This document shows, piece after piece, positions 1 through 64,000 of a stretch of 64,000 nt of DNA. Under the pieces are notes generated by a model, which had not been told where the DNA came from, ran no database searches, and saw only the letters and a list, made by a program, of their open reading frames with translations. How positions within the stretch are numbered: the stretch's first letter is position 1; each line of letters starts with the position of its first letter. The stretch lies in the NCBI GenBank assembly GCA_965214095.1, contig OZ243938.1, positions 1,554,197 to 1,618,196 of the forward strand, in the 5' to 3' direction. A program made the translations under genes and the position numbers. The stretch comes from Candidatus Poribacteria bacterium (GTDB lineage: Bacteria; Poribacteria; WGA-4E; WGA-3G).

Positions 1-997
1 CAAGAATTTGTCCGTCTTTGGTCGCACCTGTTTTGATTTTGATAACACATCCGGGTGCTGGTCTGCCATCAAGGAATTCTTCTTCCCGCGTCATTTGTAC
101 ACGAACTGGTCGTCCGGCTTTTTGTGAGAGCAGTACAGCAGGAACGTGCGTGATAATCACGCCAAAACGTCCACCAAAACCGCCACCCATCGTAGTTCCG
201 ATGACGTTGATTTGTGTGAGAGGGATACCGAGTGTGCCAGCAATACCGGATCGGATAGCAAAAGGGCCTTGCGTAGATGCCCACACCGTAACCTTACCTG
301 AAGAATCTGCACTTGCTACTGAGACATGCGGTTCCATGTATGTTTGATGAACACGAGGAATCACATAAGTATCTTCAACGACGACATCAGATTCAGCAAA
401 TCCTTTTTCAACATCTCCAGCTTCTGTGTGCGTTTCTGCAGAAATGTTATAGTAAATTTCATCAGAATATTTTTCTAATTCTGCCTGAAGTTTGCGAATT
501 GTATCGTTATTGCCATCTGAATCTGCATCAGACAGTTCCTTTATTTTTCCGTTGATGCTTCGCCGGTTTGGACCATCTTTTGTCTCATCCCCGTGCAAAC
601 GAGGAGCAGATGGTTTTATTGATTCTATGACATCTTGCACAACCGGTAGCACTTCATATTCAATTTTGATGAGTTCTGCTGCTTCTTCAGCAACATCTGC
701 GTCTGTAGCAGCGACAGCTGCGAGAGGTTCACCTAAGTAAAGCACTTTATCCGTAGCAAAGACACGGCGTCCGCTTGGTACATCGTCTTGTGTAACAATT
801 GCCCTGACTCCAGGGAGTTTTTCTGCTTCGCTTGTGTCAATACTGAGGATATTCGCGTGTGCGTGTTTGCTACGAACGATTTTGCCATAGAGCATACCAG
901 CAGGATGAATATCTGCACCATATTGCGCTGCACCCGTTACTTTTTCAACTGCATCCACGCGCGGCAGTTTTTTACCGACAACCGAATAATCTGACAT
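1..997 (-). CDS. Molybdopterin-binding large subunit of a xanthine dehydrogenase/CO dehydrogenase-family Mo-hydroxylase (CoxL/XdhA-like). It is truncated at the window edge.
   Basis: My reverse-strand translation begins MSDYSVVGKKLPRVDAVEKVTGAAQYGADI...GGGFGG, the typical N-terminus of the aldehyde oxidase/xanthine dehydrogenase a/b-hammerhead and MoCo-binding subunit. The start codon at 995-997 is preceded by GGAG. The ORF runs off position 1, which is why the ORF track (complete ORFs only) did not list it. Confidence 0.85.
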   Translation of the reverse strand, partial: MSDYSVVGKKLPRVDAVEKVTGAAQYGADIHPAGMLYGKIVRSKHAHANILSIDTSEAEKLPGVRAIVTQDDVPSGRRVFATDKVLYLGEPLAAVAATDADVAEEAAELIKIEYEVLPVVQDVIESIKPSAPRLHGDETKDGPNRRSINGKIKELSDADSDGNNDTIRKLQAELEKYSDEIYYNISAETHTEAGDVEKGFAESDVVVEDTYVIPRVHQTYMEPHVSVASADSSGKVTVWASTQGPFAIRSGIAGTLGIPLTQINVIGTTMGGGFGGRFGVIITHVPAVLLSQKAGRPVRVQMTREEEFLDGRPAPGCVIKIKTGATKDGQIL

Positions 998-1033
998 CCA
1001 ATTCTCCTTTCTCCGTTTATTATCTCTTTATGA

Positions 1034-1276
1034 CTACGCTTCTGCAACATTGGCAGTAGTGGGGATTTGTATTTTCCCACGTCCAATGGCAGTATTACAT
1101 CTCTTGCAGACTTTGAATGTCTGTTCATCCACTTCGCGTGAATAAAGCACCTTTACACCTGTCCGTCCACAAGCGGGACATGTTCCACGTCCGTTATTGT
1201 ATATGCCTTCATGGACATTGCCGTTGGGATCAACATATAGGTGTCTGATTCCTGAGCCACGATGTGTTTTTGCCAT
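1034..1276 (-). CDS. Small zinc-ribbon protein (CPAC...CKRC) inserted between coxS and coxL.
   Basis: The 80-aa ORF has two CxxC pairs. AAGGAG lies 7 nt upstream of its ATG. It is co-directional with and inside the coxM-coxS-coxL gene order. Confidence 0.55.
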   Translation of the reverse strand: MAKTHRGSGIRHLYVDPNGNVHEGIYNNGRGTCPACGRTGVKVLYSREVDEQTFKVCKRCNTAIGRGKIQIPTTANVAEA

Positions 1277-1320
1277 CTTTTTCTCCTTTATAATTTCGGC
1301 AGATTTATTCTGCTTGTTCT

Positions 1321-1836
1321 TTATGAGTTAGTACGTATCTCTTCTGCTGCTTGTAGAACGGCTTCAAGAATCTTTGTATATCCAGTGCACCGGCAGATGT
1401 TGCCACCAAGTGCAAACCTGAATTCTTCTTCAGTCCGATTTGGATTTTCGTCTACGAGTGCTTTTGATGCCATGATAAAACCGGGTGTGCAAAATCCGCA
1501 CTGGTAACCACCGGTATCAATAAATGCTTGTTGAATAGGATGGAGTTCACCTTCGCTGGCTAAACCTTCAATAGTAGTGATTTCTTTTCCAGAGGCGGTA
1601 ACGCCAAGTACCATACAGGATGTGACCGCTTTTCCATCAACGATGACGGTGCAGGCACCGCAATCTCCCGTGCTACATCCTTCTTTAGTTCCTGTCAAAC
1701 CGATTGTATCGCGAAGCACTGCAAGTAGCGTTTTGCGAGGTTCAACCAGCAAATCGTGTTCATCTCCATTAACTTTTAGACTGACAGGGTGTTTTGGCGA
1801 AGCTTGCAAGCCAAAACTTGTATTAGATCGTGACAT
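1321..1836 (-). CDS. [2Fe-2S]-binding small subunit of the Mo-hydroxylase (CoxS-like).
   Basis: It has the GCSTGDCGACTV and CGFCTPG...CRCTGY cysteine motifs. The second in-frame ATG (MSRSNTS...) has AAGGAG 6 nt upstream, so I chose it as the start. Confidence 0.9.
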   Translation of the reverse strand: MSRSNTSFGLQASPKHPVSLKVNGDEHDLLVEPRKTLLAVLRDTIGLTGTKEGCSTGDCGACTVIVDGKAVTSCMVLGVTASGKEITTIEGLASEGELHPIQQAFIDTGGYQCGFCTPGFIMASKALVDENPNRTEEEFRFALGGNICRCTGYTKILEAVLQAAEEIRTNS

Positions 1837-1897
1837 TTCTTCTCCTTGTTTCATAGTTACGATATAAAGAGGTTGCTAAGATACAAATGCAATTTCC

Positions 1898-2746
1898 TTA
1901 TGCTCTATCTATAGCGAGTTGTAGGGTTCGTCTTGTAAGGACATTAACCATTTCCTTGCGGTGTTCAGCGGAGCAGCGTAGATCGGATATTGGACTGGTT
2001 GCGGCTGCGGCTGCTTCACCTGCTTGATCCAGAAGTTCAGATGTGATTTCTTTACCTTTTAGGAGATCTTCCGCTTCAGTCGCTCGGATAGGAGTAGGAG
2101 CAACAGCGGCGAGTCCAATTCGTGCCTCAGTAATCGTTCCGTTGTCTATATTGACTGCGGATGCCACACCGATGAATGCCAAGTCCATGACTTCACGGAT
2201 TTTATGCTTGATATAGTGGGAACCAGATGCAGGACTCGGTAGACGGAATTGTGTAATGATCTCACCGGGTTTTAGGACAGTTTGTCCGGGGCCTGTGAAA
2301 AGTTCATTGATAGGTACTGAGCGTTCTCCATCCGTACTTGCGATGTCAACCTGTGCATCAGCAACGAGTAGACCAGCAACTGTATCTGCTGCAGGAGATG
2401 CATGCGCGATATTTCCTCCGATAGTTGCGAGGTTCCGAATCTGAATGGATCCAATTTCCGACGCGCCTTCTGCTAATGCTGTGTGGTGTTTTTGGACATC
2501 ATCGGACAATTCAACATCACGCACTTTTGTCATCGCCCCGATAGTGATACTACCATCTGAATCGGTTGTTATGTCATTGAGCCCTTGGATTTTCTGTAGG
2601 CTAATTACGGATTGCGGTGTTTCGGTATATGCCTTCATGCCGATAACAAGGTCTGTTCCGCCTGCAAGGAGTTGTGCGTGTTCTTCTGCAAACAAACGAG
2701 ACGCTTCCGCGAGGGTGGTCGGTTCAAAATATTCAAAACTTTTCAC
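1898..2746 (-). CDS. FAD-binding medium subunit of the Mo-hydroxylase (CoxM-like).
   Basis: It has the LLAGGTDL motif of the FAD-binding domain of molybdopterin dehydrogenases. GGAGG lies 5 nt upstream of the ATG. Confidence 0.85.
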   Translation of the reverse strand: MKSFEYFEPTTLAEASRLFAEEHAQLLAGGTDLVIGMKAYTETPQSVISLQKIQGLNDITTDSDGSITIGAMTKVRDVELSDDVQKHHTALAEGASEIGSIQIRNLATIGGNIAHASPAADTVAGLLVADAQVDIASTDGERSVPINELFTGPGQTVLKPGEIITQFRLPSPASGSHYIKHKIREVMDLAFIGVASAVNIDNGTITEARIGLAAVAPTPIRATEAEDLLKGKEITSELLDQAGEAAAAATSPISDLRCSAEHRKEMVNVLTRRTLQLAIDRA

Positions 2747-2930
2747 ATCTGTTCCTCCGTTTCATTTATTATTTAACGACAATAGATCTCATGTTTTCTT
2801 ACTTATAAGGATACCCAATTACAGCACAATTGTCAACCTAAATCCTGGTCTATAAAGTTTATGTATCGCAACTGAAAGAATATATTATCACCCTTCTGAG
2901 ATCATATTTTGCATTAACCCATTTTAAATA

Positions 2931-3449
2931 TTAACCCATTTCAAATATAGTAAAGATAGGAATATTCCCTGTTTTTTCTCGTCCATTAAGTTCCGGTAGT
3001 TCAATTAAGAGGGCAATACCTACAATGTCTCCTTCCAATTTTTCTACAAGCTCTATTGTTGCAGCAAGTGTACCACCGGTAGCCAAGAGATCATCACATA
3101 CAAGCACACGACTTCCTTTTGGAAAAGCATCTTGATGAATAGTGAGTGTATCATTACCGTATTCAAGTTCGTAGGTCACTTGATATGTGTGGTATGGTAG
3201 CTTTCCCTCTTTACGAACAGGAGCAAAGGCTGCCCCCATGCGGTACGCAAGTGCCGAAGCAAAAATGAATCCCCTTGCTTCGGGACCTACAATTACGTCA
3301 ATTTCCTCATGTTTGTAATGGTCTGCGTATACCTCAATTACTGCATTGAAGACAGCGGCATTTCCTAAAAGCGGGGTAATGTCTTTAAATATAATACCTG
3401 GTTTTGGATAATCTGGTATATATCGGATAAACTTGGATAAACCTTCCAT
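2931..3449 (-). CDS. apt: Adenine phosphoribosyltransferase.
   Basis: It is 172 aa with an APRT-like N-terminus (IPDYPKPGIIFKDITPLL) and the PRTase motif VLVCDDLLATGGT. Confidence 0.85.
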   Translation of the reverse strand: MEGLSKFIRYIPDYPKPGIIFKDITPLLGNAAVFNAVIEVYADHYKHEEIDVIVGPEARGFIFASALAYRMGAAFAPVRKEGKLPYHTYQVTYELEYGNDTLTIHQDAFPKGSRVLVCDDLLATGGTLAATIELVEKLEGDIVGIALLIELPELNGREKTGNIPIFTIFEMG

Positions 3450-3478
3450 AGTGTAAAAATACTCCTATAAATGGATAT

Positions 3479-4732
3479 TTACATTCCAGAAGGTGTAGGC
3501 CATCCGGGTGTCGGTTCGGTACGGAGTGCTTCTATTTCATACAACTCTTCCACGCTAATTTCACGTTTCAGTTTTGCAGATAGGAGCGCACCGCTCATAA
3601 TCTCTGTTGTTTTCAAACCGACATCACCATTGCTAACGGGTTGTGCATCACTGTTGCAGGCATCAAGAAAGTCACGAAACTTATCGGGGAAACTCCTATC
3701 AGGAAGTTCTAACGGTGTTTCTTTAAGGTTACCTTGGTATCGTCTACGATTACCTTTATCGTCTGTTTCCCATTTTCCTTTTTCAAGGAAGAGTTTATCT
3801 CCACTGAACGACCCTTTAGAGCCGAAGATGAAAATGCCTTGGGGTTGTCCTGCCATGTTGCTTGACCAACCGTGTTCATAAGTAAACGACATACCGTTTG
3901 TAAATCGGACAAATACTGATACGAATTCCTCAACATCGTTAATCTCTTCACCGGTATATTCTGGAGGCATGCCACGATATGCGATACCACTGATTGTGGC
4001 GGGTTGTGGTGAACCGAGCAGATAGATTGAACGGTTGATGTCGTAGACACCGGTGTCATAGGTCGTACCACCGCCGCTGTAAGCTGAGTTTAGGAACCAT
4101 TTGCCGAAACCGAACATGTCAACATTGGGTCTGCCACGGAGACGGTAACTGGTAAGTCTACCATAGTGGACATCACCGATTTTTCCAGAGGTGACATACT
4201 CGCGGATTGCATAACTCGTTTTGTTGAGACATGTGCCACCGCTCTGATATGCAAGTTTCACACCTGCTTTGTCAGTTGCATCGCGCATGTTTCTTGCTTC
4301 TGTTGCTGTGCGTGCCATCGGTTTTTCACAGAAGACATGGAGACCTGCTTTGGCTGCTGCCACTGTGGGTGCTTCATGAACGAATGGAGGGGTAGCAAGA
4401 CTGACTGCGTCTAAATCACACTCCTTTATCATCTCATTGAAGTCATTGTATATTTTTACACCGTTGTCTTTATATTCTGTCCAACGTGCTGCGTTCTCTT
4501 TCAAATGTTCTTTCGCTTCAGCGGAATCCGATTTTTTTGCTTCCTCTGTTGCCGAGTTAGCACGACCTTCTGCACCTGAAAGCACCTCTGCAGCTCTACG
4601 TTGTGCGTTTGCATCCACCGTATCGCATACTGCAACGATTTCTGCATGTCGTGGATGGGCAAGATAACCGTTGACGTGTGAACCGGATATCATGCCGCAA
4701 CCGATTAGTCCTATTCTGATCCTTTTTGCCAT
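3479..4732 (-). CDS. Gfo/Idh/MocA-family NAD(P)-dependent oxidoreductase.
   Basis: The N-terminal Rossmann motif is MAKRIRIGLIGCGMI. It is 417 aa. AAGGAG is present upstream. Confidence 0.8.
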   Translation of the reverse strand: MAKRIRIGLIGCGMISGSHVNGYLAHPRHAEIVAVCDTVDANAQRRAAEVLSGAEGRANSATEEAKKSDSAEAKEHLKENAARWTEYKDNGVKIYNDFNEMIKECDLDAVSLATPPFVHEAPTVAAAKAGLHVFCEKPMARTATEARNMRDATDKAGVKLAYQSGGTCLNKTSYAIREYVTSGKIGDVHYGRLTSYRLRGRPNVDMFGFGKWFLNSAYSGGGTTYDTGVYDINRSIYLLGSPQPATISGIAYRGMPPEYTGEEINDVEEFVSVFVRFTNGMSFTYEHGWSSNMAGQPQGIFIFGSKGSFSGDKLFLEKGKWETDDKGNRRRYQGNLKETPLELPDRSFPDKFRDFLDACNSDAQPVSNGDVGLKTTEIMSGALLSAKLKREISVEELYEIEALRTEPTPGWPTPSGM

Positions 4733-4865
4733 TCTAATGCTCCTTAGTAAATTCTGATGTATCCTTTAATTATACTATAGTTTGGACAGTTTTTTGAGGA
4801 CTTGAACAGTGCTCTGGACAAGGAGCATCACAGTCATCGGACCTATTTCTTGAATGATACACCTG

Positions 4866-4929
4866 TCGCCCCGCTGGGGCTTGCATTGGTCGGGGCACAG
4901 TTTTCTATACACATTCCGCCCCGCTGGGG
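4866..4929. promoter_or_regulatory. Two copies of the GC-rich hairpin motif CGCCCCGCTGGGGC (GCCCC-GCT-GGGGC) sit about 50 bp apart in a divergent intergenic region.
   Basis: The motif is at 4866-4879 and 4916-4929. Each copy is self-complementary. It lies between the starts of divergently transcribed genes (4732 on the minus strand and 5202 on the plus strand). Confidence 0.35.
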
Positions 4930-5201
4930 CTGCTCATTTTGATATTTTCACACTTTTTCATCAAAGTATTATCCTATCCAAAACTCACAATATATTGCAA
5001 ATGCCAGCAATATCAGTGTGTAACCAAGAGAAATTGTCCAAACTATAGTAATTATAGATGTATTATTCTTTTTGTCAAGAAATAGTTAAAGTCCAGATGT
5101 GTAGAGTCTTTGTCAAGACATCTCAATAACCGTTTCTTGTAAATTTTGGTTAATTTTGATAATCTATTATTCAACAGAACAATGAATTTTGGAGAATGTT
5201 A

Positions 5202-6038
5202 ATGTTTACTATTCAGTCCACTTTAACCGAAGAGGAAAAGTGGTCCTTTGATTTACATGGATTCCTCGTTTTGCGGAATGTCCTCTCAAGAGATCAAATT
5301 GATGAGATGTTAGCTGTGCTGCAGCATTGGCTAACAATAGATGAATCAGACATCCCACAACCATTACACCGTGGCAGACAAGAACCGTGTAAAACACATA
5401 TAAACCATATACAATATGGACATCGTCTGTTTCAAGACCTTGCCATGAACTCACATATTATTCGAGTTGTAGCAGGATTAATGATGAACGCACCGCGTCT
5501 CTTTCATAACAATTTCACGATGATGACAAGGCACGATTTTCCTCAACATTTTCATCGTGATGATAGCGGGTTTAAGTTTCCACCGGATTTCAGCAATCCG
5601 CATAACGATTATCAAGCAGGTGGAGGACATATCTATTGTAACCATATTGCAACATGGGTGGCATTGGTGGATGTGCCAGAGGAAACAGGATTTTGCCTTG
5701 TCCCCGGCAGTCATAAATCTCAATTTCAAACGCCAGAAGGTTTACCTGTCAAACACGATCCACCTACCTCAATCACGTTACCGATGCAGGCGGGAGATGT
5801 TGCCATTTTTTCAACGAACCTGCTCCATGATGCAAGCCCGTGGACAGAGGATTATCCTCGTATGAACATATTTCAACGGTATCAGTTGAGTGTGTATTTC
5901 AATGAAGGTGGAAAGGGAGGGTATCCGTTTGATGAATATCGTAATCAGATTTGTGAGGAACAGTATGAACTGGAATCGTTTTCTAAAGAACTGAAGGCAG
6001 TTGTTAAACGCATTTTACCAAATAGAGGTGGTGAATGA
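5202..6038 (+). CDS. Phytanoyl-CoA dioxygenase (PhyH)-family Fe(II)/2-oxoglutarate dioxygenase.
   Basis: The HxD...H arrangement (HFHRDDS ... VPGSHKS) and the overall PhyH-like sequence support this. GGAGA lies 6 nt before the ATG at 5202. Confidence 0.7.
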   Translation: MFTIQSTLTEEEKWSFDLHGFLVLRNVLSRDQIDEMLAVLQHWLTIDESDIPQPLHRGRQEPCKTHINHIQYGHRLFQDLAMNSHIIRVVAGLMMNAPRLFHNNFTMMTRHDFPQHFHRDDSGFKFPPDFSNPHNDYQAGGGHIYCNHIATWVALVDVPEETGFCLVPGSHKSQFQTPEGLPVKHDPPTSITLPMQAGDVAIFSTNLLHDASPWTEDYPRMNIFQRYQLSVYFNEGGKGGYPFDEYRNQICEEQYELESFSKELKAVVKRILPNRGGE

Positions 6039-6799
6039 AACTAAAGAATCAGGTATGTATTATTACAGGTGGTGGTAGTGGCATTGGTCGTGATGCAGCC
6101 ATCAAAATGGCACAGGAAGGTGCTAAGGTTGTGATTATTGGGAGAACAGAGTCTAAGTTAGATGCTGTCAAAACAGAAGTAGAAACTGTAGGAGGAATAG
6201 CGGTAAGTTGTACGCTTGATGTATCTGACTACGATGCAGTTCTACAGATGGCAAACGATGTGCATGACAACTTTGGAAAGATTGATATCCTTGTGAACAA
6301 TGCTGGACACAGTTCACACAATCGTAGACTCCTCAATACGACACCTGAGGAGGTGCGTTCAGTCGTTGATTCAAATCTGATTGGGACATTTTTCTGCACA
6401 CAAGCGGTTGTGCCTGCAATGCTGAAAGCAAAATCGGGAACAATTATCAATATATCTTCGCTTGCGGCGGTCACGCCGGGTCCTTTTAGTGGCTTCGCTT
6501 ACGGCGCGGCAAAAGCAGGAGTGATAAACTTCACCGAGTTTCTTAACAACGATTTGAGGAATACAGGCATTAGGGCAAGTGTGATAATTCCTGGAGAGGT
6601 AGCAACACCTATTTTGGATAACCGTCCAATTCCACCAGATGATGATGCACGTACAATGATGGTAGATGTCGCAGAAACATCAGAGGCAATACTGCTCATT
6701 GCAACTCTACCACCACGGAGTAACATACCGGAATTGGTGATCCGTCCTACAATGCACCGTGATATGGCGGGGGAAGTCGTTGAATTAGATGAACAATAA
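6035..6799 (+). CDS. Short-chain dehydrogenase/reductase (SDR).
   Basis: TGGGSGIGRD, NNAG and YGAAKAG are the classical SDR motifs. Its start overlaps the stop of the upstream gene (ATGA). Confidence 0.9.
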   Translation: MKLKNQVCIITGGGSGIGRDAAIKMAQEGAKVVIIGRTESKLDAVKTEVETVGGIAVSCTLDVSDYDAVLQMANDVHDNFGKIDILVNNAGHSSHNRRLLNTTPEEVRSVVDSNLIGTFFCTQAVVPAMLKAKSGTIINISSLAAVTPGPFSGFAYGAAKAGVINFTEFLNNDLRNTGIRASVIIPGEVATPILDNRPIPPDDDARTMMVDVAETSEAILLIATLPPRSNIPELVIRPTMHRDMAGEVVELDEQ

Positions 6800-6800
6800 C

Positions 6801-7958
6801 TTAAGGTTTGTATATGGTTGTTTCAGGATAGAAACGTGCCCAAGCAAACCAGTAGATGTTGACAGAGGATAGCCGTTGTAAACGTTTCCCCTTGTGTTTA
6901 CCTGATGTCGCTTTACCAGTAATGAGATTCCATTCTGTACCGGAGTTATCTTTAGCGAAATGACCATCCGTGGATGTAAAAAGTATCACTTTATTGTCTA
7001 CTATACGCCTAAAAACAGAGGTTGCAAACGACTCTTTGTCGTGAAAAATTAACAAAGGCACACCGTTGACTGTATCGTTGAGTATAGCGGTTTTCGCAAA
7101 TTGTGTAAGCGGATAAGCACTATACTGTGTTTTATAATGGGCAACTGCACCAGGAGCACCATCTTGTCCATCAGCACCATCTTGTCCATCAGCACCATCT
7201 TGTCCATCAGCACCTGCCGCTCCATCTAATCCGTCCTCACCATGTTTTCGTTGGACTTGGACTCCGATCACAAGGGATTTATTAGGAAGTCTTTTATCGG
7301 TATATTTCATGCCACTTACACCAGTGTCTCGGCTGGCGTGATACCTTTGATATGTATCATGACTCAGACTTTCAACCATACGTCCCCTAAATGGAATTGA
7401 AAGAACTTTCGTATCAGGGTAATTTGTCATCCACTTATTCCACTCAATTTGTGGCATAGAAGCAAGAGGTTTTAATTGTTTGCCTTTCAACGGTCCCTGT
7501 ATCGCTTTTCCAGTGATGTGTGACCAGAGGGAACGCGTTTGATGATCGTACATTAACAGTGAATCTCTCCATAATTTTCCACTGACACCGAAGGTATAGG
7601 TTTCTCCTTCCAGTTCCCGACTATACACGATAGCCGTATTGCAAAGTGGTCACCATGTGGTAGCGATTTTCTCTCCACCGACAACATCGTTGACAATCTC
7701 ATGTCCGTTCAGTAGATAGATTGAGTATGCATGGCTCTCATCGTTGAATGTTACACCGATGACCGGTGCATCCATGTCTAATTTTGCTTTGGCAGCTGGT
7801 ACGAACTGTGGTTTTATGATTGCGGGGATTGCATCAAAACGGAGTAGGGTTTTGATCGGATCGTTGTCATATTCTGCTGCGGTTGCACAAAGGGTGGCGG
7901 AGCATAAAAGCGTGAGAATAAGGGTGTAATGTTTCATCATCTTTCCTTGCTTTTCCAA
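6801..7958 (-). CDS. DUF3179-family secreted protein. It is interrupted by a single in-frame TGA at the first Cys of the conserved CPLC motif (a selenocysteine candidate or a nonsense pseudogene). It also carries a collagen-like GADGQD repeat insertion.
   Basis: ORF 7650..7958 (which includes a signal-peptide-like N-terminus and ends ...VVGGEKIATTW-TGA) continues in the same frame as PLCNTAIVYSRELEGETYTFGVSGKLW...SLWSHITGKAIQGPLKGKQL, which is ORF 6801..7628. The only interruption is the TGA at 7650-7652. Confidence 0.6.
7161..7214. repeat. Perfect 18-bp tandem repeat x3 (ATCTTGTCCATCAGCACC) inside the DUF3179 coding sequence. It encodes (GADGQD)n collagen-like triplets.
   Basis: The three copies at 7161-7178, 7179-7196 and 7197-7214 are identical. 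Confidence 0.9.
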
Positions 7959-8104
7959 TGAGAATGTGTTATAAAATTCTTGTCTAACTGGATAGAATTA
8001 TACACCAATAAACGTAGGATAACAAATCAAAACAGTAGGAAATAATGGAACCACCAAAAGCATTTGCCTCATATTCACATGATTCTGATGAACACAAACA
8101 GTAG

Positions 8105-8437
8105 ATGCTAACAAAATAATCTCCATAGGCATCAATTTAGGAGGGATTACGCTATAATCCCAGGTCGGTAGGTTCGGTTTCCTAACCGAACCATAGGCGT
8201 CAATTTAAGAGAATTACGCTATAATTCCAGGCTGGTAGGTTCGGTTTCCTAACCGAACCGGATCTTCCGCGAGAACCGTCTATCAAAGATTTTGGCACAA
8301 AGCCGGTTCGGTTAGGAAACCGAACCTACCGGTACTTGGAAGGATGCTAAATTGACGCTTATGGTTCGGTTTCCTAACCGAACCTACCGACCCTGGAAAG
8401 ACGCTAAATTGACATCCATGGTGCTAACAAAATAATC
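8105..8437. repeat. Composite palindromic MITE/REP-like intergenic element. Four ~65-bp units each end in the 22-bp perfect palindrome GGTTCGGTTTCCTAACCGAACC. Two units are forward and two inverted. The element is flanked by 17-bp direct repeats GCTAACAAAATAATCTC.
   Basis: The flanking direct repeats are at 8105-8121 and 8421-8437. Unit copies lie at about 8127-8193, 8194-8259, 8303-8360 and 8363-8420. Confidence 0.7.
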
Positions 8438-8513
8438 TCTTATACTCCATTCACAACGTTGGCATCTTTGTAGTCACCGCTTAGCACATCAATCGGTTGC
8501 GGCTTAGTAATAA

Positions 8514-8795
8514 TTATCTGACACGTTTTCCTTTTATCTGAGCCAAAGCCATGAGAGCTTCAATCCGTTTCAGGTTACGAATTTCCAATTGATGCAACAA
8601 CGTATGATACTCGGAAAGTTCATCTTCGCTTATAGTTTGATTTTTACACTTGTGCAACAGATCCTGATAACGTATCTGATCTTTTTCCGGTAATCGTGAA
8701 TTTTCTTGAATGATCTCTAACAAGATGCTTTCCTGATTGGTATCCTGTGCTGAAGTCAATTCTTTGTTATAATTCTGTGATTTTGTATGTTTCAT
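8514..8795 (-). CDS. Hypothetical small protein (93 aa).
   Basis: It is an ORF of plausible size in an otherwise empty region. I recognised no motif. Confidence 0.35.
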   Translation of the reverse strand: MKHTKSQNYNKELTSAQDTNQESILLEIIQENSRLPEKDQIRYQDLLHKCKNQTISEDELSEYHTLLHQLEIRNLKRIEALMALAQIKGKRVR

Positions 8796-9185
8796 TTGCT
8801 TCCATCCTTCGCTGACAGTTCCGGTGAAAATTACGACGGTAACTGTCTGTGTGCGGGTATCAACCTATATTTTGACATACCTTTTTCGTTTAAGTATCGT
8901 AAAGCATTCGATTAGATCATTGTTGAAATAAGAGAAGTTGTATTTAGAGTTTATGCCACTAAACGTTAATAGTGCAGTAAGCGTTTACACTACCTTAAAG
9001 CAGACACAAACCATAAGACGCGAGTTGCTTTCATTGAAATTATACTATAGGAAACGCAAGGATTAACTAAACTCATGTTGGTATGCTGGTTTCTAACAAA
9101 ATACTTGCATCTTTTCGTATTTATGATATAATCTGAATCAAAATATTAGTTTATCCAATATCATATTGAGAGGAGATTGTTGCCT

Positions 9186-10064
9186 ATGCAAGCATTTGAG
9201 TATATTGATGCTAAAACAGTATCAGAAGCCGTAGCATTGCTTAATGAAAAAGGGGACAAAGCCCGATTACTCGCTGGTGGCACAGATCTTATTGTGCAAG
9301 CACGGGAGGGTAGAAGAGAACTTGATTGGATGATAGACATAAAATCCATTGCTGAAGTCAATGAGTTAGCCTATGATTCAGAGACAGGACTTACACTCGG
9401 TGCAGCAGTCCCGTGTTATCAGATCTATGCTGTTGATGCGATATGCGAAGCCTATCCCGGTTTAGTCGACGCAACTAAAATTATCGGTGGGACTGCTATA
9501 CAGGGACGCGCAGGCGTTGGTGGAAACCTCTGTAACGCTTCACCCGCAGCAGATTGTATTCCTCCACTAATTGTGCTAAATTCCACTTGTGTTATTGCTG
9601 GAGCAAACGGCGAACGTGAAATAGCAGTTGAAGATTTCTGCACAGGTCCCGGTCAGACAGCACTTGAAAAAGGTGAAATGTTGGTCTCTTTAAAAATACC
9701 CGCACCACCAAAAAATTCAAGCTCATATTATCTTAGATTTATTCCACGGAATGAAATGGACATTGCAGTCGTCGGTGCAGGTGCATCTGTCGTTTTAGAT
9801 GATGCGAAACAACGTATTGTCTCCGCACGAATCGCCCTCGGTGCTGTTGCTCCTACTCCATTATTTGCTGAAGAGGCAAGTGCGCTTCTTTCTGACAAAG
9901 AGATTTCTGATGATGTTATTGACGAAGCCGCACAAGCCGCACAAGCCATTGCACGTCCTATCAGCGATATGCGCGGAACTGCAGAACAACGTGCACACCT
10001 CGTTGGTGTATTGACACGACGCGCACTCAACGGAGCAATCCAAAGAGTCAGAGACGCAGCATAA
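9186..10064 (+). CDS. FAD-binding medium subunit of a second Mo-hydroxylase (CoxM-like paralog).
   Basis: It has the LLAGGTDL motif. AGGAG lies 10 nt before the ATG at 9186. An upstream in-frame TTG at 9177 is less likely to be the start. Confidence 0.85.
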   Translation: MQAFEYIDAKTVSEAVALLNEKGDKARLLAGGTDLIVQAREGRRELDWMIDIKSIAEVNELAYDSETGLTLGAAVPCYQIYAVDAICEAYPGLVDATKIIGGTAIQGRAGVGGNLCNASPAADCIPPLIVLNSTCVIAGANGEREIAVEDFCTGPGQTALEKGEMLVSLKIPAPPKNSSSYYLRFIPRNEMDIAVVGAGASVVLDDAKQRIVSARIALGAVAPTPLFAEEASALLSDKEISDDVIDEAAQAAQAIARPISDMRGTAEQRAHLVGVLTRRALNGAIQRVRDAA

Positions 10065-10124
10065 TTCTTAGCGAAATTATAACGGACAATATATAGTATC
10101 TAAAAGTAAAAGGAAACCGATATT

Positions 10125-10595
10125 ATGGCGAGAAGATCACACGTTCAAACCACAATCAATGACGAAACGGTGGAATTTCTCTGTGAACCACGCCAAAGTT
10201 TATTGGAAGTTCTCAGAGATGAACTCCACCTCACTGGGGCAAAAGAGGGGTGTAACAACGGTAATTGTGGTGCATGCAGTGTCATACTTGACGGTAGACT
10301 CGTCAATTCATGCCTGGTTTTAGGTGTTGAGACTGAAGGTAAATCTGTTGAGACCATAGAAGGTCTTGCCGAACCAGAAAAATTGCATCCGATTCAAGAT
10401 GCCTTTCTTGAGAACGCCGCACTTCAATGTGGTATATGCACTCCCGGATTTATCATGAGTGCAAAAGCATTATTAGAAAATAACCCAAACCCAACGGAAC
10501 ATGAAGTCCGATACTGGTTAGCGGGAAATTTGTGCCGCTGCACCGGTTACGATAAGATCGTTCGTGCTGTGCTTGATGCAGCCGCAGCTACATAG
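10125..10595 (+). CDS. [2Fe-2S] small subunit (CoxS-like paralog).
   Basis: It has the GCNNGNCGACSV and CGICTPG...CRCTGY motifs. Confidence 0.9.
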   Translation: MARRSHVQTTINDETVEFLCEPRQSLLEVLRDELHLTGAKEGCNNGNCGACSVILDGRLVNSCLVLGVETEGKSVETIEGLAEPEKLHPIQDAFLENAALQCGICTPGFIMSAKALLENNPNPTEHEVRYWLAGNLCRCTGYDKIVRAVLDAAAAT

Positions 10596-10607
10596 AAGGA
10601 GTGTCTT

Positions 10608-12863
10608 ATGTCTGAAAAGAAAGAATACAAAGTTATTGGAACGCGTCCTATCCGACATGATGGCGTAGATAAAGTCACAGGAAGGGCAATTTATGGGGCA
10701 GATTTTCAGATTACTGGACTCTTGCACGGTAGAGTGCTACGAAGTCCACATGCCCATGCACGAATCGTATCAATTGACACAAGTCGTGCTGAAGCACATC
10801 CAGGTGTTAAAGGTGTTGTGACAGCACAAGACCTACCCGCAGCAGAAGACAAAATGGCAGACCTTGGTGAAGGTGCGGTTAATCTCAAATATCTCTGTGA
10901 CAACATTTTCGCAAGTGATAAAGCACTTTATAAGGGACACGCTATCGCTGCAGTTGCCGCTACAAATCCGCATATTGCAGAAGAAGCATGCGAACTGATA
11001 GATGTTGAATATGAGGTGCTTCCACCGGTTTTAGAAGTGCGTCAAGCAATGGAACCTGATGCCCCTATCCTGCACGAAAACTTAACTACATCCTCACTGG
11101 GTGACACAGAAGATAAACCGACAAACATTGCCAGTCACTTACAACACAAGAAAGGCGACATAGAAAAAGGATTTGATGAAGCAGAAGTTGTTATTGAAAG
11201 AGATTTTGTTACAGGCACCGTCCATCAAGGTTATATTGAACCACACAACGCTACTGCACATTACAATCAAGATGGACAGTTAACAGTGTGGTGCAGCACA
11301 CAAGGTGCATTTACCGTCCGTGAACAACTTGCTGAAATCCTTCAGTATCCGGTTTCTAAAATCAAAGTTGTTCCATTAGAAATTGGTGGCGGATTTGGTG
11401 GTAAGATTAATGTCTACATTAAACCTGTTGCAGCACTCCTAGCGAAGAAAACCGGTAAACCTGTGAAAGTCTTGATGAACCGCGCTGATGTATTTGAAGG
11501 CACAGGTCCAACGCCTGCATCTTACATCACAATTAAAATTGGTGCGAAAAAAGACGGTAAAATCACTGCAGCACAAACCTCACTTGCCTTTGAAGCAGGT
11601 GCATATCCCGGTTCACCAGTCGGTGCAGGTGCAATGTGTGTCTTTGCTCCCTACAACATTGAAAATGTCCTCATTGATGGTTACGATGTTGTTGTGAATA
11701 AACCGAAGTCTGCTCCTTATCGTGCCCCAGGTGCAACGAACGCAGCCTTCGGCACAGAGACCGTTGTAGATGAACTCGCGGAGGAATTGAATATAGATCC
11801 GCTTGAGTTACGACTTATGAATGGTGCTAAAGAAGGTGATCGTCGTCCAGACGGTCCCGTTTATCCACGTATCGGTTTTATTGAAACACTTGAAGCGGCA
11901 AAGGAACATCCTCACTACACTTCCGCAAATGGTAAGAAATACCATGGACGTGGAATCGCTTCTGGTTTCTGGTTTAACATCGGTCTGGAATCCAGTGTGA
12001 CAATTAATGTTAATCCTGATGGCACTATTAACCTCGTTGAAGGTTCTACGGATATTGGTGGTACGCGTGCATCAATTGCAATGCAAGCTGCCGAAGTTCT
12101 CGGTATCCCTGCTGAATCGGTCAATCCGACTGTTGTTGATACCAATTCCATCGGTTATACTGCTGTCACTGGTGGCAGTCGAACAACTTATGCAACTGGT
12201 TATGCTGCGTATGAAGCGGCACAAGATGTAGTGAAACAGATGAAAGTACGCGCTGCTAAACTTTGGGAAGTTGATGAAGACAATGTACAGTTTGCTGATG
12301 GTGAATTCTCAAGTATCAACGGCAAAGAGGAACAGATTAGTTTCCGTGACTTATCCGCCAAACTTAGTCAAACTGGTGGTCCTGTTGTTGGCAGAGCTAC
12401 AATGAATCCTGCAGGTGCTGGTGGAGCATTCGCAACACATGTTGTTGATGTTGAAGTGGACGTAGAAACCGGTAAGGTTGAAATCCTACGTTACACTGCA
12501 ACGCAAGATGCTGGCAAAGCCATTCATCCCAGTTATGTTGAAGGACAAATCCAGGGAGGAGTCGTGCAAGGTATTGGTTGGGCATTGAATGAGGAATACA
12601 TTTACAATGACGAAGGCACAATGACAAACGCAAGTTTCCTTGATTACCGTATGCCAACCTGCTTAGATTTGCCGATGATTGATGCAGTTATCGTAGAAGT
12701 GCCGAATCCTGGACATCCGTATGGTGTACGTGGTGTAGGTGAAGTGCCGATTGTTCCGCCACCTGCAGCAATTGCTAACGCAATTTACGATGCCATCGGT
12801 ATCCGAATGACCGAACTGCCTATGTCGCCTGACCGCCTCTTAAAAGCGATGGGTAAAATATAA
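10608..12863 (+). CDS. Molybdopterin-binding large subunit (CoxL/XdhA-like paralog), 751 aa.
   Basis: The N-terminus GRAIYGADF, the GGGFGGK motif and full-length homology to feature 1..997 support this. GAAGGA RBS. Confidence 0.9.
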   Translation: MSEKKEYKVIGTRPIRHDGVDKVTGRAIYGADFQITGLLHGRVLRSPHAHARIVSIDTSRAEAHPGVKGVVTAQDLPAAEDKMADLGEGAVNLKYLCDNIFASDKALYKGHAIAAVAATNPHIAEEACELIDVEYEVLPPVLEVRQAMEPDAPILHENLTTSSLGDTEDKPTNIASHLQHKKGDIEKGFDEAEVVIERDFVTGTVHQGYIEPHNATAHYNQDGQLTVWCSTQGAFTVREQLAEILQYPVSKIKVVPLEIGGGFGGKINVYIKPVAALLAKKTGKPVKVLMNRADVFEGTGPTPASYITIKIGAKKDGKITAAQTSLAFEAGAYPGSPVGAGAMCVFAPYNIENVLIDGYDVVVNKPKSAPYRAPGATNAAFGTETVVDELAEELNIDPLELRLMNGAKEGDRRPDGPVYPRIGFIETLEAAKEHPHYTSANGKKYHGRGIASGFWFNIGLESSVTINVNPDGTINLVEGSTDIGGTRASIAMQAAEVLGIPAESVNPTVVDTNSIGYTAVTGGSRTTYATGYAAYEAAQDVVKQMKVRAAKLWEVDEDNVQFADGEFSSINGKEEQISFRDLSAKLSQTGGPVVGRATMNPAGAGGAFATHVVDVEVDVETGKVEILRYTATQDAGKAIHPSYVEGQIQGGVVQGIGWALNEEYIYNDEGTMTNASFLDYRMPTCLDLPMIDAVIVEVPNPGHPYGVRGVGEVPIVPPPAAIANAIYDAIGIRMTELPMSPDRLLKAMGKI

Positions 12864-12892
12864 GAATTTACATTTCAAGTTTTGCATATCTG

Positions 12893-12917
12893 TAGGCACG
12901 GTTTATAGCCGTGCCTA
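12893..12917 (+). terminator. Perfect 9-bp-stem hairpin (TAGGCACGG-TTTATAG-CCGTGCCTA) between coxL and the moaD-like gene.
   Basis: The inverted repeat is perfect and sits in a 75-bp intergenic gap. It has no strong U-tract, so it could be an attenuator or a processing site rather than a terminator. Confidence 0.3.
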
Positions 12918-12938
12918 TCCATTATAGGAATATCTACA

Positions 12939-13235
12939 ATGCCAGTTGTTGCCATTCCCGCCCTCATACGCAATCTTACTGATGGAGAAGAAAGTGTCAC
13001 AGTTGAAGGTGCTACCATCCGTGAGATAATAAACAACCTTGAGAACCAATATCCGGGGACAAAAGCAAAACTTTGTGATGGTGACCGTATCCATCCCAGT
13101 ATCGGTGTCTATATCAACGGTGTGCTAACCAGAGTCGCCATGCACGATCGCGTTGATGCCGATGCTGAACTCCACTTCCTACCTGCCATTAGTGGTGGTG
13201 TTTCATTAAATACTGAAAAACCTGAAAAAAGATAA
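12939..13235 (+). CDS. MoaD/ThiS-family ubiquitin-like sulfur-carrier protein with an 11-residue extension (VSLNTEKPEKR) after the Gly-Gly.
   Basis: It is 98 aa and ends ...HFLPAISGG-VSLNTEKPEKR. It sits immediately downstream of a Mo-hydroxylase operon, a context consistent with molybdopterin synthase. Confidence 0.6.
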   Translation: MPVVAIPALIRNLTDGEESVTVEGATIREIINNLENQYPGTKAKLCDGDRIHPSIGVYINGVLTRVAMHDRVDADAELHFLPAISGGVSLNTEKPEKR

Positions 13236-13290
13236 CACCGAAGATTCCAAAACCTTAAGAATACCTATTCAAAGTACAGACATAATCAAT

Positions 13291-16200
13291 ATGAATTTTC
13301 AAAGACACTGTGACCGCTATCTACAGAGAATACGTCAGACACAATCAGACCCAAATGCAACGCCTGAACTATCTTTACTCCCACATCTCAAGACGTTTCT
13401 GGAAGATGTTACAGCAAACGCAGACTTTTTTGACAACCCCAACATCAGATTCACACTGGAACCCAGAACAATCAACCAGATCGGACGACCCGACATCATC
13501 GCAACAGACGGATTGTTACCCATCGGCTATATTGAAGCGGAATCGGACAGCACAGACCTAAATAACCTAACAGGACACGCCGCACAACAGAACCAACGTT
13601 TTAGAGAAAACCTTGATAACTTCATTCTTACCAACTTCACCGATTTTGAGTTGTGGATAGATGGACAATGCAACAAAACAGCACGAATTTTAGAGAACAT
13701 TGATGATTTAGAGATACTATTAGAGCGGTTCCTAAACGCATCTATCCAAATCGGCACACCGGAAGCACTCGCAAAATACCTTGCAAGACGGACCCGAGAA
13801 CTCCAAACACAGATCGCAACGACACTCACCGATGAGGACAGTGAAACCTACAGAATGTTCAAAGCGTTCAAGGAAACGTTGCTCGCGACACTCACTCCTA
13901 ACGATTTCTCGGATATGTATGCACAAACTCTCACGTATGGGTTATTCGCTGCACGCTGCACATTGCCGAATGCAACAAATTTTTCACGTCACACCGCAGT
14001 TGGCACACTCCCAAGATCAAATCCGTTTCTCGTCCAACTTTTTTATCATGTCGCCTCTCCGAGACTTGAGACGAATGTCACTTACATTCTGGATGACATT
14101 GCAACGCTTCTCCAAAACGTTCCAACAGCCATGCTCCGTACAGCATTTACTGCAAGAAATCCACTTGAAGACCCGGTTATCCATTTTTATGAGACGTTCC
14201 TAAAAGAATATAATCCGAAACTCCGCTTTGACCGCGGGGTTTTTTATACGCCGCCACAGGTTATCTCCTACATTGTTCGCTCAGTGGATTCCTTGCTCAA
14301 AACAAAGCTCAACAGACCCGATGGACTTGCCGATGACGACACGCTTATCCTCGATCCTGCCACGGGTACGGGTGGATTTCTGTTGACAGTGCTTGACCAT
14401 ATCCGAGAATATGTTACAGAAAATTATGGCACCGGGGATTGGAACCAGTATATAAACGCAAATTTAGTAAAACGGATTTTTGGATTTGAACTGCTTGTCG
14501 CACCGTATACGATTGCACATCTGAAGTTGAGTCTGTTTCTGCAGGCGCAAGGGTGGCGCACCAATGAACGTCTCGGAGTTTATCTTACCAATGCTTTGGA
14601 ACAACCGGATGAAATGCAGGCTCCCTTGCCTTTTGCTGCATTTATCTCTGATGAAGCAAACGCTGCACTCTCTGTGAAAAGGGACGCCCCTGTCCTCGTC
14701 ATCCTCGGCAATCCACCCTATAAGCAACATTCTGCCAACCCAAGCCGAGTCGGTAACGATTTAACTTTTATCGGTGGACTCATGGAAGATTACAGCCAGG
14801 TAGATGGAGAACCACTTGGTGAAGTCAACCCAAGAGCACTCCAGGATGACTATGTGAAATTTATCCGGTGGGCACAGTGGCGAATTGACAGAAACGGGGA
14901 GGGCGTTATCGGTTATATTGTTAACAACAATTTTCTTGATGCACCTACAGCTCGCGGCATGCGGCAAAATCTGTTAGACAGTTTCAACACAATATACGTA
15001 CTCAATTTACATGGCAGTAATAGAAGAACGGAAGCGGTGCCAACGGGACAGAAAGATGAAAATGTCTTTGATATTATACAAGGGGTTTGCATTCTGCTAT
15101 GTGTCAAAGAACGCGATAATCTTGATTCTACAAAGGTCTATCACGCTGATATGTGGGGATCCCGAGAAGAGAGATATAGGACACTTTCAGAGACCGATGT
15201 ACAATCTACGACGTGGTGTGAACTACAACCGGCATCACCTTATTACCTTTTTGTACCGCAAGAAATGGACTACAGTGCTGAATATGAAAGCAGATGGAAA
15301 ATTACAGACATCTTTCAAACTAGTTCAATTGGAATTGTCACCGCGCGAGATAAATTGACAATTCATTGGACTCCTGAAGAGATAAGGGAAACGGTAACCG
15401 ATTTTGTCACACTTTCTATTGATGATGCCAGGGAAAAATATAACTTAAGAAAGGATAGCCAAGATTGGAAAATCCATCTTGCCCAAGCCGATCTCCAAAA
15501 TAATCCCAATGCGGAAAAACATGTATCACCAATTTACTACCGACCGTTTGATACACGTTGGACATATTATACTGCGCACTCGCGTGGATTTCATTGTAGA
15601 CCTCGCCCTGAGATTATGCCACACTTGCGCAGGAAAAACCTTGCTCTCAGCGTCTGTCGTATTGTCAAAAGTCCCGTATGGCAACATGCCTTGATTTCCG
15701 ATAAAATTACAGATAATTGTTATATCTCAAACACAACCAGTGAATCTGCACATGTGTTTCCGCTCTACCTATATCCAGATTCAGAGGCATTATTAGGCTC
15801 AACAGAACCTGAACTCAATTTCAAACCCGAATTTCTCACTGCCCTTTCGGAGACGTTACAACTCCCACAAACCCCACCGTTTGGACTCTCCGAAGGTGTC
15901 ACACCAGAGGAGATTCTCGCTTATATCTATGCTGTGCTTTATAGTCCTACCTATCGTGAACGGTATTATGAATTTCTAAAATACGATTTTCCGCGTATCC
16001 CTTTACCTAAAGATATTGATCATTTCCGCAAACTCGCATCGTTGGGGCAGGAATTGATTAATTGGCATCTGTTGAAGGAAGTGCAGATTCCAGTTCGTCA
16101 TCGCTTTGAAGGTGAAGGTAACAGTGTTGTCTCAAGACACAGCTATGAAGATGGGAACGTGTGGATTAACGACACACAATATTTTACGGATGTGCCTGCG

Positions 16201-16371
16201 GAAGTATGGGAATATAAAATAGGAGCATATCAGGTATGTGAGAAGTGGTTGAAGGATAGGAAGGGAGAAACGTTGAGTCATGCGGAGGTTCGTCAGTATC
16301 GTTCTATTTTGGTTGCTGTTGCGGAGACGTTGCGGGTTGTGAGGGAGATTGATGGGGTGCTTGAATTTTAA
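13291..16371 (+). CDS. Type IIL/IIG (MmeI-like) restriction-modification enzyme with an N-terminal nuclease-like domain, a gamma-class N6-adenine DNA methyltransferase and a C-terminal target-recognition domain.
   Basis: Motif I is DPATGTGGFL and motif IV is VLVILGNPPY. The C-terminal YKIGAYQVCEKWLKDRKGETLS block is typical of type ISP/IIL specificity domains. The N-terminal GRPDIIATDG...IGYIEAES...NFILTNFTDFELW parallels the MmeI nuclease-domain layout. 1026 aa. Confidence 0.7.
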   Translation: MNFQRHCDRYLQRIRQTQSDPNATPELSLLPHLKTFLEDVTANADFFDNPNIRFTLEPRTINQIGRPDIIATDGLLPIGYIEAESDSTDLNNLTGHAAQQNQRFRENLDNFILTNFTDFELWIDGQCNKTARILENIDDLEILLERFLNASIQIGTPEALAKYLARRTRELQTQIATTLTDEDSETYRMFKAFKETLLATLTPNDFSDMYAQTLTYGLFAARCTLPNATNFSRHTAVGTLPRSNPFLVQLFYHVASPRLETNVTYILDDIATLLQNVPTAMLRTAFTARNPLEDPVIHFYETFLKEYNPKLRFDRGVFYTPPQVISYIVRSVDSLLKTKLNRPDGLADDDTLILDPATGTGGFLLTVLDHIREYVTENYGTGDWNQYINANLVKRIFGFELLVAPYTIAHLKLSLFLQAQGWRTNERLGVYLTNALEQPDEMQAPLPFAAFISDEANAALSVKRDAPVLVILGNPPYKQHSANPSRVGNDLTFIGGLMEDYSQVDGEPLGEVNPRALQDDYVKFIRWAQWRIDRNGEGVIGYIVNNNFLDAPTARGMRQNLLDSFNTIYVLNLHGSNRRTEAVPTGQKDENVFDIIQGVCILLCVKERDNLDSTKVYHADMWGSREERYRTLSETDVQSTTWCELQPASPYYLFVPQEMDYSAEYESRWKITDIFQTSSIGIVTARDKLTIHWTPEEIRETVTDFVTLSIDDAREKYNLRKDSQDWKIHLAQADLQNNPNAEKHVSPIYYRPFDTRWTYYTAHSRGFHCRPRPEIMPHLRRKNLALSVCRIVKSPVWQHALISDKITDNCYISNTTSESAHVFPLYLYPDSEALLGSTEPELNFKPEFLTALSETLQLPQTPPFGLSEGVTPEEILAYIYAVLYSPTYRERYYEFLKYDFPRIPLPKDIDHFRKLASLGQELINWHLLKEVQIPVRHRFEGEGNSVVSRHSYEDGNVWINDTQYFTDVPAEVWEYKIGAYQVCEKWLKDRKGETLSHAEVRQYRSILVAVAETLRVVREIDGVLEF

Positions 16372-16444
16372 ACGATCTAATACAACGTAGGTATGTTTTG
16401 TGTCAACGTGACGAATTTTGGCAATCTGTTTTATGGAGATTATT

Positions 16445-16798
16445 ATGGCTGAAGGACAATTTTTATTTACTTTGGATTACGAACAGTTCATGGAAAATTG
16501 GGGTGAAAGTATTCTCAGGTACCTAAAAGAGGAATTTGATAGAAGCAAAATTTCTCTTTCGCGAAGTTTGCTACTTTCCACGGAAACTGAAAACTCTTAT
16601 TGGTTGTTAGTAGATTTTGAAAAAGCAGCAGGGAAAAACCAGGAAACACGAGATGCAGTGCTACTGGCATGCACAGATGCAATTTTTGATGCTAATCAAA
16701 GCGGGTATCTTTCTGTGAAAACAAGTCGTTCAGAAAGTGGTGCTCCAAAAATTCGACTAAGTTATCACCTGCTTCCAAATAGTCAACGAGATTTTTGA
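16445..16798 (+). CDS. Hypothetical protein downstream of the RM gene.
   Basis: I chose the in-frame ATG that has GGAG 5 nt upstream. No motif was recognised. Confidence 0.4.
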   Translation: MAEGQFLFTLDYEQFMENWGESILRYLKEEFDRSKISLSRSLLLSTETENSYWLLVDFEKAAGKNQETRDAVLLACTDAIFDANQSGYLSVKTSRSESGAPKIRLSYHLLPNSQRDF

Positions 16799-16933
16799 TG
16801 GGAACACGCGTGTTTTTGAAAACAAGTGTGCTGCTCATAATCCTCGGCTGGCAGGTAATGATGTCTTTAAATGCCTATTCGTCAAATTTTGCACGTGCGT
16901 TTCTCCTTGAAGGATTCAAAACTAAGTGGCAGC

Positions 16934-17236
16934 TTATCTTTTCTTTTTTTCCCATTCTCTTGCATCTTCTCGCGTCGTGCGTCTCCCGACTTGATGAACA
17001 TAAACATCTTTACCGTAATCCCGTTGAAGTTCCTTTTCACGGCGGTGTAAATCATTCGTAATTCCGCTACGGATAATTTTGTCCCCTTGTTTTAGATGGT
17101 ATTTATAGGTATCACGCTTAGGTTCTACATGAACCCCTCTTGCTTCAAGAACTTCCTTGACTGCTCGTTCTATTTTTGCTCTTGAGAGTTGTCCTGGTTT
17201 ATAGGGTGGGTATTTGACGATCCTTTGTCTTGGCAT
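16934..17236 (-). CDS. Small GIY-YIG-family nuclease (YhbQ/URI-like).
   Basis: The Y-x-Y...GITNDLHRRE..E block matches the GIY-YIG core. I chose the second ATG (MPRQR...), which has GGAGG 9 nt upstream. Confidence 0.5.
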   Translation of the reverse strand: MPRQRIVKYPPYKPGQLSRAKIERAVKEVLEARGVHVEPKRDTYKYHLKQGDKIIRSGITNDLHRREKELQRDYGKDVYVHQVGRRTTREDAREWEKKKR

Positions 17237-17259
17237 TCTAATCGCCTCCATAGAATATG

Positions 17260-17892
17260 TTACAGTTTACTATTTGATTGAAGATTCAGCCACTCCACAA
17301 CAACAAAAATATAATCCTTGAAGAATTTTAAGTCTTCAATTTCTAACTGAAACTTCTGAGTTAGTTGAGGTAAATCCTCCAAGAAATCTTGGTAATGTTT
17401 CCAAATTATGCTTCCACTTGGAATTGTCTGGCGATCCGATACGGTGAGAAGCCAATTCCGAACAACCCGTACCACTTCCTCAGGATTATTGTGATGAACA
17501 AAAATATCTTGACCTGCAATATCTGAAATGAATTTTTGATACCGATACAGTTCTCTATCCATCACAAGGCATTTTTTTGTCTCCTGTTTTTCTACACCAA
17601 ATCTCTTAGCACCTAGAAAAATCCCTAACTCTAAGGGCATATTAAATCGAGGTAGAAGTGAAACTTCATCTAATTCTGTCCGCGATATATCATGGATTCC
17701 ATAACGGCAATCCTCAATAATATTATAAATCTTATCAATCCGAACTTGACTTGCGTCCCCTGCCTCAAGCGCACAACGAGCAACAAAACCGCAATCATGC
17801 ACGGCAAATATCATCGCATCAAACAAAGGTTTGTAATCTGAGTCAAAAGGGCAATTTATAAAAACATTATCATTATAATGGGTTGAATTCAT
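17260..17892 (-). CDS. TIR-like nucleotide-binding domain protein (COG4271-type).
   Basis: VFINCPFDSDYKPLF...RFNMPLELGIFLGAKRFG resembles the VFIvHGhd...RaRQNVifElGyfmGkLGR signature of TIR-like proteins. It lies 9 bp upstream of the GIY-YIG gene on the same strand. Confidence 0.4.
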   Translation of the reverse strand: MNSTHYNDNVFINCPFDSDYKPLFDAMIFAVHDCGFVARCALEAGDASQVRIDKIYNIIEDCRYGIHDISRTELDEVSLLPRFNMPLELGIFLGAKRFGVEKQETKKCLVMDRELYRYQKFISDIAGQDIFVHHNNPEEVVRVVRNWLLTVSDRQTIPSGSIIWKHYQDFLEDLPQLTQKFQLEIEDLKFFKDYIFVVVEWLNLQSNSKL

Positions 17893-18011
17893 GAATTCCT
17901 ACTCGTTTTACATAAGTAGAAGTTTTTTTGAAAACAATTTAGCACATTTTTTGTAAAGTATACCATAAATTTTATGAGTTTTCAATCTTTTGGAAAACCC
18001 AAAAGCCCTTT

Positions 18012-18629
18012 TCAACTCATATCAGTTACAGATTTGAACACAGAATCAACTGCACCAAAAAGCGTTGATAAATTAGCTAATGCAAAGTCTGTTCTGTTTT
18101 GGGTAAAGGTATCGCCGATAAGTCGTCCAAATTGCCATAATGTTCCATCGGTGACAATACCGTACACGGGTAGGGATGCACCATCATTCACTTTTTTAGC
18201 ATTTATTTTTTGTGCGGCGACTAACTCAGCCAGACATTGTCCCCATCCATGCTCAAAGTCGTTTTTCTTCGCCTCAACGAGCAGTATCAACGGGCTTCCA
18301 ACAACGGTTTTGCCTAATTCAGATTTGGTAGAGATAAAATAGTCTGGTGTTCCGTTTAAGATGTCATCGTAAGTGATGGTTTGCTTTATCCAGAGCGCGT
18401 ATTGATCGGCATAAGCTTTATAACTCTCCTTCAAAACAGGAAAGATAATCGTCTCACACCGTGATGCTTCAGACGCAAAAACGTTGATATGTTCTCTGGT
18501 AAATTCAAAGTCTCGCAAGAACTCCACCGAAGGGGTTGCCAGTTCAACTTCAACGAAATCATCTTCCGCATAAGTGACTCTGAACCTTTCTTGTACCTCA
18601 GAAATTGTTTTAAAATCGCTAAACGCCAT
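18012..18629 (-). CDS. PD-(D/E)xK restriction-endonuclease-like protein (HsdR N-terminal-domain-like).
   Basis: TPDYFIS ... PLILLVEAKK ... LAELVAAQ ... YGIVTDGTLWQF has the PD...E-x-K architecture of the HsdR_N/Mrr-type nuclease fold. Confidence 0.55.
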   Translation of the reverse strand: MAFSDFKTISEVQERFRVTYAEDDFVEVELATPSVEFLRDFEFTREHINVFASEASRCETIIFPVLKESYKAYADQYALWIKQTITYDDILNGTPDYFISTKSELGKTVVGSPLILLVEAKKNDFEHGWGQCLAELVAAQKINAKKVNDGASLPVYGIVTDGTLWQFGRLIGDTFTQNRTDFALANLSTLFGAVDSVFKSVTDMS

Positions 18630-18749
18630 GATATTACTTCTCTATTAAAGTCAAAATGCCTGCCAACAGCGTCTGTAAATCTAGGGAATATCCTTAAAAC
18701 TTTCAAATTTTATATGTGCGTTTCTCATTGTAAAGAACATTGTAAAGAA

Positions 18750-18980
18750 TTAAGCAGATTTTCGTTCCTCAAAAAGTTCATGTCGCAGCAGCATGAGCTG
18801 CGATGCTTGCAACGTCTCTAAAGCATACGTCTGACCTTTAAGATCACAAAACACAACTTCAAATATGTCCGGTTCATATACCTCAACAATAGTACCAACT
18901 TGCCCACGGTATAATTTGAGTGTTGGCATGTCTTCTATGAGTGCAACCGTATCAAATAGTTTCATTAGTGAAGTGTCCAC
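18750..18980 (-). CDS. DUF4926-like small protein.
   Basis: The 76-aa protein LFDTVALIEDMP...RGQVGTIVEVYEPDIFEVVF matches the DUF4926 pattern as I recall it. Confidence 0.4.
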   Translation of the reverse strand: MDTSLMKLFDTVALIEDMPTLKLYRGQVGTIVEVYEPDIFEVVFCDLKGQTYALETLQASQLMLLRHELFEERKSA

Positions 18981-20259
18981 TCTTATTTGACAGGTAAATA
19001 TCGCGATTCGGAGATCGCTCCTACCGACTGACCACTCATTGTAGGAGGGAACTCCGATTCCCGATTTCTTTGGCGATCCACAATTTTAGAGTAGACAAAC
19101 CACTAGTTATTCCTTTAGTCAAGGATATAGCAAGTTACAAATCAATGTTAAGTATACCGATAGTATTAACCTGTATATTTCCGTGCAATGCTATGCATTT
19201 CACTTCTTATACGGTTTGCAAGTTGCTAAAAAAGCAACCAGGGGCTATCTCCCAAAGCACTTCTGAATTATCAGAAATGCACTTAATTGTTTGCGAATAT
19301 CCTGTTTTATCGTGGTTTTTGATAAATTAGGCTTGGTTATTGCCTAAAATACTGCAAACAATGTCTAAATACTGTAACATATATCAACCAATTTATCAAG
19401 AATATATAGAATTTTAGATACTTTTACTCAGCCTTATTCTCAACTTATATGCAAATCACACATCGCTTTTTATCGCTAAAATTATACCATTTCCAAATAA
19501 TAACTAATCATTACCAGGACGAGTGTTCGTAGTCGCGCAATTCATTGCGTCTAGGTGTGTAAAGTTTTTGGCATGAACTTCTTACCATCCATTGCATCTA
19601 ACAAGAAAAAACCCTTGAATTGACACCATCCATATTGTAGCACTGGGTCTCCGTGCTTCACAATGTTGACTTTATCAAAAAATAATAATCAGTTGAATTT
19701 GGTATGAGACATCCTACGCAGAATCAACTCCGAATTTAGGACAGTTCTAACAAAACCGACCCAGACCCCTCAGAATCGTAATTGGTAAAATTGGTAATTT
19801 TTCTTATAGACGAATCCAGTGATAGCCTACATAATGCAACTTTTAAAAATACCAATTGCCTTTGGATAGCATGGAGTTGTCCTCAGAGATCACAGCAAGC
19901 GATCCCAAAACAGGTGCTTGGCACAGTTGTGACAAACTGCAGAATTGGTATAAGAAAATACAATTCCAATCGATAACCGGTTGTTTGTTTGCGGGGTGGT
20001 CTGGTTGGTTCTGTGGGTTCTCTGTGGTGCGGGTATTCTCTTTGTACGGTGGCAGACAATCCGAGCGGCGCGTTGCGTTATCGCGTCGATTTATACTGGG
20101 TTGGTATACTGATGTTGTTCGGTTGGTGTGTTATTCTCACATGGATTATTTTTTTGTAAAAACGTGTATATTTCTTTGGATATTGAGTTGAGTGTCAAAA
20201 ACTTTATACACCCTTGCGTCTCTAATATTCTTTACATAAGTCTGTTAGAAATGGTATAA

Positions 20260-20457
20260 TTTCATTATAGTGTTGAGAAACATTTAGAGGCAATCATTAC
20301 TCAACGTCAAAATGCTTTAGAGAACTTTGACATATTTGTTACTGCGCCAGAAGGAAACCGAGTAGCACGTGATCAAGTATTAGTTGACGCAGACGCAGAA
20401 CTCCATTTCCTACCTGCTATTAGTGGTGGAGGACAAGGAGCTTCCTACCAATTCTAA
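20260..20457 (+). pseudogene. Start-less remnant of a second moaD/thiS-like gene. Its C-terminus, DADAELHFLPAISGG, is identical to that of 12939..13235.
   Basis: The open frame VEKHLEAIITQRQNALENFDIFVTAPEGNRVARDQVLVDADAELHFLPAISGGGQGASYQF-stop has no ATG, GTG or TTG start after the upstream TAA at 20257-20259. Confidence 0.35.
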
Positions 20458-20463
20458 GGACCA

Positions 20464-21255
20464 ATGAAACAAATGCAAAATCAAAAGATACCAGAAACTA
20501 AAGCACTGCACCCCATCCCTAATAGATTGGTTGTCCTCACCTTTGATGATGGCAACAAATCAGATTATACTTATGTTGCTCCTCTGTTAAAACGATACGG
20601 TTTTGGAGCGACTTTTTTCATTACAGAAGGACTCGGTTTTCTCAACAACAAAGATCATTATGTTACATGGGAAGAAATCCGTGAGTTGCACGATGAAGGT
20701 TTTGAAATCGGTAATCACACGCGCTATCATAAGCATGCCAACACACAATCGAAAGAGGAATTGCTGTCAGACTTGATACACATTGATGAACGGTGTGAAG
20801 AATACGGTATCCCTATTCCTGAGACCTTCGGCTATCCTGCGGATTGTCGTGGACCGGAAGCGATAGAAGCGTTGTTAGAAAAAGGGTATCGATTCGCACG
20901 ACGTGGCATTGGTCCAGATTTTCCATTTCATCCAGAGGGTGGACGTGGTCCTGCTTATGATCCGAATGTCCATCACCCGTTGGTCATCCCTTCAACAGGT
21001 GTCCCTGGTCCTAACTATAAATTTGATGATTTGGTTTGGGCAGTAGAACAAGCTAAGGATGGAAAAATCGCTGTCTTGACATTTCACGGTGTGCCTGCTC
21101 TTGAACACCCGTGGGTTGATACCCCACCTGAAGTGTTTGAGACCTACATGGATTATCTACGAGACAAAGAATGTACCGTTATTGCCTTGCGTGATTTAGC
21201 AAACTATATTGATCCAAGCAAATCAACTGGTAGAGACATTACATATTGGCCATAA
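20464..21255 (+). CDS. Polysaccharide deacetylase (NodB/CE4-like) family protein.
   Basis: It has the LVVLTFDDGNKSDY motif. 263 aa. Confidence 0.7.
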   Translation: MKQMQNQKIPETKALHPIPNRLVVLTFDDGNKSDYTYVAPLLKRYGFGATFFITEGLGFLNNKDHYVTWEEIRELHDEGFEIGNHTRYHKHANTQSKEELLSDLIHIDERCEEYGIPIPETFGYPADCRGPEAIEALLEKGYRFARRGIGPDFPFHPEGGRGPAYDPNVHHPLVIPSTGVPGPNYKFDDLVWAVEQAKDGKIAVLTFHGVPALEHPWVDTPPEVFETYMDYLRDKECTVIALRDLANYIDPSKSTGRDITYWP

Positions 21256-21467
21256 AGTGCTACATGTTGCGGTCAGTGTAGGGTCAGTCAATGACAGGAG
21301 TGTAATAACCAGTCCTAACTAAACTTCTGGGATCGAAATGGTTTTGGTTGACAGTCTATGGTAGGTGTGTTATTCTTTCCACAATTGATTCCGATGTGGT
21401 GCCGTTAGGAAATTTGCCACCGTATAAATCCCACTGTTTTATTCAAGACCTTAAAGGAGAAGTTATT

Positions 21468-22160
21468 ATGAAATCAAGAGAAATGAGATTCAGCGTCTTC
21501 ACACTCTTTTCATTTATTTTCATCTCAGTATATGCACCTCTTTGTGTTGGCGAGGTGTTGTTTGAGGATGACTTTGGGAAGAACAATATTGACAATGATA
21601 AATGGATACCAACAGGAAGTTGGTCCCTGGATGGTGGCACCCTTGACGTTAATGGCGGAGAAGTCGGAATTACTGTCAAAAAGGATTTCACAGACTTTGA
21701 TTTCATTGTTGACTTTAATATGGTCAGCCCGCTATGGGCAGCCAACTGGGTCGTGCGTGCGGAAGACCCAAACAATTGTACGCTGGTTCAAATCGTCGCA
21801 GATGATCGTAATCAATTTTGGTGGTTTACGAGAGTTGGTGGTAATTATATCGTTAATGATGAAGATAAGTTAGATAATGAATCAGGTGTACACGCTGAAC
21901 TTGGTAAATGGTATACGATAAAAATAGTTGCGGAAGGTGATCGTTACGACCTCTATCTCGGTGAGCGTGGAAAGAAACTTGAGTTATCGTGTACTTGGAT
22001 GGATAAAACCCATGACAAGGGTGCCATAGGTTTCAGAGCTGGTGGTGCTGAACATTGTCTGTATGATAATGTGTTAGTGACAACCGTAGGATACAGTCTT
22101 GCAGTGAACCCCGATGATGCTCTGCCAGTTACATGGGGCAAACTCAAGATGGGGAAATGA
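21468..22160 (+). CDS. Secreted DUF1080 (3-keto-disaccharide hydrolase/LamG-like) domain protein.
   Basis: A signal peptide follows the ATG at 21468 (AAAGGAGA RBS). The W..G.W..DGG...G pattern and the C-terminal block WYTIKIVAEGDRYDLYLGERG fit DUF1080. Confidence 0.55.
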   Translation: MKSREMRFSVFTLFSFIFISVYAPLCVGEVLFEDDFGKNNIDNDKWIPTGSWSLDGGTLDVNGGEVGITVKKDFTDFDFIVDFNMVSPLWAANWVVRAEDPNNCTLVQIVADDRNQFWWFTRVGGNYIVNDEDKLDNESGVHAELGKWYTIKIVAEGDRYDLYLGERGKKLELSCTWMDKTHDKGAIGFRAGGAEHCLYDNVLVTTVGYSLAVNPDDALPVTWGKLKMGK

Positions 22161-22180
22161 GTTCGGAAGGAACAATTCTA

Positions 22181-23071
22181 ATGCACGCCGAATTGCCATT
22201 TGTAGACTGCACAGACATGGTTGAAAGTCGGGATAGACTTCTTGAACACAGTCACCAGAATGGGTATCTCTTCTTTCCTGGACTACTCCCTGTAGAGTCA
22301 GTACTTGAGTTACGTCAACAGGTGCTCCGTGTAGCAGAGCAGCACGAACTCCTTGCACCGGACTCTGATCCAGATGCTGGTATCCGTCGGAAAGGTGTTT
22401 TCATTTGTGAACAGGATGGATCCGAGACCTTCAGGCGTTTCTACATTGATGTCCAGAAACTCCGACTTTTCCACGCGCTTCCACATCACGAGCGTATCCT
22501 AAGGGTCTTGGAAGTTCTGTTTGGAACAGACGTTTTCATCCATCCGCGCCACATCTGTCACGTCATCTTCCCAGGAGAACATCAGTATACCACACCGCCG
22601 CATCAGGACTTCAGTCCGGTTCGTGGCTCACAGGAAACTTGGACTGTGTGGACACCATTGGGAGACTGTGATGCAGCGTTGGGAGGTTTAGCAATTGCAC
22701 GTGGATCAAACCGTCGCGGGTTATTAGATGACGGTGGTGTCCGTTCGCGTGAGTTGATCGAAGACAGTACTGAATGGGCTTGGAACCCCTTCAAGTCCGG
22801 AGATGTCCTCATGTTTCATAGTTTAACGATTCACCAAGGTCGGCACAATATGACCGATGACCGTATACGGCTTGCAACAAGTGCACGCTACCAGTCGGTC
22901 AATGAACCCGTTGACGAGGATGCCCTCACCGTCCATCTGGGTTGTGCAAAATGGGAAGAAGTCTATTCCGAGTGGGAAGCAGACGATTCGCTGAAGTATT
23001 ACTGGAACGCTATTGATATGGATGTCCAGCCGGCTTACCATCGCCGCAGGAGAAAATCAAAAAATAGTTAG
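22181..23071 (+). CDS. Phytanoyl-CoA dioxygenase (PhyH)-family protein, the second copy in the window.
   Basis: PPHQDFSP (H-x-D) ... MFHSLTIHQGRHN ... R support this. GGAAGG lies 10 nt before the ATG at 22181. In-frame alternative starts exist at 22133 and 22157. Confidence 0.6.
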   Translation: MHAELPFVDCTDMVESRDRLLEHSHQNGYLFFPGLLPVESVLELRQQVLRVAEQHELLAPDSDPDAGIRRKGVFICEQDGSETFRRFYIDVQKLRLFHALPHHERILRVLEVLFGTDVFIHPRHICHVIFPGEHQYTTPPHQDFSPVRGSQETWTVWTPLGDCDAALGGLAIARGSNRRGLLDDGGVRSRELIEDSTEWAWNPFKSGDVLMFHSLTIHQGRHNMTDDRIRLATSARYQSVNEPVDEDALTVHLGCAKWEEVYSEWEADDSLKYYWNAIDMDVQPAYHRRRRKSKNS

Positions 23072-23078
23072 GTGTAAA

Positions 23079-23867
23079 ATGCAAAAAGAGAATCGCGGGT
23101 TATCTGGTGCTAAAGCACTGCGACCCATCCCCGATAAATTAGTTGTCCTCACCTTTGATGACGGCAACAAGTCAGATTATACTAATGTTGCTCCTCTGTT
23201 AAAACGATACGGTTTTGGAGCGACTTTTTTCATAACAGAAGGTCTCGGTTTTCTCAACAACAAAGATCACTATGTTACATGGGAAGAAATTCGTGAGTTA
23301 CACGATGAAGGTTTTGAGATAGGTAACCATACCCGTTATCATAATAACATCAACACACTATCACAGGAAGAGTTTTTGGAAGAATTGATCCACATTGACA
23401 ATCGGTGTGAGGCGCATGAAATCCCTATTCCTGAGACCTTTGCTTATCCTGGAGACAGTCGTGGTCCAGAAGCGATAGAAGTATTGAAAGAAAAAGGCTA
23501 TCCTTTCGCACGACGTGGTGTCGGACCAGATTTTCCCTATGACTTAGAAGGTGGACGCGGTCCTGCTTACGATCCGGATGTTCATCATCCGTTGGTTATT
23601 CCTTCAACAGGTGTCCCTGGTCCAAGCTATAAATTTGAGGACTTGGTTTGGGCAGTAGAACAAGCTAAGGATGGGAAAATCGCTGTCTTGACATTTCACG
23701 GTGTGCCTGCTCTTGAACACCCGTGGGTTGATACCCCACCTGAAGTGTTTGAGACCTACATGGATTATCTACGAGACAAAGAATGTACCGTTATTGCCTT
23801 GCGTGATTTGGCAAAATACGTTGATTCATCAAAAACAACAGGTAAAGACATAACATATTTTCCATAA
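23079..23867 (+). CDS. Polysaccharide deacetylase family protein. It is a paralog of 20464..21255 (about 85% nucleotide identity).
   Basis: It has LVVLTFDDGNKSDY. I chose the start by alignment with its paralog (MQKENRGLSGAKALRPIP...). AGGTG RBS. Confidence 0.7.
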   Translation: MQKENRGLSGAKALRPIPDKLVVLTFDDGNKSDYTNVAPLLKRYGFGATFFITEGLGFLNNKDHYVTWEEIRELHDEGFEIGNHTRYHNNINTLSQEEFLEELIHIDNRCEAHEIPIPETFAYPGDSRGPEAIEVLKEKGYPFARRGVGPDFPYDLEGGRGPAYDPDVHHPLVIPSTGVPGPSYKFEDLVWAVEQAKDGKIAVLTFHGVPALEHPWVDTPPEVFETYMDYLRDKECTVIALRDLAKYVDSSKTTGKDITYFP

Positions 23868-24042
23868 TAATACCCTGGTGGCACGATAGTAAAGAGTTGA
23901 TCGAAACTACAAAGTTTGATGTCTATGACAACATTATCACCAAAACCACTGAAACTATAGACGATTAAATACCATAAAATACCATTTAATTTGCCAAAAA
24001 GCATAATATTTTCAAAATATATGCTTTTTTTCTTATTTTAAT

Positions 24043-24071
24043 TTGACAAACGAATTTTAAGTGGGTATAAT
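24043..24071 (+). promoter_or_regulatory. Sigma-70-type promoter (TTGACA-17 nt-TATAAT) upstream of the 16S rRNA gene.
   Basis: TTGACA is at 24043-24048 and TATAAT at 24066-24071, about 130 bp upstream of the 16S 5' end. Confidence 0.6.
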
Positions 24072-24200
24072 ATATCTTACCTTTCAACAATTTGGAAGGT
24101 GAAGTAGTTCTTTGAAAGTTAAATAGTGAACGTGACGTGCCTATTAATAGCTTGTGAGTACGCTTCAATTATTTGATGATGTACTTCAAAACTTTTGTGG

Positions 24201-25752
<1,552 letters not shown>

Positions 25753-25864
25753 CAATTAACAAGGATATTCTCACACGATTTCCTTGTTCAAACGCTCTGA
25801 ATCTTACAAGGCACTTACGACTTCCTATTTAACTTTCAATTGACTCTTTTTCTACCTTCTCTAA

Positions 25865-25938
25865 GGGCTTATAGCTCAGAAGGTTAGAGCGCGCGCCTGA
25901 TAAGCGCGAGGTCCCTGGTTCGATTCCAGGTAAGCCCA
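25865..25938 (+). tRNA. tRNA-Ile (anticodon GAU) in the 16S downstream spacer.
   Basis: GGGCTTATAGCTCAG...CCTGATAAG...GGTTCGATTCC...TAAGCCCA has a 7-bp acceptor stem and a GAT anticodon. Confidence 0.9.
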
Positions 25939-26174
25939 TCTCTATTACCATATCAACCAATCATTTTCATCTGATAAACAGCCAACCCAAACTCATTAGA
26001 GAATAAATCCAAACACAGAATAAAGCGCAAAGTCTCTGTGTCCTCCAATTCTTTATTATTTACAAAACGATTTTCATGCTTTCTGTAACCTGATATACGT
26101 TTATTTCGTAATTTTGCCACCTGAATTGGTTTCTTATGTTTCGGTCTATTAGAGCACGGAGGAGGGTTTAGCCT

Positions 26175-26795
26175 ATGGCGCGCCAAGCGAAGAACAAACT
26201 ATCTGCTACCGAAGATACTTACTTAGCCACACAAGTCAAACAAGGGAATGAAGCAGCGTTTAGACAGTTGTTTGATAAACACTATGAGTGGGTCTATAGT
26301 AAGGCATATCGTATGCTAAAATACCACCATCAGGATGCAGAAGAGGTTAGTTTGGACGTATTTACTAAGGTCTGGGAAAAACTACAAGATAATAAATGGG
26401 ACCCAAAGAAAGGAAGTTTTTGGGCTTGGCTAAATAAACTCGCGTTTAATACAATTGTTGATGCAATACGAAAAAGAGAACGGATTCGTGAATCGGTCCA
26501 AACCTATGAAGAACAGAATAACTTGCCGTTGAACCAGTACGAGGATGATGCCCCCGGGCCAGACAAACATATTATCGCTCAGGAAGCACAAGAAATATTA
26601 GAAAAGGCTCTTGAACAGGTCACAAGACCTAACCACCGTATTGCTTGGATATTACGACATTTAGAAGGATGTAGTGTCGCAGAGATTTCCCATATACTTA
26701 ATACAAAAGAAGGTACTGTGAAAATCTGGATTCACAGATGCACAATAGAACTCAGACAGATAATGGTCAACAATGGAATTACATGGATACAATAG
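26175..26795 (+). CDS. ECF-type RNA polymerase sigma-70 family factor.
   Basis: Region 2 is FRQLFDKHYEWVYSKAYRML...DAEEVSLDVFTKVWEKL and region 4 is LEGCSVAEISHILNTKEGTVKIWIHRC. Confidence 0.8.
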   Translation: MARQAKNKLSATEDTYLATQVKQGNEAAFRQLFDKHYEWVYSKAYRMLKYHHQDAEEVSLDVFTKVWEKLQDNKWDPKKGSFWAWLNKLAFNTIVDAIRKRERIRESVQTYEEQNNLPLNQYEDDAPGPDKHIIAQEAQEILEKALEQVTRPNHRIAWILRHLEGCSVAEISHILNTKEGTVKIWIHRCTIELRQIMVNNGITWIQ

Positions 26796-26922
26796 TACTC
26801 TGTCCATTTTTTGTATTGTCCGTTGGGGAGAGAAACGACACCCGACTTTCTTTATGATAAGGGGCTGCATGTTGGGTGTCGTCCCTCTACCCCATTGAAC
26901 AACGTTATTGAAGGAGATAATC

Positions 26923-28983
26923 GTGCCAGACAAAACCACTTCAAACCTAATACTTAGACCACTTAACGACACAGATGTTACAACTTGGGAACTCCCCGAA
27001 GGTGCAATTACCCGATTGGGACGGGGTAGACTGGTGAATATATCATTTTCACCTGATGGGAAGTATCTTGCTGTAGCAACTCCTATCGGATGTTGGTTGT
27101 ATGACCTACCCACGCTTACCCCTCGCTCATTGATTGAAACGGAACGCGGAATGCTTACGAAAATTGCTTTTTCTCGTGATGGACGGTGGATTGCTACGGG
27201 CAACGCGGATGGTATCGTTAAGGTATGGGACACAGATACCTCACAGTGTCTTGCCAAAATAGATTACCACAAGATAATGGGAGGACCGTTGGGTTATTGT
27301 GATTTGAACTTTTCGGAGGATGGCAAATATCTTGCTGTGTCCAGCTCCAGTGGGTGTGCTGTCTTCACTTGGCACACAAATACTGATGAACCCATAGCAC
27401 AGTTCTCGATTGATGCAGCAGATACGAATGGAAAACGCGTTCCTATCTACTTATCTCCTAACAGGAATATGTTTGCATACGTATCTTCTGTGTCTCCCAT
27501 GACTACAATAATGATTAAAGATATTGACACCGGTGAACATATTACAGACTATAGTTGTCCAGCACTTTATGCATTCACAGGTCTTGTATTTTCACCGTGT
27601 GGTCAGTATCTTGCATCTGTACATCAGAACGGCAATGTGCAGGTGCGTAATATTGACAATGCCACATCGGAGATAGTACATACCTTATCAGATGCGACTT
27701 CTGTGAGACTTGCGTATACGTCTGTTGGTGCATTGCGTATTGCTGAAATTCATGAGGAAAAAGTTGTAATTTGGGATACGGAGCAGTTTCAGAAGGTAGG
27801 TACATTGGAATTTGAGAGACACGGAAGGAAAATATTTCGATTTTCGGACGATGGAACACATTTCGTAATCGCTAATTCACGCGAATTCCAAGTATGGAGG
27901 GATGGCGGATTGATTAAAGTTGTGTCTATGTCTGCTGCACATATAGGTATTATTAGATGGGTACGTTTTTCTCAACAGAAAAAGACACTAATTAGTGGAC
28001 ACGGACCAAGTAATATGTTCTGGTCTTTAGAGGATCACCAGTTACAACATATCTTCTATCCCAAAACAGAGGGTTACTTTTTGGGAAGAAGTAGCGTCTT
28101 ATCACCTTGTGAAGAATCTCTTGCTACCCCTATTTTAGGTATCCGCAATAGCAACGACATCGCTATTACAATTTGGCATATTACATCTGGCACCTTAATT
28201 GCTGAGATGACTGGACATGAAAGACATGTCGTCCAGATGGCGTATTCACCGTCTGGAGACTTTTTAGTTAGTGCATCGTCACTTGGTGAGCTCATTGTAT
28301 GGGACACGCAGTTTTGGGAAAAGCGTCACGAACTTATAGGACATACTAAAGATATTACGAGTGTCTTTTTTCACCCTGATGGGAAGCAGCTTGTCACCGC
28401 GTCCAATGACAGGACTGCACGAGTCTGGAATGTTGAGAATGGTGAACAGGTCGGTTCACTTCCTTTAGACACAATCATAAAAGATATATCCCTTTATAGA
28501 GGTGGATCCCAAGAAATCCAGGCGTTAATAAAATGGAAACAGCAATTGGAGTCTGAGCAGTCAACTGATCAAACCATTTGTTCTGATATCCGGTTTTCTC
28601 CGTGCGGTACACTCATCGCCGGTAGGTTATATCGGCGCGGTAAATGGAAGAAGAAAATGGCAAATGAGATTAGACTTTGGGATGCAGCAACCTTAGAAAT
28701 ACGAATGACGATACTGCTCCCTGCAGATGATTCCCTTACACGTGCGCTTACATTTTCACCATGCAGCCGCTACCTTGCCTCTGGAACGTGGTGGAAAAAA
28801 GGTTTAGAGAAGATGCGAATAAGGTTATGGGAGGTTGCGAGTGGGGAAAATATTGCTACCTTCTGGGGACATCCAACAGATATTCATGACCTGGCATTTT
28901 CACCTGATGGTTCGCTTCTCGCAAGTGGTAGTTATGATGGGACTATCCTCTTGTGGGACATGAAACCTTTTATTAACTCTTAG
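26923..28983 (+). CDS. WD40 beta-propeller repeat protein, array member W1.
   Basis: The start is a GTG 7 nt after AAGGAG. It has the N-terminal LNDTDVTTWELPEGAITRLGRG module, multiple FSPDG/FSPCG...LASG..DG.I.LWD blades, and the C-terminus ILLWDMKPFINS. Confidence 0.8.
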   Translation: MPDKTTSNLILRPLNDTDVTTWELPEGAITRLGRGRLVNISFSPDGKYLAVATPIGCWLYDLPTLTPRSLIETERGMLTKIAFSRDGRWIATGNADGIVKVWDTDTSQCLAKIDYHKIMGGPLGYCDLNFSEDGKYLAVSSSSGCAVFTWHTNTDEPIAQFSIDAADTNGKRVPIYLSPNRNMFAYVSSVSPMTTIMIKDIDTGEHITDYSCPALYAFTGLVFSPCGQYLASVHQNGNVQVRNIDNATSEIVHTLSDATSVRLAYTSVGALRIAEIHEEKVVIWDTEQFQKVGTLEFERHGRKIFRFSDDGTHFVIANSREFQVWRDGGLIKVVSMSAAHIGIIRWVRFSQQKKTLISGHGPSNMFWSLEDHQLQHIFYPKTEGYFLGRSSVLSPCEESLATPILGIRNSNDIAITIWHITSGTLIAEMTGHERHVVQMAYSPSGDFLVSASSLGELIVWDTQFWEKRHELIGHTKDITSVFFHPDGKQLVTASNDRTARVWNVENGEQVGSLPLDTIIKDISLYRGGSQEIQALIKWKQQLESEQSTDQTICSDIRFSPCGTLIAGRLYRRGKWKKKMANEIRLWDAATLEIRMTILLPADDSLTRALTFSPCSRYLASGTWWKKGLEKMRIRLWEVASGENIATFWGHPTDIHDLAFSPDGSLLASGSYDGTILLWDMKPFINS

Positions 28984-29118
28984 ACATTCCTTATCAATTC
29001 ATTTATAGCATTGCGATACCTGTTGCATTACACAACTCTGTCAGTCAATTTTACATAATATATCAGAGCATGAAGTTACCGAGTCTTGCATCTCATATAC
29101 CAATAAAGGAGATAATTT

Positions 29119-31089
29119 TTGAAAAACAGAGAACCCATAACACCTTCAATTAGACCTATCCACGACACGGATGTAACAACATGGGAACTCCCCGAAGGGG
29201 CAATTGCCCGGTTGGGGCGGGGTGGAATTATGGGTAATATCATTCACGCACCTGATGGAAAGCACTTTGTTGTTCCAAGTTCCATAGGAGTCTGGTGGTA
29301 CAATATATCTACAATGACACCTAATGCACTAATGGACACAGACAGAGGATACATTACTGCTATCTCATTTTCTCCAAATGGTAAAAGGCTTGCAACAGGT
29401 GATGGAGACGGTCTGGTCAAAGTATGGGATGTACAGAATGGTGTCAACATCGCGCAGATGGATCGGGATGAAAATGAGAAACCCTACCATTGTGTTTCCC
29501 GATTCGCATTTTCATCTGATAGTCAGTTTATTGCAGCTTCCAGTTTCCGTGATTATATCCTATACATCTGGAACACTGAAACGGGCAAACAAATTGGCAA
29601 ATTCCACGATAATACCAATTATAGGTGGTGGCCTACTCTGCTACGTCCTATTGCCTTCTCTCCGGATGGCAGTTTGATAGCGTGTACAATGCCTGATGAG
29701 GGTCTATTCGCACATGCAGATCGTCGTGGAACGATCCGTACTCCCAATCATTCTTCCAACTATATTTCTGTATGGAATATAAAAACAAGTGAACAAATAG
29801 CATGTATTACAGAACATCCTGATTTTGTTAATAGTATTGTCTTTTCTCCTTGTGGAAAGTTTCTTATCTCTGGAGGAAGAGATGGAACAGTGAGGGTGTG
29901 GTCAGTTGAAACTTGGAAGATGCTCCATTCATTTAATAATCTTGGAACAGAACGGAAACAACTCTTCTATTCACCTAAAAGTGAATTGTTTGCTAAAGAA
30001 GCCTCTAAGGATAATTTCACTGTATGGAATGTATATGAAGGTCAAAAAACCGACACATACCTTGAAGAACATCGAAATATTCAAATCCCATATTCCACAA
30101 AGGAAGCACCATTTATTGTAGCCGATGAGAACGAATTTAGAGTGTGGAAAGTCGGTGATACTCAACCACATACTTTTGTTCATTCACACATAGAATTCTC
30201 TGATTCAGTAGTATTCACAGAGGATGGAAAAACACTCGCAGGGGCAATTCGAGAAAATGGTATTATGTTGTGGGATATGACTAAACCATCATTTCCGCTA
30301 ACACATTTGAATATATCTGGTAACAAGAAAATTGTTTCTTCGTTTGGTTCAGAAAAGATTTCTGTTATGGGTATAGAGGGGAACGCAGCTAAAGTATGGG
30401 TGTCTGGAGAGAGTCAACCAAGACATATATTCACACTTCCTAACGGAAAAGAAGAAGCGACATCAGCAGCATTCGCACAGGTAGAGAACCTGTTAGTTTG
30501 CAGTGGAACACAAAATAAACTCTACATATGGAACACTCAAACGAAAGAAATATTACATACACTCACACCAGATTTATCGGATGAAGATTCCATAGCATAT
30601 TTGGAATTTAGTCCAGATGCAAAACTACTTTTCAGTGTCTCGGGACGGGGTCCCAGAACCTATCTATGGCAAGTTGAAACAGGAGAGATAATTGATACTT
30701 TCACCTATAATACCAGAGTCATTACTTTTTCCCCATGTAGTTCAATAATAGCTTGTGCAGTACCCCCAGGAATTATATTATGGGATGTAAATCGTTCTGA
30801 AACCGTCATCGCAATGCCTGAGAAGGAAGAAGATTTTCTTGTAGCATTGTCATTTTCTCCATGCGGAAGATATTTAGTTTCCGGTTCAAATTGGCAGCAA
30901 CGTATGAATATAAAGAAAGTGGCTATTCGGTTATGGGAGGTTGCAAGTGGCAAAAACATTGCCACTTTTAGAGGACACCCAACTGATATTCAGTCATTGG
31001 CTTTCTCCCCAGATGGTAAACTGTTAGCCAGCGCAAGTTTTGATGGTACCATCCTCCTCTGGGATATGAAACCCTTTATTAACTCTTAG
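29119..31089 (+). CDS. WD40 repeat protein, array member W2.
   Basis: The start is a TTG 7 nt after AAGGAG. It has the conserved N- and C-terminal modules (IHDTDVTTWELPEGAIARLGRG ... ILLWDMKPFINS). Confidence 0.8.
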   Translation: MKNREPITPSIRPIHDTDVTTWELPEGAIARLGRGGIMGNIIHAPDGKHFVVPSSIGVWWYNISTMTPNALMDTDRGYITAISFSPNGKRLATGDGDGLVKVWDVQNGVNIAQMDRDENEKPYHCVSRFAFSSDSQFIAASSFRDYILYIWNTETGKQIGKFHDNTNYRWWPTLLRPIAFSPDGSLIACTMPDEGLFAHADRRGTIRTPNHSSNYISVWNIKTSEQIACITEHPDFVNSIVFSPCGKFLISGGRDGTVRVWSVETWKMLHSFNNLGTERKQLFYSPKSELFAKEASKDNFTVWNVYEGQKTDTYLEEHRNIQIPYSTKEAPFIVADENEFRVWKVGDTQPHTFVHSHIEFSDSVVFTEDGKTLAGAIRENGIMLWDMTKPSFPLTHLNISGNKKIVSSFGSEKISVMGIEGNAAKVWVSGESQPRHIFTLPNGKEEATSAAFAQVENLLVCSGTQNKLYIWNTQTKEILHTLTPDLSDEDSIAYLEFSPDAKLLFSVSGRGPRTYLWQVETGEIIDTFTYNTRVITFSPCSSIIACAVPPGIILWDVNRSETVIAMPEKEEDFLVALSFSPCGRYLVSGSNWQQRMNIKKVAIRLWEVASGKNIATFRGHPTDIQSLAFSPDGKLLASASFDGTILLWDMKPFINS

Positions 31090-31227
31090 ACATTCCTTAT
31101 CAATTCATTTATAGCATAGCATAACAATACCGGTTGGATTACACAACTCTATCAGTCAATTTCACATTACATATCGTAGTGCGAAGTTACCGAACCTCGC
31201 AAGCCATAAAACAATAAAGGAGAATTG

Positions 31228-33222
31228 ATGGAAACCACAAAAACACAAACAACCACCCCTTTTCACTTTGATGATAGCAAAGTATGTAATTGGACACTTC
31301 CCGAAGGTGCAATCGCTCGATTAGGACGTGGAAGTGTACGTGATATGGAATTTTCACCGGATGGACAGTACTTCGCTGTTGGAACAACAATAGGACTTTG
31401 GATGTATCAACTTTCAACACTTTCCCCAATCACGCTCTGGGAAACTGATAGAGGATATATTGAAAGTGTTACATTCTCACCTGATGGTCGATGGATTGCT
31501 TCAACTACACTTAACGAAGCACTCAGGGTGTGGGATATCCAGAACAAGAGTTGTATTACTGAGATGGAATTTAAGGAGAAACATACCAATTTCGGAATTG
31601 ACAAACCTGTTTTTTCCGCAGATGGAGACTGTCTTGTTGCATTTAATGTGAACAACAAGGTTTATTTTTTGTGTCCTCGCACCGGTACGAAAATGAGAGA
31701 AACAGAAATCAAAGTAAATGGAACAGAAAACGAAACAATTGATGGGATCTATCCCACTTGTTTTTCTCCGGATATCAGTTTGTTGGCAGGTGCGTGTTGC
31801 GATCATAGAAACCGTACCGTTGAATTCATTGCACTGTGGGATGTGGAGACAGGTGAACAAGTCACTCGTCTTGAATGGACTGAAAGATGGGGTAACCTCT
31901 GTTTTTCACCGTGTGGAAGGTTTCTTGCTGCCGGCAGTTCAGAGGGTAAAATTCATGTGTGGGATGTGGAAAGTGGAAGTCTGATTGCAAGCTATTCTGA
32001 CTATGGAGATGCACGGATGACACCACATTATCCCTCGGAAGGTGGATTGATTGCAACTATGGTTTTTCCATCTGAACCCAAAATTGAAGTCTGGGATTTA
32101 GAAAGAAACGAAAAAATGGCGACGTTCGAAAAAGGGAGCAAACATAGTTTTGTCCGTTTTTCGAAAGATGACACAAAATTTGCATATACTGATGATGGGG
32201 AAATCAAATTCTGGACAAAAGAAAAACCCATCTCGAAATTACTGCCGAGTATTAAAGGACATACACGTCCAGTCAGTTCATTAGTCTATGCAACAGATGA
32301 GAAAACGCTTGTGGCTACGTACTGGGGGTGGAAAGCACTTTTTTGGGATGTTCCACGCAGACGAGGACAACGTCCAACTGGAACAGATTTACCCACAAGT
32401 AAAACACTTCATCTCTATCAGGACAATGAGGGGAAAGTATATGCAACGGGTGGAGACAGTGCCTACCTAAGAGTGTGGAAGAATGGCAATAGTGAATCAA
32501 TCACCGATATTCCAATACATGAGCAAAAACTGCAATCAATCACAGGTAGTGAGGCGTTCGCATTAACAGCAGACCGGATAGCGCGGGCAGATAGAGATCA
32601 TAACATCTATGTATGGATGTGTAAATCGAAATCAAATAGTAGTGATAATAAAAAGGACTGGATATTGCAAGTAAATCTGACCGGACATACAGAATACATT
32701 GAAGCTTTGGCATTTAGTCCTGACGCAAAACAACTCGTGAGTATATCGCGAGATAAAACTGCCAGATTATGGGATGTTGAATCAGGAGAACAGATCATAC
32801 AACTACCTTTAACCCCGCCTTCAAGTCCCAGACGATACCGAAGTTATGACAGAGGTATTACATTTTCACCTCGTGGAGACTTAATTGCAGGTGGACAGTG
32901 GGGAGAGATAGTGCTGTGGAATGCGACAGATGGAAAAATCTATAGGACAATTCCACAACCAGAAGGAAATCAGCGACCGATTACATTATGTTTTTCACCA
33001 TGTGGGGAGTATCTCCTTTCCGGTTCATGGTGGCAAGGTGGTTTGCAGAAAGTGCCTATCCGTTTGTGGAAAGTAGCGACAGGTGAGAATATTGCCACGT
33101 TTTCTGGACACACTACAGACGTTCAGTGTTTTGCATTTAATCAGGATTGCACTGTTCTCGCCAGCGGTGGATATGATGGGGTAATATTCCTCTGGGATTT
33201 GAAACCGTATATCAATTCATAA
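31228..33222 (+). CDS. WD40 repeat protein, array member W3.
   Basis: The ATG follows AAGGAG. It has the N-terminal motif NWTLPEGAIARLGRG and the C-terminus IFLWDLKPYINS. It is a close paralog of W4. Confidence 0.8.
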   Translation: METTKTQTTTPFHFDDSKVCNWTLPEGAIARLGRGSVRDMEFSPDGQYFAVGTTIGLWMYQLSTLSPITLWETDRGYIESVTFSPDGRWIASTTLNEALRVWDIQNKSCITEMEFKEKHTNFGIDKPVFSADGDCLVAFNVNNKVYFLCPRTGTKMRETEIKVNGTENETIDGIYPTCFSPDISLLAGACCDHRNRTVEFIALWDVETGEQVTRLEWTERWGNLCFSPCGRFLAAGSSEGKIHVWDVESGSLIASYSDYGDARMTPHYPSEGGLIATMVFPSEPKIEVWDLERNEKMATFEKGSKHSFVRFSKDDTKFAYTDDGEIKFWTKEKPISKLLPSIKGHTRPVSSLVYATDEKTLVATYWGWKALFWDVPRRRGQRPTGTDLPTSKTLHLYQDNEGKVYATGGDSAYLRVWKNGNSESITDIPIHEQKLQSITGSEAFALTADRIARADRDHNIYVWMCKSKSNSSDNKKDWILQVNLTGHTEYIEALAFSPDAKQLVSISRDKTARLWDVESGEQIIQLPLTPPSSPRRYRSYDRGITFSPRGDLIAGGQWGEIVLWNATDGKIYRTIPQPEGNQRPITLCFSPCGEYLLSGSWWQGGLQKVPIRLWKVATGENIATFSGHTTDVQCFAFNQDCTVLASGGYDGVIFLWDLKPYINS

Positions 33223-33316
33223 CATTCCTCGTCAATTCTCTTGGTCAAATTCGCAATTCATCTCAACGTGCAAGATTAACGAATCTCGCCATTTATTAGA
33301 GTAAGGAGACATCATT

Positions 33317-35326
33317 ATGAAAAATGAAACCACATCAACCCCAGTACTTAGACCACATGATGACACAGATGTAACAACATGGGAACTGCCCGAAGGGGCA
33401 ATTGCTCGATTGGGACGGGGTGGTCTGAGGGATATGGCATTTTCACCAGATGGACATCATTTTGCAGTCGGAACGAACATAGGACTCTGGATATACGAAC
33501 TTTCCACGCTGTCCCCGATCGCGCTGTGGGAAACGGATAGGGGATATATTGATAGTGTTACATTTTCACCAGATGCTCAATGGCTTGCCGCATATACATA
33601 TCAGCAAGCACTCAGAGTATGGGACATCCAAAATCAAGTGTGTGTTGCAGAGATGGAGTTGCCGAAAGGACGAAAAGGGCAGATTCGTTTGTCTAATATG
33701 AAACCGATCTTTTCTCAAGATGGAGAAGAACTCTTCGCTTTCAATTATTTCATCGGGAGGGTTTATATCTGGTGTCCACGAACTGGCGCGTTAAAAAATG
33801 AAATAGAGATAAAATTAAGTGATACTGACATCAAATCCATAAATGCCATCTATCCAAGCTACTTTTCTCCAGATTTGAGTTTGTTGGCAGGCACTTGTTA
33901 CGATCATAGTGACCGTACCGCTGAATTCATTGCAGTGTGGCAGGTAGAAACGGGAGAACAAATCGCTCGTCTTGATTGGACTGAAAGGTGGGGTCGTCAT
34001 TGCTTTTCGCCGTGTGGACGATTTTTTGCTACCACTGGCTCAGAAGGAAGATTACATGTGTGGAACGTGGAGACTGGAAACCTTGAGGAAACCTATACCG
34101 ATCACGAGGATACTCAAATACATCCATATTATACACCGGAAGGTGAATTAATAGCCGCGGTAGTCTTTCCATCTCAGCCTAAACTTGAAGTCTGGAATTT
34201 AAAAAAAGGTGAAAAAATTGACACATGTGAACATCAGAGTCAGGGAAGTTCTGTTCGTTTTTCGACGAGTGGTACACAATTCGCCTACACTGATAGAGGT
34301 GAAATCAAAATCTGGATAGAAGGTAGCCCCATCGCTCAAGCATGCCCGACTATTCAGGGGCACACTGGGACTGTCGGTTCATTAGTCTTCGCACCGGATA
34401 AAAAAACGTTAGTGACTGCCTACTGGGGTAGGAACACGGTTTTATGGGATGTTTCAAGTCAGTGTGCCCGATATCCAACCGAAAAAGAACTACCCAATAG
34501 TATACGTGATGTTTACCCGACTTCAATCGGGACAATCTTTGCTGTTGGCGGAGACGAAAAAACATTAGAAGTATGTGAGTTTGGAAGCGGTGAATCCATC
34601 GCTGAAATTCCTATTCCTGAATCCGGGTTGTTATTGGGAACGGGGACCGATGCGTCAGCACTGACAGCTCAACGGTTGGCACGTGCTGGTAAAGATCGCA
34701 ACATCTATGTGTGGGAGTACACACCTTCATCTAATGAAATAAACGAAGGAGGAAACTGGGAAAAGTGTGCCGTCCTTATAGGACACGCAGAATATGTTAA
34801 TGCGTTGGCATTGAGTCCCGATGGAAAGCGGCTCGCAAGTATCCCTATAGTGCGTCGTCCACAAAAACGAACCGCTCTATTATGGGATGTTGATGCTGAA
34901 GAACAGATTACTCAGTTACCCCTAACTACACCGGAACGGGGAGGATATAACAGTTACCAGACGGGGATAACGTTTTCACCAGATGGTAACATAATCGCTG
35001 GTGGATTTTGGAACGAGATTGTTTTGTGGGATGCAACAGATGGAAAAACGCTTATGACGATTCCTCAATCGGAAGAGAATCAGCGACCAATTACACTTCG
35101 TTTCACGCCGTGCGGCCAATATTTGGTTGCGGGTGCTTGGTGGAAAGGTGGACTAAAAAAGACATCCATCTGTTTATGGGAAGTCGCAACAGGTAAGAGG
35201 ATCACCACGTTTAAGGGACATACCACTGATGTACAGTGCTTTGCATTTTCGCAGGACTGTACCGTTCTTGCAAGTGGTGGACATGATGGTGCGATTTACC
35301 TTTGGGATCTGAAACCTTATCTGTAG
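33317..35326 (+). CDS. WD40 repeat protein, array member W4.
   Basis: AAGGAG lies 7 nt before the ATG. It has DDTDVTTWELPEGAIARLGRG ... IYLWDLKPYL. Confidence 0.8.
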   Translation: MKNETTSTPVLRPHDDTDVTTWELPEGAIARLGRGGLRDMAFSPDGHHFAVGTNIGLWIYELSTLSPIALWETDRGYIDSVTFSPDAQWLAAYTYQQALRVWDIQNQVCVAEMELPKGRKGQIRLSNMKPIFSQDGEELFAFNYFIGRVYIWCPRTGALKNEIEIKLSDTDIKSINAIYPSYFSPDLSLLAGTCYDHSDRTAEFIAVWQVETGEQIARLDWTERWGRHCFSPCGRFFATTGSEGRLHVWNVETGNLEETYTDHEDTQIHPYYTPEGELIAAVVFPSQPKLEVWNLKKGEKIDTCEHQSQGSSVRFSTSGTQFAYTDRGEIKIWIEGSPIAQACPTIQGHTGTVGSLVFAPDKKTLVTAYWGRNTVLWDVSSQCARYPTEKELPNSIRDVYPTSIGTIFAVGGDEKTLEVCEFGSGESIAEIPIPESGLLLGTGTDASALTAQRLARAGKDRNIYVWEYTPSSNEINEGGNWEKCAVLIGHAEYVNALALSPDGKRLASIPIVRRPQKRTALLWDVDAEEQITQLPLTTPERGGYNSYQTGITFSPDGNIIAGGFWNEIVLWDATDGKTLMTIPQSEENQRPITLRFTPCGQYLVAGAWWKGGLKKTSICLWEVATGKRITTFKGHTTDVQCFAFSQDCTVLASGGHDGAIYLWDLKPYL

Positions 35327-35344
35327 AATACAAGGAGATGTTTT

Positions 35345-37354
35345 ATGGAAAACAGAAAACCTATAATCCCTACATTTAGACCTTACCAAGACGCAGATGT
35401 GACAACTTGGGGACTGCCCGATGGAGCAATTGCACGGTTAGGACGAGGCGTTATACGCGATATTGCAATTTCTTCAGAAAAAAGGATTTTTGCTGTTGCT
35501 ACTCACATCGGAACATGGATATATGAACTTGATACAAAGCAACCCGTTGCATTATTGGATACCGAAAGAGGTATGGTTAGTAACGTCGCTCTTTCTGGCA
35601 ATGGTCAGTGGATTGCCACCAGTAATTGGGACTGTATCATTAAAGTACAAGAAACAGATACCCAACAGTGTGTTGCCAAAATACAAGGATGGTACAAAAA
35701 CACCTCCCAACTCACCTTCTCACCTGACAATCAATATATTGCCGCAACGGGTTATGGATACGGAGACGTATATATGTGGCACACACAATCCGGGAAACAT
35801 GTCGCAAGTTTCAGGTTGGAAGGTAGGGTGGAAGGGAAACGTAAGAAAGATGAAAGGTACCCCACCCGTTACCCAATCTGCTTTTCACCTGATGGGCAGC
35901 TGCTGGCTTATGCTTCTGATAAGTTCACTCTCACTGTCCGACACCTAAAATCGCAACAACGTATCGCATCTTTGCCTACAACTCTTCATCTATCCAGTCA
36001 ATGTTATGTATATGGTCTCGTTTTCTCACCATGTAGTCAGTTTCTTGCTGCAAGTGTTCAAGATCTCAATACAGAAAAAAACATTGAGGTGCAAGTGTGG
36101 AATATCAATAAAGAGACCTTAGAGACAACATACACAGACATCGGTGGAACTCGAGTGCTTCCTGCATATACCCCCGAAAATGCCTTACAAGTTGCTGTTA
36201 CCTATAAAAATAAGATCGTCATGTTAGATGGGTCTCAAGGAGAAAAACTTGACTCCATTGAATACCAAACTACTCCTAAAGCAGTCAATGTTTCTTCTGA
36301 TGGACAACTGTGGGTGATCATTACTTCGCATCAGATCAACGTATGGCAGGCAGATTCATCCATCACAGTAATTCCAATCGAAGAACCTTCTTCACCATCC
36401 AATGCTATGTTTTTCTCTCAATCGGATAATATGTTGATATGCAAGTACTGGAGCGAAAGTAGTATTGTCTTTTGGGATATTGGTAAGAAACAGAGGATTC
36501 GACCACCGATTATGGTAAATAGTAACGGCAAAAAGTGTGCCCTGTCACCCTGTGAAAATTTGTTGGCTCTCATAGGAGAAGATATGCAGACGCTTGAAGT
36601 CTGGAATATCGCATCAGGAACTCAAATAGCAGAACTCTCCGAACATAAGAGTTCAATTTCTGCCATGGCCTTTTCACCTTCAGGTCAACACCTCATCAGC
36701 GGTGATACTGATGGAAATCTTGTTGTGTGGAGTGTCCAGCGATGGGAAAAGCAGTACGCATTCATCGCTCATACAGATGTAATTAAAGCTATAGCCATTC
36801 ACCCAAATTGTCAGAAATTTGCAACCGTCGAATGGGATGGTCCTGTCCATTTGTGGGATGTTACGAGTGGGAAACAACTTGGATCACCAAGTGTAGACTT
36901 CACTTTAGCTGATACATCTCTGTATAAAGGAGATGCACGTGAAATCCATCGTCATATCAATCAAAGTTCAAAAACGGAATGGATCAATTCCATTGCATTT
37001 TCTCCATGTGGTACATTTATTGCAGGTGGACTTTATGGAGAAGTGCGCTTCTGGGATTCAGCAACTTTAGAACCCTACATGGGGTTGATTCTACCCGAAA
37101 GTTGCTGGCGTGTCGGCAAGGTAGTATTTTCCCCATGTGGAAGGTATCTTGTCTCAGGTACTTGGTGGAACAAAACAGACAAAGTCTCCATCCGAATATG
37201 GGAAGTTGCTACTGGAGAAAACATCCATACATTCTGGGGACATCCATCAGATATTCAAAATCTCGCTCTTTCAAAGGGTGGAGAACTCTTGGCAAGTAGT
37301 AGTTATGAGGGCACTATCTTGCTATGGGATCTTAAACCGTATATCAGCACATAA
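35345..37354 (+). CDS. WD40 repeat protein, array member W5.
   Basis: AAGGAG RBS. It has QDADVTTWGLPDGAIARLGRG ... ILLWDLKPYIST. It is a paralog of W10. Confidence 0.8.
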   Translation: MENRKPIIPTFRPYQDADVTTWGLPDGAIARLGRGVIRDIAISSEKRIFAVATHIGTWIYELDTKQPVALLDTERGMVSNVALSGNGQWIATSNWDCIIKVQETDTQQCVAKIQGWYKNTSQLTFSPDNQYIAATGYGYGDVYMWHTQSGKHVASFRLEGRVEGKRKKDERYPTRYPICFSPDGQLLAYASDKFTLTVRHLKSQQRIASLPTTLHLSSQCYVYGLVFSPCSQFLAASVQDLNTEKNIEVQVWNINKETLETTYTDIGGTRVLPAYTPENALQVAVTYKNKIVMLDGSQGEKLDSIEYQTTPKAVNVSSDGQLWVIITSHQINVWQADSSITVIPIEEPSSPSNAMFFSQSDNMLICKYWSESSIVFWDIGKKQRIRPPIMVNSNGKKCALSPCENLLALIGEDMQTLEVWNIASGTQIAELSEHKSSISAMAFSPSGQHLISGDTDGNLVVWSVQRWEKQYAFIAHTDVIKAIAIHPNCQKFATVEWDGPVHLWDVTSGKQLGSPSVDFTLADTSLYKGDAREIHRHINQSSKTEWINSIAFSPCGTFIAGGLYGEVRFWDSATLEPYMGLILPESCWRVGKVVFSPCGRYLVSGTWWNKTDKVSIRIWEVATGENIHTFWGHPSDIQNLALSKGGELLASSSYEGTILLWDLKPYIST

Positions 37355-37449
37355 ATATGCCTTGTCATTTCTCTTGGTCAATTTCTTGAACAACTTAATT
37401 TGTAACATTAACGACTCTCGCCATTTATAAGTGTAAAGGAGACATCATT

Positions 37450-39642
37450 TTGAGAAACAAACACACTTCAACTCCCGCTCTGCGACCACTTAACGACACA
37501 GATGTAACAACTTGGGAACTCCCTGAAGGCGCAATTGCTCGTTTAGGCAGAGGGCAGATAGGCAAAATAGCATTTTCACCCGATGGGACACATCTTGCTG
37601 TTCCAACACGTATCGGTTGTTGGTTGTATGACCTTGATACGATGACAAACCGCGCATTATGGGGAACAGAGCGTGGGATGGTCGCAACCATCTCATTTTC
37701 TGACGATGCACAATGGGTTGCTACCAGCGACTGGGATGGTGTTGTGAAGATATGGAACACGCAAAACCTACAATGTGTCGCAGAAATAGATGTGCCCGAG
37801 GATTCGAGAGCTGTAAGAGTCGCGGCTACCAATGTCACCTTTTTGCCTGATAGACAACACTTAGCCATGTACTATTGTGACACATATTCCGACCAGACTC
37901 CAAGATACTATGACAGACAGTGTGCCGTTTACGACTGGCGTACAGACATCGACACGCCTATCAAAAGCTACACAATAAAATCTGGGCGGGAAGGAGGCAA
38001 CGTTGCTCCCAAAGTAATTTCATCAGATGGCAGCCTCTTTGCATACACGTCTGATGCAAACATGACATCCGTCATTTGTATGGAAACTAAGGAACTGATT
38101 GCAGAACTTCACGATGACTACACCGAAGAATCTGTAAGTGGATGTGACAGACTCGTTTTTTCTCCCTGTGGAGAGTATCTCGCCGCCTGTAACAGGGGAA
38201 ACAAGGTGCATATATGGAATATACATAATGGCACCTTGGAAATGGCACCTACCACTTATGGTGAAAATCACTACATAATGTTTGGCATACCTTCTTATAC
38301 GAAGGATGGGACCTTACAGGTTGCTGGTATCGGTGGCATGAAAGTCGTGTTATGGGATGCAGCTCAACAGGAGACAATAGATACTTTTGAATCTTGGAAT
38401 CCGTCTAATATCAGTGCATGTTTTTCAAAAGATGGCACACGTTTTGCTGTTGCTAATGCACGCGGAGAACTCCATGTCTGGACAGAAGGGGCAGCAGCAC
38501 TTGCATCTCTCCCTGTACATCATCAGAACGCCGGTTCAGTAAGTTTTTCTAAAGATGGTCGTACACTGGTAAGTACACACCGGACCCATTCCGCAGTCTG
38601 TGTATGGAATGTTACAAGCCGACAGGTTAAACGCACATTCCACTTTGAGAACAGGAACCCCAATATACCCGGTGGCATTGTTACCTCACCCGGTGGGGAA
38701 CTATTGGCAATCAACAAAGCAAAGGAAGATTCAATTAGTGTTTGGCATCTTCCATCTGACACACAAGTCACAGAATTCACCGGAAAAAAATTGAGAGTCA
38801 GAAAAATGGTGTTCTCACCAACTGGGGAATATCTTGTGAGTGTAAACAATCTTACCTCTATTAAAGTTTGGCATGTTGCATCCGGTACACAAGTCACTGA
38901 ACTTCCCAAAAGTCCATCTTCACATGTGTTCAAGATAGGGTTCTCACCTACAGGGGCATACTTCGTTGTCATCTATGGAGATAGTATCGCTGTGTGGGAT
39001 GTGCAGCAATGGGAAAAACACTATCACGCACCACTAACACCACAAACATATCCGGGCTGGAAGTTGCATTTTGATTTGGATGGTAAGCAGTTTTACACTC
39101 GTCCTCCAAGAGGAGCTGCTATAGTCTGGAATTTCAAAAGCGACGAACAAATCGGATTGCTTGATATTGAACCATGTATAGATACTTCTATATATAAAGG
39201 CATGCTACAAGACCTTCAACGTGCCCAAGAGCGTCAGAGGGAAGGTCCCCGTCGCATTAGAGCACTCCAGACTTCTACTTGTCATGACATTATCGCTGGT
39301 GGAATGTGGGGTGAAATTAGACTTTGGGACGCAACTACCTTCAAAACGCTGATGGCACTAATTCAACCTACAGGATATCAAGCACCCTACGCGCTCGCAT
39401 TTTCACCATGTGGTAAATACCTTGCCTCTGGTTCTCGATGGGACCCGAAATGGGAAAAGGGACAGCAAAAAACCTCCGTCCGTTTGTGGGATATTGCCAC
39501 GTGTGAAAATTTTCACACCTTCTGGGCACACCCTACTGATATATTATCGGTCAATTTTTCACCGGATGGCAAACTGCTGGCAAGTAGTAGTTATGATGGC
39601 ACCATCCTCCTTTGGGATGTAAAACCCTTTATAAGTGCTTAA
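37450..39642 (+). CDS. WD40 repeat protein, array member W6.
   Basis: The start is a TTG after AAAGGAGA. It has LNDTDVTTWELPEGAIARLGRG ... ILLWDVKPFISA. Confidence 0.8.
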   Translation: MRNKHTSTPALRPLNDTDVTTWELPEGAIARLGRGQIGKIAFSPDGTHLAVPTRIGCWLYDLDTMTNRALWGTERGMVATISFSDDAQWVATSDWDGVVKIWNTQNLQCVAEIDVPEDSRAVRVAATNVTFLPDRQHLAMYYCDTYSDQTPRYYDRQCAVYDWRTDIDTPIKSYTIKSGREGGNVAPKVISSDGSLFAYTSDANMTSVICMETKELIAELHDDYTEESVSGCDRLVFSPCGEYLAACNRGNKVHIWNIHNGTLEMAPTTYGENHYIMFGIPSYTKDGTLQVAGIGGMKVVLWDAAQQETIDTFESWNPSNISACFSKDGTRFAVANARGELHVWTEGAAALASLPVHHQNAGSVSFSKDGRTLVSTHRTHSAVCVWNVTSRQVKRTFHFENRNPNIPGGIVTSPGGELLAINKAKEDSISVWHLPSDTQVTEFTGKKLRVRKMVFSPTGEYLVSVNNLTSIKVWHVASGTQVTELPKSPSSHVFKIGFSPTGAYFVVIYGDSIAVWDVQQWEKHYHAPLTPQTYPGWKLHFDLDGKQFYTRPPRGAAIVWNFKSDEQIGLLDIEPCIDTSIYKGMLQDLQRAQERQREGPRRIRALQTSTCHDIIAGGMWGEIRLWDATTFKTLMALIQPTGYQAPYALAFSPCGKYLASGSRWDPKWEKGQQKTSVRLWDIATCENFHTFWAHPTDILSVNFSPDGKLLASSSYDGTILLWDVKPFISA

Positions 39643-39774
39643 AGCCATTCATGTCAATTCACCGATAGTATATCGGCTGCTGCTGGCATAGTGAACTCAC
39701 CCAACCAACTTCGTAATAAGCATGCTAGACACTTAAACCTCAAACACTTTTTGGCAACAACAGGAGGCACTTTT

Positions 39775-41811
39775 ATGGAAAACAGACAACCTTTAACTCC
39801 CGTACTGCGACCACTTAACGACACTGATGTAACAACTTGGGAACTCTCCGAAGGTGCAATTGCCCGATTCGGACACGGATTGAGACTTGACGTAGAATTC
39901 TCACCCGATGCCGCATATCTTTCCGTAGCAACAAAAATTGGATTCTGGCTATATGATACGGATACCCTTGCACCTCGCGCATTGTGGGGTACCGAACGCG
40001 GCATGATGAATGTCGCCACCTTCTCGCATGATTCACGTTGGATTGCCACTGGTGACCAAGACGGGATTCTCAAGGTGTGGGATACACAAAACGGACAGTG
40101 CGTTGCAAAAACTGACTGGGGAGGTACTGAGGAACGCAATGTCATCCTTCATGCCCACTTTTCACTGGACGATCAATATCTCGCTGCTTCCGGTTTTGGA
40201 CATAGTGCTGTCTATACCTGGAATAGAGAACTCAACGCACCTATCAGGAATTTTAAACTTGAAAAGCCAAAATTAGCGGATTATAGAAAAGAAGGTACTT
40301 CTTATGACAGATATTTTCCCATCGCTTTTTCACCCAACAGTAATCTATTCGCTTATGTGTCTTCACCGGAAGCAGTAACGGTTTCAGATATAAACACAAG
40401 TGAAGAGATAGCACACCTCACGGGACACACTACCCCATTACATACCCTCCTGTTTTCACCCTGTGGACAACACCTTGCGAGTGCAAGTCGTGGCACTGCA
40501 GTTCAAGTATGGGATATTCATAATGAATCTCTTGTTATGGCACCCAAAACATATCAAGGTGAAAGAGTAAGACTTGCGTACACACCAGATGAGACATTAC
40601 GTGTTGCAGACATTTATAATGACAAAGTGGTAATGTGGGATGCTTCACAGCACAAAAAGTTGGATACCTTCAACACTATTGGGAATACAGACAGTAAGGC
40701 AAGGTTTTCAAACGATGGAACAAAATTCGCAATTACATGCAGGAACCGCAAAATCCAAATATGGCATGAAGATGATTCTACTACAAAATCGTTCTTTTCT
40801 GGATATGGAAGTATTCCTTATTCGGTGGCATTTATGCAGGATAACAAAACATTGATCGGTGGGAACTGGGGAGGTACTGGTAAGTTATTTTGGGATATAA
40901 ATAGACGGGAAGTCCAGCGGATACTGCCACCAGAGAAACGCAGTTCTTCCAGAGGATGCATGACGTTGTCTCCAGATGATCAACTCTTGGCTATTGATAC
41001 AGGAGACAATGATATACACGTCTGGCATGTTGAAACTGATGAATTAGTTGCAGAACTAACAGGACATGAAAATCGGATTTATTCGTTGACGTTTTCTCCT
41101 ACCGGTAAATACCTTGTCAGTGGAGGATGGAAAGACGAATTATACGTTTGGGATGTCGCGCGCTGGGAAAAACATCACACACTTATAGGACATACAAGTT
41201 CAATTGAGGCAATTGCATTCCATCCTGATGGAAAACGGTTCGTTACCTCCTCCAGGGATGGAACAGCCTTGCTATGGAATGTTGAAACCGGAGAACAAAT
41301 CTCACCACTTCCTTTACCTGAAACCTTAGAGGATGTCTCTCTATACAGGGGTGAACCAGACGAAATTGAACGAGTTATCAATGGTGGGAATCTTCAATAT
41401 AAGAAATATCAACACATGCAATCTATTGTTTTTTCGCCTTGTGGCAACTGGATTGCTGGTGGACTCGGCACATGGATCGCTGATGCGTTAATAAATGAAA
41501 TCCGATTGTGGGACACAGAAACGTTAGAAACACGCATGATATTCCTTCAACCTCATGGATGTATTCGTCCGTGGGCATTAGCATTTTCTCCGTGTGGAAA
41601 GTATCTCGCATCAGGTGCTTGGTGGAAATGGGGATTAGACAAAGCACCTATCCACTTGTGGGAAATGACGACTGGCGAAAATATCCATACTTTCTGGGGA
41701 CACGCATCGGATGTTCAAGATGTAGCCTTTTCACCAGATGGAAAATATTTGGCAAGTGGCAGTTATGATGGCACTGTCCTATTGTGGGCTATGGAACCAT
41801 TTCTTGATTAG
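39775..41811 (+). CDS. WD40 repeat protein, array member W7.
   Basis: AGGAGG lies 7 nt before the ATG (MENRQPLTPVLRPLNDTDVTTWELSEGAIARFGHG). C-terminus VLLWAMEPFLD. Confidence 0.8.
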   Translation: MENRQPLTPVLRPLNDTDVTTWELSEGAIARFGHGLRLDVEFSPDAAYLSVATKIGFWLYDTDTLAPRALWGTERGMMNVATFSHDSRWIATGDQDGILKVWDTQNGQCVAKTDWGGTEERNVILHAHFSLDDQYLAASGFGHSAVYTWNRELNAPIRNFKLEKPKLADYRKEGTSYDRYFPIAFSPNSNLFAYVSSPEAVTVSDINTSEEIAHLTGHTTPLHTLLFSPCGQHLASASRGTAVQVWDIHNESLVMAPKTYQGERVRLAYTPDETLRVADIYNDKVVMWDASQHKKLDTFNTIGNTDSKARFSNDGTKFAITCRNRKIQIWHEDDSTTKSFFSGYGSIPYSVAFMQDNKTLIGGNWGGTGKLFWDINRREVQRILPPEKRSSSRGCMTLSPDDQLLAIDTGDNDIHVWHVETDELVAELTGHENRIYSLTFSPTGKYLVSGGWKDELYVWDVARWEKHHTLIGHTSSIEAIAFHPDGKRFVTSSRDGTALLWNVETGEQISPLPLPETLEDVSLYRGEPDEIERVINGGNLQYKKYQHMQSIVFSPCGNWIAGGLGTWIADALINEIRLWDTETLETRMIFLQPHGCIRPWALAFSPCGKYLASGAWWKWGLDKAPIHLWEMTTGENIHTFWGHASDVQDVAFSPDGKYLASGSYDGTVLLWAMEPFLD

Positions 41812-41887
41812 CATATATATGCATCAGATTGAACTAAAGTATTCTTTAGTGTCCAAACAAGCTGTAGCAATTGCTGAGGAGATTATT

Positions 41888-43879
41888 ATGTATCATAATC
41901 AAATCTATAATACGAATCAAATGAAGTCTGATAATACAGATGTAACAACATGGGAACTCCCCGATGGCGCAATCGCCCGATTAGGACGGGGTTGGGTGCG
42001 CCGAGATATAGCATTTTCACCTAAAGGGGTGTGTCTAGCTATTGCGACAGACATCGGTTGTTGGTTATATGACCTTGATACGATGGTGCCACGTGTGTTG
42101 TGGGATACAGAACGGGGGATGGTTTCTGCCATCTCCTTTTCACACGATGCACGATGGATTGCTACCGGAAACACCGATGGCACCTTGAAGATATGGTCCA
42201 CAGAAACTCTCCAATACATCATAGAAATTGAAACCGGAAAACCTGTTTTCCAACTTAGCTTTTCACCAGATGGACAGTACTTAGCATGTGTCAGTAAAAT
42301 GTCTACGGGAAGTTGTCGAACAAGTATTTATATTTGGCGTGAAAACACCGGCACACCGATCATAGATTTCTCTTTTACATCTAAGCCAGGCGGGCATAAT
42401 TCATACGCAACAGCTTTTTCACATAATGGTGAACTATTTGCATATACGTCTGATTATAATATCATATCTGTAATAAATGTAGAGACGAATGAATGTATCG
42501 CTCAACTTCCGGAAGTATCCACTGAACAACGGTCCGCTGTTGGTCCTCAACTCATTTTTTCTCACTGCGGGAAGTATCTTTCTGGCTACATTCGAAAAAA
42601 TAGGATCTACGTTTGGGATCTCTTCTGCGGTACAATGGAAAAATCGATGGAATATAATAAAATCAATAGGTTGATCCCGACCTTCACATCTGATAGTACT
42701 TTGCGGGTAGCATGTATCTCTGACAACGAGGTGGTCATCTCAAACGCAGCTCAGCAGGAGAAAGTGGATACCTTTGAAATTTGGGGACCGTCTGAAGTAT
42801 CAGCTTGTTTCTCAGCAGATGGATCAAGATTTATTATTTCGAATAGACGCGGCGACCTTTACATGTGGACAGAAACCTCTTCTCCATCTGTAAATATTCT
42901 CACTGGACATTTGCCAGGGGTTAGACAGGTAGGTTTTTCTAAAGATAGCAGAACACTAGTGAGTAATTACGATTATCGAGCTGGATGTCGGTTATGGAAT
43001 GTTGAGAGTAAACGGGTCGGATTGACCTTTCTTTTTCAATATTCGGATCGTAATTCACCCGGTAAGATGGTTATCTCCCAAGGTCAGGAATTCTTCGCTA
43101 CTACTAACGGAAACGGTATTAATATTTGGGATATAGCATCTGGCACACAAATATCAGAACTTACCGTAAAGCCTACAAGTGTACGCAATATGGCTTTTTC
43201 ACTAACTGGGGAATATCTCATAGGAAACCACAGAGGAGGAGTTACAGTATGGAATACGATGCAATGGGAAAAGTGCTATACTCTGAGTATTGAACAAATT
43301 GATCTCCGTAAAGCTCGGTTGCTGTTTCATCCAAACGGTGAGTTTTTTATAATTATTCCGCGTGAAGGGGATAATCTTATTTGGGATCTCAAGAGTGGTG
43401 ATCAAGTTGGCACACTATCCACAGCAATGTGCTCAGATATCACCCTATTTAGAGGTCTAAAAACGGACATCCAGAGAGCTCCTAAACAGCAAACACACCC
43501 TCGACGTGTATGGGGATTTGAGGCATCCCCTCGTGGCACACTTCTCGCTGGGGGAATGTGGGATGAAATTAGAATTTGGGACGCTGCTACCTTAGAAACG
43601 CGTATGGTCATAATTCCACCTGAAGGATGTCAAAAGCAGCATACGCTTGCATTTTCCCCTTGTAGCCGCTACCTTGCCTCCGGTACATGGTGGCAAAGGG
43701 GTCAGAAGAAGGTATCCATCCGGTTATGGGAGGTAGCTACAGGTGAGAATATACATACTTTCTGGGGACACCCTACTGATGTGCAGTGTCTCGCTTTCTC
43801 ACCGGATGGCAGGATTTTGGCAAGTGGTAGTTTTGATGGCACCATCCTCCTCTGGGATATGAAACCATTTATAAATTAA
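41888..43879 (+). CDS. WD40 repeat protein, array member W8.
   Basis: The start is set by the conserved leader GTAGCAATTGCTGAGGAGATTATT-ATG (MYHNQIYNTNQMKSDNTDVTTWELPDGAIARLGRG). C-terminus ILLWDMKPFIN. Confidence 0.8.
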   Translation: MYHNQIYNTNQMKSDNTDVTTWELPDGAIARLGRGWVRRDIAFSPKGVCLAIATDIGCWLYDLDTMVPRVLWDTERGMVSAISFSHDARWIATGNTDGTLKIWSTETLQYIIEIETGKPVFQLSFSPDGQYLACVSKMSTGSCRTSIYIWRENTGTPIIDFSFTSKPGGHNSYATAFSHNGELFAYTSDYNIISVINVETNECIAQLPEVSTEQRSAVGPQLIFSHCGKYLSGYIRKNRIYVWDLFCGTMEKSMEYNKINRLIPTFTSDSTLRVACISDNEVVISNAAQQEKVDTFEIWGPSEVSACFSADGSRFIISNRRGDLYMWTETSSPSVNILTGHLPGVRQVGFSKDSRTLVSNYDYRAGCRLWNVESKRVGLTFLFQYSDRNSPGKMVISQGQEFFATTNGNGINIWDIASGTQISELTVKPTSVRNMAFSLTGEYLIGNHRGGVTVWNTMQWEKCYTLSIEQIDLRKARLLFHPNGEFFIIIPREGDNLIWDLKSGDQVGTLSTAMCSDITLFRGLKTDIQRAPKQQTHPRRVWGFEASPRGTLLAGGMWDEIRIWDAATLETRMVIIPPEGCQKQHTLAFSPCSRYLASGTWWQRGQKKVSIRLWEVATGENIHTFWGHPTDVQCLAFSPDGRILASGSFDGTILLWDMKPFIN

Positions 43880-44017
43880 CGACTTGTGCTAAAAAACTAA
43901 ATGTTAAGTATTGATTCACACATTCAGGTCCTTTTGTCCGTATTTCTTTCACTTAAGATGCTCTTTAGTCCCGTATGAAGATAAAAAACAAATAGGGTAA
44001 TTTGACTTCAAAGTCCA

Positions 44018-44100
44018 GCGCGCTTACAAAGCGCGCCTACGGGTTTGACAAGCGCGCAAGCAAAGCACGCCTACAGGTCTTGGGTTAATTAAGATTAACC
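44018..44100. promoter_or_regulatory. Structured segment of the 400-bp W8-W9 spacer: a GCGCGC-TTACAAA-GCGCGC hairpin, a second GCGCGC copy, and the perfect AT-rich hairpin GGTTAAT-TAAG-ATTAACC.
   Basis: The inverted repeats are at 44018-44036 and 44083-44100. This is the only long intergenic gap inside the WD40 array, and the conserved leader begins right after it. Confidence 0.3.
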
Positions 44101-44282
44101 GTTTAATAAATTAATCTTCATTAGGGACGATATGCTTATAGTGTTAATGCTATTAAATGTAAAAACCAACAAGACAGAATGTTAACTGGCACAAGTCGTA
44201 AATTAGCATATATGTGCATCAGATTGAACTAAAATATTCTTTAGTGTCCAAACAAGCCGTAGCAATTGCTGAGGAGATTATT

Positions 44283-46364
44283 ATGCATCATAATCAAAAC
44301 TATAATACGAATCAAATGAAGTCTGATAATACAGATGTGACAACTTGGAAACTTCCTGAAGGTGCGATCGGCAGATTAGCCAGAGGACGCGTGTCAGATA
44401 TGTCCTTTTCAACTGATGGTAAATATCTTGCCGTCGCAACCCCCATCGGCTGTTGGTTGTATGATAGATTGTCGCTGAAACCACTTGACTTGTTTGAAAC
44501 AGAAAGTGGAATGCTTAATACCATTGTCTTTTCACGCGATACCCGGTTGATTGCCACCAGTAATTTTGATGGCGTAGTGAAGGTATGGGACGTACAAACG
44601 CTAAAGTGTCTCGCAAAGATAAACCATCGCAAGAATATAGATGCAACTTCAGGATATTCTTGGAACCTCCATTTTTCTTGGGACAACGCATACTTAGCAG
44701 CATCTTGTTTTGACAAACAAAATGTTGTCTACGCGTGGCACAAAAACACTGATGAACCTATCACGATATTTCCGATTGACGTAGCAGAAGAGAGCGGACA
44801 CCATTTTCCTATCTGTTTTTCTCCGATAGGGAACTTACTTGCATACGTATCTGCTGGAACACCGCATCACACTCTCACCATTTCCGATATAGAGACCAGT
44901 GAACACATCACACATCTCAACTGCATAGCACCATTGGTATACCGAGGTCTTGTCTTTTCTCCTTGTGGGCAATATATAGCTGCTGCTAATCAGAACAATG
45001 AAGTCTTGGTGTGGAATGTTTACAACGACACTTTGGAAATGGAACCCACTACTTATGATGGGAGGAGGTTAATCCCTGCCTATACACCCGATGGCACACT
45101 ACGCGTTGCCGATATTTACGACTATAAAGTTGTAATATGGGATGCTATCCGAAAAGAAAAAATAGATACATTTGACCGTCAGAACCCCAGACATGATCAT
45201 TTTTTAAGCGGACATCAGGAACATTTTTCAAGCGATGGCTCGTATGTCGCAACGATCCTCTCACGTAGCAATCTTTGTGTGTGGACAGTCGGGTCACCAT
45301 CAACCAAAGTTTCAAGTCCTGCTGATCATAAACCTGTTGCACATTCGGTTGCTTTTTCTAAAAACGGAAAGACATTAGCAAGTGGACATGGGTTTGGTAT
45401 GTATCACGTATTCTGGGATGCTGCACAAAGACAAACAGAACAAATATTCCCAATGCCAAATATCCAAGCACAACGTACAACTCTAACTAAAGACCTAACA
45501 GAAGAAGAGAAACAGCAGTGGTACCGTGTCAGTGCTTTGTCGCCTTGTGGAGAACGACTGACACTTCGCGACCTTCCGAGGGGGTCAGTTGAAATTTGGG
45601 ATATTGCGTCTGAAACCCTCATTACAGAACTATCGGACAGTAACAGATTTAGATCTTGGCGTGAAATGCGTTTTTCACCTACAGGTGAACATTTTATCGG
45701 CATAACAGCTACAGGTGATATTGATGTCTGGGATACACAGTCCGGTGAGAAAGTCAATACACTCGCAGGAGATAACCGACTGATTTTGACAACTGCGTTT
45801 CACCCTGATGGTAAACAACTCGCTGCAGCACTAACAGAGAGTGCTGGAATGCTTTGGGATATTGACAGCGGTGAACAACTCGGAGTTTTCCCCACAGAAC
45901 TACCAGAAGATACCTCCCTCTATAGAGGCGATCCAGAGCAGATACACCAATATATTCAAAAATATAAAAAAAGAAGTGGCTATAAGTGCATCCCTTACAA
46001 ACTCGTCTTCTCTCCTTGTGGCACGACGATCGCCTGTGGGATAAAAGATCATATCCAGTTGCGAGACACAGATACCTTAGAAACACAGATGCTCATACTG
46101 CTACCAAAAACGTGCACCAAACCGTTTGCGCTTACATTTTCCCCCTGCGGAAAATACCTCGTCTCTGGGTCGTGGTGGATAAAGGGATTGGACAAAGTAT
46201 CCATAAGAATATGGGAAGTCGCAACGGGTCAAAATATACACACATTCTGGGGACATACAACAGATGTGCAGGATTTAGCATTTTCACCGGATGGCAAATA
46301 TCTCGCAAGTGGCAGTTATGATGGCACCATCCTGTTCTGGGATATGAAACCATTCATCAATTAG
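44283..46364 (+). CDS. WD40 repeat protein, array member W9.
   Basis: Its leader and first ~60 nt are nearly identical to W8's (MHHNQNYNTNQMKSDNTDVTTWKLPEGAIGRLARG). Its 3' ~475 bp is nearly identical to the 3' end of W11. Confidence 0.8.
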   Translation: MHHNQNYNTNQMKSDNTDVTTWKLPEGAIGRLARGRVSDMSFSTDGKYLAVATPIGCWLYDRLSLKPLDLFETESGMLNTIVFSRDTRLIATSNFDGVVKVWDVQTLKCLAKINHRKNIDATSGYSWNLHFSWDNAYLAASCFDKQNVVYAWHKNTDEPITIFPIDVAEESGHHFPICFSPIGNLLAYVSAGTPHHTLTISDIETSEHITHLNCIAPLVYRGLVFSPCGQYIAAANQNNEVLVWNVYNDTLEMEPTTYDGRRLIPAYTPDGTLRVADIYDYKVVIWDAIRKEKIDTFDRQNPRHDHFLSGHQEHFSSDGSYVATILSRSNLCVWTVGSPSTKVSSPADHKPVAHSVAFSKNGKTLASGHGFGMYHVFWDAAQRQTEQIFPMPNIQAQRTTLTKDLTEEEKQQWYRVSALSPCGERLTLRDLPRGSVEIWDIASETLITELSDSNRFRSWREMRFSPTGEHFIGITATGDIDVWDTQSGEKVNTLAGDNRLILTTAFHPDGKQLAAALTESAGMLWDIDSGEQLGVFPTELPEDTSLYRGDPEQIHQYIQKYKKRSGYKCIPYKLVFSPCGTTIACGIKDHIQLRDTDTLETQMLILLPKTCTKPFALTFSPCGKYLVSGSWWIKGLDKVSIRIWEVATGQNIHTFWGHTTDVQDLAFSPDGKYLASGSYDGTILFWDMKPFIN

Positions 46365-46418
46365 TTTATGTGCGTCATGTTGATCTAAACAACTGTAGCA
46401 ATCGCTGAGGAGATTATT

Positions 46419-48404
46419 ATGTATCATAAACAAACCTATAATACGAATCAAATGAAATCTGATAATGCAGATGTAACTACCTGGAAACTCCCCGATGGTG
46501 CAATTGCACGATTAGGACAAGGACTCGTATTTGACATGGCGTTTTCACCGGATAACGCGTCTCTCGCTGTTGCAACTCGCGTCGGGGTATGGATGTATGA
46601 ACTCGACACCATGCAGCCCGTCACATTATTTGAAACCGAACGGGGCATGCTTTCTAACGTCGTCCTTTCACCCGATGGAAAATGTGTTGCTACTAGCAAC
46701 GGGGATGGCATTATCAAGGTGCGAGAGATAGAGACCCGGCGGTGTGTTGCGAAAATACGAGGCTGGCACGGAGGCACCTCCCAACTTGCCTTTTCACCGG
46801 ATAGCCAATACATCGCCGCATCTGGCCACGGATACGGCGACGTTTACATCTGGTGCGCAAAAACCGGCCAACATGTCGCAAGTTTCAAAGTGGGAGGCAC
46901 ACTGAAGGAAGGTGAACGCTCTCCTGCCCGTTTCCCAATCTGCTTTTCACCCGATGGGCAGCTGCTCGTTTATGCTTCTGACTGGACCACCCTTACTGTT
47001 CGAAACCTAAAAACGAAAGAATGCTTTGCTTATCTGCGTCATCTGCGCGAATCAGGGCATGTGTATGATCTCGTCTTTTCACCTTGTAGTCAGTTTCTTG
47101 CTGCGAGTATTCAGGACCCGACGACACGTGAGAACATTGAGGTGCAAGTGTGGAATATTGATAAAGAGATATTGGAGACAACTTATACCGACTACAACGG
47201 AACTCGGGCGATTCTCGCCTATTCCCCTGATGGGGCATTACGGGTGGCAGATGTGTATGAAGACAAGGTAGTGATGTGGAATGCGTCCCGGGGTGAAAAA
47301 CTTGATACCATTGAATATCCACCAGAAATATGTAGAATAGAACAATGTATCTCGACTGATGGACAACAGTTCGCAATTCTCACCAACCGCGATATCCGCG
47401 TGTGGCGTGCAGGCTCCCCTGCCATAGTAGCACCGCTCACAGTGCCTAATCAGGTGCCAGAATCTCTGTTTTTTTATCAAACGGACAGGATGCTGGTTTG
47501 CCAACACTGGTATGCAGATACCGTTTTCTGGGATGTTGTCCAGAAACAGGTGTCACCTCCCCCGACTCCACAAAAGAGCGGAGGTAAAAGGTGTGCGCTG
47601 TCCCCTTGTGAAGAATTGTTGGTTCTCATCGGAGAAGGCGGTCAAACTCTTGAAGTCTGGAACATTGTGTCCGGAACCCAGATAGCGGAACTCACCGGAC
47701 ATCAAAGTTTTATCACCACCGTAGTGTTTTCACCCGCAGGGGAACACCTCATCAGCGGTGATGTAGATGGGAAACTTGTTGTGTGGCGTGTCCAACGTTG
47801 GGAAAAGCAGCATGCATTTATAGGGCATGCTGAGCCGCTTCGGACAGCAGCCTTTCACCCCAACGGACAGCAATTCGCTACTACTGACGGGTATGGTATA
47901 TTTCTTTGGGACGTTACGAGTGGTGAACAGCTTGGCTCACCTTCTGTAGACTCCACCTTTGTTACCCTATATAAAGGAGATATGCGACGAATCCAGAGAC
48001 AAACCCAGCCACGTAACAAACTGCCAAAGAATCTCCATTCAATTGCGTTTTCACCTTGTGGCACTTTTTTGGCTGCTGGATTATACGGTGGAGTTCATCT
48101 ATGGGATGCTATAACTTTGGAGCCGCACATGGGGATGATTCTACCTGAGAGTTGCTCCCTTGTCGGTGTCGTTGTGTTTTCTCCATGTGGTCGGTATCTT
48201 GCCTCCGGTTCTTGGTGGAACAAAACAGACAAAGTCTCTATCCGTTTATGGGAAGTTGCCACTGGGGAAAACATCCATACCTTCTGGGGGCATACTTCAG
48301 ATGTACAAAATCTCGCTTTCTCAAAGGATGGCGAACTTCTGGCAAGTAGCAGCTATGATGGCACTATTTTATTGTGGGATATGAAACCGTTTATTAACAC
48401 TTAA
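46419..48404 (+). CDS. WD40 repeat protein, array member W10.
   Basis: It has the conserved leader and MYHKQTYNTNQMKSDNADVTTWKLPDGAIARLGQG. C-terminus ILLWDMKPFINT. Confidence 0.8.
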   Translation: MYHKQTYNTNQMKSDNADVTTWKLPDGAIARLGQGLVFDMAFSPDNASLAVATRVGVWMYELDTMQPVTLFETERGMLSNVVLSPDGKCVATSNGDGIIKVREIETRRCVAKIRGWHGGTSQLAFSPDSQYIAASGHGYGDVYIWCAKTGQHVASFKVGGTLKEGERSPARFPICFSPDGQLLVYASDWTTLTVRNLKTKECFAYLRHLRESGHVYDLVFSPCSQFLAASIQDPTTRENIEVQVWNIDKEILETTYTDYNGTRAILAYSPDGALRVADVYEDKVVMWNASRGEKLDTIEYPPEICRIEQCISTDGQQFAILTNRDIRVWRAGSPAIVAPLTVPNQVPESLFFYQTDRMLVCQHWYADTVFWDVVQKQVSPPPTPQKSGGKRCALSPCEELLVLIGEGGQTLEVWNIVSGTQIAELTGHQSFITTVVFSPAGEHLISGDVDGKLVVWRVQRWEKQHAFIGHAEPLRTAAFHPNGQQFATTDGYGIFLWDVTSGEQLGSPSVDSTFVTLYKGDMRRIQRQTQPRNKLPKNLHSIAFSPCGTFLAAGLYGGVHLWDAITLEPHMGMILPESCSLVGVVVFSPCGRYLASGSWWNKTDKVSIRLWEVATGENIHTFWGHTSDVQNLAFSKDGELLASSSYDGTILLWDMKPFINT

Positions 48405-48503
48405 ATATTTCTCGTAAATTCTCTTGGTCAATTTCATATAATACCTTGACGCACGAGGTTATTGAATACTGAACGTCTATTAGTAATAAAAGGAGACATC
48501 TTC

Positions 48504-50567
48504 TTGGAAAAGAGAATACATACAACCCCCTCATTTAGACCTATTGACGACACAGATGTAACAACTTGGAAACTACCTGAAGGTGCAATCGGCAGATTGG
48601 CACGTGGACGGGTGTCAGATATGTCCTTTTCAGTTGATGGTAAATATCTTGCTGTCGCAACCCCTATCGGTTGTTGGTTGTATGATCGATCATCCCTGAA
48701 ACCACTCGACTTGTTCGAAACAGAATGCGGTATGCTTGATTCCATTGTCTTTTCACACGACACCCAATTCATTGCTACAAGTAATAAAGATGGTGTTCTA
48801 AAGATATGGGATACACAAACGCTAAAGTGCCTCGCAAAGATAAACCATCGCAAGAATGTAGATGCAACTTCAGGATATTTTTGGAACCTCCATTTTTCTC
48901 GGGACAACGCATACTTAGCAGCATCTTGTTTTGACAAACAAAATGTTGTCTACGCGTGGCACAAAAACACTGATGAACCTGCGATTTACTTCCCAATTGA
49001 CTTAGAAAAAGAAAGTGGACACGACTTTCCTATCTGTTTCTCTCCGATAGGGAATCTACTTGCATACGTGTCTGCTGGAACCCCGCAGAACACTCTCACC
49101 ATTTCCGATATAGAGACTAATGAACACATCACACATCTCAACTGTATAGCACCATTGGTATACCGAGGTCTTGTCTTTTCTCCTTGTGGACAATATATAG
49201 CTGCTATCAATCTGAACAATGAGATGTTGGTGTGGAATGTTCACAACGGCACTTTGGAAACGGAACCCACTACTTATAATGGGAGGAGGTTAATCCCTGC
49301 CTATACACCCGATGGCACACTACGCGTTGCCGATATTTACGACTATAAAGTTGTAATATGGGATGCTATCCGAAAAGAAATAATGGATACCTTTAAATGT
49401 CAGAACCGCTGGCATGATCATTTTTCATCCGATGGTGCACACATCGCAACGATCCTCTCGCGCAGCGATCTCTGTGTGTGGACAGTCGGGTCACCGTCAA
49501 CAAAAGTTACAAGTCCTGCTGATCATAAACCTGTTCCATATTCGGTTGTTTTTTTTAAAAAAGGTAAAACATTAACAAGTCCAGAAATGTTTGGTGCACA
49601 GCTCGTTTGTTGGAATGTTGCACAGAGGCAAACAGAACAGATTTTCCCAACGCTGAGGATGCAGGCACAGTACACGACTCAAACTAAAAATCTCACAACG
49701 GAAGAAAGACAGGATTTGTTCCGAGTCAGCACATTGTCTCCTTGTGGAAAACGACTAGCACTTTGCAAACTTCCGAGGGGTTCAATTGAAATCTGGGACA
49801 TTACGTCTGAAACACTCATTATAAAACTCTCGGACAGTAGAGGATTTGACGCCGCAATGTGTTTTTCACCTTCTAATAAACATCTCATCGGCACAGCACC
49901 TACGGGCGGTACAGGAGACATCGGTGTATGGGATACACAGTCTGGGAAGAAAGTTAATATGCTCACAGGACATACGAATTATATTTTAACAGTAGCTTTC
50001 CATCCAAGCGGTAAACGACTCGCAACCGTCGCCAAGGATAGAACAGCAAGGCTCTGGGATATTGACAGCGGTGAACAACTCGGAGTTTTCCCCACAGAAC
50101 TACCAGAAGATACCTCCCTCTATAGAGGCGATCCAGAGCAGATACACCAATATATTCAAAAATATAAAAAAAGAAGTGGCTATAAGTGCATCCCTTATAA
50201 ACTCGTCTTCTCTCCTTGTGGCACAACGATCGCCTGTGGGATAAAAGATCATATCCAGTTGCGAGACACAGATACCTTAGAGACACAGATGCTCATACTG
50301 CTACCAAAAACGTGCACCAAACCGTTTGCGCTTACATTTTCCCCCTGCGGAAAATACCTCGTCTCTGGGTCGTGGTGGATAAAGGGATTGGACAAAGTAT
50401 CCATAAGAATATGGGAAGTCGCAACGGGTCAAAATATACACACATTCTGGGGACATACAACAGATGTACAGGATTTAGCATTTTCACCGGATGGCAAATA
50501 TCTCGCAAGTAGCAGTTATGATGGCACCATACTCCTCTGGGATATGAAACCTATTATATGCACCTAA
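48504..50567 (+). CDS. WD40 repeat protein, array member W11.
   Basis: The start is a TTG 8 nt after AGGAG (MEKRIHTTPSFRPIDDTDVTTWKLPEGAIGRLARG). It is a close paralog of W9 and W14. Confidence 0.75.
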   Translation: MEKRIHTTPSFRPIDDTDVTTWKLPEGAIGRLARGRVSDMSFSVDGKYLAVATPIGCWLYDRSSLKPLDLFETECGMLDSIVFSHDTQFIATSNKDGVLKIWDTQTLKCLAKINHRKNVDATSGYFWNLHFSRDNAYLAASCFDKQNVVYAWHKNTDEPAIYFPIDLEKESGHDFPICFSPIGNLLAYVSAGTPQNTLTISDIETNEHITHLNCIAPLVYRGLVFSPCGQYIAAINLNNEMLVWNVHNGTLETEPTTYNGRRLIPAYTPDGTLRVADIYDYKVVIWDAIRKEIMDTFKCQNRWHDHFSSDGAHIATILSRSDLCVWTVGSPSTKVTSPADHKPVPYSVVFFKKGKTLTSPEMFGAQLVCWNVAQRQTEQIFPTLRMQAQYTTQTKNLTTEERQDLFRVSTLSPCGKRLALCKLPRGSIEIWDITSETLIIKLSDSRGFDAAMCFSPSNKHLIGTAPTGGTGDIGVWDTQSGKKVNMLTGHTNYILTVAFHPSGKRLATVAKDRTARLWDIDSGEQLGVFPTELPEDTSLYRGDPEQIHQYIQKYKKRSGYKCIPYKLVFSPCGTTIACGIKDHIQLRDTDTLETQMLILLPKTCTKPFALTFSPCGKYLVSGSWWIKGLDKVSIRIWEVATGQNIHTFWGHTTDVQDLAFSPDGKYLASSSYDGTILLWDMKPIICT

Positions 50568-50599
50568 AACAACTGATAAAAAATAACTTGGAGGTTTCC

Positions 50600-52804
50600 A
50601 TGGATAATCAACGATCACAAACACCCACACAAATACCCCAAACAAACGCAGATATTACCACTTGGTCTCTCCCTGAGGGTGCAATTGCACGTTTAGGGCG
50701 CGGTCGTAACCGTGGTGGTCTAACATTTTCACCTGATGGTGATTCTCTTGTTGTTGCGACAGACATCGGGTGTTGGTTGTATGACCTTGATACGCTGACG
50801 CCGAGTGCGTTATGGGCAACAGAACGGGGGATGGTTTCTGCCATCTCCTTTTCTCATAATGGGAAGTGGATTGCTACCACCAACTGGGACGGCATCGTGA
50901 AGATATGGGACACACAAACCTTACGCTGCATTTCCCAAATAGAACCACCTTGGCATCCTAATACATATGTAGATTTTTCATCAGATGGGCAGCACTTAGC
51001 TCTGGTTGGTAGTACACAAACTTCTGCATGGACAGCTGTTTACGACTGGCACTTGAACACAACTACGCCTATCATAAACTTAGATTTTACGCTGAAACCA
51101 CAGGTATACTCTGCAGTCTCAACAGCTTTTTCCATTAATGGTAATTTATTTGCGTATACGTCCGACTACAATATGACATCTGTGATGCACATGGAGACAG
51201 GGGAGATCATAGCGAAATTTACTGACACATATACCGATGACACATATACCAAAGGTCCTATTTTAGGGACCACCAACTTAGTTTTTTCACCTTGTGGAGA
51301 GTTCCTTGCGGGTTGTAATAAAAAGGACACGGTTCATGTATGGAATATCCAAAGCGGGAACTTTACGATGGAACCGACAACTTATCATCAGAGCACTCGG
51401 GTACTGCCGACCTACCTATCTGATGGCACATTACGGGTTGCTGCGCGTCATCCAAAAGAAATAATCATCTGGGATACGAAGTCGCAGGAGAAGGTGGACT
51501 CCATTGCATATTCGGGAGGGATCTTCTGGGCAACGTGCTTTTCAGTTGATGGTAGAAAGTTCGCAATCGCCAGTAGATACGATGATCTTAAGCTCTGGTG
51601 TGAAGGTTGTTCCTCAAAAGTCGTATCTCTGACTGAACATCTACATCCGGACCCTGTCCAAAGGTTCCCGAGCACACTGGATTTTTCTAAGGACAGTCGG
51701 ACACTTTTCTGTGGATACTGGAAACACATCGGACACCTTGCTTGGGATGTTTCGAAGCACCAAATAGCACGGACATTTCCGTCACATTCACATGAATATT
51801 CGGCACATCCCGATATGCCTTTCACGATGTCACACAATGCGGAACTGATAGCTACTGCAAACGGCATGGACAGCCCCATTAAAGTTTGGGATATAGCGTC
51901 AAATACGCAAGTTGCAGAGTTCCTCGAATCTTCATGGCAAGTGTGCTGGCTGACTTTTTCTTCAACAGCAGAATATCTTCTGAGTAGCATGAATAGAGAC
52001 GCAGCCAAGGTTTGGGATGTAGAATCTGGCACGCAAGTCGCAGAACTTACTGAGAAGGATAACTTAATGGAGAAAGGGTTCAAGATGAAAATGTTTTCTC
52101 CGACAGATGAATATATACTCGGTATCAGTAAGGATCGTATCAGCGTGTGGGATGCCTTGAAGTGGGAACATCTTTATGAAACTCACCTCAAGGGTTTTAA
52201 CAGGTCAAGGAGAGAGGGAGTATTTAAGTTTGGGACACCGTTGAGGTTTCATCCAGACGGTCAGCATTTCATCACTGCTGGATACGAAAAGGATGCTTTT
52301 GTCTGGGACCTCAAATGCGGTGAACAAGTGGGTTCACTTCACACAGAAAAATGTTTAGATACAACCCTCTATAGAGGTGAGCCACAAGATATCCAGCGTC
52401 TCCGCGAACAACAGAATGCGGACTCTCGACGTATCCGTGGAATTGAAACATCCCCCTGCGGCACTTTTATTGCTGGCGCAATGCATAACGAAATTAGGGT
52501 ATGGGACGCTGCTACCTTACAAACCCAAATAGCAATCATACCATCCATTGGCTGTCAGAAGTCTTATATAATAGTGTTTTCACCTTGCAGCAAGTATCTG
52601 GCAACAGGTGCGTGGTGGCAAGAGGGACAAACAAAAATGTCTATCAGGTTGTGGAATATCATTACAGGTGATAATATTGCCACTTTTTGGGCACACACGA
52701 CTGATGTTGATAAACTTGCGTTTTCACCGGATGGCAAATATCTCGCAAGCGGTAGTTATGATGGTACTATCCTCGTCTGGGATATGAAACCATTTATAAA
52801 TTAG
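50600..52804 (+). CDS. WD40 repeat protein, array member W12.
   Basis: The ATG follows GGAGG (MDNQRSQTPTQIPQTNADITTWSLPEGAIARLGRG). It is a paralog of W13. C-terminus ILVWDMKPFIN. Confidence 0.8.
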   Translation: MDNQRSQTPTQIPQTNADITTWSLPEGAIARLGRGRNRGGLTFSPDGDSLVVATDIGCWLYDLDTLTPSALWATERGMVSAISFSHNGKWIATTNWDGIVKIWDTQTLRCISQIEPPWHPNTYVDFSSDGQHLALVGSTQTSAWTAVYDWHLNTTTPIINLDFTLKPQVYSAVSTAFSINGNLFAYTSDYNMTSVMHMETGEIIAKFTDTYTDDTYTKGPILGTTNLVFSPCGEFLAGCNKKDTVHVWNIQSGNFTMEPTTYHQSTRVLPTYLSDGTLRVAARHPKEIIIWDTKSQEKVDSIAYSGGIFWATCFSVDGRKFAIASRYDDLKLWCEGCSSKVVSLTEHLHPDPVQRFPSTLDFSKDSRTLFCGYWKHIGHLAWDVSKHQIARTFPSHSHEYSAHPDMPFTMSHNAELIATANGMDSPIKVWDIASNTQVAEFLESSWQVCWLTFSSTAEYLLSSMNRDAAKVWDVESGTQVAELTEKDNLMEKGFKMKMFSPTDEYILGISKDRISVWDALKWEHLYETHLKGFNRSRREGVFKFGTPLRFHPDGQHFITAGYEKDAFVWDLKCGEQVGSLHTEKCLDTTLYRGEPQDIQRLREQQNADSRRIRGIETSPCGTFIAGAMHNEIRVWDAATLQTQIAIIPSIGCQKSYIIVFSPCSKYLATGAWWQEGQTKMSIRLWNIITGDNIATFWAHTTDVDKLAFSPDGKYLASGSYDGTILVWDMKPFIN

Positions 52805-52861
52805 TTTATATGTGCGTCATGTTGATACAAACAAGCAGTAGCAATTGTTGAGGAGATTATT

Positions 52862-55048
52862 ATGCAACATAAACAAACCTATAATACGAATCAAATAAAA
52901 TCTGATAATACAGATGTAACAACTTGGCACCTTCCCGATGGAGCAATTGCACGGTTAGGACGAGGTCGTATCCGTGGGGGTCTAACATTTTCACCTGATG
53001 GTAATTCTCTTGTTGTTGCGACAGACATCGGGTGTTGGTTGTATGACCTTGAAACATTAACACCACGGGCATTGTGGAATACAGAACGAGGGATGGTTTC
53101 TGCCATCTCCTTTTCTCATAATGGGAAGTGGATTGCTATCGGAAATATGCACGGCACCGTGAAGGTATGTGACACACAAACCTTACAATCCATTGCAATA
53201 ATAGAAACGAACCGACTTGTTACACGTATTAATATTTCTCCGAGTGGACAGCACTTGGCAATTGCTACAGTAGCTGGTGGCGTTCAAACTACTATTTATG
53301 CTTGTCGTCCTCATATCAGTACACCGATTGCAAACTTTGCTTTAACGCAAGAACAACGGGTAAAATGTACAACATCAATAGCATTTTCGCCTAATGGCTG
53401 CCTATTTGCTTACACGTCTGACATCAATAAAACATCTGTGATATATGTAGAGACAGGAGAAATCATCGCGGAACTTCACGATACGTATACCACGTATACC
53501 GAAGAACCTGGTGGATGTACGAAATTGGTTTTTTCACCGTGTGGTAAGTTCCTTGCGGGGTGTAATAAGAAGGACACGGTTCATGTCTGGGATATCCAAA
53601 GCGGTAACTTCGCAATAGAACCGACAACCTATCATCAGAGCACTCGCGTGCTGCCGACTTATCTATCTGATGGTACCCTAAAGGTTGCAGCGTGTTATCG
53701 CAAAGAGGTAATATTCTGGGATACAAAGTTACAACAGAAGATGGATGCTTTTGAATATATAGGGAGCGAAGGTGGGGCAACGTGCTTTTCAGTTGATGGT
53801 AGAAAGTTCGCAATTGCCAGTAAATACGACGATCTTAAGGTCTGGTGTGAAGGTTCTCCCTCAAAAGTCGTATCTTTACCTGAACATCTACATCCCGACC
53901 CTGTGCAAAGGTTCCCGAATATACTGGATTTTTCTAAAGACAGTCGGACGCTTTTCTGTGGATATTGGAAACACACCGGGTACCTCGCTTGGGATGTTTC
54001 GAAGCACCAAATAGCACGGACATTTCCGTCACATTCACGCGGATATTCGGCACATCCCGAAATGCCTTTCACGATGTCACACAATGCGGAACTGATAGCT
54101 ACAGCAAACGGAACGGACAGTCCCATTAGTGTTTGGAATGTAGTCTCAAACACGCAAGTGGCAGAGTTCCTCAAATCTTCACGGCAAGTGTGCTGGCTAA
54201 CGTTATCTCCAAAAGGAGAATATCTTGTGGGTAGCATGAAGGGAGACGCAGCCAAGGTATGGGATGTAGAATCTGGCACGCAAATCACAGAACTTACAGA
54301 GAAGGATACTTCGTTGACGAAAGGAGTCAGAATGAAGATGTTTTCCCCGACAGGTGAATATATACTCGGTATCGGTAAGGATCGTATCAGCGTGTGGGAT
54401 GCCTTGAAGTGGGAACATCTTTATGAAACTCGCCTCAAAGAGTTTAACCGGTCCAGGAGAGACGGAGTGTTTAAGCTTGGGACACCGTTGAGGTTTCATC
54501 CAGACGGTCAGCATTTCTTCACTGCTGGATACGAAGTGGGTGCTTATGTGTGGGAACTCAAAAACGGTGAACAAGTGGGGACACTACCCACAGAAATATG
54601 CATAGATACAACCCTATATAGAGGAGATCCACAGAACATCCAGCTGGTCCGTAAACAGCAGGAAACGACCCGTCGCGTCCGACAACTTGAGGTATCTCTT
54701 TGCGGTACTATTATTGCTGGCGCAATGCAAAACGAAATTAGGGTATGGGATGCAGCCACACTACAAACAAAAATGGTGATAATACCTCCGAAAGGATGTC
54801 AAAAACCTTTCACCTTAGCCTTTTCACCGTGTAGTCAATATCTTGCTGCTGGCGTATGGTGGCAACACGGACAAATAAGAATGTCTATCCGGGTATGGAA
54901 TATCACTACTGGTGAAAATATTACTACCTTCTGGGCACATCCTACCGATATCGATAGACTTAGGTTTTCACCGGATGGCAAATATCTCGCAAGTGGCAGT
55001 TATGATGGCACCATCCTGCTCTGGGATATGAAACCATTTATAAATTAG
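52862..55048 (+). CDS. WD40 repeat protein, array member W13.
   Basis: It has the conserved leader and MQHKQTYNTNQIKSDNTDVTTWHLPDGAIARLGRG. C-terminus ILLWDMKPFIN. Confidence 0.8.
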   Translation: MQHKQTYNTNQIKSDNTDVTTWHLPDGAIARLGRGRIRGGLTFSPDGNSLVVATDIGCWLYDLETLTPRALWNTERGMVSAISFSHNGKWIAIGNMHGTVKVCDTQTLQSIAIIETNRLVTRINISPSGQHLAIATVAGGVQTTIYACRPHISTPIANFALTQEQRVKCTTSIAFSPNGCLFAYTSDINKTSVIYVETGEIIAELHDTYTTYTEEPGGCTKLVFSPCGKFLAGCNKKDTVHVWDIQSGNFAIEPTTYHQSTRVLPTYLSDGTLKVAACYRKEVIFWDTKLQQKMDAFEYIGSEGGATCFSVDGRKFAIASKYDDLKVWCEGSPSKVVSLPEHLHPDPVQRFPNILDFSKDSRTLFCGYWKHTGYLAWDVSKHQIARTFPSHSRGYSAHPEMPFTMSHNAELIATANGTDSPISVWNVVSNTQVAEFLKSSRQVCWLTLSPKGEYLVGSMKGDAAKVWDVESGTQITELTEKDTSLTKGVRMKMFSPTGEYILGIGKDRISVWDALKWEHLYETRLKEFNRSRRDGVFKLGTPLRFHPDGQHFFTAGYEVGAYVWELKNGEQVGTLPTEICIDTTLYRGDPQNIQLVRKQQETTRRVRQLEVSLCGTIIAGAMQNEIRVWDAATLQTKMVIIPPKGCQKPFTLAFSPCSQYLAAGVWWQHGQIRMSIRVWNITTGENITTFWAHPTDIDRLRFSPDGKYLASGSYDGTILLWDMKPFIN

Positions 55049-55105
55049 TTTATATGTGTGTCATGTTGAGCTAAACAAACTGCAGCAATTGCTGAGGAGA
55101 TTATT

Positions 55106-57190
55106 ATGCATCATATTCAAACCTATAATACGAATCAAATGAAATCTGATAATACAGATGTAACAACATGGGAACTACCTGAAGGTGCAATCGACAGATT
55201 AGCAAGGGGACGGGTGTCGGATATGTCATTTTCAACTGATGGTAAGTATCTTGCCGTCGCAACGCCGATCGGTTGTTGGTTGTATGATAGATTGTCGCTG
55301 AAAACGATCGCGTTATTTGATACAGAAAGTGGAATGCTTAATACCATTGCCTTTTCACCCGACACCCAGTTCATTGCTACCAGTAATAAAGATGGTGTTT
55401 TAAAGGTATGGGATACACAAACGCTAAAGTGTCTTGCAAAGATAAACCATCGCAAGAATGTAGATGCAGCTTCAGGATATTTTTCGAAGCTCTGCTTTTC
55501 TCAAGATAACCAATACTTAGCCGCATCCTGTTTTGATAAACAAAATGTTGTCTACGCATGGCAACAAAACACTGATAAACCTATGATCTGTTTACCGATT
55601 GATGTAGAAGAAACGAAGGGACACAGCTTTCCCATCTGTTTCTCACCTAATGGGTATCTACTCGCGTATGTGTCTTCTGTATCTCTCCAGAACACTGTAA
55701 CGATTTCCGATATTGAAACCGGTGAACACATCACACATCTTAGCCAATCCTCGGCACTGTCTACATACCGTTTTTCCCCTTGCGGACAATATATAGCAGC
55801 TGCTAATCGGAACAATGAAGTGTTGGTATGGAATGTTCACAACGGCACTTTGGAAACGGAACCAACAGCGTATGATGGAAAGTGGTTAAGCATTGCCTAT
55901 ACACCTTATGGCATACTACGCGTTGCCGATATTTACGACTATAAAGTTGTGATTTGGGATGCTATCTCAAAAGAAAAAATAGATACCTTTGAACGCGATA
56001 AACCCAGGTCTGATCATTTTTTAAGCGGACATCATTTACACTTTTCATCCGGTGGCGCACACATCGCAACGATCCTCTCGCGCAGTAAGCTCTGTGTGTG
56101 GACGGTCGGGGCACCATCAAGTAAAGTTTCAAGTCCTGCTGATCATAAACCTGTTGTCCACGCGGTTGCTTTTTCTAAAGACGGAAAGACATTAGCAAGT
56201 AGATATGCGTGGGGTATGTATCACGTATTCTGGGATGCTACACAGCGACAAACAGAACAAATATTCCCAACGCCAAATATCCAAGCACAACGCACAGCTC
56301 TAACTAAAGACCTAACAGAAGAAGAGAAAAAGCAGTGGTACCGTGTCAGTGCCTTGTCACCTTGTAGGGAACGACTGGCACTTCGCGACCTTCCGAGAGG
56401 GTCAGTTGAAATTTGGGATATTGCGTCTGAAACCCTTATTACAGAACTCTCGGACAGTAAGAAATTTAGATCTTGGCGTGAAATGCGTTTTTCACCGACA
56501 GGTGAACGTTTTATCGATACAGCACCGACAGGTGATATTGATGTCTGGGATACACAGTCTGGTGAGAAAGTCAATACACTCGCAGGAGATAACCGACTGA
56601 TTTTGACAACTGCGTTTCACCCTGATGGTAAACAACTCGCTGCTGCACCAAAAGGGAGTGCTGGAATGCTTTGGGATATTGACAGCGGTGAACAACTCGG
56701 AGTGTTCCCTACAGAACTGCCAGAAGATACCTCCCTCTATAGAGGCGATCCAGAGCAGATACACCAATATATTCAAAAATATAAAAAAATAATCAAGCAA
56801 TATAAGTGTATCCCTTACAAACTCGCCTTCTCTCCTTGTGGCACGATGATCGCCTGTGGGATACAAGATCATATCCGGTTGCGAAATACAGCAACCTTAG
56901 AAACGCACATGCTTATACTACCACCCGAAACGTGTAGCAGACCGTTTGCACTCACATTTTCCCCCTGCGGAAAATACCTCGTCTCTGGGTCGTGGTGGAT
57001 AAAGGGGTTGGACAAAGTATCCATAAGAATATGGGAAGTCGCAACGGGTCAAAATATACACACATTCTGGGGACATACAACAGATGTGCAGGATTTAGCA
57101 TTTTCACCGGATGGCAAATATCTCGCAAGTAGCAGTTATGATGGCACCATACTCCTCTGGGATATGAAACCTTTTACCGGTTCAGATTGA
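55106..57190 (+). CDS. WD40 repeat protein, array member W14.
   Basis: It has the conserved leader with the AGCAATTGCT palindrome and MHHIQTYNTNQMKSDNTDVTTWELPEGAIDRLARG. Its 3' ~250 bp is nearly identical to W9 and W11. Confidence 0.8.
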   Translation: MHHIQTYNTNQMKSDNTDVTTWELPEGAIDRLARGRVSDMSFSTDGKYLAVATPIGCWLYDRLSLKTIALFDTESGMLNTIAFSPDTQFIATSNKDGVLKVWDTQTLKCLAKINHRKNVDAASGYFSKLCFSQDNQYLAASCFDKQNVVYAWQQNTDKPMICLPIDVEETKGHSFPICFSPNGYLLAYVSSVSLQNTVTISDIETGEHITHLSQSSALSTYRFSPCGQYIAAANRNNEVLVWNVHNGTLETEPTAYDGKWLSIAYTPYGILRVADIYDYKVVIWDAISKEKIDTFERDKPRSDHFLSGHHLHFSSGGAHIATILSRSKLCVWTVGAPSSKVSSPADHKPVVHAVAFSKDGKTLASRYAWGMYHVFWDATQRQTEQIFPTPNIQAQRTALTKDLTEEEKKQWYRVSALSPCRERLALRDLPRGSVEIWDIASETLITELSDSKKFRSWREMRFSPTGERFIDTAPTGDIDVWDTQSGEKVNTLAGDNRLILTTAFHPDGKQLAAAPKGSAGMLWDIDSGEQLGVFPTELPEDTSLYRGDPEQIHQYIQKYKKIIKQYKCIPYKLAFSPCGTMIACGIQDHIRLRNTATLETHMLILPPETCSRPFALTFSPCGKYLVSGSWWIKGLDKVSIRIWEVATGQNIHTFWGHTTDVQDLAFSPDGKYLASSSYDGTILLWDMKPFTGSD

Positions 57191-57269
57191 GGCACTTCCA
57201 ATAAGAATGTGCCAATTGCTTGAAACTGAGATGAATTTCCGCTAAACTTTAGCAGGGAGGATTATGATC

Positions 57270-58541
57270 ATGTCAAACATTTCAGATGAACAATTGGTAG
57301 TCGCCGCGGCAAAAGGTGATACCAATGCAATGGAAAACATAAAAGAAAGAGCAATATTTGGAAAATACGGCATACGCAAATGTCTTAAGAAGATGGGATG
57401 TACTGATAAAGAAATATCTCTGCTGGAACCCAAAATAGTCCAGATTTTGTTGGCTTCCATACCCAAATATGAATTCACTGCTCCGTTTTTTGTATACGGA
57501 TACCGTCTTGCGGTAAATTATTCTCTCCAATATAAGGAAAACAGGGAAGTTCTACTGTTTGACAAACGGATACATAAGGAAAAAGCATGCCCAAATACAC
57601 TGCGGACATTGAGCGACACTCTTGGAAAACCTAAGCATCCGCCGCTTGAACAAATTGACCTTGAGATTCGGACACTTGTGAGTTTACTGAATCAATCACC
57701 TGACATTAAAACATCCGGTTCCTCTTGTAGTGGACATCCAGATCAGGAAGAATGGAAAAACGGGAAATGGTCTCAATTTGGAGGATATATTGGGATCATA
57801 CCAATGAGTTCCCCGGACAAGGCATTGGATTTTCTCAACGGTATACTGAAGAAGTTAGATAATTCTAACACACAGACCAAGAATAGATTTTTACCAGCAG
57901 ACCTACAGCAAACAAAGAGTACACTGAATGAAAACATCACTTTCACTGACGCAATTCGCGCACGATACAAGCAAGTAGACGCTGAGGATTTGTTCTGCTC
58001 AGATGCCCCCGTTGTCTTGATAAACGTTTCATTCCGTTTTTATGTGTGCCATAGCCATGCAAAGCATTCTTTAGAAATCTGGAAACAACTCATCGCGCGT
58101 ATAAAAGAGTTGATCCCAGAAGACAGGGAGCTTACTGCTGAAGTTGACACGCCAGAGAAGGCAATGCAGCTATTGCAAAAAGCATTACACCGGTTACCCT
58201 TCCTATTTAGTGCCACACTTACGACAAGTCAGGAAGGATATCCCGGAATAGTCTTGACTACTGTAGCAGACCTCGCTTTATTACAGTGGTTTTCAACATT
58301 AGCCGATAGGCTGCATGAATGTCTTGATAATGCAGGATATGTAAGTTCTCGCTATACAGAAGATGAAATACCATATGCTGAAAAGTGGTCTTTCACGTTG
58401 AGACCATTTCTAAACCAAGAATGCATACCGTTACCGCATCTGTTAGCACCGCAGTGGGAACCACGCACTCGTGAAGACCATCTGAAGATTTGGAAACTCC
58501 TTGAGTTAACAGTGGCAGAACAAGTTGAATGTGAAATTTAG
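57270..58541 (+). CDS. Hypothetical protein with an ECF-sigma region-2-like N-terminal domain and a ~330-aa domain of unknown function (paralog A).
   Basis: The N-terminus QLVVAAAKGDTNAMENIKERAIFGKYGI...FTAPFFVYGYRLAVNYSLQYKEN resembles sigma-70 region 2 (ECF). No region-4 helix-turn-helix is visible. GGGAGG lies 9 nt before the ATG. Confidence 0.45.
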   Translation: MSNISDEQLVVAAAKGDTNAMENIKERAIFGKYGIRKCLKKMGCTDKEISLLEPKIVQILLASIPKYEFTAPFFVYGYRLAVNYSLQYKENREVLLFDKRIHKEKACPNTLRTLSDTLGKPKHPPLEQIDLEIRTLVSLLNQSPDIKTSGSSCSGHPDQEEWKNGKWSQFGGYIGIIPMSSPDKALDFLNGILKKLDNSNTQTKNRFLPADLQQTKSTLNENITFTDAIRARYKQVDAEDLFCSDAPVVLINVSFRFYVCHSHAKHSLEIWKQLIARIKELIPEDRELTAEVDTPEKAMQLLQKALHRLPFLFSATLTTSQEGYPGIVLTTVADLALLQWFSTLADRLHECLDNAGYVSSRYTEDEIPYAEKWSFTLRPFLNQECIPLPHLLAPQWEPRTREDHLKIWKLLELTVAEQVECEI

Positions 58542-58665
58542 AGCATTTACCAGTAATCTATATTAAAATGTAATAAGTAAACACCTCGCTATAGAAAATG
58601 AAGACTAAAAACATTTTGGGGTGATCCACTCAACAATCGTCAAATTGACATTTAGGAGGATTTTT

Positions 58666-59943
58666 ATGTTGTCAAACATTTCAGAGCAAAGATTGATAGT
58701 TGCAGCGGTGAAAGAAGGTGATTCCAATGCATTGGAAGAACTAAAAGAACGTCTAATTTCTGGACAATACGGTATACGCCCTATAATTAATAGAATTCCA
58801 TGTGCAGATGCCGACAGAAAAATACTTGAACAACATATTGTGGAGAATATCATCAATGATTTGCATGCACATGGGTTCAGAGGGTCTATCCAGACATCTG
58901 GATTCCGTCTCGCTACCCATTTTGCTATCCAATATAGGAATAATAACGACTTTAGACTTTCTGACCTAGACAGTCCGAAAGAGAAAGTAGTGCTGACTGC
59001 AAACAATGATCCTGAAGAACCTAAGCACCCTCCACTGGAGGAAATTGACCTTGAGATTCGGACACTTGTGAGTTTACTGAATCAATCACCTGATATTAAA
59101 ACATCCGGTTCTTGTAGTGGACATCCACAATGGCAACCCGATAAATGGACTCAGTATGGAGGCTATCTTGGGATCAGACCTATCAGTTCTCCGCGTAAAA
59201 CTTTAGATTTTCTTGTTGGTATGCTGATGCAGTTAGATAATACAGGCACGCCAACCAATAATGCATACTTGCCAGCTGCGCTGCAAGTAGAGGATAGCAC
59301 ACGGAATGATAACACCATTTCTGTCGAAGCAATTCGTGAGCGATATAAGCAAGCTGACGCGGAGAATTTATACTGTTCCGGTGCGCCTATTGTCCTTATA
59401 GGTGTTTATTTTCGTTTCTATGTTTGTCATCGTGAAGAAAGCCACTCTTTAGAAATCTGGAAACAACTCATCGCACGTATAAAAGAGTTGATCCCAGAAG
59501 ACGGAGAGCTTACTGCCGAAGTTGACACGCCAGAGATGGCAATGCAGCTATTACAAAAAGCATTACACCGGTTACCCTTCCTATTTAGTGCCACACTTAC
59601 GACAAGTCAGGAAGGATATCCCGGTATTATCTTGCACACAGTAGCAGACCTTTCATTATTCCAATGGTTTTGTGCATTAACCGACAAACTACATGAGCAG
59701 CTTGGCAAAGCAGGATATGTAAGTTCTCGCGATACAGAAGATGAAATACCATATGCTGAAAAGTGGTCTTTCACGTTGAGACCATTTCTAAATCAAGAAT
59801 GCATACCGTTACCGCATCTGTTAGCGCCGCAGTGGGAACCACGCACTCGTGAAGACCATCTGAAGATTTGGAAACTCCTTGAGTTGGCAGTTGCAGAACA
59901 ACTTAAGTCTGAGGGTATTACATTAAAAACTGAAAATACGTAG
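58666..59943 (+). CDS. Paralog B of the sigma-2-like/unknown-domain protein.
   Basis: AGGAGG lies 6 nt before the ATG (MLSNISEQRLIVAAVKEGDSNALEELKERLISGQYGI...). Long blocks are near-identical to paralog A (HPPLE.IDLEIRTLVSLLNQSPDIKTSGS ... EIWKQLIARIKELIPED.ELTAEVDTPE.AMQLLQKALHRLPFLFSATLTTSQEGYPGI). Confidence 0.45.
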   Translation: MLSNISEQRLIVAAVKEGDSNALEELKERLISGQYGIRPIINRIPCADADRKILEQHIVENIINDLHAHGFRGSIQTSGFRLATHFAIQYRNNNDFRLSDLDSPKEKVVLTANNDPEEPKHPPLEEIDLEIRTLVSLLNQSPDIKTSGSCSGHPQWQPDKWTQYGGYLGIRPISSPRKTLDFLVGMLMQLDNTGTPTNNAYLPAALQVEDSTRNDNTISVEAIRERYKQADAENLYCSGAPIVLIGVYFRFYVCHREESHSLEIWKQLIARIKELIPEDGELTAEVDTPEMAMQLLQKALHRLPFLFSATLTTSQEGYPGIILHTVADLSLFQWFCALTDKLHEQLGKAGYVSSRDTEDEIPYAEKWSFTLRPFLNQECIPLPHLLAPQWEPRTREDHLKIWKLLELAVAEQLKSEGITLKTENT

Positions 59944-60089
59944 TGTATCTCATAAATCATTATAGGACGAGGTTTTGTGCTTCATCCTATCCTGGGAAAA
60001 AGACAATGGACGGGCACAGAGACTCGCCTCTACGATTTAAGGTAATGTGGTATTATTTCATTTCAAACTGTTTTTATGGTGTGTTTAAT

Positions 60090-61973
60090 ATGCAAAACAA
60101 AGATTTCACACAGAACTATCCTGAAGAAAACCTTATCTCTTTACCATCCGAGGCGATCGCTCGATTCGGTAGGGGTGATGTAGAAGGTACTGCCATCTCC
60201 CCCGATGGAAATATGATTGCAGTAGCATCCCGTATTGGTTTGTGGATTTATAATGCTCATACTGAAGATTTCATAAGGCTAATTGCGGTAGAAGGCACAG
60301 GTCTACTTTCAAGGGTTACTTTTTCTCCAGATAGCACACAGGTTGCTACAGGCGATTGGGATGGCATTGCATCACTATGGGATGTTTCTACTGGAGCAAA
60401 ACTCGCAACCTTCAAGAATAAAGATTATGTCATTTCCATTGCTTTTTCTCCAGATGGAAAATCCTTGGCAACTGGAACACGGGATGGTAAAGCAACACTG
60501 TGGGATATTAACACTGGTAATGAACGTTGGTCGATTTCTCACAAAGATTATGTCACTTCCGTTGCTTTTTCTCCAGACGGTTTACTTTTAGCAACAGGTA
60601 GTCGGGATAGTACATCAAATCTATGTGATGTTGAGAATGGAGAAGTTCAACGGTGTTTCACCCATCAGAAACATAGTGTAGATATTGAATTAGATACCGG
60701 GTTCGTTGAGACCTTTAACAATCTCGGAATCAATTGCATTGCCTTTTCTCCAAATGGACGATATTTTGCCACAGGTGACCGTATCGGAGCTGATATAAAG
60801 GGTGTTACAACATTGTGGGATATTGAAAGCGGGGAGGCTGTGTGGGAATTTGCCCATGAGGACTCTGCGACATCAATTGCTTTTTCAACAGACAATAAAT
60901 ACATGGCAACTCGCTTTTCCAATGGAGACACCGATGTTCGTCATATTGCCGATTGCACAACGGCATCAATTCAAGAAGGAAATTGGGCAAAACAGAAAAA
61001 GAAACCGCCAGCAAGTCATCCACGAGGATTATACGGCTGGCTCGTTAACTTTTCACCAGACGGAAAGCACTTGGCTGCCGTAACACAAATGTCTTCCCTT
61101 AAGATATGGGATTTAGCATCTGGGATAAACATCAAGACAATTGACCAAGATATTGGACAAGCAGAAGCACTATCTTATGCACACGATGGATATTGCTTTG
61201 GAGTGAGCCGATCATCCAAAGGTGAGACCTCTTGGAATTGTGCGACCTTTTGGAAAGATCAGGAACAAAATATTGACTTTCGGCCTGAAGATCCAAATGC
61301 AGACATTTTATCCGCCGCTGTTTCACCTGATACCGAAATTGTGGCTACAGGAGGAGATGATAAAAAAGTTTATTTATGGGATAGAGCAACACAAAAATTG
61401 GTTAACACACTTTCTGGACATACTGGACCAATAATTAACCTTGCATTCTCCCCTAATGGCACACACTTAGTAAGCACAGGAGGCATTGAAGTGGAAAGAC
61501 AAGAAAAAGATGGAACCGTGTATTCTTACCCACTGGAGGATGGTGCGGCAGATCAGACAGCAAGAGTTTGGCATATTGAAACAGGTACTGAGGTCGCAAC
61601 GCTCACGCATCGCTTCAAAGTTGAGACGCTTGTTTTCTCACCAGATAGTACTTGCCTTGCAACTGCCTCTGGGGAAGATGTCCATCTGTGGGATACTAAG
61701 ACGTGGCTGAAAATTGTAACACTTGAGACAGTAAGAGTTGAGTCGCTCGGATTTTCGGCGGATGGTTCGCTACTTGCCGTTGGTGGTACAGGACGGAAGC
61801 CAAAGATACAGATATGGAATGTGAAAACAGCACAACTGATTGTAGAATTCTCTGGTCACAAGAGTGATGTGGAATCTGTTGCCTTCTCACCAGATGGCAC
61901 ACTATTGGCAAGCGGAGGTTTTGATAGTGTCATCTACTTATGGGATATGAAATCTATTACAGAATTAGATTGA
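60090..61973 (+). CDS. WD40 repeat protein of a different subtype (W15) that closes the array.
   Basis: It has canonical WD repeats (AFSPDGKSLATGTRDGKATLWD...) and a related N-terminal LPSEAIARFGRG motif, but a different C-terminus (ITELD). I placed the start at the ATG that gives MQNKDFTQ, by analogy with the other WD genes. Upstream in-frame starts are possible. Confidence 0.6.
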   Translation: MQNKDFTQNYPEENLISLPSEAIARFGRGDVEGTAISPDGNMIAVASRIGLWIYNAHTEDFIRLIAVEGTGLLSRVTFSPDSTQVATGDWDGIASLWDVSTGAKLATFKNKDYVISIAFSPDGKSLATGTRDGKATLWDINTGNERWSISHKDYVTSVAFSPDGLLLATGSRDSTSNLCDVENGEVQRCFTHQKHSVDIELDTGFVETFNNLGINCIAFSPNGRYFATGDRIGADIKGVTTLWDIESGEAVWEFAHEDSATSIAFSTDNKYMATRFSNGDTDVRHIADCTTASIQEGNWAKQKKKPPASHPRGLYGWLVNFSPDGKHLAAVTQMSSLKIWDLASGINIKTIDQDIGQAEALSYAHDGYCFGVSRSSKGETSWNCATFWKDQEQNIDFRPEDPNADILSAAVSPDTEIVATGGDDKKVYLWDRATQKLVNTLSGHTGPIINLAFSPNGTHLVSTGGIEVERQEKDGTVYSYPLEDGAADQTARVWHIETGTEVATLTHRFKVETLVFSPDSTCLATASGEDVHLWDTKTWLKIVTLETVRVESLGFSADGSLLAVGGTGRKPKIQIWNVKTAQLIVEFSGHKSDVESVAFSPDGTLLASGGFDSVIYLWDMKSITELD

Positions 61974-62111
61974 AGACACCTCCAATCAGAATGCAATAGG
62001 GGGTAATGTCAATAATTTCAGATGAAGGGCATTAGTTAACAATCTCACTGCTTTAACTGTGAGTCAATGAAATTCAGAGGCATTCAATTGTCAATATTCT
62101 CTATCGTGGGA

Positions 62112-62131
62112 GGGGTTTCAAACCCCGATTT
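62112..62131 (+). terminator. Candidate intrinsic terminator GGGGTTT-C-AAACCCC followed by GATTT, downstream of W15.
   Basis: A perfect 7-bp GC-rich inverted repeat with a short U-rich tail lies 140 bp after the stop of 60090..61973. Confidence 0.4.
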
Positions 62132-62384
62132 AACAACAAAATCAGTCGTCCTCACGCAATTCACATTGCTTTCTATTGCTATAAATGAGGTATTATGATA
62201 AATTGAAGTAATCCCATTTCTAAAAAATGAAAATTCATTGTGAAATTATCGGTTCAAGCAGAGTTGAAGAATGTCCGAGGCGCAATGAATTGAACGACTA
62301 CAAACGCGTTTTTTGTGAATGACAAGCGATCAATTAGGAATGGGAAAATAGAAGATTTTGACATACTCACCGAGTTAAAACTCC

Positions 62385-62404
62385 GGTGATTCTTTTGAAA
62401 GAAT
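62385..62404. promoter_or_regulatory. Perfect 20-bp palindrome TGATTCTTT-TG-AAAGAATCA (a candidate operator) upstream of the Gfo/Idh/MocA-isomerase gene pair.
   Basis: Perfect 9-bp arms. It lies in the 850-bp non-coding region before 62826. Confidence 0.3.
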
Positions 62405-62825
62405 CACACAAGCAATTGTGGTATCAACGACCTTGTTTAGAAAACCTAATAGGCATTCCAGTGACAAAGCCTACTCCAACAGTTGATGTCCCAACTGCAC
62501 CTCCAAAGGAGGTCTTAAGAAACATTTTCACGTGTGAATATCAACGGGATGAGTTTTGAAACTTCTTTCCCTAACACGCAACAGATGTTTTGAAAACTTT
62601 AGCAGTATTGAATAGCAAAGCTTTTACGTGATTGTTTCACTGCTTAGCTATCTGCCGTAGCATCAATCACAACCAATGCCGATTGCTAAAGATATTATAT
62701 TAGTTTTTAGATTAAAAGGCAAGTTTTTTCTTGACACACAATAGGAGTGGTGTCTACATCCCCGTGCTAAAGCAACGGGGTCTTGACACCGAAGATATGA
62801 TAAAGTTTGAAGGAGATAAATATTG

Positions 62826-63866
62826 ATGTTAAATTGGGGTGTGATTGGACCTGGTGGTATTGCACGCGTATTCTGCAATGGTATGCGATTTACGGATACT
62901 GGACAGATTTTTGCAGTTGCGAGCCGTACTAAATCACGTGCAGAGAGTTTTGCAGATATTTTTGATATACCACGTCGTTATGGGAGTTATGAAGCACTGT
63001 TAGCTGATGGAGATATTGATGCAGTTTATGTTGCGACTATTCACCCACATCACGCGGAGTGGGTAATTAAAGCCGCTGAGGCAAAGAAGCATATTTTGGT
63101 TGAGAAACCAATTAGTATTGATCATGCGACCGCTTCAACGATGGTGGACGCTGCCCGTAAGAATGATGTGTTCTTGATGGAAGCGTTTATGTATCGTTGC
63201 CATCCGCAGATACAACGCATGGCTGAGTTGATTCAGGACGATGCAATCGGTGAGGTGCGTTTCGTTCAAGCGACATTTGGGTTTCAAGCAGGTTTCAATC
63301 CAGAAGGTCGCCTTTTCAATCGTGAAATGGGTGGTGGTGGAATTCTTGATATTGGATGTTATACTGCCTCAATAGCTCGTAAAGTTGCTGGTGCGGCTGT
63401 GGGTAAACTGTTCTTAGATCCGATTTCAGTAAAGGCGCATGGGAAGATTGGACCGACGGGTGTTGATCACATTGCAGCGGCGACACTGAAATTTGAGAAT
63501 GAAATTATTGCTGAGATCGTCTGTGCTGTTGAATGTAACATCGGTAGTAAAGTTATTATCTACGGTTCTGGTGGGACAATTACGATTCCAAGTCCTTGGC
63601 TGCCATCTTCACCGTGTCGTGGTGCGAGCGGTGCAATGCCTTTAGATACAACCTTCCCACCAAGTATACTTGTTTTGAACTCCTATCAAGATAGAGAAAC
63701 AACGGAGATATCCGTTGAAGTAGACCGTGACCTATTTACCTATGAAGCAGATATGGTAGCAAACCATATTTCTGATCGACAAGCACCTGCGATGTCTTGG
63801 GATGACACATTAGGAAATATGAAGGTGTTAGATGCTTGGCGTGCAGAGATAGGCGTTGTTTATTGA
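62826..63866 (+). CDS. Gfo/Idh/MocA-family oxidoreductase.
   Basis: The Rossmann N-terminus is MLNWGVIGPGGIARVF. It has the family EKP motif (LVEKPISIDH). GAAGGAG RBS. An in-frame TTG at 62823 is an alternative start. Confidence 0.8.
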   Translation: MLNWGVIGPGGIARVFCNGMRFTDTGQIFAVASRTKSRAESFADIFDIPRRYGSYEALLADGDIDAVYVATIHPHHAEWVIKAAEAKKHILVEKPISIDHATASTMVDAARKNDVFLMEAFMYRCHPQIQRMAELIQDDAIGEVRFVQATFGFQAGFNPEGRLFNREMGGGGILDIGCYTASIARKVAGAAVGKLFLDPISVKAHGKIGPTGVDHIAAATLKFENEIIAEIVCAVECNIGSKVIIYGSGGTITIPSPWLPSSPCRGASGAMPLDTTFPPSILVLNSYQDRETTEISVEVDRDLFTYEADMVANHISDRQAPAMSWDDTLGNMKVLDAWRAEIGVVY

Positions 63867-63907
63867 ACAAATTGAGGACAAGATACTATGTTAACTGTTT
63901 GTTATGA

Positions 63908-64000
63908 CCCTTATTCTGGCACATTAGGGAGATTTACTCGTGCTGAAATTTTCGACCTTGTCTCCGATGCTGGCTATGAAGGTATTAATATACCTGTGAA
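63908..64000 (+). CDS. Sugar phosphate isomerase/epimerase (xylose-isomerase-like TIM barrel), N-terminal fragment truncated by the window end.
   Basis: GAGGA lies 9 nt before the ATG. MLTVCYDPYSGTLGRFTRAEIFDLVSDAGYEGINIPV is typical of this family's N-terminus. Confidence 0.4.

Follow-up and report, generated by a model that had tools for sequence, protein, structure and literature searches.

An in-frame UGA in a Poribacteria DUF3179 gene as a probable selenocysteine codon with a conserved SECIS-type hairpin

The window, that is, the whole 64,000-nt stretch of Poribacteria DNA analysed here, carries on its minus strand two ORFs, 7650..7958 and 6801..7628, that share one frame and are joined by a TGA codon at 7652..7650, and the question this locus raises is whether that TGA ends a broken gene or is read as selenocysteine (Sec). 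Based on comparative sequence evidence, we consider the TGA to be a genuine Sec codon with its own conserved RNA hairpin at a probability of roughly 90%, because the codon is conserved across phyla, is replaced by Cys in homologs, and is followed by a hairpin that covaries and that has been lost in most Cys forms.

A DUF3179 gene divided by one in-frame TGA

The initial annotation had proposed that the two same-frame ORFs rebuild one DUF3179 protein, and this was borne out: the joined frame comprises 379 codons, and the 379-aa read-through product matched PF11376 (DUF3179) with an E value of 7e-75 and 252.6 bits (Pfam cut-off 27), the match consisting of two stretches with a collagen-like insert between them. 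The gene and the residues at issue are as follows.

7940..6801, minus strand: full-length candidate DUF3179 selenoprotein gene, 379 codons plus TAA, defined by frame, sequence and the PF11376 match.
7652..7650, minus strand: UGA codon 97, predicted to encode Sec (U97 of U97-P-L-C100), judged by conservation of the TGA column and Cys in relatives.
7641..7643, minus strand: TGC, encoding Cys100, which pairs with residue 97 in the UxxC motif and is Cys in all 81 distinct Sec-form rows.

The minus-strand codons around the TGA read ACC ACA TGG TGA CCA CTT TGC AAT ACG GCT ATC GTG TAT AGT CGG GAA, placing the TGA in the protein context GGEKIATTW-[TGA]-PLCNTAIVYSRE with ATTW-U-PLC as the read-through motif, the Cys of which was invariant in the 83 aligned Sec forms. 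Upstream, the ATG at 7940..7938, which is preceded by AAGGA at 7948..7944, probably serves as the start codon, and the hydrophobic N-terminus MMKHYTLILTLLCSATLCATAAE suggests that the product is exported; the assignments of both start codon and signal peptide were read from the sequence. TGA is otherwise used as a normal stop, as had been noted initially, and terminates 5 of the 35 long ORFs in the window, for example at 6036..6038, which indicates that TGA is not generally reassigned in this genome. Moreover, the TGA at 7652..7650 appears to be the sole in-frame TGA in the window that unites two ORFs of one recognisable protein family, and among the other same-frame ORF pairs listed for the 64-kb window there was no convincing single-gene case.

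Between the two homologous halves of the protein lies a collagen-like G-x-D repeat (GADGQD, 18-nt unit, 3.3 perfect copies; 7155..7226, minus strand, residues ~234-264), which matched Pfam Collagen weakly at 24.5 bits, under the 27.2-bit cut-off. Its copy number varies among the close Poribacteria relatives P0001, P0002, P0005 and P0010, and the insert is missing from P0030, P0044 and P0006; therefore it looks like a rapidly evolving linker.

Several other features of the window were recorded along the way. A 1026-aa ORF at 13291..16371 on the plus strand combines an N6 DNA methylase domain with a Type ISP C-terminal specificity domain, and is thus a Type ISP-like restriction-modification enzyme, adjoining a lower-GC segment (16-20 kb, 38.6% GC). 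The stretch 24194..25938 contains a complete 16S rRNA gene and, after it, tRNA-Ile(GAT), with protein-coding ORFs resuming from 26175; tRNA-Ala, 23S and 5S genes were not detected downstream of it by Rfam, so the 16S gene appears unlinked from 23S. The plus-strand region 26908..61973 is occupied by a head-to-tail array of ~16 ORFs of 650-750 aa, and the three that were scanned encode multi-bladed WD40 beta-propeller proteins; eukaryote-like repeat proteins are very abundant in Poribacteria, where COG2319 counts are 50-120 per genome (PMC5649159 Table S4).

Conservation of the TGA codon and its cysteine counterparts

By scanning one genome per species, we obtained 80 homologous loci with 35-91% amino-acid identity, from Poribacteria (L001-L036 and L039), Latescibacterota (L037), Entotheonella (L038) and Chloroflexota (L040-L080), in which the tblastn matches cover query residues on either side of the TGA. 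The codon between W and P-L-C was TGA in 79 of the 80, the 80th ending at a contig edge, and neither TAA nor TAG was found at this column in any of the 80 loci. Three of these loci (L052, L058 and L066) carry two Sec-type DUF3179 paralogs apiece, the second one also with TGA, and two more Sec-type paralogs were found later; altogether, 85/85 Sec-type genes have TGA, spanning Poribacteria, Latescibacterota, Entotheonella, Dehalococcoidia and Anaerolineales. Among 81 distinct sequences, the entropies at the three codon positions were 0.76/0.66/1.56 over the 50 codons upstream of the TGA, which contain no stop codon in any of them, and 0.60/0.41/1.36 over the 50 codons downstream. This indicates that both flanks of the TGA evolve as coding sequence.

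Next, an exhaustive HMMER search (E up to 0.001) collected 9046 family representatives, of which 147 diverse ones were aligned. At the column of the TGA, Cys was found in 128 of the 133 representatives with a residue there, the others having Ser (4) or Asp (1), and the second Cys of the CPLC motif was kept in 117 of the 133. The CPLC motif had initially been described as invariant: a conserved Cys does stand at the TGA position, as an alignment of homologs had been expected to reveal, but the motif is not strictly invariant. A further 14 representatives begin just past the TGA column, as expected of additional Sec forms. Taken together, Poribacteria have the Sec form almost without exception, it also occurs widely in sponge-associated Chloroflexota and other phyla, and the recurrence of TGA at the same column, together with the covarying hairpin described below, upholds the initial proposal of a Sec codon.

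The full-length Cys form P0006 (locus L083, 60% identity) comes from a Poribacteria genome and has TGT at the Sec codon, while its gene order equals that of the window: DUF3179, a convergent SDR gene, PhyH, GFO/IDH/MocA, and FAD- and 2Fe-2S-binding subunits. At this TGT-bearing gene (L083 8301) the SECIS-like hairpin is still perfect, with 7/7 pairs. This points to a one-base change from Sec to Cys that took place recently inside the Poribacteria clade, or alternatively to a pre-adapted Cys form. Two genomes of a single metagenome (L086 1774..4134 and L087 1802..4179) each have a Sec-type gene, called in two pieces, with a Cys-type paralog directly downstream. The window itself aligned to a MAG labelled Candidatus Poribacteria with 82.5% nucleotide identity across 10.8 kb and conserved gene order; its best protein matches bear the same name, and WD40 gene arrays like those it contains are typical of this phylum. 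A different kind of variant was seen in one Anaerolineales locus (L073), where an in-frame TAA ~45 codons past the Sec codon breaks the conserved LWSQL-GEAV stretch; it is likely a true nonsense mutation or an assembly error, and is the only such case among 83 genes.

These genes are systematically mis-annotated. When the read-through sequence was used in a protein search, the best ~120 clusters showed 55-94% identity, and almost all of them were N-terminally truncated, starting MYSRE... or MYDHQT..., the same split as in the window gene. More than 100 of the 120 best clusters consist of the C-terminal fragment alone, some of them named 'DUF3179 domain-containing protein', and NCBIfam was found to have no DUF3179 model, for the Sec form or otherwise. 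The main value of the present analysis lies in annotation: gene callers cut the DUF3179 gene at the UGA and the window gene stands unannotated as a selenoprotein.

The hairpin downstream of the UGA and rival readings of the codon

A 7-bp hairpin, CGGCUAU-CGUGU-AUAGUCG, had been pointed out downstream of the UGA, and it was located just as described, with a spacing inside the published bacterial SECIS range. Its parts, all on the minus strand, are listed below.

7636..7618, minus strand: predicted bacterial SECIS-type hairpin within the coding sequence, identified by covariation, RNAalifold and frozen synonymous sites.
7636..7630, minus strand: 5' arm, CGGCUAU.
7629..7625, minus strand: apical loop, CGUGU, with G at 7628.
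7624..7618, minus strand: 3' arm, AUAGUCG.
7637..7649, minus strand: 13-nt spacer from the UGA to the hairpin, coding P-L-C-N plus the first base of a Thr codon.

The hairpin begins at the 14th nt after the UGA and has seven pairs, one of them G.U, and its apical loop begins 20 nt past the UGA (13-nt spacer plus 7-nt arm), a register identical in 83/83 sequences. Across an alignment of 83 Sec-type sequences, running from 9 nt before the TGA to 60 nt after it (alignment A2), the helix formed by columns 26-32 with columns 38-44 has standard pairs in 98.2% of cells, and compensatory changes were found at 5/7 pairs; pairs 29:41 alternate between CG and GC, and pairs 30:40 among UA, CG and AU. The covariation score was 0.373 compared with 0.127 in shuffles, with 0/500 shuffles reaching the observed value, and sliding the 3' partner by 1-3 columns lowered pairing to 23-48%. 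RNAalifold, run on its own, returned the same helix and no other. Compensation proceeds through residue changes, such as Ala(GCU)...Ser(AGC), Gly(GGA)...Ser(UCC), Gly(GGC)...Ala(GCC) and Ala(GCC)...Gly(GGC), which indicates that RNA structure makes two residues of the protein co-vary. This SECIS-forced amino-acid covariation (Ala/Ser, Gly/Ser, Gly/Ala, Ala/Gly) is unusually clean in the 83-sequence alignment, which could seed a covariance model.

Synonymous sites within the stem hardly vary: column 27, a four-fold site, was G in 73 of 81 sequences (0.55 bit), compared with 1.2-2.0 bits at four-fold sites outside the stem; the stem Tyr codon was TAT in 79/81, whereas another Tyr codon splits into 43 T and 33 C, and third codon positions vary freely in the spacer, unlike in the stem. 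Loop position 2 (column 34) was G in 83/83 sequences, followed by U in the window, an invariance that is partly confounded by protein constraint, since this G also opens a Val or Gly codon. More generally, some stem and loop bases, for example the G of the Val codon, are also under protein-sequence constraint.

We compared the hairpin with the published bacterial SECIS model (PMC13188914, Fig. 2A), whose limits are 3-9 nt for the apical loop, 4-16 bp for the upper stem, 16-37 nt from the UGA to the loop, and an MFE no higher than -7.5 kcal/mol, with a G required among the first two loop positions. The 5-nt loop, 7-bp stem, loop G and 20-nt spacing all fall within these limits. The MFE of the window sequence depends on the length folded, being -6.8 kcal/mol for the UGA plus 38 nt and -13.7 for 66 nt, relative to the model threshold of -7.5, and the minimal hairpin is weak (-6.8 kcal/mol) because of its one G.U pair; among the homologs, 74/83 pass -7.5 kcal/mol. 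The initial expectation that the downstream RNA would fold as a SECIS thus held for loop, stem, spacing and loop G, with the MFE marginal; the single-sequence folding energy was not unusual and no better than that of shuffles (z = -0.15), and so the evidence for the hairpin is comparative rather than thermodynamic. Rfam at gathering thresholds reported only 16S rRNA and tRNA-Ile in the window. At the DNA level, the helix has 7/7 pairs in the two of eight Cys-form genes that are closest to the Sec clade, and 3-5/7 in the other six. Likewise, in L086 and L087 the Sec paralog has 7/7 pairs, and the adjoining Cys paralog 4/7 and 3/7, respectively.

Consistent with a Sec codon, the Sec trait is present in the phylum Poribacteria, as known from the literature at the phylum level only. 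Slaby et al. 2017 (Table S4, PMC5649159) list SelA (COG1921), SelB (COG3276) and SelD (COG0709) in Poribacteria bin44, bin70 and SAG WGA-3G, and report SelA and SelB as enriched in sponge symbionts; Sec-type group 4 hydrogenases from the phylum have been reported in a 2026 study (PMC13582414). In our own search of the window and roughly 1 Mb of homologous loci, no tRNA-Sec was detected by ARAGORN, which was run on the window and 60 of the 80 loci, and tblastn with E. coli SelA, SelB and SelD gave no match in the window or the 80 loci.

Three other readings of the UGA were weighed. The first, which we regard as improbable, is that the UGA is recoded to something other than Sec, either to Cys through a SelB- and SECIS-dependent tRNA of the tRNA(ReC) type, or to Trp or another residue through near-cognate read-through. 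SECIS-using, UGA-reading tRNAs that resemble tRNA(ReC) have indeed been discussed for MAGs with Sec-type hydrogenases (PMC13582414), but SelA and SelD, the enzymes that make Sec, are among those reported in Poribacteria genomes (PMC5649159), and the literature treats DUF3179 as a selenoprotein family, while tRNA(ReC) is without support here.

The second, which appears even less probable, is a conserved split gene, in which translation would stop at UGA97 and a second polypeptide would start from the GTG at 7628 or a downstream ATG, yielding two subunits, with the hairpin acting in termination-reinitiation or mRNA stability. Although an in-frame GTG does lie 7 codons downstream and ORF callers routinely annotate the fragment 6801..7628, TGA is the stop codon in every case, TAA and TAG being absent, and it sits exactly on the conserved Cys of a CxxC motif, in a beta-strand/loop region of a domain modelled with pLDDT ~97. 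The residues PLCNTAI between the stop and the putative restart are, moreover, conserved as coding sequence, the hairpin matches the SECIS model, and the Cys forms are single polypeptides.

Finally, a TGC- or TGT-to-TGA change that has just broken an intact gene, whether by recent pseudogenisation or by sequencing error, would need only one base, would fit both the splitting of the gene by gene callers and the databases holding the C-terminal fragment only for nearly all close relatives, and has a parallel in the real-looking TAA nonsense codon elsewhere in L073, which shows that lesions occur, but the same TGA stands in 85 independent genes of several phyla with flanks under purifying selection and a covarying hairpin, and since neither random mutation nor error can hit the same codon in lineage after lineage, this explanation, put forward initially as the alternative to a Sec codon, is refuted.

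Under the Sec reading, one mRNA would encode the 379-residue DUF3179 protein, and the 7-bp hairpin, by placing its loop 20 nt downstream of the UGA, would be bound by SelB, the elongation factor dedicated to Sec, loaded with Sec-tRNA(Sec), so that UGA97 would be decoded as Sec rather than as termination, in a presumably SelB-dependent manner. The product, probably exported, would have two homologous beta-rich halves, with U-P-L-C in the first half, at the place where most relatives have C-P-L-C. Its Sec would most likely supply the reactive group in a selenenylsulfide/thiol redox couple, or else act as a metal ligand.

Fold, possible function and comparison with known systems

AlphaFold2, applied to a Cys ortholog with 147 aligned sequences, predicted an all-beta structure with a pLDDT of 92.5 and a pTM of 0.88. 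The N- and C-terminal halves of the protein are homologous (hhalign probability 99.9%, E 1e-34), and the CPLC motif is confined to the first half. No solved structure was found to be related by sequence to the DUF3179 protein. With Foldseek, only weak partial matches over ~90 residues were obtained, to Rieske-type ferredoxins (probability ~1, target TM 0.5-0.6, E 0.02-0.2), and Pfam gave no Rieske signal for the protein; a 'Rieske-like' fold of DUF3179 is thus no more than a lead. The motif and current knowledge of UxxC selenoproteins point to a redox-active selenenylsulfide couple, or else a metal ligand, as the most likely role of U97-x-x-C100 in a protein that is probably exported.

A more far-reaching picture would join these elements: DUF3179 would be secreted and built from two Rieske-like beta domains in tandem, the Sec/Cys-x-x-Cys loop of the first domain would replace the Rieske cluster-binding loop and form a metal or redox centre containing selenium, and the Sec form would be the default in Poribacteria and shared among unrelated sponge-symbiont phyla, namely Chloroflexota, Latescibacterota and Entotheonella, perhaps via horizontal transfer. 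We regard this combined picture as speculative and, taken as a whole, unlikely. If true, a Rieske-like Sec DUF3179 protein would be one client protein explaining the SelA/SelB enrichment in sponge symbionts. Among the three papers found to mention DUF3179, there was no experimental report showing selenium in any DUF3179 polypeptide.

The gene neighbourhood was also considered. Two separate gene sets for xanthine-dehydrogenase/CO-dehydrogenase-type subunits (FAD-binding, 2Fe-2S and molybdopterin-binding) flank the DUF3179 gene at 1321..2746 (minus strand) and 9177..12863 (plus strand), the former being conserved in position in other Poribacteria loci, and a 93-aa ORF without a Pfam match at 8514..8795 (minus strand) recurs upstream of DUF3179 in the Poribacteria loci L015, L017, L022, L035 and L039. 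A family-wide function read from such neighbours was rejected, the synteny with SDR, PhyH, GFO/IDH/MocA and xanthine-dehydrogenase-type genes being found within Poribacteria only. In five related Dehalococcoidia loci (L047, L049, L053, L060 and L063), an arylsulfatase gene lies directly downstream of the Sec-type DUF3179 gene on the same strand, and at L084 168..1172 one Cys-form gene shares its first 4 nt with an FGE-sulfatase gene. A sulfatase link was likewise rejected as a family-wide feature, as it was seen in no other loci and may be due to chance in sulfatase-rich symbionts.

As to known systems, the initial annotation had held that a Sec-containing DUF3179 protein would be new, and this proved incorrect: DUF3179 (PF11376) is already catalogued as a selenoprotein family with the motif UxxC/T in two reviews, PMC9312934 (2022) and PMC13188914 (2026), both of which cite Zhang & Gladyshev 2007 (NAR 35:4952) for it. 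From the table order, we would guess that DUF3179 is the OS_HP1 of the 2007 paper. The family, the motif and the Sec position are thus on record, and the present locus represents no new mechanism and no new selenoprotein family. The window protein shares with the catalogued members the Pfam domain, a Sec that is first in UxxC and aligns to the CPLC Cys, and a downstream SECIS hairpin within the ORF, and differs from them in nothing essential, the window copy having the collagen-like G-x-D insert between its halves. It comes from a Poribacteria-type genome, a phylum absent from the text of the two reviews, and the review text on DUF3179 selenoproteins mentions neither sponges nor Chloroflexota. 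What the analysis adds is modest, namely the spread of the Sec form, a very well supported SECIS of fixed register, and the systematic truncation in databases, and it would attach a concrete selenoprotein to the published enrichment of the Sec machinery in sponge symbionts.

Compared with the SECIS/SelB system of the E. coli fdhF type, of which the bacterial SECIS consensus model is a generalisation (PMC13188914), the window hairpin is likewise a stem-loop directly 3' of the UGA within the ORF, with a 5-nt loop, G then U early in the loop, a 7-bp upper stem and 20-nt spacing. It differs from the fdhF element in having no sequence similarity to it and no evident lower stem or bulged U, and the minimal hairpin, at -6.8 kcal/mol, is slightly weaker than the -7.5 of the model unless more flank is folded. 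With the thioredoxin-fold UxxC/CxxU selenoproteins (DsbA-like, thiol:disulfide interchange), the DUF3179 protein has in common a Sec/Cys pair two residues apart and the existence of homologs that contain Cys, and it too is likely to be located outside the cytoplasm, whereas its AlphaFold model, all-beta and composed of two homologous halves, is predicted not to be thioredoxin-like.

Follow-up and report, generated by a model that had tools for sequence, protein, structure and literature searches.

In Candidatus Poribacteria, a tandem array of double beta-propeller genes probably serves as a bank of transcription-signalling modules that reshuffles fast, and not as an immune-like receptor set, since ECF sigma factors elsewhere in the phylum carry the same propeller module as a fusion. 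The array was studied in a stretch of 64,000 nt (assembly GCA_965214095.1, contig OZ243938.1, positions 1,554,197-1,618,196, forward strand), hereafter the window. Its stand-alone propeller proteins (W1 to W15) would most likely act in ECF-type sigma signalling, as partner or regulatory modules, because the module found at the C-termini of ECF sigma factors carries the same signature ends. We give this explanation as a whole a probability of roughly 0.55.

The ORF list and Pfam show that the 14 co-oriented WD40 genes reported at 26923-57190 in an earlier note on this DNA are real. These consecutive ORFs of 656-748 aa lie between 26908 and 57190, and all match Pfam WD40 (PF00400, E 1e-34 to 1e-51) as well as numerous beta-propeller models. 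A 16S rRNA gene (24194-25744; Rfam RF00177, 1543 bits; no 23S after it) is the conserved anchor on the left of the W-array locus in Poribacteria and adjoins W arrays in 16 fetched loci (80-99.7% identity, 15 of the 16 at 90% or above). It is followed by tRNA-Ile (GAT; 25865-25938; ARAGORN and Rfam), an ECF-type promoter-like motif (26084-26110), the gene of a 206-aa ECF sigma factor (26175-26795) and the array itself: W1 (26923-28983, with the Shine-Dalgarno sequence AAGGAGA before its GTG at 26923), W2 (29119-31089), W3 (31225-33222), W4 (33317-35326), W5 (35345-37354), W6 (37450-39642), W7 (39775-41811), W8 (41888-43879), W9 (44283-46364), W10 (46419-48404), W11 (48504-50567), W12 (50600-52804), W13 (52862-55048) and W14 (55106-57190). 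Two sigma-2-domain proteins, D1 (57264-58541) and D2 (58666-59943), separate these from a divergent WD40 copy, W15 (59943-61973; 26-28% identity to W1-W14; eight PF00400 repeats, total E 5.5e-69), so that the locus holds 15 tandem double beta-propeller genes. All these features are on the plus strand. Translation of W15 may start at an ATG (60090) or at a GTG that overlaps the stop of D2 (59943). The protein retains EAIARFGRG and a C-terminal LWDMK, and three genomes (L005, L027, L028) have orthologs of it (81-93% identity) at the downstream array end or close to it.

A Shine-Dalgarno motif precedes every W gene. With starts placed accordingly the inter-W spacers are 18-135 nt long (18 nt between W4 and W5, 32 nt between W11 and W12), which corrects the 55-140 bp first given. 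The W8-W9 spacer, put earlier at about 400 bp, measures 403 nt because it contains a MITE-like insert of ~180 nt (43963-44141, no strand assigned) with inverted ends (...TTAGTCCCGTA / TAGGGACGATATG...); related copies were found in three genomes (L001, L041, L030). Both of the spacer families previously described exist: type A lies 5' of W2, W3, W4, W6 and W11, and type B 5' of W8, W9, W10, W13 and W14, the spacers of W5, W7 and W12 being short or without clear family assignment. W8 has the leader as well as the spacer of type B, and W11 joins a W9-like body to a type A spacer and leader.

The W family appears to be limited to the phylum Poribacteria. Its relatives in genome contigs number 395. 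Of the listed loci, 66 in all, 62 come from MAGs named Poribacteria; the other four belong to MAGs labelled 'uncultured bacterium' (three) or Binatia (one). These relatives and the 16S gene, 99.7% identical to that of L001, the closest genome, place the window in Poribacteria, the sponge-symbiont lineage guessed from the sequence.

The association of the array with sigma factors, also proposed earlier, is seen at its head, within arrays and in fusion proteins. The gene directly upstream of W1 does encode an ECF sigma factor (Pfam Sigma70_r2, r4_2 and ECF; NCBIfam TIGR02937, 94 bits against a cutoff of 43), with no anti-sigma gene adjacent to it. This gene heads the W array in seven genomes, that of the window and six others in which the orthologs are 84-97% identical (L001, L003, L007, L011, L022, L027). 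The presumed promoter motif, in the form TGTA[AG]C-N17-CG[TC][AT], is conserved 5' of the orthologous gene in five other genomes; in the window TGTAAC-N17-CGTA is the sole intergenic match, the other strict match falling inside the 16S gene. A second, long ECF type (cluster c29) adjoins W genes in L041, L043, L051 and L055, and is Pfam-confirmed for the L041 copy. Three rRNA-linked arrays (L010, L033, L038) seemingly have no ECF gene, and many W genes have no sigma gene within 10 kb. Since Poribacteria may encode numerous ECF genes, some sigma-W adjacency is expected by chance.

D1 consists of a sigma region-2 domain (~residues 1-95) and a TYW3-like C-terminal domain, without a sigma-4 domain; D2, its paralog (67% identity), has the Shine-Dalgarno sequence TAGGAGG before its ATG at 58666. 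Although neither has a Pfam sigma match, their identification as sigma-2-domain proteins is upheld by hhalign of the first ~90 residues against sigma region 2 (probability 81%, E 1.2e-5), by Foldseek (TM 0.66-0.77 to sigmaE region 2) and by an exhaustive profile search with the alignment of their family, which finds genuine ECF sigmas at E ~1e-7. Sigma-2/TYW3-like proteins are embedded in W arrays in six genomes, distant ones included.

Sigma-W fusions form at least 60 protein clusters in Poribacteria (860-900 aa; sigma70_r2, r4_2 and WD40). Four of them were examined; each can be aligned with W1-W14 from end to end and bears TW.LPEGAI.RFGKG as well as ...GTIL.WDLKPFI. L067 has a recent ECF-W fusion whose nearest relatives are unfused; with at least 60 older clusters besides, the fusion appears to have arisen more than once. 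With only 23-26% identity to the fused sigma domains, the array-head ECF belongs to a different ECF group. WD40-like C-terminal extensions are on record for the planctomycete group ECF57, where the extension is proposed to bring about regulation via protein interaction; the group was described bioinformatically, with no member experimentally characterised according to the review (PMC8999054). ECF57 and the poribacterial fusions are alike in architecture, both coupling a WD40 propeller to the C-terminus of an ECF sigma, whereas in the window the propeller stands alone in 15 tandem copies and the neighbouring sigma gene lacks an extension.

The W proteins are predicted to be double seven-bladed propellers of 14 WD40 blades, in agreement with the 2x7-blade fold anticipated earlier. 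The AlphaFold2 model of W10 is of high confidence (pLDDT 87.1, pTM 0.86) and contains 56 strands, that is 14 blades; its top Foldseek matches are solved tandem double propellers, e.g. 2ymu, UTP and WDR proteins. The best of them, 2ymu (E 2.6e-37, 24% identity), is a cyanobacterial protein of the Npun_R6612 type made of WD40 repeats only, which we take to be 14 repeats in two seven-bladed propellers. It is titled highly repetitive, whereas the W-family blades are individually diverged, and we know of no N- or C-terminal signature, gene arrays or sigma link for it. The near-invariant N-terminal module and last blade ascribed to each copy were recovered in all 14, as D[VI]TTW.LP[ED]GAI.RL[GA].G and ...GTILLWDMKPFIN, respectively, with W3 deviating most. 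In the W10 model the C-terminus supplies just three strands of the last blade. Conservation of the top-face loops among paralogs is 0.67-0.75 in blades 1-2 and 13-14 but 0.34 in blades 3-12; strands and bottom loops score 0.55-0.60. Among 41 W10 orthologs each blade is 0.81-0.94 conserved.

The constant part of the module would consist of blades 1-2 and 13-14 together with the N-terminal strand. Strand counts suggest that its pieces probably come together at the last blade, whose three strands are completed by the N-terminal one. The assembled part may close the fold and also serve a common partner as a shared surface for docking; this partner could be the array-head ECF sigma and/or D1 and D2. 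The top-face loops of blades 3-12, which vary between types and are conserved within a type, would bind type-specific ligands or partners. The array is probably co-transcribed with, or under, the array-head ECF sigma, since each gene has its own ribosome-binding site, terminators and sigma-70 promoters are not in excess in the array, and the sole ECF-type promoter candidate lies 5' of the sigma gene. Co-transcription from this one promoter would give a single transcript of 36 kb.

The conserved terminal blades could, on the other hand, be required solely for fold closure. It is possible, though we doubt it, that the W proteins are generic 'eukaryote-like' WD40 scaffolds, expanded in a sponge symbiont, for cellular or host-related protein-protein interactions that do not involve sigma factors, with constant ends that are structural (propeller closure, inter-propeller interface) and sigma genes that are neighbours via synteny or co-regulation. 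WD40 proteins are reported to be highly abundant in Poribacteria (PMC3909097; PMC8163846). These reports share phylum and domain class with the W family, but they count Pfam domains and are silent on any defined family, on tandem arrays and conserved termini, and on a sigma association or turnover of copy number. The many W loci without a sigma gene and the distance of the array-head ECF from the fused sigma domains would fit such scaffolds; moreover, with just three strands of the last blade supplied by the C-terminus, co-conservation of the two ends could reflect closure alone. Closure alone, however, needs no conserved top-face loops in blades 1-2 and 13-14 next to variable ones in blades 3-12, and the apparently repeated sigma fusion and the recurrence of sigma-2-domain proteins inside arrays of distant genomes favour a role in transcription signalling.

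An unlikely explanation is that the W proteins are secreted or translocated effectors acting on the sponge host (e.g. in phagocytosis evasion), the short N-terminal leader serving as a non-classical export signal and the variable array as host adaptation. Residues 1-17 of W10 are disordered in the model, the leaders of all W copies are polar and of two conserved types, and copy number differs extremely between near-identical strains; a role in modulating host processes is attributed to the eukaryote-like repeat proteins of sponge symbionts, but sponge-associated MAGs show no WD40 enrichment (PMC8163846). Neither a signal peptide nor a transmembrane segment is present in any W copy, the W proteins have no C-terminal sorting domain of the T9SS, and they lack the Por-secretion C-terminal domain reported in many poribacterial WD40 proteins. 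WD40 relatives with signal peptides exist in the phylum (L067) but represent a different, more canonical subfamily. The fusion of the W module to a cytoplasmic sigma factor places it in the cytoplasm, and from their sequences the W proteins are predicted to be soluble and cytoplasmic.

Pairwise identities confirm all the sub-pairs recognised earlier (W3/W4, 58%; W5/W10, 61%; W12/W13, 72%; W9/W11/W14, a young triplet, 74-83%), the remaining pairs within W1-W14 being 32-49% identical. The centre, described as highly divergent, is less conserved than the ends, yet it is alignable throughout (nucleotide identity ~0.45-0.56 between non-sister copies), conserved within orthogroups and not hypervariable. 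Each paralog type is an old orthogroup, with orthologs 63-95% identical in other Poribacteria. W1-type genes in 15 loci are just 63-68% identical, whereas W7, the most widely conserved orthogroup, is the best match of 45 ORFs in fetched loci, the closest 18 at 79-87%. Orthologs of W3 reach 78-91% and those of W10 75-95% in many genomes; single values are 97% for W2 and 95% for W4 and W6 in L001, and 95% for W9 in L037. Median pS is 0.64 at the N-end, 0.72 at the C-end and 0.74 in the centre, median pN 0.28, 0.21 and 0.46, respectively. As synonymous sites of the constant ends are saturated, the ends are kept by purifying selection and not gene conversion; the saturated dS between paralogs likewise implies that their diversity is old. 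The dN/dS ratio (omega) is 0.21-0.54 between the closest genomes, 0.30-0.39 in the centres of young pairs and, for the four youngest pairs, 0.37-0.50 in top-face loops. The diversifying selection suspected in the central blades was thus not found, even in the most variable top-face loops; such variation as there is concerns which genes are present and in what order, and not rapid change of their sequences.

An immunity-like or anti-phage repertoire, also suggested earlier, in which variable propeller surfaces recognise invaders under diversifying selection as in STAND/NLR WD40 sensors, would account for constant ends around a variable centre, tandem paralogs, rapid gain and loss and a type IIG restriction-modification gene 10 kb upstream, but is most improbable given old orthogroups at 63-95% identity across the phylum, dN/dS of 0.2-0.5, saturated paralog dS, the lack of NTPase, nuclease or other effector domains in or beside the W genes, and a PADLOC search that yields just a weak generic repeat match and no defence-system match. 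Such sensors presumably share with the W family surfaces that act as variable recognition modules and paralog families with recombination. Unlike fungal HET-E/NWD and bacterial Avs/bNACHT proteins, W genes lack NACHT/NB-ARC or effector domains and near-identical internal repeats, and their omega is below 1.

Duplication and deletion, along with recombination at the conserved ends, reshape the array while its module types remain under purifying selection; copy number and order consequently differ even between near-identical strains. The search of related genomes found both syntenic arrays and copy-number variation, and array content turns over very fast: genomes with >99.4% 16S identity have 4 versus at least 14 W copies, and content and order differ between genomes with 98.4-99.7% 16S identity. 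The repeated duplication of gene-plus-spacer units deduced earlier is borne out, together with recombination, by the spacer families, by ortholog dS mosaics in W6, W9 and W10 (0.19-0.36 in at least one terminus versus 0.02-0.03 mid-gene) and by a chimera of a W5-like 5' end and a W10 body in the W5 slot of L001, whose array lacks W3. Breakpoints of chimeric W genes lie in the conserved ends, and in four genomes decayed W 3' ends directly follow the stop codon of the ECF gene. In 19 genomes there is a second W locus, also conserved, which has stress-signalling neighbours, being flanked by a SpoIIE/PP2C sensor phosphatase and PspA/IM30.

The fourteen consecutive plus-strand ORFs W1-W14 (656-748 aa) span positions 26908-57190 of the window. 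In their alignment the N-terminal segment D[VI]TTW.LP[ED]GAI.RL[GA].G and the first blade that follows it are near-invariant, and a common last blade ends in ...GTILLWDMKPFIN. Pairwise identities bear out the sub-groups proposed in the earlier note (W3/W4, 58%; W5/W10, 61%; W12/W13, 72%; W9/W11/W14, 74-83%), and pairs outside them share 32-49%. A fifteenth, divergent paralog, W15 (59943-61973; 26-28% identity), lies beyond the two genes D1 and D2 and retains EAIARFGRG and the C-terminal LWDMK. A Pfam scan of seven W copies returned WD40 (PF00400, E 1e-34 to 1e-69) together with many propeller-domain families, and these seven copies carry the WD40-repeat sequence by which the beta-propeller superfamily is recognised. 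The 2x7-blade propeller that had been suggested is also predicted by an AlphaFold2 model of W10 based on a 90-sequence alignment (pLDDT 87.1, pTM 0.86), in which 56 strands form 14 four-stranded blades; a short helical insert separates blades 11 and 12, and residues 1-17 are disordered. Foldseek matches this model to solved tandem double propellers (E 1e-28 to 1e-37), among them Nostoc 2ymu, proteins of the UTP/WDR3 type and double propellers of cilia (TM up to 0.70).

The gene directly upstream of the array (26175-26795, plus strand) encodes an ECF sigma factor, as first read from the DNA. Its 206-aa product matches Pfam Sigma70_r2, Sigma70_r4_2 and Sigma70_ECF, and with sigma-2 and sigma-4 domains only and a TIGR02937 score of 94.4 bits (cutoff 42.9) it is assigned to the ECF class. 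Orthologs (84-97% identity) head the rRNA-linked array in six other genomes. No anti-sigma gene is adjacent, the neighbours being tRNA-Ile upstream and, after a 127-nt spacer, W1 (start at 26923), and beside it no ORF was found to encode a transmembrane segment or an anti-sigma domain. A candidate autoregulatory promoter of the AAC-N16-17-CGT type, TGTAAC-N17-CGTA, is located at 26084; the motif TGTA[AG]C-N17-CG[TC][AT] is conserved upstream of the ECF gene in five other genomes and has a single intergenic occurrence in the window.

The proposed link to sigma factors is strengthened by gene fusions. A locus in another genome (L067) encodes an 869-aa protein consisting of an ECF sigma factor and a complete W module, with the motif TW.LPKDAI.RLGKG and the C-terminal end GTILLWDLKPFINS. 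Its closest relatives are unfused W proteins of 666-697 aa, which makes the fusion a recent one. At least 60 further clusters of Poribacteria proteins of 860-900 aa combine Sigma70_r2, Sigma70_r4_2 and WD40. The four sigma-W fusions examined bear the family's terminal signatures, and their propellers can be aligned with W1-W14 from end to end, at 24-35% identity over 650-770 columns, within the range of the window paralogs. These alignments and the shared N- and C-terminal signatures establish the fusion propellers as homologs of the W family. In W1-W15 themselves, 15-25 residues precede the first strand, and no sigma domain is present. On the reading with the best support, the W proteins represent a sigma-associated propeller module in stand-alone form. 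Against it, the ECF factor at the head of the array is just 23-26% identical to the fused sigma domains, and some rRNA-linked arrays have no ECF gene.

Members of group ECF57 possess WD40-like C-terminal extensions, thought to work through protein interaction (PMC8999054), and number about 5.3 copies per planctomycete genome (preprint 10.1101/2019.12.11.873521). The defining feature of this group is the presence of sigma and propeller in one chain. The W genes of the window lack it and are therefore relatives of the ECF57-type module, not members of the group. Other Poribacteria resemble ECF57 in having the W module fused to sigma, whereas the window holds the module without the fusion. The abundance of WD40 domains in Poribacteria is already known from domain counts (PMC3909097; PMC8163846), as are ECF-WD40 fusions from classification work. 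The literature searched contains no description of the W family, of its tandem arrays beside an unlinked 16S gene, of strain-level array turnover, of the split sigma/propeller arrangement or of sigma-2/TYW3-like proteins. Poribacteria are dominant, uncultivated sponge symbionts; to our knowledge, their WD40 proteins have hitherto just been counted as 'eukaryote-like' domains and never explained, and the ECF sigma factors with WD40 extensions that are numerous in Planctomycetes are uncharacterised. A discrete W family can now be defined, and since its module is that of the ECF sigma fusions, it is tied to transcription signalling and not to host mimicry. Moreover, the occurrence of sigma and propeller as separate genes provides a direct way to test the role of the propeller.

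D1 (57264-58541) and D2 (58666-59943), which follow W14, encode paralogous 425-aa proteins for which a sigma-2 domain had been claimed. Pfam detects no sigma domain in either, even at E up to 1, but profile and fold methods recover a region-2 fold. Residues 4-90 of the family profile align with ECF region 2 (hhalign 81%, E 1.2e-5), an exhaustive profile search with the D family retrieves genuine ECF sigmas at E ~1e-7, and an AlphaFold2 model (pLDDT 85) matches sigmaE region 2 with a Foldseek TM of 0.66-0.77. Since no match to a sigma region-4 (-35 binding) domain was found, D1 and D2 are not sigma factors. Their residues 130-425 make up an alpha/beta domain that is putatively TYW3-like. This domain architecture is new, and the proteins may act on RNA polymerase. 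There are 109 D1 homologs, every source name given being Poribacteria, and such homologs are located inside W arrays at L003, L006, L067, L068 and L069. The TYW3/UPF0130-like C-terminal domain also occurs behind Clp_N domains in other proteins (P0356, P0359, P0361), and so behaves as a mobile module on different protein-binding heads.

When conservation among paralogs is mapped onto the secondary structure of the W10 model, the N-terminal strand scores 0.87, blade 1 0.68, blade 2 0.59, blades 3-12 0.45-0.59, blade 13 0.73 and blade 14 0.80. Within blades 3-12 the D-A and B-C loops of the top face score 0.34, and strands and bottom loops 0.55-0.60; the terminal blades have top loops that are conserved among paralogs (0.67-0.75). 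Each blade scores 0.81-0.94 among 41 W10 orthologs from different genomes. Synonymous differences between paralogs are saturated (median pS 0.64 in the N-end, 0.72 in the C-end and 0.74 in the centre), and median pN in the ends (0.28 and 0.21 for the N- and C-end) is about half that of the centre (0.46). This indicates that the ends are held by purifying selection on the protein and not by recent gene conversion, which the saturated synonymous sites of the ends rule out for most pairs; the exception is the young W9/W11/W14 triplet, with a C-terminal pS of 0.14.

The last blade of the W10 model has just three C-terminal strands. Judging from strand counts, the conserved N-terminal strand (AIARL) is presumably the fourth, and the constant N- and C-terminal parts would then come together. 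The constant part (N-terminal strand and blades 1-2 and 13-14) would close the fold and probably dock a shared partner, for example the ECF sigma factor or D1/D2, and the type-specific top loops of blades 3-12 may bind different ligands or partners. Binding, docking and co-transcription are all inferred. If the constant ends were instead purely structural, the W proteins would be generic scaffolds; this alternative, which survives best of those considered, is possible but doubtful, and the homology with the sigma fusions argues for a sigma-associated module.

It is improbable that the W proteins are exported host effectors, as they have no Sec/Tat signal peptide and no T9SS C-terminal domain. 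No signal peptide or transmembrane segment is present in any W copy (maximal 19-residue hydropathy at most 1.57, no N-terminal hydrophobic stretch), and a TIGR04183 search for the Por/T9SS sorting domain described in poribacterial WD40 proteins gave no match; a non-classical route of export is conceivable. Just upstream of the sigma-W fusion, L067 (579-7242) encodes three more canonical, highly repetitive WD40 proteins with N-terminal signal or anchor sequences and the related motif W.LPPGA..R.GKG, so that exported cousins of the W family do exist.

A recognition repertoire under diversifying selection, as put forward in the earlier note, is not borne out by the dN/dS ratios, all of which are below 1, top loops included. 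Between the window and its closest relative, W genes have omega values of 0.21-0.54, compared with 0.12-0.18 in the ECF gene and one flanking gene; the centres of young paralog pairs give 0.30-0.39. For the top loops, positive selection was rejected on region-level omega values of 0.37-0.50 in the four youngest pairs; two older pairs gave 0.17-0.44. Orthogroups of the W1, W3, W6, W7, W9 and W10 types are recognisable across the fetched loci at 63-95% identity, and W10 orthologs occur in dozens of genomes (75-95% identity). Subfunctionalised modules with type-specific binding surfaces fit the omega data better than a diversifying repertoire. An immune-like repertoire is very improbable given omega below 1 throughout and types that are old orthogroups, and against a STAND/NLR-type or other anti-phage defence, Pfam finds WD40 domains only, with no NTPase or effector. 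Membership of a defence system was also rejected with PADLOC, which gives just a weak repeat-region match (HEAT-ARM_XIII, E 1e-7 to 1e-14).

A pattern scan of 185,579 species genomes yielded 395 relatives; the 66 loci listed comprise 62 from MAGs of Candidatus Poribacteria, three from 'uncultured bacterium' MAGs and one from a MAG labelled Binatia. These relatives and the 16S gene place the window in Poribacteria. As defined by its terminal signatures, the W family appears to be specific to the Poribacteria phylum. The contig labelled Candidatus Binatia (L036) carries W genes, one of them 82% identical to W7, and a 16S gene 80.5% identical to that of the window; it may be mis-binned or chimeric, or represent a divergent lineage. 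In the fetched loci, each of the 188 full-length family ORFs has the orientation of the seed gene at its locus, and the 22-kb loci are filled by arrays of as many as 9-11 genes.

A complete 16S rRNA gene (24194-25744) with tRNA-Ile is located just upstream of the array. Neither 23S nor tRNA-Ala follows (window 24194-25938), which makes this an unlinked rRNA operon. An unlinked 16S gene and a Mo oxidoreductase are reportedly also found on fosmid 64K2, the first from Poribacteria. The 16S gene adjoins the W array in 16 fetched loci (L001, L027, L003, L033, L009, L010, L038, L007, L061, L017, L039 and L054 among them), with 80-99.7% 16S identity (at least 90% in 15 of the 16), which points to phylum-wide synteny.

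The search of other genomes for syntenic arrays also revealed the copy-number variation that had been anticipated. The window 16S is 99.68% identical to that of L001, the closest genome, and 99.42% to that of L027, where just four W genes follow the ECF gene versus 14(+1) in the window. Elsewhere on the L027 chromosome, W5-, W6- and W7-type genes (86-96% identity) are flanked by a different, long ECF-type protein. In L001/L037 the order is W1-like (68%), W2 (97%), W4 (95%), W10 (95%), W6 (95%) and W7 (86%), followed by different genes; W3 is missing. In L001 a DDE_5 transposase (8072-9466) has inserted after the ECF gene, ahead of the first W gene. In L027, L003, L007 and L022, decayed W 3' ends, remnants of the last blade, directly follow the ECF stop codon; these are scars of deletions. 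Ortholog dS is mosaic in W6, W9 and W10, where at least one terminus reaches 0.19-0.36 versus 0.02-0.03 mid-gene, and the gene in slot 5 of L001 combines a 5' end of W5 type with the body of W10. The mosaic dS, the chimera and the decayed 3' ends indicate that the conserved ends also act as recombination substrates. Within the window, phylogenies of the N, centre and C regions are mostly congruent and mosaicism is limited to spacer plus leader; it is clear between genomes. The array beside the unlinked 16S gene is thus unusually dynamic, differing between strains with more than 99% 16S identity.

A broader proposal, to which we give roughly one chance in five, is that Poribacteria use a modular, trans-acting form of sigma regulation. 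Interchangeable double-propeller 'sensor cassettes' would share one docking module for an ECF sigma factor and for sigma-2/TYW3-like proteins, which may bind RNA polymerase, and recombination at the constant ends would add, remove and reshuffle cassettes, such that close symbiont strains would differ in the signals coupled to transcription, possibly tracking the sponge host. If true, this would constitute a new mode of ECF sigma regulation and would also put gene-array dynamics to a new use in bacterial signalling.

Among the other W loci, the commonest, found in 19 genomes, has a SpoIIE/PP2C sensor phosphatase on one side and PspA/IM30 with an AAA ATPase on the other. Its order is SpoIIE/PP2C phosphatase with Reg_prop repeats, TPR membrane protein, one to five W genes (W7- and W10-like), PspA/IM30 and AAA ATPase (seen in L014-L016, L019-L021, L023-L026, L029, L034, L040, L048, L052, L057, L058 and L060), and it may be the ancestral home of the W family. 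At L008, L009, L010 and L045, small proteins of ~160-190 aa (cluster c19), with a single transmembrane helix and an acidic tail very rich in cysteine, alternate with W genes; none is found in the window.

A Shine-Dalgarno sequence (AAGGAGA or GAGGAGA) lies 6-9 nt 5' of each W start codon. With starts guided by it the intergenic spacers measure 18-135 nt, plus one of 403 nt, a correction of the 55-140 bp given earlier; the two conserved spacer families described there, types A and B, were recovered. Type A spacers (e.g. 28984-29118 and 31090-31224) accompany W genes in at least 25 loci, with 70-95% nucleotide identity across species; type B spacers are limited to the nearest relatives, and in the window they mark that half of the array which expanded recently. 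RNAalifold gave no consensus structure for type A spacers. They contain a GC-rich inverted repeat (GCGCGAGG-TTACCGGA-CCTCGCGC type) ~25 nt upstream of the Shine-Dalgarno, in which 79% of cells pair versus 71% at a +2 slide and covariation is no better than in shuffles. Counts of sigma-70-like promoters and terminators in the array equal those of shuffled sequence, and repeated internal promoters were rejected, the ECF-type motif being found once in the window outside the 16S gene. An imperfect 19-20-nt inverted repeat (26825-26893; GGGGAGAGAAACGACACCC ... GGGTGTCGTCCCTCTACCCC), with no U-tract, separates the ECF stop codon from the W1 ribosome-binding site and might lessen the read-through that enters the array from the sigma gene. 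The 403-nt W8-W9 spacer holds a MITE-like element of ~180 nt (43963-44141) with inverted ends TTAGTCCCGTA... and ...TAGGGACGATATG; its kin in L001 (9482-9608), L041 and L030 have the opposite orientation relative to the W genes.

Other genes of the window include a 1026-aa single-chain restriction-modification enzyme (13291-16371; PADLOC type IIG REase-MTase, E 3.7e-251; Pfam N6_Mtase and Type_ISP_C) and PhyH dioxygenase and polysaccharide deacetylase paralogs (20464-23867). A three-gene molybdenum hydroxylase cluster (9177-12863) comprises an FAD-binding subunit, a 156-aa ORF, presumed to be the Fe-S subunit, and a Mo-cofactor-binding subunit (CO/xanthine dehydrogenase family).

What the first reader, a model, noticed from the sequence alone, without database searches (positions are those of the whole stretch)
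41811..57170. Conserved 80-bp leaders with an AGCAATTGCT palindrome, and near-identical 3' tracts shared by W9/W11/W14, suggest gene conversion or cassette-style shuffling inside the array
Upstream of W8, W9, W10, W13 and W14 the non-coding leader and the first ~60 coding nucleotides are almost nucleotide-identical: ...CATCAGATTGAACTAAAGTATTCTTTAGTGTCCAAACAAGCYGTAGCAATTGCTGAGGAGATTATT-ATG-YATCATAAYCAAAMCTATAATACGAATCAAATGAARTCTGATAATRCAGATGT. Downstream coding sequence diverges. The leader contains a perfect 10-bp palindrome AGCAATTGCT abutting the SD. It is at 41866-41875, 44251-44260 and 55084-55093, with degenerate copies upstream of W10 and W13. It also contains a second hairpin, CTAAAG-TATT-CTTTAG.

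Independently, the last ~475 bp of W9 (45855-46330) and of W11 (50055-50530) differ at only about 8 positions, and the last ~250 bp of W14 (about 56920-57165) matches them as well. The central parts of these genes are only moderately similar. Non-coding sequence conserved beyond the protein boundary, together with mosaic identity blocks, is the signature of ongoing intra-array homologous recombination or gene conversion. The palindrome at the RBS is a candidate operator or translational control element common to the family.
Basis: seen in the sequence. Interest (0 to 1): 0.65.

Follow-up and report, generated by a model that had tools for sequence, protein, structure and literature searches.

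The report
Recombining WD40 gene array in Poribacteria
Fourteen tandem WD40-repeat genes in a sponge-symbiont (Poribacteria) genome swap pieces with one another by homologous recombination, especially the short junction piece carrying the ribosome-binding site and the first 22 codons; this is an ordinary evolutionary process, unusually clear here.

Summary
Five genes (W8, W9, W10, W13, W14) share a leader plus first 66 coding nt at 87-95% identity, while their bodies are 43-60% identical. W9 and W11 differ at 5 of 476 nt in their 3' ends. W14 matches them over the last ~200 nt.

The window is a Candidatus Poribacteria chromosome: 16S rRNA, an ECF sigma gene, then 14 intact double-propeller WD40 paralogs.

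Mosaicism is statistically strong:
- Trio runs test: p<1e-4.
- PHI: z=-10.
- dS is 0.05 inside the W9/W11 block and 0.41 outside it.

Related Poribacteria genomes carry the same gene bodies joined to different leader types, and their arrays differ in size and content. The junction module has therefore moved between genes. It lies between the two most conserved stretches of the repeat unit, which hold the longest exact matches (20-54 nt).

Best explanation: RecA-type gene conversion and unequal crossing-over in a birth-and-death tandem family.

The proposed operator or translational-control role of the AGCAATTGCT palindrome is unsupported. Leader RNA folds no better than shuffled sequence, and the palindrome is broken without compensation in 3 of 8 type-A copies. 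It is, however, intact in a diverged leader variant. No recombinase is present.

This is a new member of a known kind, of moderate interest.

The parts
26175..26795 (+). ECF sigma factor gene heading the array
   Evidence: Pfam Sigma70_r2, Sigma70_ECF and Sigma70_r4_2. The same sigma-then-WD40 layout occurs in L004.
26908..57190 (+). Array of 14 intact paralogous WD40 double-propeller genes, W1-W14 (656-734 aa). Stops are at 28983, 31089, 33222, 35326, 37354, 39642, 41811, 43879, 46364, 48404, 50567, 52804, 55048 and 57190.
   Evidence: ORF list, translations, Pfam WD40 and beta-propeller hits. Nucleotide-identity subfamilies are {W9,W11,W14}, {W12,W13}, {W5,W10} and {W3,W4}.
41812..41953 (+). 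W8 type-A long junction module: 76-nt leader plus first 66 coding nt. Hairpin 41834-41849, palindrome 41866-41875, SD GAGGAG 41876-41881, ATG 41888.
44207..44348 (+). W9 type-A long junction module. Imperfect hairpin 44229-44244, palindrome 44261-44270, ATG 44283. It starts right after a relic 'AAATTAG' stop-codon motif.
46231..46484 (+). W9-end / W10-start type-A short junction: conserved last ~130 nt of W9, 54-nt spacer, first 66 nt of W10. Broken palindrome AGCAATCGCT at 46397-46406.
52674..52927 (+). W12-end / W13-start type-A short junction. Broken palindrome AGCAATTGTT at 52840-52849, ATG 52862.
54918..55171 (+). W13-end / W14-start type-A short junction. 12-bp palindrome CAGCAATTGCTG at 55083-55094, ATG 55106.
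45855..46330 (+). W9 3' conversion tract, 98.9% identical to W11 50055-50530.
   Evidence: 5 mismatches in 476 nt with a sharp boundary. dS 0.05 against 0.41 in the body.
50055..50530 (+). W11 copy of the 3' tract.
   Evidence: (families D4, D15). W11 identity to the L001 W9 ortholog jumps from 60% to 98% at this boundary.
56954..57150 (+). W14 copy of the terminal ~200 nt shared with W9 and W11 (2 mismatches to each).
45368..45886 (+). W9 segment closest to W14 (90-97%) and far from W11 (59-78%).
44574..45167 (+). W9 segment closest to W11 (85-98%) rather than W14 (70-90%).
51528..51827 (+). W12 block 92% identical to W13 53775-54074. It is flanked by 59-72% regions.
   Evidence: (family D16).
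43880..44206 (+). Atypical 327-nt W8-W9 spacer with GC-rich imperfect repeats. It is the only long gap in the array.
   Evidence: RNA fold z=-3.5. No homolog in the fetched loci.

Best explanation
The region is the distal half of a 14-gene tandem family of WD40 double-propeller genes. The family lies downstream of an ECF sigma gene in a Candidatus Poribacteria (sponge symbiont) chromosome.

The family evolves by birth and death combined with non-allelic homologous recombination, that is, gene conversion and unequal crossing-over.

The two most conserved stretches of the repeating unit are:
- the last WD blade of one gene (…FSPDGKYLASGSYDGTILLWDMKPFIN*), and
- the DVTTWELPEGAIARLGRG motif of the next gene.

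These stretches hold the longest exact matches between otherwise divergent paralogs (20-54 nt). They can serve as homology arms. The heterologous sequence between them is the spacer with its Shine-Dalgarno site plus about 20 codons of N-terminal tail. This piece is therefore copied from gene to gene as a 'junction module'.

Type A of this module, in long and short forms, now sits on five genes from four body subfamilies. Independent conversion tracts inside the bodies make W9, W11 and W14 a three-way mosaic.

Shown: the mosaic structure, the synonymous-site homogenisation, the leader/body discordance, and the swapping of junction types between orthologous bodies in related genomes.

Inferred: that the enzymology is RecA-type recombination using the conserved arms, and that the near-identity of the leader reflects recent copying rather than function.

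The palindrome and the small hairpin are most likely passengers of the module. A modest cis-function, such as a protein-binding site or an mRNA-stabilising stem-loop, is not excluded.
For: Identity and taxonomy:
- Top protein hits are named Candidatus Poribacteria.
- W14, W10 and the sigma factor match proteins from a 5,206,209-bp NCBI/ENA contig exactly.

Mosaic structure:
- Sliding identity and the nearest-paralog map show W9 alternating between W11-like and W14-like.
- Trio runs test: 179 runs against 298+-10, p<1e-4.
- PHI: observed 1.004 against 1.036+-0.003, z=-10, p<=0.001.

Not protein-level selection:
- W9-W11 3' block dS=0.05, against 0.41 in the body.
- Median pS is 0.72 for other pairs in the same block.
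- The first 21 codons of type-A genes have pS 0.09-0.37, against about 0.7 in the rest.

Discordance: type-A genes are 87-94% identical in nt 0-66 but 43-60% in their bodies. Their body partners (W5, W12, W11) are 43-54% identical in nt 0-66 but 65-97% in the bodies.

Exchange since speciation:
- The L001 W9 ortholog (98-99% body) carries the short, W13-like junction instead of W9's long one.
- The L001 W10-like gene carries a type-C leader.
- The L001 W7 ortholog carries a W11-type start.
- Clustermates of W14 (90% identity or more) start with MRSTVDTDVTTW, not with the type-A tail.
- W9-subfamily proteins across Poribacteria carry at least 5 N-tail types.
- At 46150-46249, W9, W11 and W14 are 99-100% identical to each other but 92% to the ortholog.

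Array content differs between genomes. L002 runs W3 ortholog, a type-A gene, W7 ortholog, then the terminal WD40.

Homology arms:
- Between-subfamily identity peaks at the 5' end (60-69%) and the 3' end (62-74%), against 28-55% in the middle.
- The longest exact match lies within 150 nt of the start or in the last 200 nt in 62 of 85 pairs.

No recombinase, integrase, transposase or reverse transcriptase was found among the ORFs of the window that were scanned against Pfam.

The same mosaic pattern occurs in the neighbouring non-WD40 paralog pair, as expected for a general recombination process.
Against: - Direction and timing of individual events cannot be resolved with one genome per lineage.
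- Alignment of 45-60% identical paralogs is uncertain. PHI can be inflated by rate heterogeneity among saturated sites.
- All sequences are metagenome-derived assemblies.
- The palindrome is perfectly retained in the diverged A' leader of L007/L009, where flanking positions have changed.
- The hairpin there shows two compensatory and two wobble-compatible changes. This hints that part of the leader is under selection and is not merely recently copied.
- No experimental evidence exists for recombination rate, RecA dependence or expression.
Confidence: 0.85

Rival explanations
1. The leader and first codons are kept nearly identical by purifying selection, because they form a cis-regulatory element. 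This could be an operator for a dimeric regulator at the palindrome, or a translational control structure. Recombination would not be needed to explain the conservation.
For: - AGCAATTGCT is perfect in 3 of 5 window copies, in both L001 copies and in the diverged A' leaders of L007/L009, where surrounding bases differ.
- W14 and both L001 copies extend it to the 12-bp CAGCAATTGCTG.
- The upstream hairpin shows 2 compensatory and 2 wobble changes in A'.
Against: - Orthologous bodies carry different leader types in related genomes. Conservation alone cannot produce this.
- The palindrome is broken at three different positions without compensation in W10, W13 and L002.
- The hairpin is absent from three of the five genes.
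- Leader RNA folding gives z-scores of -0.36 to +0.95, and the SD is not sequestered.
- There is no Rfam match.
- Nine of the 14 genes lack the element altogether.
- The covariation rests on one independent lineage (30 of 500 shuffles reach it).
- A 10-bp palindrome in a 60-80-nt AT-rich leader has a chance expectation of several percent (own estimate).
Confidence: 0.12
2. Site-specific cassette shuffling, as in integrons or shufflons. The palindrome or hairpin would be a recombination site at which gene cassettes are excised and inserted.
For: - The conserved element sits at gene boundaries.
- Array order and content differ between genomes.
Against: - No tyrosine or serine recombinase, transposase or reverse transcriptase was found among the window ORFs that were scanned against Pfam.
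- Identity-block boundaries lie inside coding sequence at many different positions, for example 45854/45855 and about +66 of the CDS. They are not at the palindrome.
- Most junctions lack the element.
Confidence: 0.02
3. Assembly or polishing artefact: paralogous reads mis-mapped during consensus building created false identity blocks in a metagenome-assembled genome.
For: - The source is a metagenome-derived chromosome.
- The repeats are long (2 kb units).
Against: - The blocks are 98.9-99% identical, not 100%.
- The same leader types and mosaic relationships recur in independently assembled genomes: L001, L002, and L007/L009.
- All 14 reading frames are intact.
Confidence: 0.02

Closest known systems
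Gene conversion and concerted evolution in bacterial multigene families, for example the Helicobacter pylori babA/babB outer-membrane paralogs with shared 5'/3' ends and exchangeable middles, and tufA/tufB (recalled from general knowledge, not tested here)
   Same: - Non-allelic homologous recombination between paralogs.
- Mosaic identity blocks and homogenised synonymous sites.
- Conserved end segments that act as homology arms.
   Different: - Here there are 14 adjacent, same-strand, intact genes.
- The most mobile piece is the inter-gene junction (3' blade, RBS and N-terminal tail), not the central variable region.
- The host is an uncultured sponge symbiont.
Fungal NWD/HNWD (HET-E/D/R) WD40 genes of Podospora anserina, with concerted evolution of WD repeats (PMC1805685)
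   Same: WD40 beta-propeller paralogs exchange sequence by recombination, which generates repertoire diversity.
   Different: - In the fungal genes the individual WD repeat units are highly similar within and between unlinked genes, and they are shuffled.
- Here no intragenic repeat homogenisation exists. TRF finds no ~126-nt period, and all direct-repeat families have spacing of 2 kb or more.
- Exchange here is between whole-gene registers in one tandem array.
Antigenic-variation cassette systems (Neisseria pilE/pilS, Borrelia vlsE, Anaplasma msp2; general knowledge)
   Same: Segmental gene conversion among clustered paralogs.
   Different: - Those systems have one expression site plus silent, truncated donors.
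- Here every copy is full-length with its own SD and start codon.
ECF sigma factors associated with WD40 domains in Planctomycetes (PMC8567305)
   Same: ECF sigma is linked with WD40 beta-propeller proteins in a PVC-related lineage.
   Different: - That paper describes sigma factors with, or associated with, WD40 repeat domains.
- Here a stand-alone 206-aa sigma precedes 14 separate WD40 genes.
- No functional link was tested.
Eukaryote-like repeat proteins of Poribacteria (PMC3909097)
   Same: That paper reports WD40 (PF00400) domains as highly abundant in poribacterial single-cell genomes.
   Different: On a term search of that paper, it does not mention tandem arrays, leaders or recombination among WD40 genes.

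Membership tests
Gene conversion / concerted evolution among tandem paralogs | Sharp-edged blocks of near-identity within otherwise diverged paralogs | tested here: met
   W9/W11 differ at 5 of 476 nt after a boundary at 45854/5.
Gene conversion / concerted evolution among tandem paralogs | Homogenisation includes synonymous and non-coding sites | tested here: met
   dS is 0.05 in the block and 0.41 in the body. The leader is 87-95% identical.
Gene conversion / concerted evolution among tandem paralogs | Statistically significant phylogenetic incongruence along the sequence | tested here: met
   Runs test p<1e-4. PHI z=-10. Reciprocal identity pattern.
Gene conversion / concerted evolution among tandem paralogs | Paralogs more similar to each other than to orthologs in the tract, or orthologs carrying different tracts | tested here: met
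   At 46150-46249, identity is 99-100% among paralogs and 92% to the ortholog. Leader types are swapped between orthologs.
Gene conversion / concerted evolution among tandem paralogs | Dependence on the homologous recombination machinery (RecA) | not testable with these tools
   Only indirect evidence: exact matches of 20-54 nt are concentrated in the flanking arms.
Antigenic-variation expression-site / silent-cassette system | Silent, truncated or promoter/RBS-less donor cassettes plus a single expression locus | tested here: not met
   All 14 genes are full-length, with an SD and a start codon.
Integron / shufflon site-specific cassette array | Linked site-specific recombinase | tested here: not met
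   No recombinase was found among the window ORFs that were scanned against Pfam.
Integron / shufflon site-specific cassette array | Exchange breakpoints at the conserved recombination site | tested here: not met
   Breakpoints lie within coding sequence at varied positions.
SD-sequestering translational control RNA (thermometer/riboswitch-like) | Stable conserved structure that pairs the SD or start codon | tested here: not met
   Fold z-scores are -0.36 to +0.95. The palindrome gives only a 4-bp stem. No Rfam hit.
Palindromic operator for a dimeric transcription factor | Dyad symmetry conserved across copies and lineages | tested here: inconclusive
   Of the 8 type-A copies in the window, L001 and L002, 5 are perfect and 3 are broken by single uncompensated changes (W10, W13, L002). 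All 3 diverged A' copies in L007/L009 are also perfect.
Palindromic operator for a dimeric transcription factor | Position overlapping a promoter, and a cognate binding protein | not testable with these tools
   The sigma-70 scan shows no excess of sites. The ECF-like TGAAC-N16-GTC motif in the long leader occurs at chance frequency in the window.
Fungal HNWD-type WD-repeat concerted evolution | High nucleotide identity between WD repeat units within a gene | tested here: not met
   No tandem periodicity. No intragenic repeat families.

The most novel reading that the evidence does not exclude
The junction module is the last blade, a spacer carrying a conserved palindrome and stem-loop, and the N-terminal tail. 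In this reading it is a selected, exchangeable control and targeting cassette. By moving between WD40 bodies it would re-assign which paralogs are translated, stabilised or localised under the ECF sigma regulon. The symbiont would thus gain a combinatorial, rapidly re-wirable repertoire of eukaryote-like WD40 proteins for interacting with its sponge host.
Probability: 0.1. Interest if true: 0.65.

Novelty: new member of a known kind. Interest (0 to 1): 0.4.

Why it matters
WD40 and other eukaryote-like repeat proteins are a hallmark of sponge symbionts, but how their repertoires diversify is poorly described.

This locus shows a large tandem WD40 family in Poribacteria. In it, recombination shuffles both body segments and the RBS/N-terminal junction module, and array size and composition differ between related genomes. 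That makes it a tractable example of repertoire turnover in an uncultured symbiont.

It also carries practical warnings. Orthology assignment, start-codon calling and MAG assembly are all unreliable in such arrays. Gene callers disagree on the start of the type-A genes.

The process itself, gene conversion among tandem paralogs, is textbook. The result refines knowledge rather than overturning it.

Tried and rejected
- RNA structure in the leaders. The five leader RNAs fold no better than dinucleotide shuffles.
- Rfam at E<=1 over 26-62 kb gave nothing.
- ECF-type promoter. TGAAC-N16-GTC is present in both long leaders, but the motif occurs 9 times in the window against 9.5 expected. Rejected as evidence.
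- Sigma-70 and terminator scan. There is no excess, and none of the terminator-like hairpins lies in a spacer.
- Metagenome scans for the type-A leader or N-tail. The first found 0 contigs and the second found one spurious hit. The genome scan found only 2 other species-representative genomes with the exact 25-mer.
- Exact look-ups of W14, P0002 and P0006 for encoding contigs returned nothing. The source contig itself could therefore not be fetched, although one search shows it is a 5.2-Mb NCBI/ENA contig.
- Search for mobile-element enzymes in the window found none.
- Intragenic WD-repeat homogenisation (the fungal HNWD model) is absent.
- The W8-W9 spacer as a repeated mobile element: no copies elsewhere in the window or in the fetched loci.
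- A coding role for the long leader. It is an open, in-frame 23-codon extension starting at ATG 41819 in W8 and GTG 44214 in W9, and the L001 gene call uses it. It has no SD, it is interrupted by an in-frame TAA in the short leaders, and the strong SD-ATG downstream is conserved in all copies. Judged unlikely but not excluded.

Full report
**What the locus is**

The window has 43% G+C. Its WD40 proteins find their best matches in proteins named Candidatus Poribacteria. W14, W10 and the sigma factor are exact matches to proteins from a 5,206,209-bp NCBI/ENA contig.

The gene order is:
- 16S rRNA at 24194-25744 and tRNA-Ile at 25865-25938;
- an ECF sigma gene at 26175-26795;
- fourteen same-strand genes of 656-734 aa, W1-W14, at 26908-57190, which match WD40 and beta-propeller Pfam models along most of their length;
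- two paralogous genes of unknown function at 57264-58541 and 58621-59943;
- one more WD40 gene at 59943-61973.

All 14 array genes are intact. Each has a GGAG-type Shine-Dalgarno site 6-9 nt before its start.

By overall nucleotide identity the genes fall into subfamilies: {W9,W11,W14} at 79-87%, {W12,W13} at 79%, {W5,W10} at 69% and {W3,W4} at 66%. Everything else is 46-63%.

**Checking the observation**

The five named genes do share a leader and N-terminal coding block. From the upstream stop codon to codon 22, pairwise identity is 87-95%. Identity then falls to 58-75% over the next 60 nt and to 43-60% in the bodies.

- There are two leader lengths. W8 and W9 have 76 nt. W10, W13 and W14 have 54-57 nt and lack a 19-nt segment, which is the one that carries the CTAAAG-TATT-CTTTAG hairpin.
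- That hairpin is perfect only in W8.
- The second perfect palindrome is at 44261-44270, not 44251-44260.
- The W9/W11 3' tract (45855-46330 against 50055-50530) has 5 mismatches in 476 nt, with dense mismatches immediately upstream of 45855.
- W14 shares the last ~200 nt, with 2 mismatches.

**Is it more than chance or uniform divergence?**

Yes, on four counts.

1. Informative sites in the W9/W11/W14 trio form long alternating runs. There are 179 runs against 298+-10 in 10,000 permutations. The longest single-pattern run is 32 sites, against at most 16 in permutations.
2. A PHI test on 1326 informative sites of the 14-gene codon alignment gives z=-10, p<=0.001.
3. Synonymous divergence is 0.05 in the W9/W11 block and 0.41 in the rest of the same gene pair. 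Other paralog pairs are saturated in that same block (median pS 0.72). Protein-level constraint therefore cannot explain the identity.
4. The first 21 codons of type-A genes have pS 0.09-0.37, against about 0.7 downstream.

The pattern is reciprocal. Type-A genes resemble each other only in nt 0-66. Their true body relatives (W5 for W10, W12 for W13, W11 for W9 and W14) are 43-54% identical there but 65-97% identical afterwards.

**Evidence from related genomes**

I fetched arrays from other Poribacteria assemblies.

In L001, orthologs are 89-99% identical. Even so:
- the W9 ortholog (98-99% over most of its body) carries the short, W13-like junction instead of W9's long leader;
- the W10-like gene carries a type-C leader (…TTGGAGGTTTCCATGGATAATCAACGA…, as on W12);
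- the W7 ortholog starts like W11.

Proteins clustered with W14 at 90% identity or more start with MRSTVDTDVTTW rather than the type-A tail. W9-subfamily proteins across Poribacteria carry at least five different N-terminal tail types.

Array content also differs. L002 goes from a W3 ortholog through one type-A gene to a W7 ortholog and then straight to the terminal WD40 gene. L001 has one divergent gene where the window has W11-W14.

At 46150-46249, W9, W11 and W14 are 99-100% identical to each other but 92% to the L001 ortholog.

These comparisons show that junction modules and body segments have been exchanged since these lineages diverged. They also argue against an assembly artefact, because independent assemblies show the same modules and the blocks are not 100% identical.

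**Mechanism**

Among genes of different subfamilies, nucleotide identity peaks at the 5' end (60-69%) and in the last ~200 nt (62-74%). It is lowest in the middle (28-55%). In 62 of 85 such pairs the longest exact match (up to 54 nt) lies within 150 nt of the start or in the last 200 nt.

The junction consists of the stop codon, the spacer with its SD, and about 20 codons of N-terminal tail. It is thus a heterologous segment bracketed by the two best homology arms of the repeat unit. This is the geometry expected for patch-type gene conversion by the general recombination machinery. That last step is inference.

Three junctions (W9 end to W10, W12 end to W13, W13 end to W14) are conserved as single pieces from about 90-130 nt before the stop through codon 22.

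No recombinase, transposase or reverse transcriptase was found among the ORFs of the 64-kb window that were scanned against Pfam. Breakpoints are scattered within coding sequence rather than sitting at the palindrome. Site-specific cassette exchange is therefore not supported.

The neighbouring non-WD40 paralog pair shows the same block pattern, 55% rising to 98%. This fits a general process.

**The palindrome and hairpin**

Evidence against a function:
- As RNA, the leaders fold no better than shuffled controls (z from -0.36 to +0.95).
- The palindrome yields only a 4-bp stem and does not sequester the SD.
- Rfam finds nothing.
- An ECF-like TGAAC-N16-GTC motif in the long leaders occurs at chance frequency in the window.
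- The palindrome is disrupted by different single substitutions in W10, W13 and the L002 copy, with no compensation.
- Nine of the 14 genes use other leader types.

Evidence for a function comes from a diverged variant (A') in L007/L009. It is 69-75% identical to type A and its N-tail is MQDNQMQSVD.
- It keeps AGCAATTGCT perfectly.
- Its version of the hairpin (TTAGGT-TATT-ACTTAG) differs from CTAAAG-TATT-CTTTAG by two compensatory and two wobble-compatible changes.

This is only one independent lineage, and 30 of 500 shuffles reach the same score. I treat it as a hint of a modest cis-function, not as support for an operator 'common to the family'.

**Comparison with known systems**

The behaviour matches gene conversion and concerted evolution in bacterial multigene families. 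All sequence-level criteria I could test are met.

It is not an expression-site/silent-cassette system, because all copies are intact. It is not an integron or shufflon, because there is no recombinase and the breakpoints are not at a site. It is not the fungal HNWD type of WD-repeat shuffling, because no intragenic repeat homogenisation exists.

WD40 abundance in Poribacteria (PMC3909097) and ECF-WD40 association in Planctomycetes (PMC8567305) are already reported. A term search of the Poribacteria paper and a literature search on WD40 gene conversion in bacteria turned up no description of a recombining tandem WD40 array with exchangeable junction modules.

**Verdict**

- The recombination interpretation is supported.
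- The regulatory interpretation of the palindrome is not supported, though it is not excluded.
- This is a new, clear member of a known kind of process, and interest is moderate.

Noticed in passing
window 24194-25938: A complete 16S rRNA gene (1543 bits) and tRNA-Ile(GAT) lie directly upstream of the ECF sigma gene. No 23S or tRNA-Ala follows, so the rRNA operon appears to be unlinked or split.
   Followed up: partly
window 57264-58541 and 58621-59943: Two adjacent paralogs of unknown function (425 and 440 aa, 65% aa identity, only a sub-threshold TYW3 hit) show the same mosaic pattern as the WD40 genes. Nucleotide identity ranges from 55% to 93-98% in blocks. Orthologs of 423 aa follow the array in L001.
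   Followed up: partly
window 43880-44206: The only long spacer in the array (W8-W9) contains GC-rich imperfect repeats: CAAAGCGCGCCTACGGGT at 44027 and CAAAGCACGCCTACAGGT at 44061. It folds much better than shuffles (z=-3.5). It has no homolog in the window or the fetched loci. It may be a terminator-like element or an insertion relic.
   Followed up: partly
window 31150-31227, 33250-33316, 48430-48503; L008 around 2720-2760 and 4900-4940; L009 around 14590: Type-B leaders carry a GC-rich stem-loop about 30 nt upstream of the SD. It is perfect in some relatives (GCGCGAGGT-taccgg-ACCTCGCGC in L008). In the window it is degenerate (W3 GCGAAGTT-accg-AACCTCGC, W4 GCAAGATT-aacg-AATCTCGC). It may be an intercistronic mRNA element. 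Covariation was not tested.
   Followed up: no
window 41819-41887 and 44214-44282; L001 5482-5550: The long type-A leader is an open, in-frame 23-codon extension (MHQIELKYSLVSKQAVAIAEEII-) that begins with ATG in W8 and GTG in W9. The gene caller used it in L001. Two of the substitutions that break the hairpin or the palindrome (AAG>AAA, ATT>ATA) are synonymous in this frame.
   Followed up: partly
window 41892-41937: The type-A N-terminal tail is an internal 24-nt tandem duplication (ATCATAATCAAATCTATAATACGA x1.9, i.e. HNQIYNT/NQMKSDNT). The diverged A' tail in L007/L009 has a single unit.
   Followed up: partly
window 33397, 35425, 37530, 52942 and similar: The core GCAATTGC of the palindrome recurs about 75-80 nt into many of the genes, as the codons GCA-ATT-GCx of the conserved 'EGAIAR' motif. 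This inflates window-wide counts of the palindrome.
   Followed up: partly
L005 10001-12067, L007 7916-16969, L009 7910-20064: In other Poribacteria genomes, W-family genes or short arrays sit next to a xanthine-dehydrogenase-like Mo-enzyme cluster and IS elements, rather than next to the sigma gene. The window has that Mo-enzyme cluster at 9177-12863, about 14 kb upstream of the array.
   Followed up: no
window 13291-16371: A 1026-aa Type ISP restriction-modification enzyme (Type_ISP_C, N6_Mtase) lies between the Mo-enzyme cluster and the rRNA gene.
   Followed up: no
window 6801-7958 (- strand): A DUF3179 gene appears split into two adjacent ORFs (7650-7958 and 6801-7628). The larger one also has a collagen-repeat hit. 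This may be a frameshift or a pseudogene.
   Followed up: no

Follow-up and report, generated by a model that had tools for sequence, protein, structure and literature searches.

Towards the end of a 64,000-nucleotide stretch of a Candidatus Poribacteria genome (contig OZ243938.1; hereafter the window), two tandem genes lie among WD40 genes and encode proteins that begin like a sigma factor and continue as something that no protein family describes. What kind of protein is this, and what might it do beside an array of WD40 genes?

A tandem pair of an undescribed protein type

The two co-directional genes (+ strand) each encode 425 aa. Paralog A (57264-58541) is an ORF with a GGGAGGA ribosome-binding site, and paralog B (58666-59943), which has the same domain order, carries AGGAGG 6 nt before its ATG and is an exact match to a called protein (P0006, NCBI/ENA). 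The first-pass annotation had started A at 57270, which is Met3, where the family consensus begins, whereas we took the ORF start to be 57264; its lengths of 424 and 426 aa were close, being off by 1-2 residues only. The two proteins are 65% identical. Upstream of them lies an array of 14 co-directional double-propeller WD40 genes without a sigma domain (26908-57190, +), so that the pair is flanked by a WD40 gene at 55106-57190 and, directly downstream of B, by a fifteenth WD40 gene (60090-61973, +), whose ORF opens at 59943 and has its likely start at 60090. Both the position of the pair between the array and the fifteenth gene and the motifs that had been picked out (SGSSCSGHP in A, SGSCSGHP in B, LLAPQWEPRTREDHLKIWKLLEL in both) were present as described. 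The intergenic regions have been duplicated together with the genes.

A has 109 full-length homologs. Over their full lengths A and B align with 100 homologs, and they have every invariant residue of a family that we call sigma2-X, defined by a sigma region-2-like domain (sigma2'), a linker and a C-terminal domain X with the signatures D..SCSGHP and RTREDHLKIW. More than 100 full-length sequences were found, only in Candidatus Poribacteria, and all 27 genome loci of the family belong to Poribacteria or to unclassified MAGs. Sigma2-X is an undescribed protein type with a new architecture, named by no source that we found: the ECF reviews and classification (PMC8999054, PMC7826278) do not mention an accessory protein of this kind, and a search for literature combining ECF, WD40, anti-sigma and Planctomycetes found none.

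The first 95 residues of A (57264-57548, +) had been likened to region 2 of ECF sigma factors, and both profiles and models agree with this. The family profile matched region 2 of E. coli sigmaE in the PDB (E 2.6e-4 to 3e-3), and Foldseek aligned the AF2 model with the same region (TM 0.61-0.69, rmsd 2.6-3.1 A, prob 0.98-1.0). An exhaustive profile search matched about 1000 proteins over positions 1-100, mostly ECF sigmas of about 190 aa; Pfam Sigma70_r2 matched only 2 of 102 family members. By these comparisons the segment belongs with region 2 of the ECF (group 4) sigma-70 factors, and its predicted structure is a genuine ECF-type sigma region-2 fold. The absence of a region 4 helix-turn-helix was likewise confirmed, as Pfam Sigma70_r4 and r4_2 matched none of the 102 members, the PDB profile matches end before region 4, and the AF2 model of A passes from region 2 into a linker and an alpha/beta domain. 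Because region 4 is missing, a sigma2-X protein cannot serve as a sigma factor by itself. The columns equivalent to the DAED signature (49-52) are variable and mostly non-acidic (K-E-I-S in A, A-D-R-K in B, consensus K-H-L-E), and the acidic DAED-type motif of region 2.2, on which ECF sigmas normally depend for binding the beta-prime subunit of RNA polymerase (PMC8999054), is thus lacking. Sigma2' conserves a motif, F..F/L.W..R(I/L)..N, that resembles region 2.3/2.4.

Could sigma2' be one half of a split sigma, responsible for core binding and -10 recognition and pairing with a separate sigma4-bearing protein under the control of X? The genuine sigma2 fold with its conserved 2.3/2.4-like motif would suit such a subunit, and there is a precedent in SigO-RsoA of B. 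subtilis, in which sigma2 and sigma4 reside on two polypeptides (PMC7826278). Like sigma2-X, RsoA has region-2-like sequence and no region 4; unlike it, RsoA has about 80 aa and is encoded beside its sigma4-bearing partner SigO, whereas sigma2-X has a 300-aa extra domain and has lost the DAED signature. An ECF profile search of all ORFs found no gene for sigma4 alone in the window, at the 27 loci or at any of the 23 loci with full-length members; all sigmas there, including those neighbouring the family, are complete (sigma2 plus sigma4). With the DAED motif not conserved and Clp_N replacing sigma2' before X elsewhere (see below), we consider a split sigma quite unlikely.

Even less can be said for the idea that these genes are decaying ECF sigma remnants, fused by chance to an unrelated ORF and non-functional. 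Such an origin would fit the missing region 4, the heavy recombination of the arrays and the family fragments at several loci (L010, L024-L027). Against it, 19 columns are invariant and about 70 near-invariant among over 100 full-length homologs of 40-94% identity, the ORFs are intact and have ribosome-binding sites, the AF2 models are confident both for the full-length protein and for X alone, and the two types, A and B, are kept from one genome to the next. We give decay almost no credence; the conservation data already contradict it.

The C-terminal domain and its TYW3-like centre

In A, sigma2' is followed by a linker (aa 96-123; 57549-57632, +) that varies in length and sequence in the alignment and is modelled with low confidence (pLDDT <50 at aa 115-123), and then by the alpha/beta domain X (aa 124-425; 57633-58538, +). 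AF2 models of full-length A (pLDDT 85, pTM 0.86) and of X alone (pLDDT 86, pTM 0.86) have the same pTM, which suggests that the two predicted domains pack together. The profile searches and structure predictions that identified the N-terminus as sigma region 2 left X without a PDB fold match: with the full and the X-only model, Foldseek found no significant match for X (best E 0.04), only weak ferredoxin-like/ABM ones, and single-sequence searches with A and B against Pfam, NCBIfam, PADLOC and PDB gave nothing beyond a sub-threshold hit to TYW3. The first-pass annotation had found no assignable motif here. It was right in that no family can be assigned; X is not motif-free, since it carries a signature of the TYW3/Taw3 catalytic centre.

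This signature, IDLEIRTLVSLLN...SGSSCSGHP, falls within the first ~40 residues of X, spans 57654-57740 (+) in A and contains D132 and the invariant S154, C155, G157 and H158. A C-terminal signature, WEPRTREDHLKIW, lies at 58455-58493 (+), with R401, H406 and W410 invariant, in outgroups too. B has the same signatures at 59044-59127 and 59833-59871 (+). The conserved polar centre of X consists of D132, S154-C155-S-G157-H158-P, R401 and H406.

TYW3 is the sole Pfam family matched by X. On A the match has an E-value of 0.0036 over profile positions 14-48 of 211; at E<=0.01 it is found in 93 of 102 family members, always limited to those positions, and for the window copies the score is 17-19 bits with a cutoff of 27. 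The TYW3/Taw3 tRNA-yW N4-methyltransferases (PF02676) resemble X in having an Asp on an N-terminal helix and, 22 residues on, a strand ending in (S/T)xSSCxG. D132 is conserved in at least 90% and lies 22 residues before S154, as D25 does before S47 in SsTaw3 (PMC5311493). Seven of the eight positions of the motif (S/T)xSSCxGR fit in A (S151-G-S-S-C155-S-G-H158); in place of the Arg, which is essential in TYW3 (PMC5311493), X has an invariant His-Pro. No conserved His corresponds to H73, which binds SAM in SsTaw3 (G or R in the window copies, variable in outgroups). X is also 100 residues longer and its host here is bacterial; wybutosine is reported to be absent from Bacteria (PMC4417183). Over the whole domain, X neither reaches the Pfam gathering score nor matches the SHS2 plus RAGNYA fold, and Taw3 structures are missing from the top 50 Foldseek matches. 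We rejected membership of X in TYW3 on the grounds of the Arg-to-His change, the missing His73 equivalent, the coverage of about 35 of 211 profile positions and the score below cutoff. To judge from the motif, the polar centre of X derives from the TYW3/Taw3 catalytic signature, with His replacing the essential Arg. X would be an uncharacterised branch of the TYW3 superfamily, one that includes many small stand-alone bacterial proteins; a literature search for "TYW3-like" found no paper that mentions the term.

Outside sigma2-X, X occurs in stand-alone proteins and, in 5 separate clusters at 50% identity, behind two Clp_N repeats; in one protein it precedes sigma2'. The genomic contexts of these outgroup proteins (X-only, Clp_N-X) were uninformative. 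That X stays constant while N-terminal docking modules are swapped would be expected if X were an active, TYW3-descended enzyme (a methyltransferase or another Cys/His-dependent activity) and the N-terminal module only delivered it to its target, which would be RNAP or single-stranded promoter DNA via sigma2' and Clp substrates or adaptors via Clp_N. The Asp, Ser, Cys and Gly of the TYW3 catalytic centre are retained at unchanged spacing, the invariant polar R401 and H406 persist in distant outgroups, and the 2.3/2.4-like motif of sigma2' is conserved. Since most residues of an enzyme active site are retained in X, its role need not be purely regulatory. The changes at the essential Arg and at the SAM-binding His, the short sub-threshold TYW3 match and the missing Taw3 structures all speak against such an enzyme, as does the loss of the DAED signature for beta-prime binding, and the tight linkage with WD40 genes would be left unexplained. 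We regard an enzyme of this kind as unlikely.

Gene conversion between the paralogs

A and B have an overall nucleotide identity of 76% and, as had been observed, alternate between identical and diverged blocks. Two blocks on the earlier list were confirmed, at 57640-57735 (partner 59030-59120; 95-98% identity, 52-nt exact run, third-codon identity 88%) and at 58065-58250 (partner 59443-59628; 93-100% identity, 71-nt exact run, third-codon identity 93%). A third, which was absent from that list, lies at 58330-58510 (partner 59708-59888; all +). Across the three, identity is 93-100%, exact runs reach 52-71 nt and third-codon identity is 88-93%; outside them identity falls to 40-70% and third-codon identity to about 50%. 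Because the blocks are near-identical even at synonymous sites and the remainder is diverged, the mosaic is a product of gene conversion. The third block shows this process, since A and B are closer there (97%) than A is to the orthologous gene of L001, the closest genome (93%). Block identity, as estimated from these sites, far exceeds what would be expected from purifying selection alone. On this evidence from sequence, A and B exchange sequence in the core of X through gene conversion, and the sigma2-like domain with part of X is kept diverged as two old types, A and B, both of which are conserved across genomes.

WD40 arrays, ECF sigma domains and a possible role

The first-pass annotation had linked the pair to WD40 and ECF sigma genes, and this link recurs across genomes. 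A WD40 gene is immediately adjacent on the same strand at 18 of the 23 full-length loci, sometimes with a 4-nt overlap, and an ECF-sigma-domain gene lies within 10 kb at 13 of the 23. The latter are mostly sigma-WD40 fusions, often directly upstream of sigma2-X (as at L006, L012, L015, L016 and L023). Four of the 23 loci (L010, L020, L021, L022) have no WD40 gene nearby, and two of these also have no nearby sigma gene. Control poribacterial loci (L035-L037) were without WD40 arrays. Sigma2-X recurs as a part of arrays of cytoplasmic double-propeller WD40 genes in Poribacteria. Many WD40 genes of these arrays have a complete ECF sigma at the N-terminus, an architecture reported for ECF57. Plain WD40 proteins have an N-terminal motif in common with the sigma-WD40 fusions and thus look like sigma-less versions of the sigma-WD40 system.

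In the window, the only sigma is a stand-alone ECF sigma (26175-26795, +), which has both region 2 and region 4 and heads the array. The sigma domains that recur beside the family are other ECF proteins, fused to WD40 propellers and 25-27% identical to it, and no such fusion occurs in this array. It had been suggested that this sigma and the whole 35-kb block form one regulatory unit. We found this to be weak, because only a close clade (85-87% identity; L002, L034) has the sigma beside the array, which makes its membership in the system doubtful. Downstream of its orthologs at 59-69% identity come genes for an FHA protein, a TPR/peptidase_MA protein and CvpA and none for WD40 proteins, and we rejected this sigma as the head of a conserved sigma-array unit as a general rule. 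A promoter and terminator scan of 56900-62900 gave matches no more numerous than in shuffled sequence, and no convincing ECF-type promoter motif was shared between the intergenic regions and the region upstream of the sigma gene.

The near-constant location inside WD40 or sigma-WD40 arrays suggests that sigma2-X is a new accessory regulator of those systems. We infer that a mimic, decoy or docking role fits the data best, and we put at roughly 0.4 the probability that sigma2-X is a sigma-domain mimic or adaptor that links a Cys/His domain, acting as sensor or enzyme, to sigma/WD40 modules. The sigma2-like domain would dock on a protein whose usual partner is an ECF sigma2 domain; candidates are a WD40 propeller and the sigma4 or inhibitory surface of sigma-WD40 proteins. 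Through its Cys/His centre, X would act as a catalyst or as a sensor of a ligand, of redox state or of a metal; binding and release of sigma2-X would tune the sigma/WD40 module through partner switching, and the diverged sigma2-like domains may give A and B distinct partner specificity.

Several observations bear on the proposed mimic or adaptor role. Clp_N, which is swapped for sigma2' before X, is another protein-docking module; A and B evolve in concert while their sigma2' domains stay diverged; and in one protein (P0136) a sigma 72% identical to that of a sigma-WD40 fusion is joined to a family-type sigma2' that replaces the WD40 part. All three agree with such a role. On the other side, the window's array has no sigma-WD40 fusion and its stand-alone sigma shows clade-specific adjacency, and 4 of 23 loci are without a WD40 gene nearby. 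The two most telling fusions, P0136 and P0114, each occur only once, on contigs that are short or of low coverage, and could be decay products. Finally, the sigma2' profile scored 14-24 bits with the sigma2 domains of neighbouring sigma-WD40 proteins and 20 bits with E. coli RpoE, so that sigma2' is no closer to the former than to the latter, and BLASTP found no similarity between the sigma2' region and the window's own ECF sigma. On these profile scores we rejected a recent origin of sigma2' by copying from a neighbouring sigma.

Alternatively, the sigma2-like bundle might have been co-opted as a plain protein-binding domain without a role in transcription, and the family would then assist, modify or regulate "eukaryote-like" WD40 proteins, for example in assembly or modification, or in interacting with the host. 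It is indeed with plain WD40 genes that the family is most strongly and most generally associated (the 18 adjacent cases); this holds in this window and at L001, L003 and L004, where no sigma-WD40 fusion is within reach, and the start/stop overlaps between sigma2-X and the WD40 gene after it suggest that the two proteins are stoichiometric partners. In addition, WD40 proteins are abundant and eukaryote-like in Poribacteria (PMC3909097). This view is at odds with the ECF-sigma-domain genes at 13 loci, with the sigma-less appearance of the plain WD40 proteins, with P0136, which links a fusion-type sigma directly to sigma2', and with the four loci that have no WD40 genes; we think it improbable.

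The mimic or adaptor role has a known counterpart in PhyR, the anti-anti-sigma of the alphaproteobacterial general stress response. PhyR too is a non-sigma protein with an ECF-sigma-like domain, which serves partner switching rather than promoter recognition and packs against a fused signal-receiving domain, as is predicted for sigma2-X. Unlike sigma2-X, PhyR combines sigma2- and sigma4-like regions with a phospho-receiver domain and binds NepR, whereas sigma2-X has only sigma2 and, as its second domain, X with the TYW3 motif; A and B have no receiver domain, and no small NepR-like gene is conserved across the loci. A functional analogy with PhyR is possible, and sigma-factor mimicry would then gain a second, structurally different case.

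A bolder form of this proposal, which we offer as speculative and rather doubtful, is that sigma2-X is the third component of an unrecognised signalling system. A dedicated sigma2 mimic would control ECF sigmas and WD40 double propellers, fused or separate, and its TYW3-derived Cys/His domain would either modify a partner covalently or sense redox state, a metal or a small molecule such as SAM or a nucleotide. If so, the coupling of X to Clp_N in other bacteria would be the same decoy or adaptor logic applied to Clp chaperones.

The neighbourhood of sigma2-X also recalls ECF57 and the extension-regulated ECFs (ECF41, ECF42, CorE-like), which are regulated through appended domains and not by a membrane anti-sigma. 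As in ECF57, the poribacterial neighbours combine ECF sigma domains with WD40 propellers in a sigma2-sigma4-WD40 architecture; sigma2-X itself, unlike ECF57, is a separate accessory protein without sigma4 or WD40 repeats. How WD40-extended ECF sigmas are regulated has so far only been hypothesised (PMC8999054), and an accessory protein with a sigma2-like domain alone would offer a testable handle on the switching of such one-component sigma systems. In dominant sponge symbionts these arrays rank among the largest expansions of paralogs, and a regulator of them would bear on the role of their "eukaryote-like" WD40 proteins. It has been previously reported that ECF57 sigmas are common in Planctomycetes, at 5.3 copies per genome (PMC7826278); proteins of ECF57-like architecture were found here in Poribacteria too.

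A conserved family with a sigma-like N-terminus

The tandem paralogs A (57264-58541) and B (58666-59943) are co-directional ORFs of 425 aa each that separate WD40 gene 14 from WD40 gene 15 in a long array. The family consensus start is the third codon of A (57270), and AGGAGG lies 6 nt 5' of the ATG of B, which is an exact match to a called protein (P0006; NCBI/ENA, 5.2-Mb contig). The two share 65% identity over their full length, and the BLASTP alignment contains the motifs quoted in the first-pass annotation (SGSSCSGHP in A, SGSCSGHP in B and LLAPQWEPRTREDHLKIWKLLEL in both). The nearest public genome locus (L001) is 94% identical, and it and all other named homologs belong to Candidatus Poribacteria. 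Among 185,579 species genomes scanned, 27 loci were found, 26 titled Poribacteria and one 'uncultured bacterium', and 23 of the 27 have a full-length gene. This family, sigma2-X, is real and conserved, and we found it in Poribacteria only; a pseudogene or artefact reading was ruled out by the conservation data.

It had been proposed that both proteins begin with a sigma region 2 and lack region 4. Single sequences of A or B matched no sigma model. A profile built from 102 members of the family (A1) matched E. coli sigmaE region 2 structures over profile positions 4-88 (E 2.6e-4 to 3e-3). When 1.84 billion representatives were searched exhaustively with HMMER, 1012 matched at E<=1e-3, the majority of them ~190-aa ECF sigma factors aligned at positions 1-100. 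An AF2 model of a sigma2-X protein (pLDDT 85, pTM 0.86) aligned with the sigmaE region 2 structures 5or5, 4lup, 2map and 2mao (TM 0.61-0.69, rmsd 2.6-3.1 A, probability 0.98-1.0), and region 4 matches occurred in 0 of 102 members. The proposal is thus borne out.

The region 2.3/2.4-like motif F71..F75.W78..R81..N85 of this domain, sigma2', is conserved in the family. In region 2.2, the DAED-equivalent positions vary and are for the most part non-acidic (K-E-I-S in A, A-D-R-K in B). It has been reported that the DAED negative charges are usually needed for contact with RNA polymerase beta-prime (PMC8999054), and sigma2' may be non-canonical in core polymerase binding. We infer, with a probability of about 40%, that sigma2-X acts as a sigma-domain mimic or adaptor: sigma2' is unable to act as a sigma factor itself, and its DAED signature is lost. 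A split-sigma subunit would agree with the presence of region 2 only, and we consider it improbable given those DAED positions. PhyR and RsoA are alike in concept, but sigma2-X fell outside both families in membership tests.

The X domain and the modules joined to it

In the AF2 model a linker of low confidence (aa ~96-123) connects sigma2' to the alpha/beta domain X. The sole library match of X is Pfam TYW3, at sub-threshold scores in the window copies (17 and 19 bits; cutoff 27). It covers only positions 14-48 of the 211-position profile and is seen again in 93 of 102 family members. Defining features of the TYW3/Taw3 class are (S/T)xSSCxGR and an invariant Asp (D25) and His (H73) (PMC5311493). 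In sigma2-X, S151-G-S-S-C155-S-G157 corresponds to (S/T)xSSCxG, and D132 lies 22 residues ahead of S154, just as D25 lies 22 residues ahead of S47 in TYW3. In contrast, the essential Arg gives way to an invariant H158 followed by P159, and a conserved equivalent of H73 is absent. N143, G174, N200, T296, R401, H406 and W410 are also invariant, even in 26-30%-identical outgroups. X, with one motif in common, fails TYW3 membership. We thus regard X as an undescribed, elaborated domain whose N-terminal helix-strand catalytic signature is that of the TYW3 superfamily. The signature ID.EIR.LV.LLN..PGI.T.SC.GH is shared with many small (~150 aa) bacterial proteins (for example P0145, P0146, P0157, P0178, P0150 and P0197), which have the TYW3-like motif with His replacing Arg and score near or under the Pfam threshold; no assigned function was found for them.

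The exhaustive profile search also recovered X in other combinations. It stands alone in six proteins (P0108, P0110, P0115, P0117, P0118, P0119) and follows two Clp_N repeats in five more (P0109, P0116, P0120, P0121, P0125), which form five separate 50%-identity clusters; P0138 joins an X-like region to an FGE-sulfatase domain. Clp_N-X fusions were found in several unrelated metagenomic lineages (e.g. L029:3142-4449), and P0120 adjoins a B12-binding radical SAM gene and a PqqD gene. In P0114 (L031:912-2006) the order is reversed, with X ahead of a C-terminal sigma2' (domain E 2e-10). P0136 (L032:10001-10942) carries a complete ECF sigma that shares 72% identity with the sigma of a poribacterial class-1 sigma-WD40 fusion. 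A family-type sigma2' (domain E 5e-14) stands where the WD40 part would be expected, and the protein could either be functional or represent a remnant of recombination. Being singletons, P0114 and P0136 are anecdotal only. The overall pattern is a constant X behind interchangeable protein-docking modules. In favour of the mimic or adaptor reading, other proteins have Clp_N, itself a docking module, in the place of sigma2'; sensing or catalysis would fall to X and its Cys/His centre. The full-length and X-only models have the same pTM, which suggests that sigma2' packs against X. The same signature could instead mark X as a working enzyme that is brought to RNAP or DNA, which the partial TYW3 match makes an unlikely reading in our estimate.

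Association with WD40 and sigma genes

ORFs in the loci were classified by BLAST against the window proteins and a small ECF profile. A WD40 double-propeller gene was immediately adjacent on the same strand in 18 of the 23 full-length loci, several pairs sharing 4-nt stop/start overlaps, and a complete ECF sigma domain gene lay <=10 kb away in 13. Most of these sigma genes encode 850-950-aa sigma2-sigma4-WD40 fusions, the architecture reported for group ECF57 (PMC8999054) and confirmed by Pfam in L012:7345-9954. Such a fusion immediately precedes sigma2-X in L006, L012, L015, L016 and L023, and immediately follows it in L014. The motif ..TW.LPEGAI.R.G.G starts the plain WD40 proteins and follows sigma4 in class-1 fusions; judged by this motif, the plain proteins look like sigma-less versions of the fusions. 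A nearby WD40 gene was not found in L010, L020, L021 and L022. WD40 arrays are absent from the unrelated poribacterial loci L035-L037, so the association does not simply follow from WD40 abundance in these genomes. That sigma2-X is a WD40 partner without any link to transcription would suit the adjacency; set against the nearby sigma genes, we hold it to be rather unlikely. The co-occurrence of sigma2-X with proteins containing or regulating ECF sigma domains speaks for the favoured mimic or adaptor function.

The architecture, sigma2-only, linker and TYW3-signature domain embedded in WD40/sigma-WD40 arrays, is new: no description was found among Pfam/NCBIfam models, source names and papers. 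Its phylogenetic range is narrow, yet it would be a clear surprise to ECF specialists and gives a way into the sigma-WD40 systems, for whose regulation only hypotheses have been put forward so far.

Poribacterial arrays hold two classes of fusion gene (L006:447-3146, L012:7345-9954, L015:7270-9954, L023:26-2704; L013:13409-16147, L014:7828-10347). Class 1 is cytoplasmic, a short linker joining sigma4 to the N-terminal motif of plain WD40 proteins; in class 2, sigma4 is followed by a hydrophobic stretch that probably spans the membrane. In the divergent loci L017 and L022, which have no adjacent WD40 genes, an STT3-like membrane protein gene (oligosaccharyltransferase-type, 750-800 aa; L017:1886-4144, L022:11241-13643) begins 19 nt after sigma2-X.

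The window array holds no sigma-WD40 fusion. The stand-alone gene at its head (26175-26795) encodes a complete ECF sigma that shares no more than 25-27% identity with the sigma portions of fusions. The earlier suggestion that it forms a single 35-kb regulatory unit with the array is weakened by its orthologs: a WD40 array follows those of 85-87% identity (L002, L034), whereas those of 69%, 64% and 59% (L035, L036, L037) are followed by FHA, TPR/Peptidase_MA_2 and CvpA genes and no WD40, so the adjacency is clade-specific. On this gene order, insertion of the array probably took place next to a sigma gene whose own conserved downstream genes were already in place. The trio (around 10001-13300 in each of L035-L037; in L035 the FHA gene overlaps the sigma stop codon) is probably the ancestral regulatory partner set. 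Directly upstream of the window sigma gene lie a complete 16S rRNA gene (24194-25744) and tRNA-Ile(GAT) (25865-25938); no 23S rRNA gene occurs in the remaining 38 kb of the window downstream, and the 16S appears unlinked from 23S.

Mosaic structure of A and B

The first-pass annotation had described A and B as mosaics, and the codon alignment agrees. Overall nucleotide identity is 76%, and it reaches 93-100% in three blocks (A 57640-57735 with B 59030-59120; A 58065-58250 with B 59443-59628; A 58330-58510 with B 59708-59888), which contain exact runs of 52-71 nt, and drops to 40-70% between them. Since third-codon-position identity is 88-93% in the blocks and about 50% elsewhere, protein-level selection cannot account for them. 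In a comparison that took in the A and B orthologs from L001 and L003, each gene groups with its own type (A with A, B with B) across the sigma-like N-terminus, the linker and aa 161-268, where A and B are ~60-69% identical. In the second and third blocks same-lineage A/B similarity is at least that between orthologs (third block: A-B 97%, A to L001-A 93%). Over aa 326-355 the window B clusters with the A-type copies in L003 and L002, and L001-B is overwritten by its neighbouring A copy. These patterns show that gene conversion between the tandem copies has been repeated and patchy; it homogenises the X core, and the N-terminal domain is kept as two old, distinct types.

Within the WD40 array, ORFs 39691-41811 and 41738-43879 share 74 nt and a 334-nt gap lies 5' of 44214; the irregularities at 39691-44214 suggest that a frameshift or a recombination event left a scar there. 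A Type ISP restriction-modification enzyme gene (N6_Mtase + Type_ISP_C) occupies 13291-16371; L034 and L036 also have it upstream of their orthologs of the ECF sigma gene.
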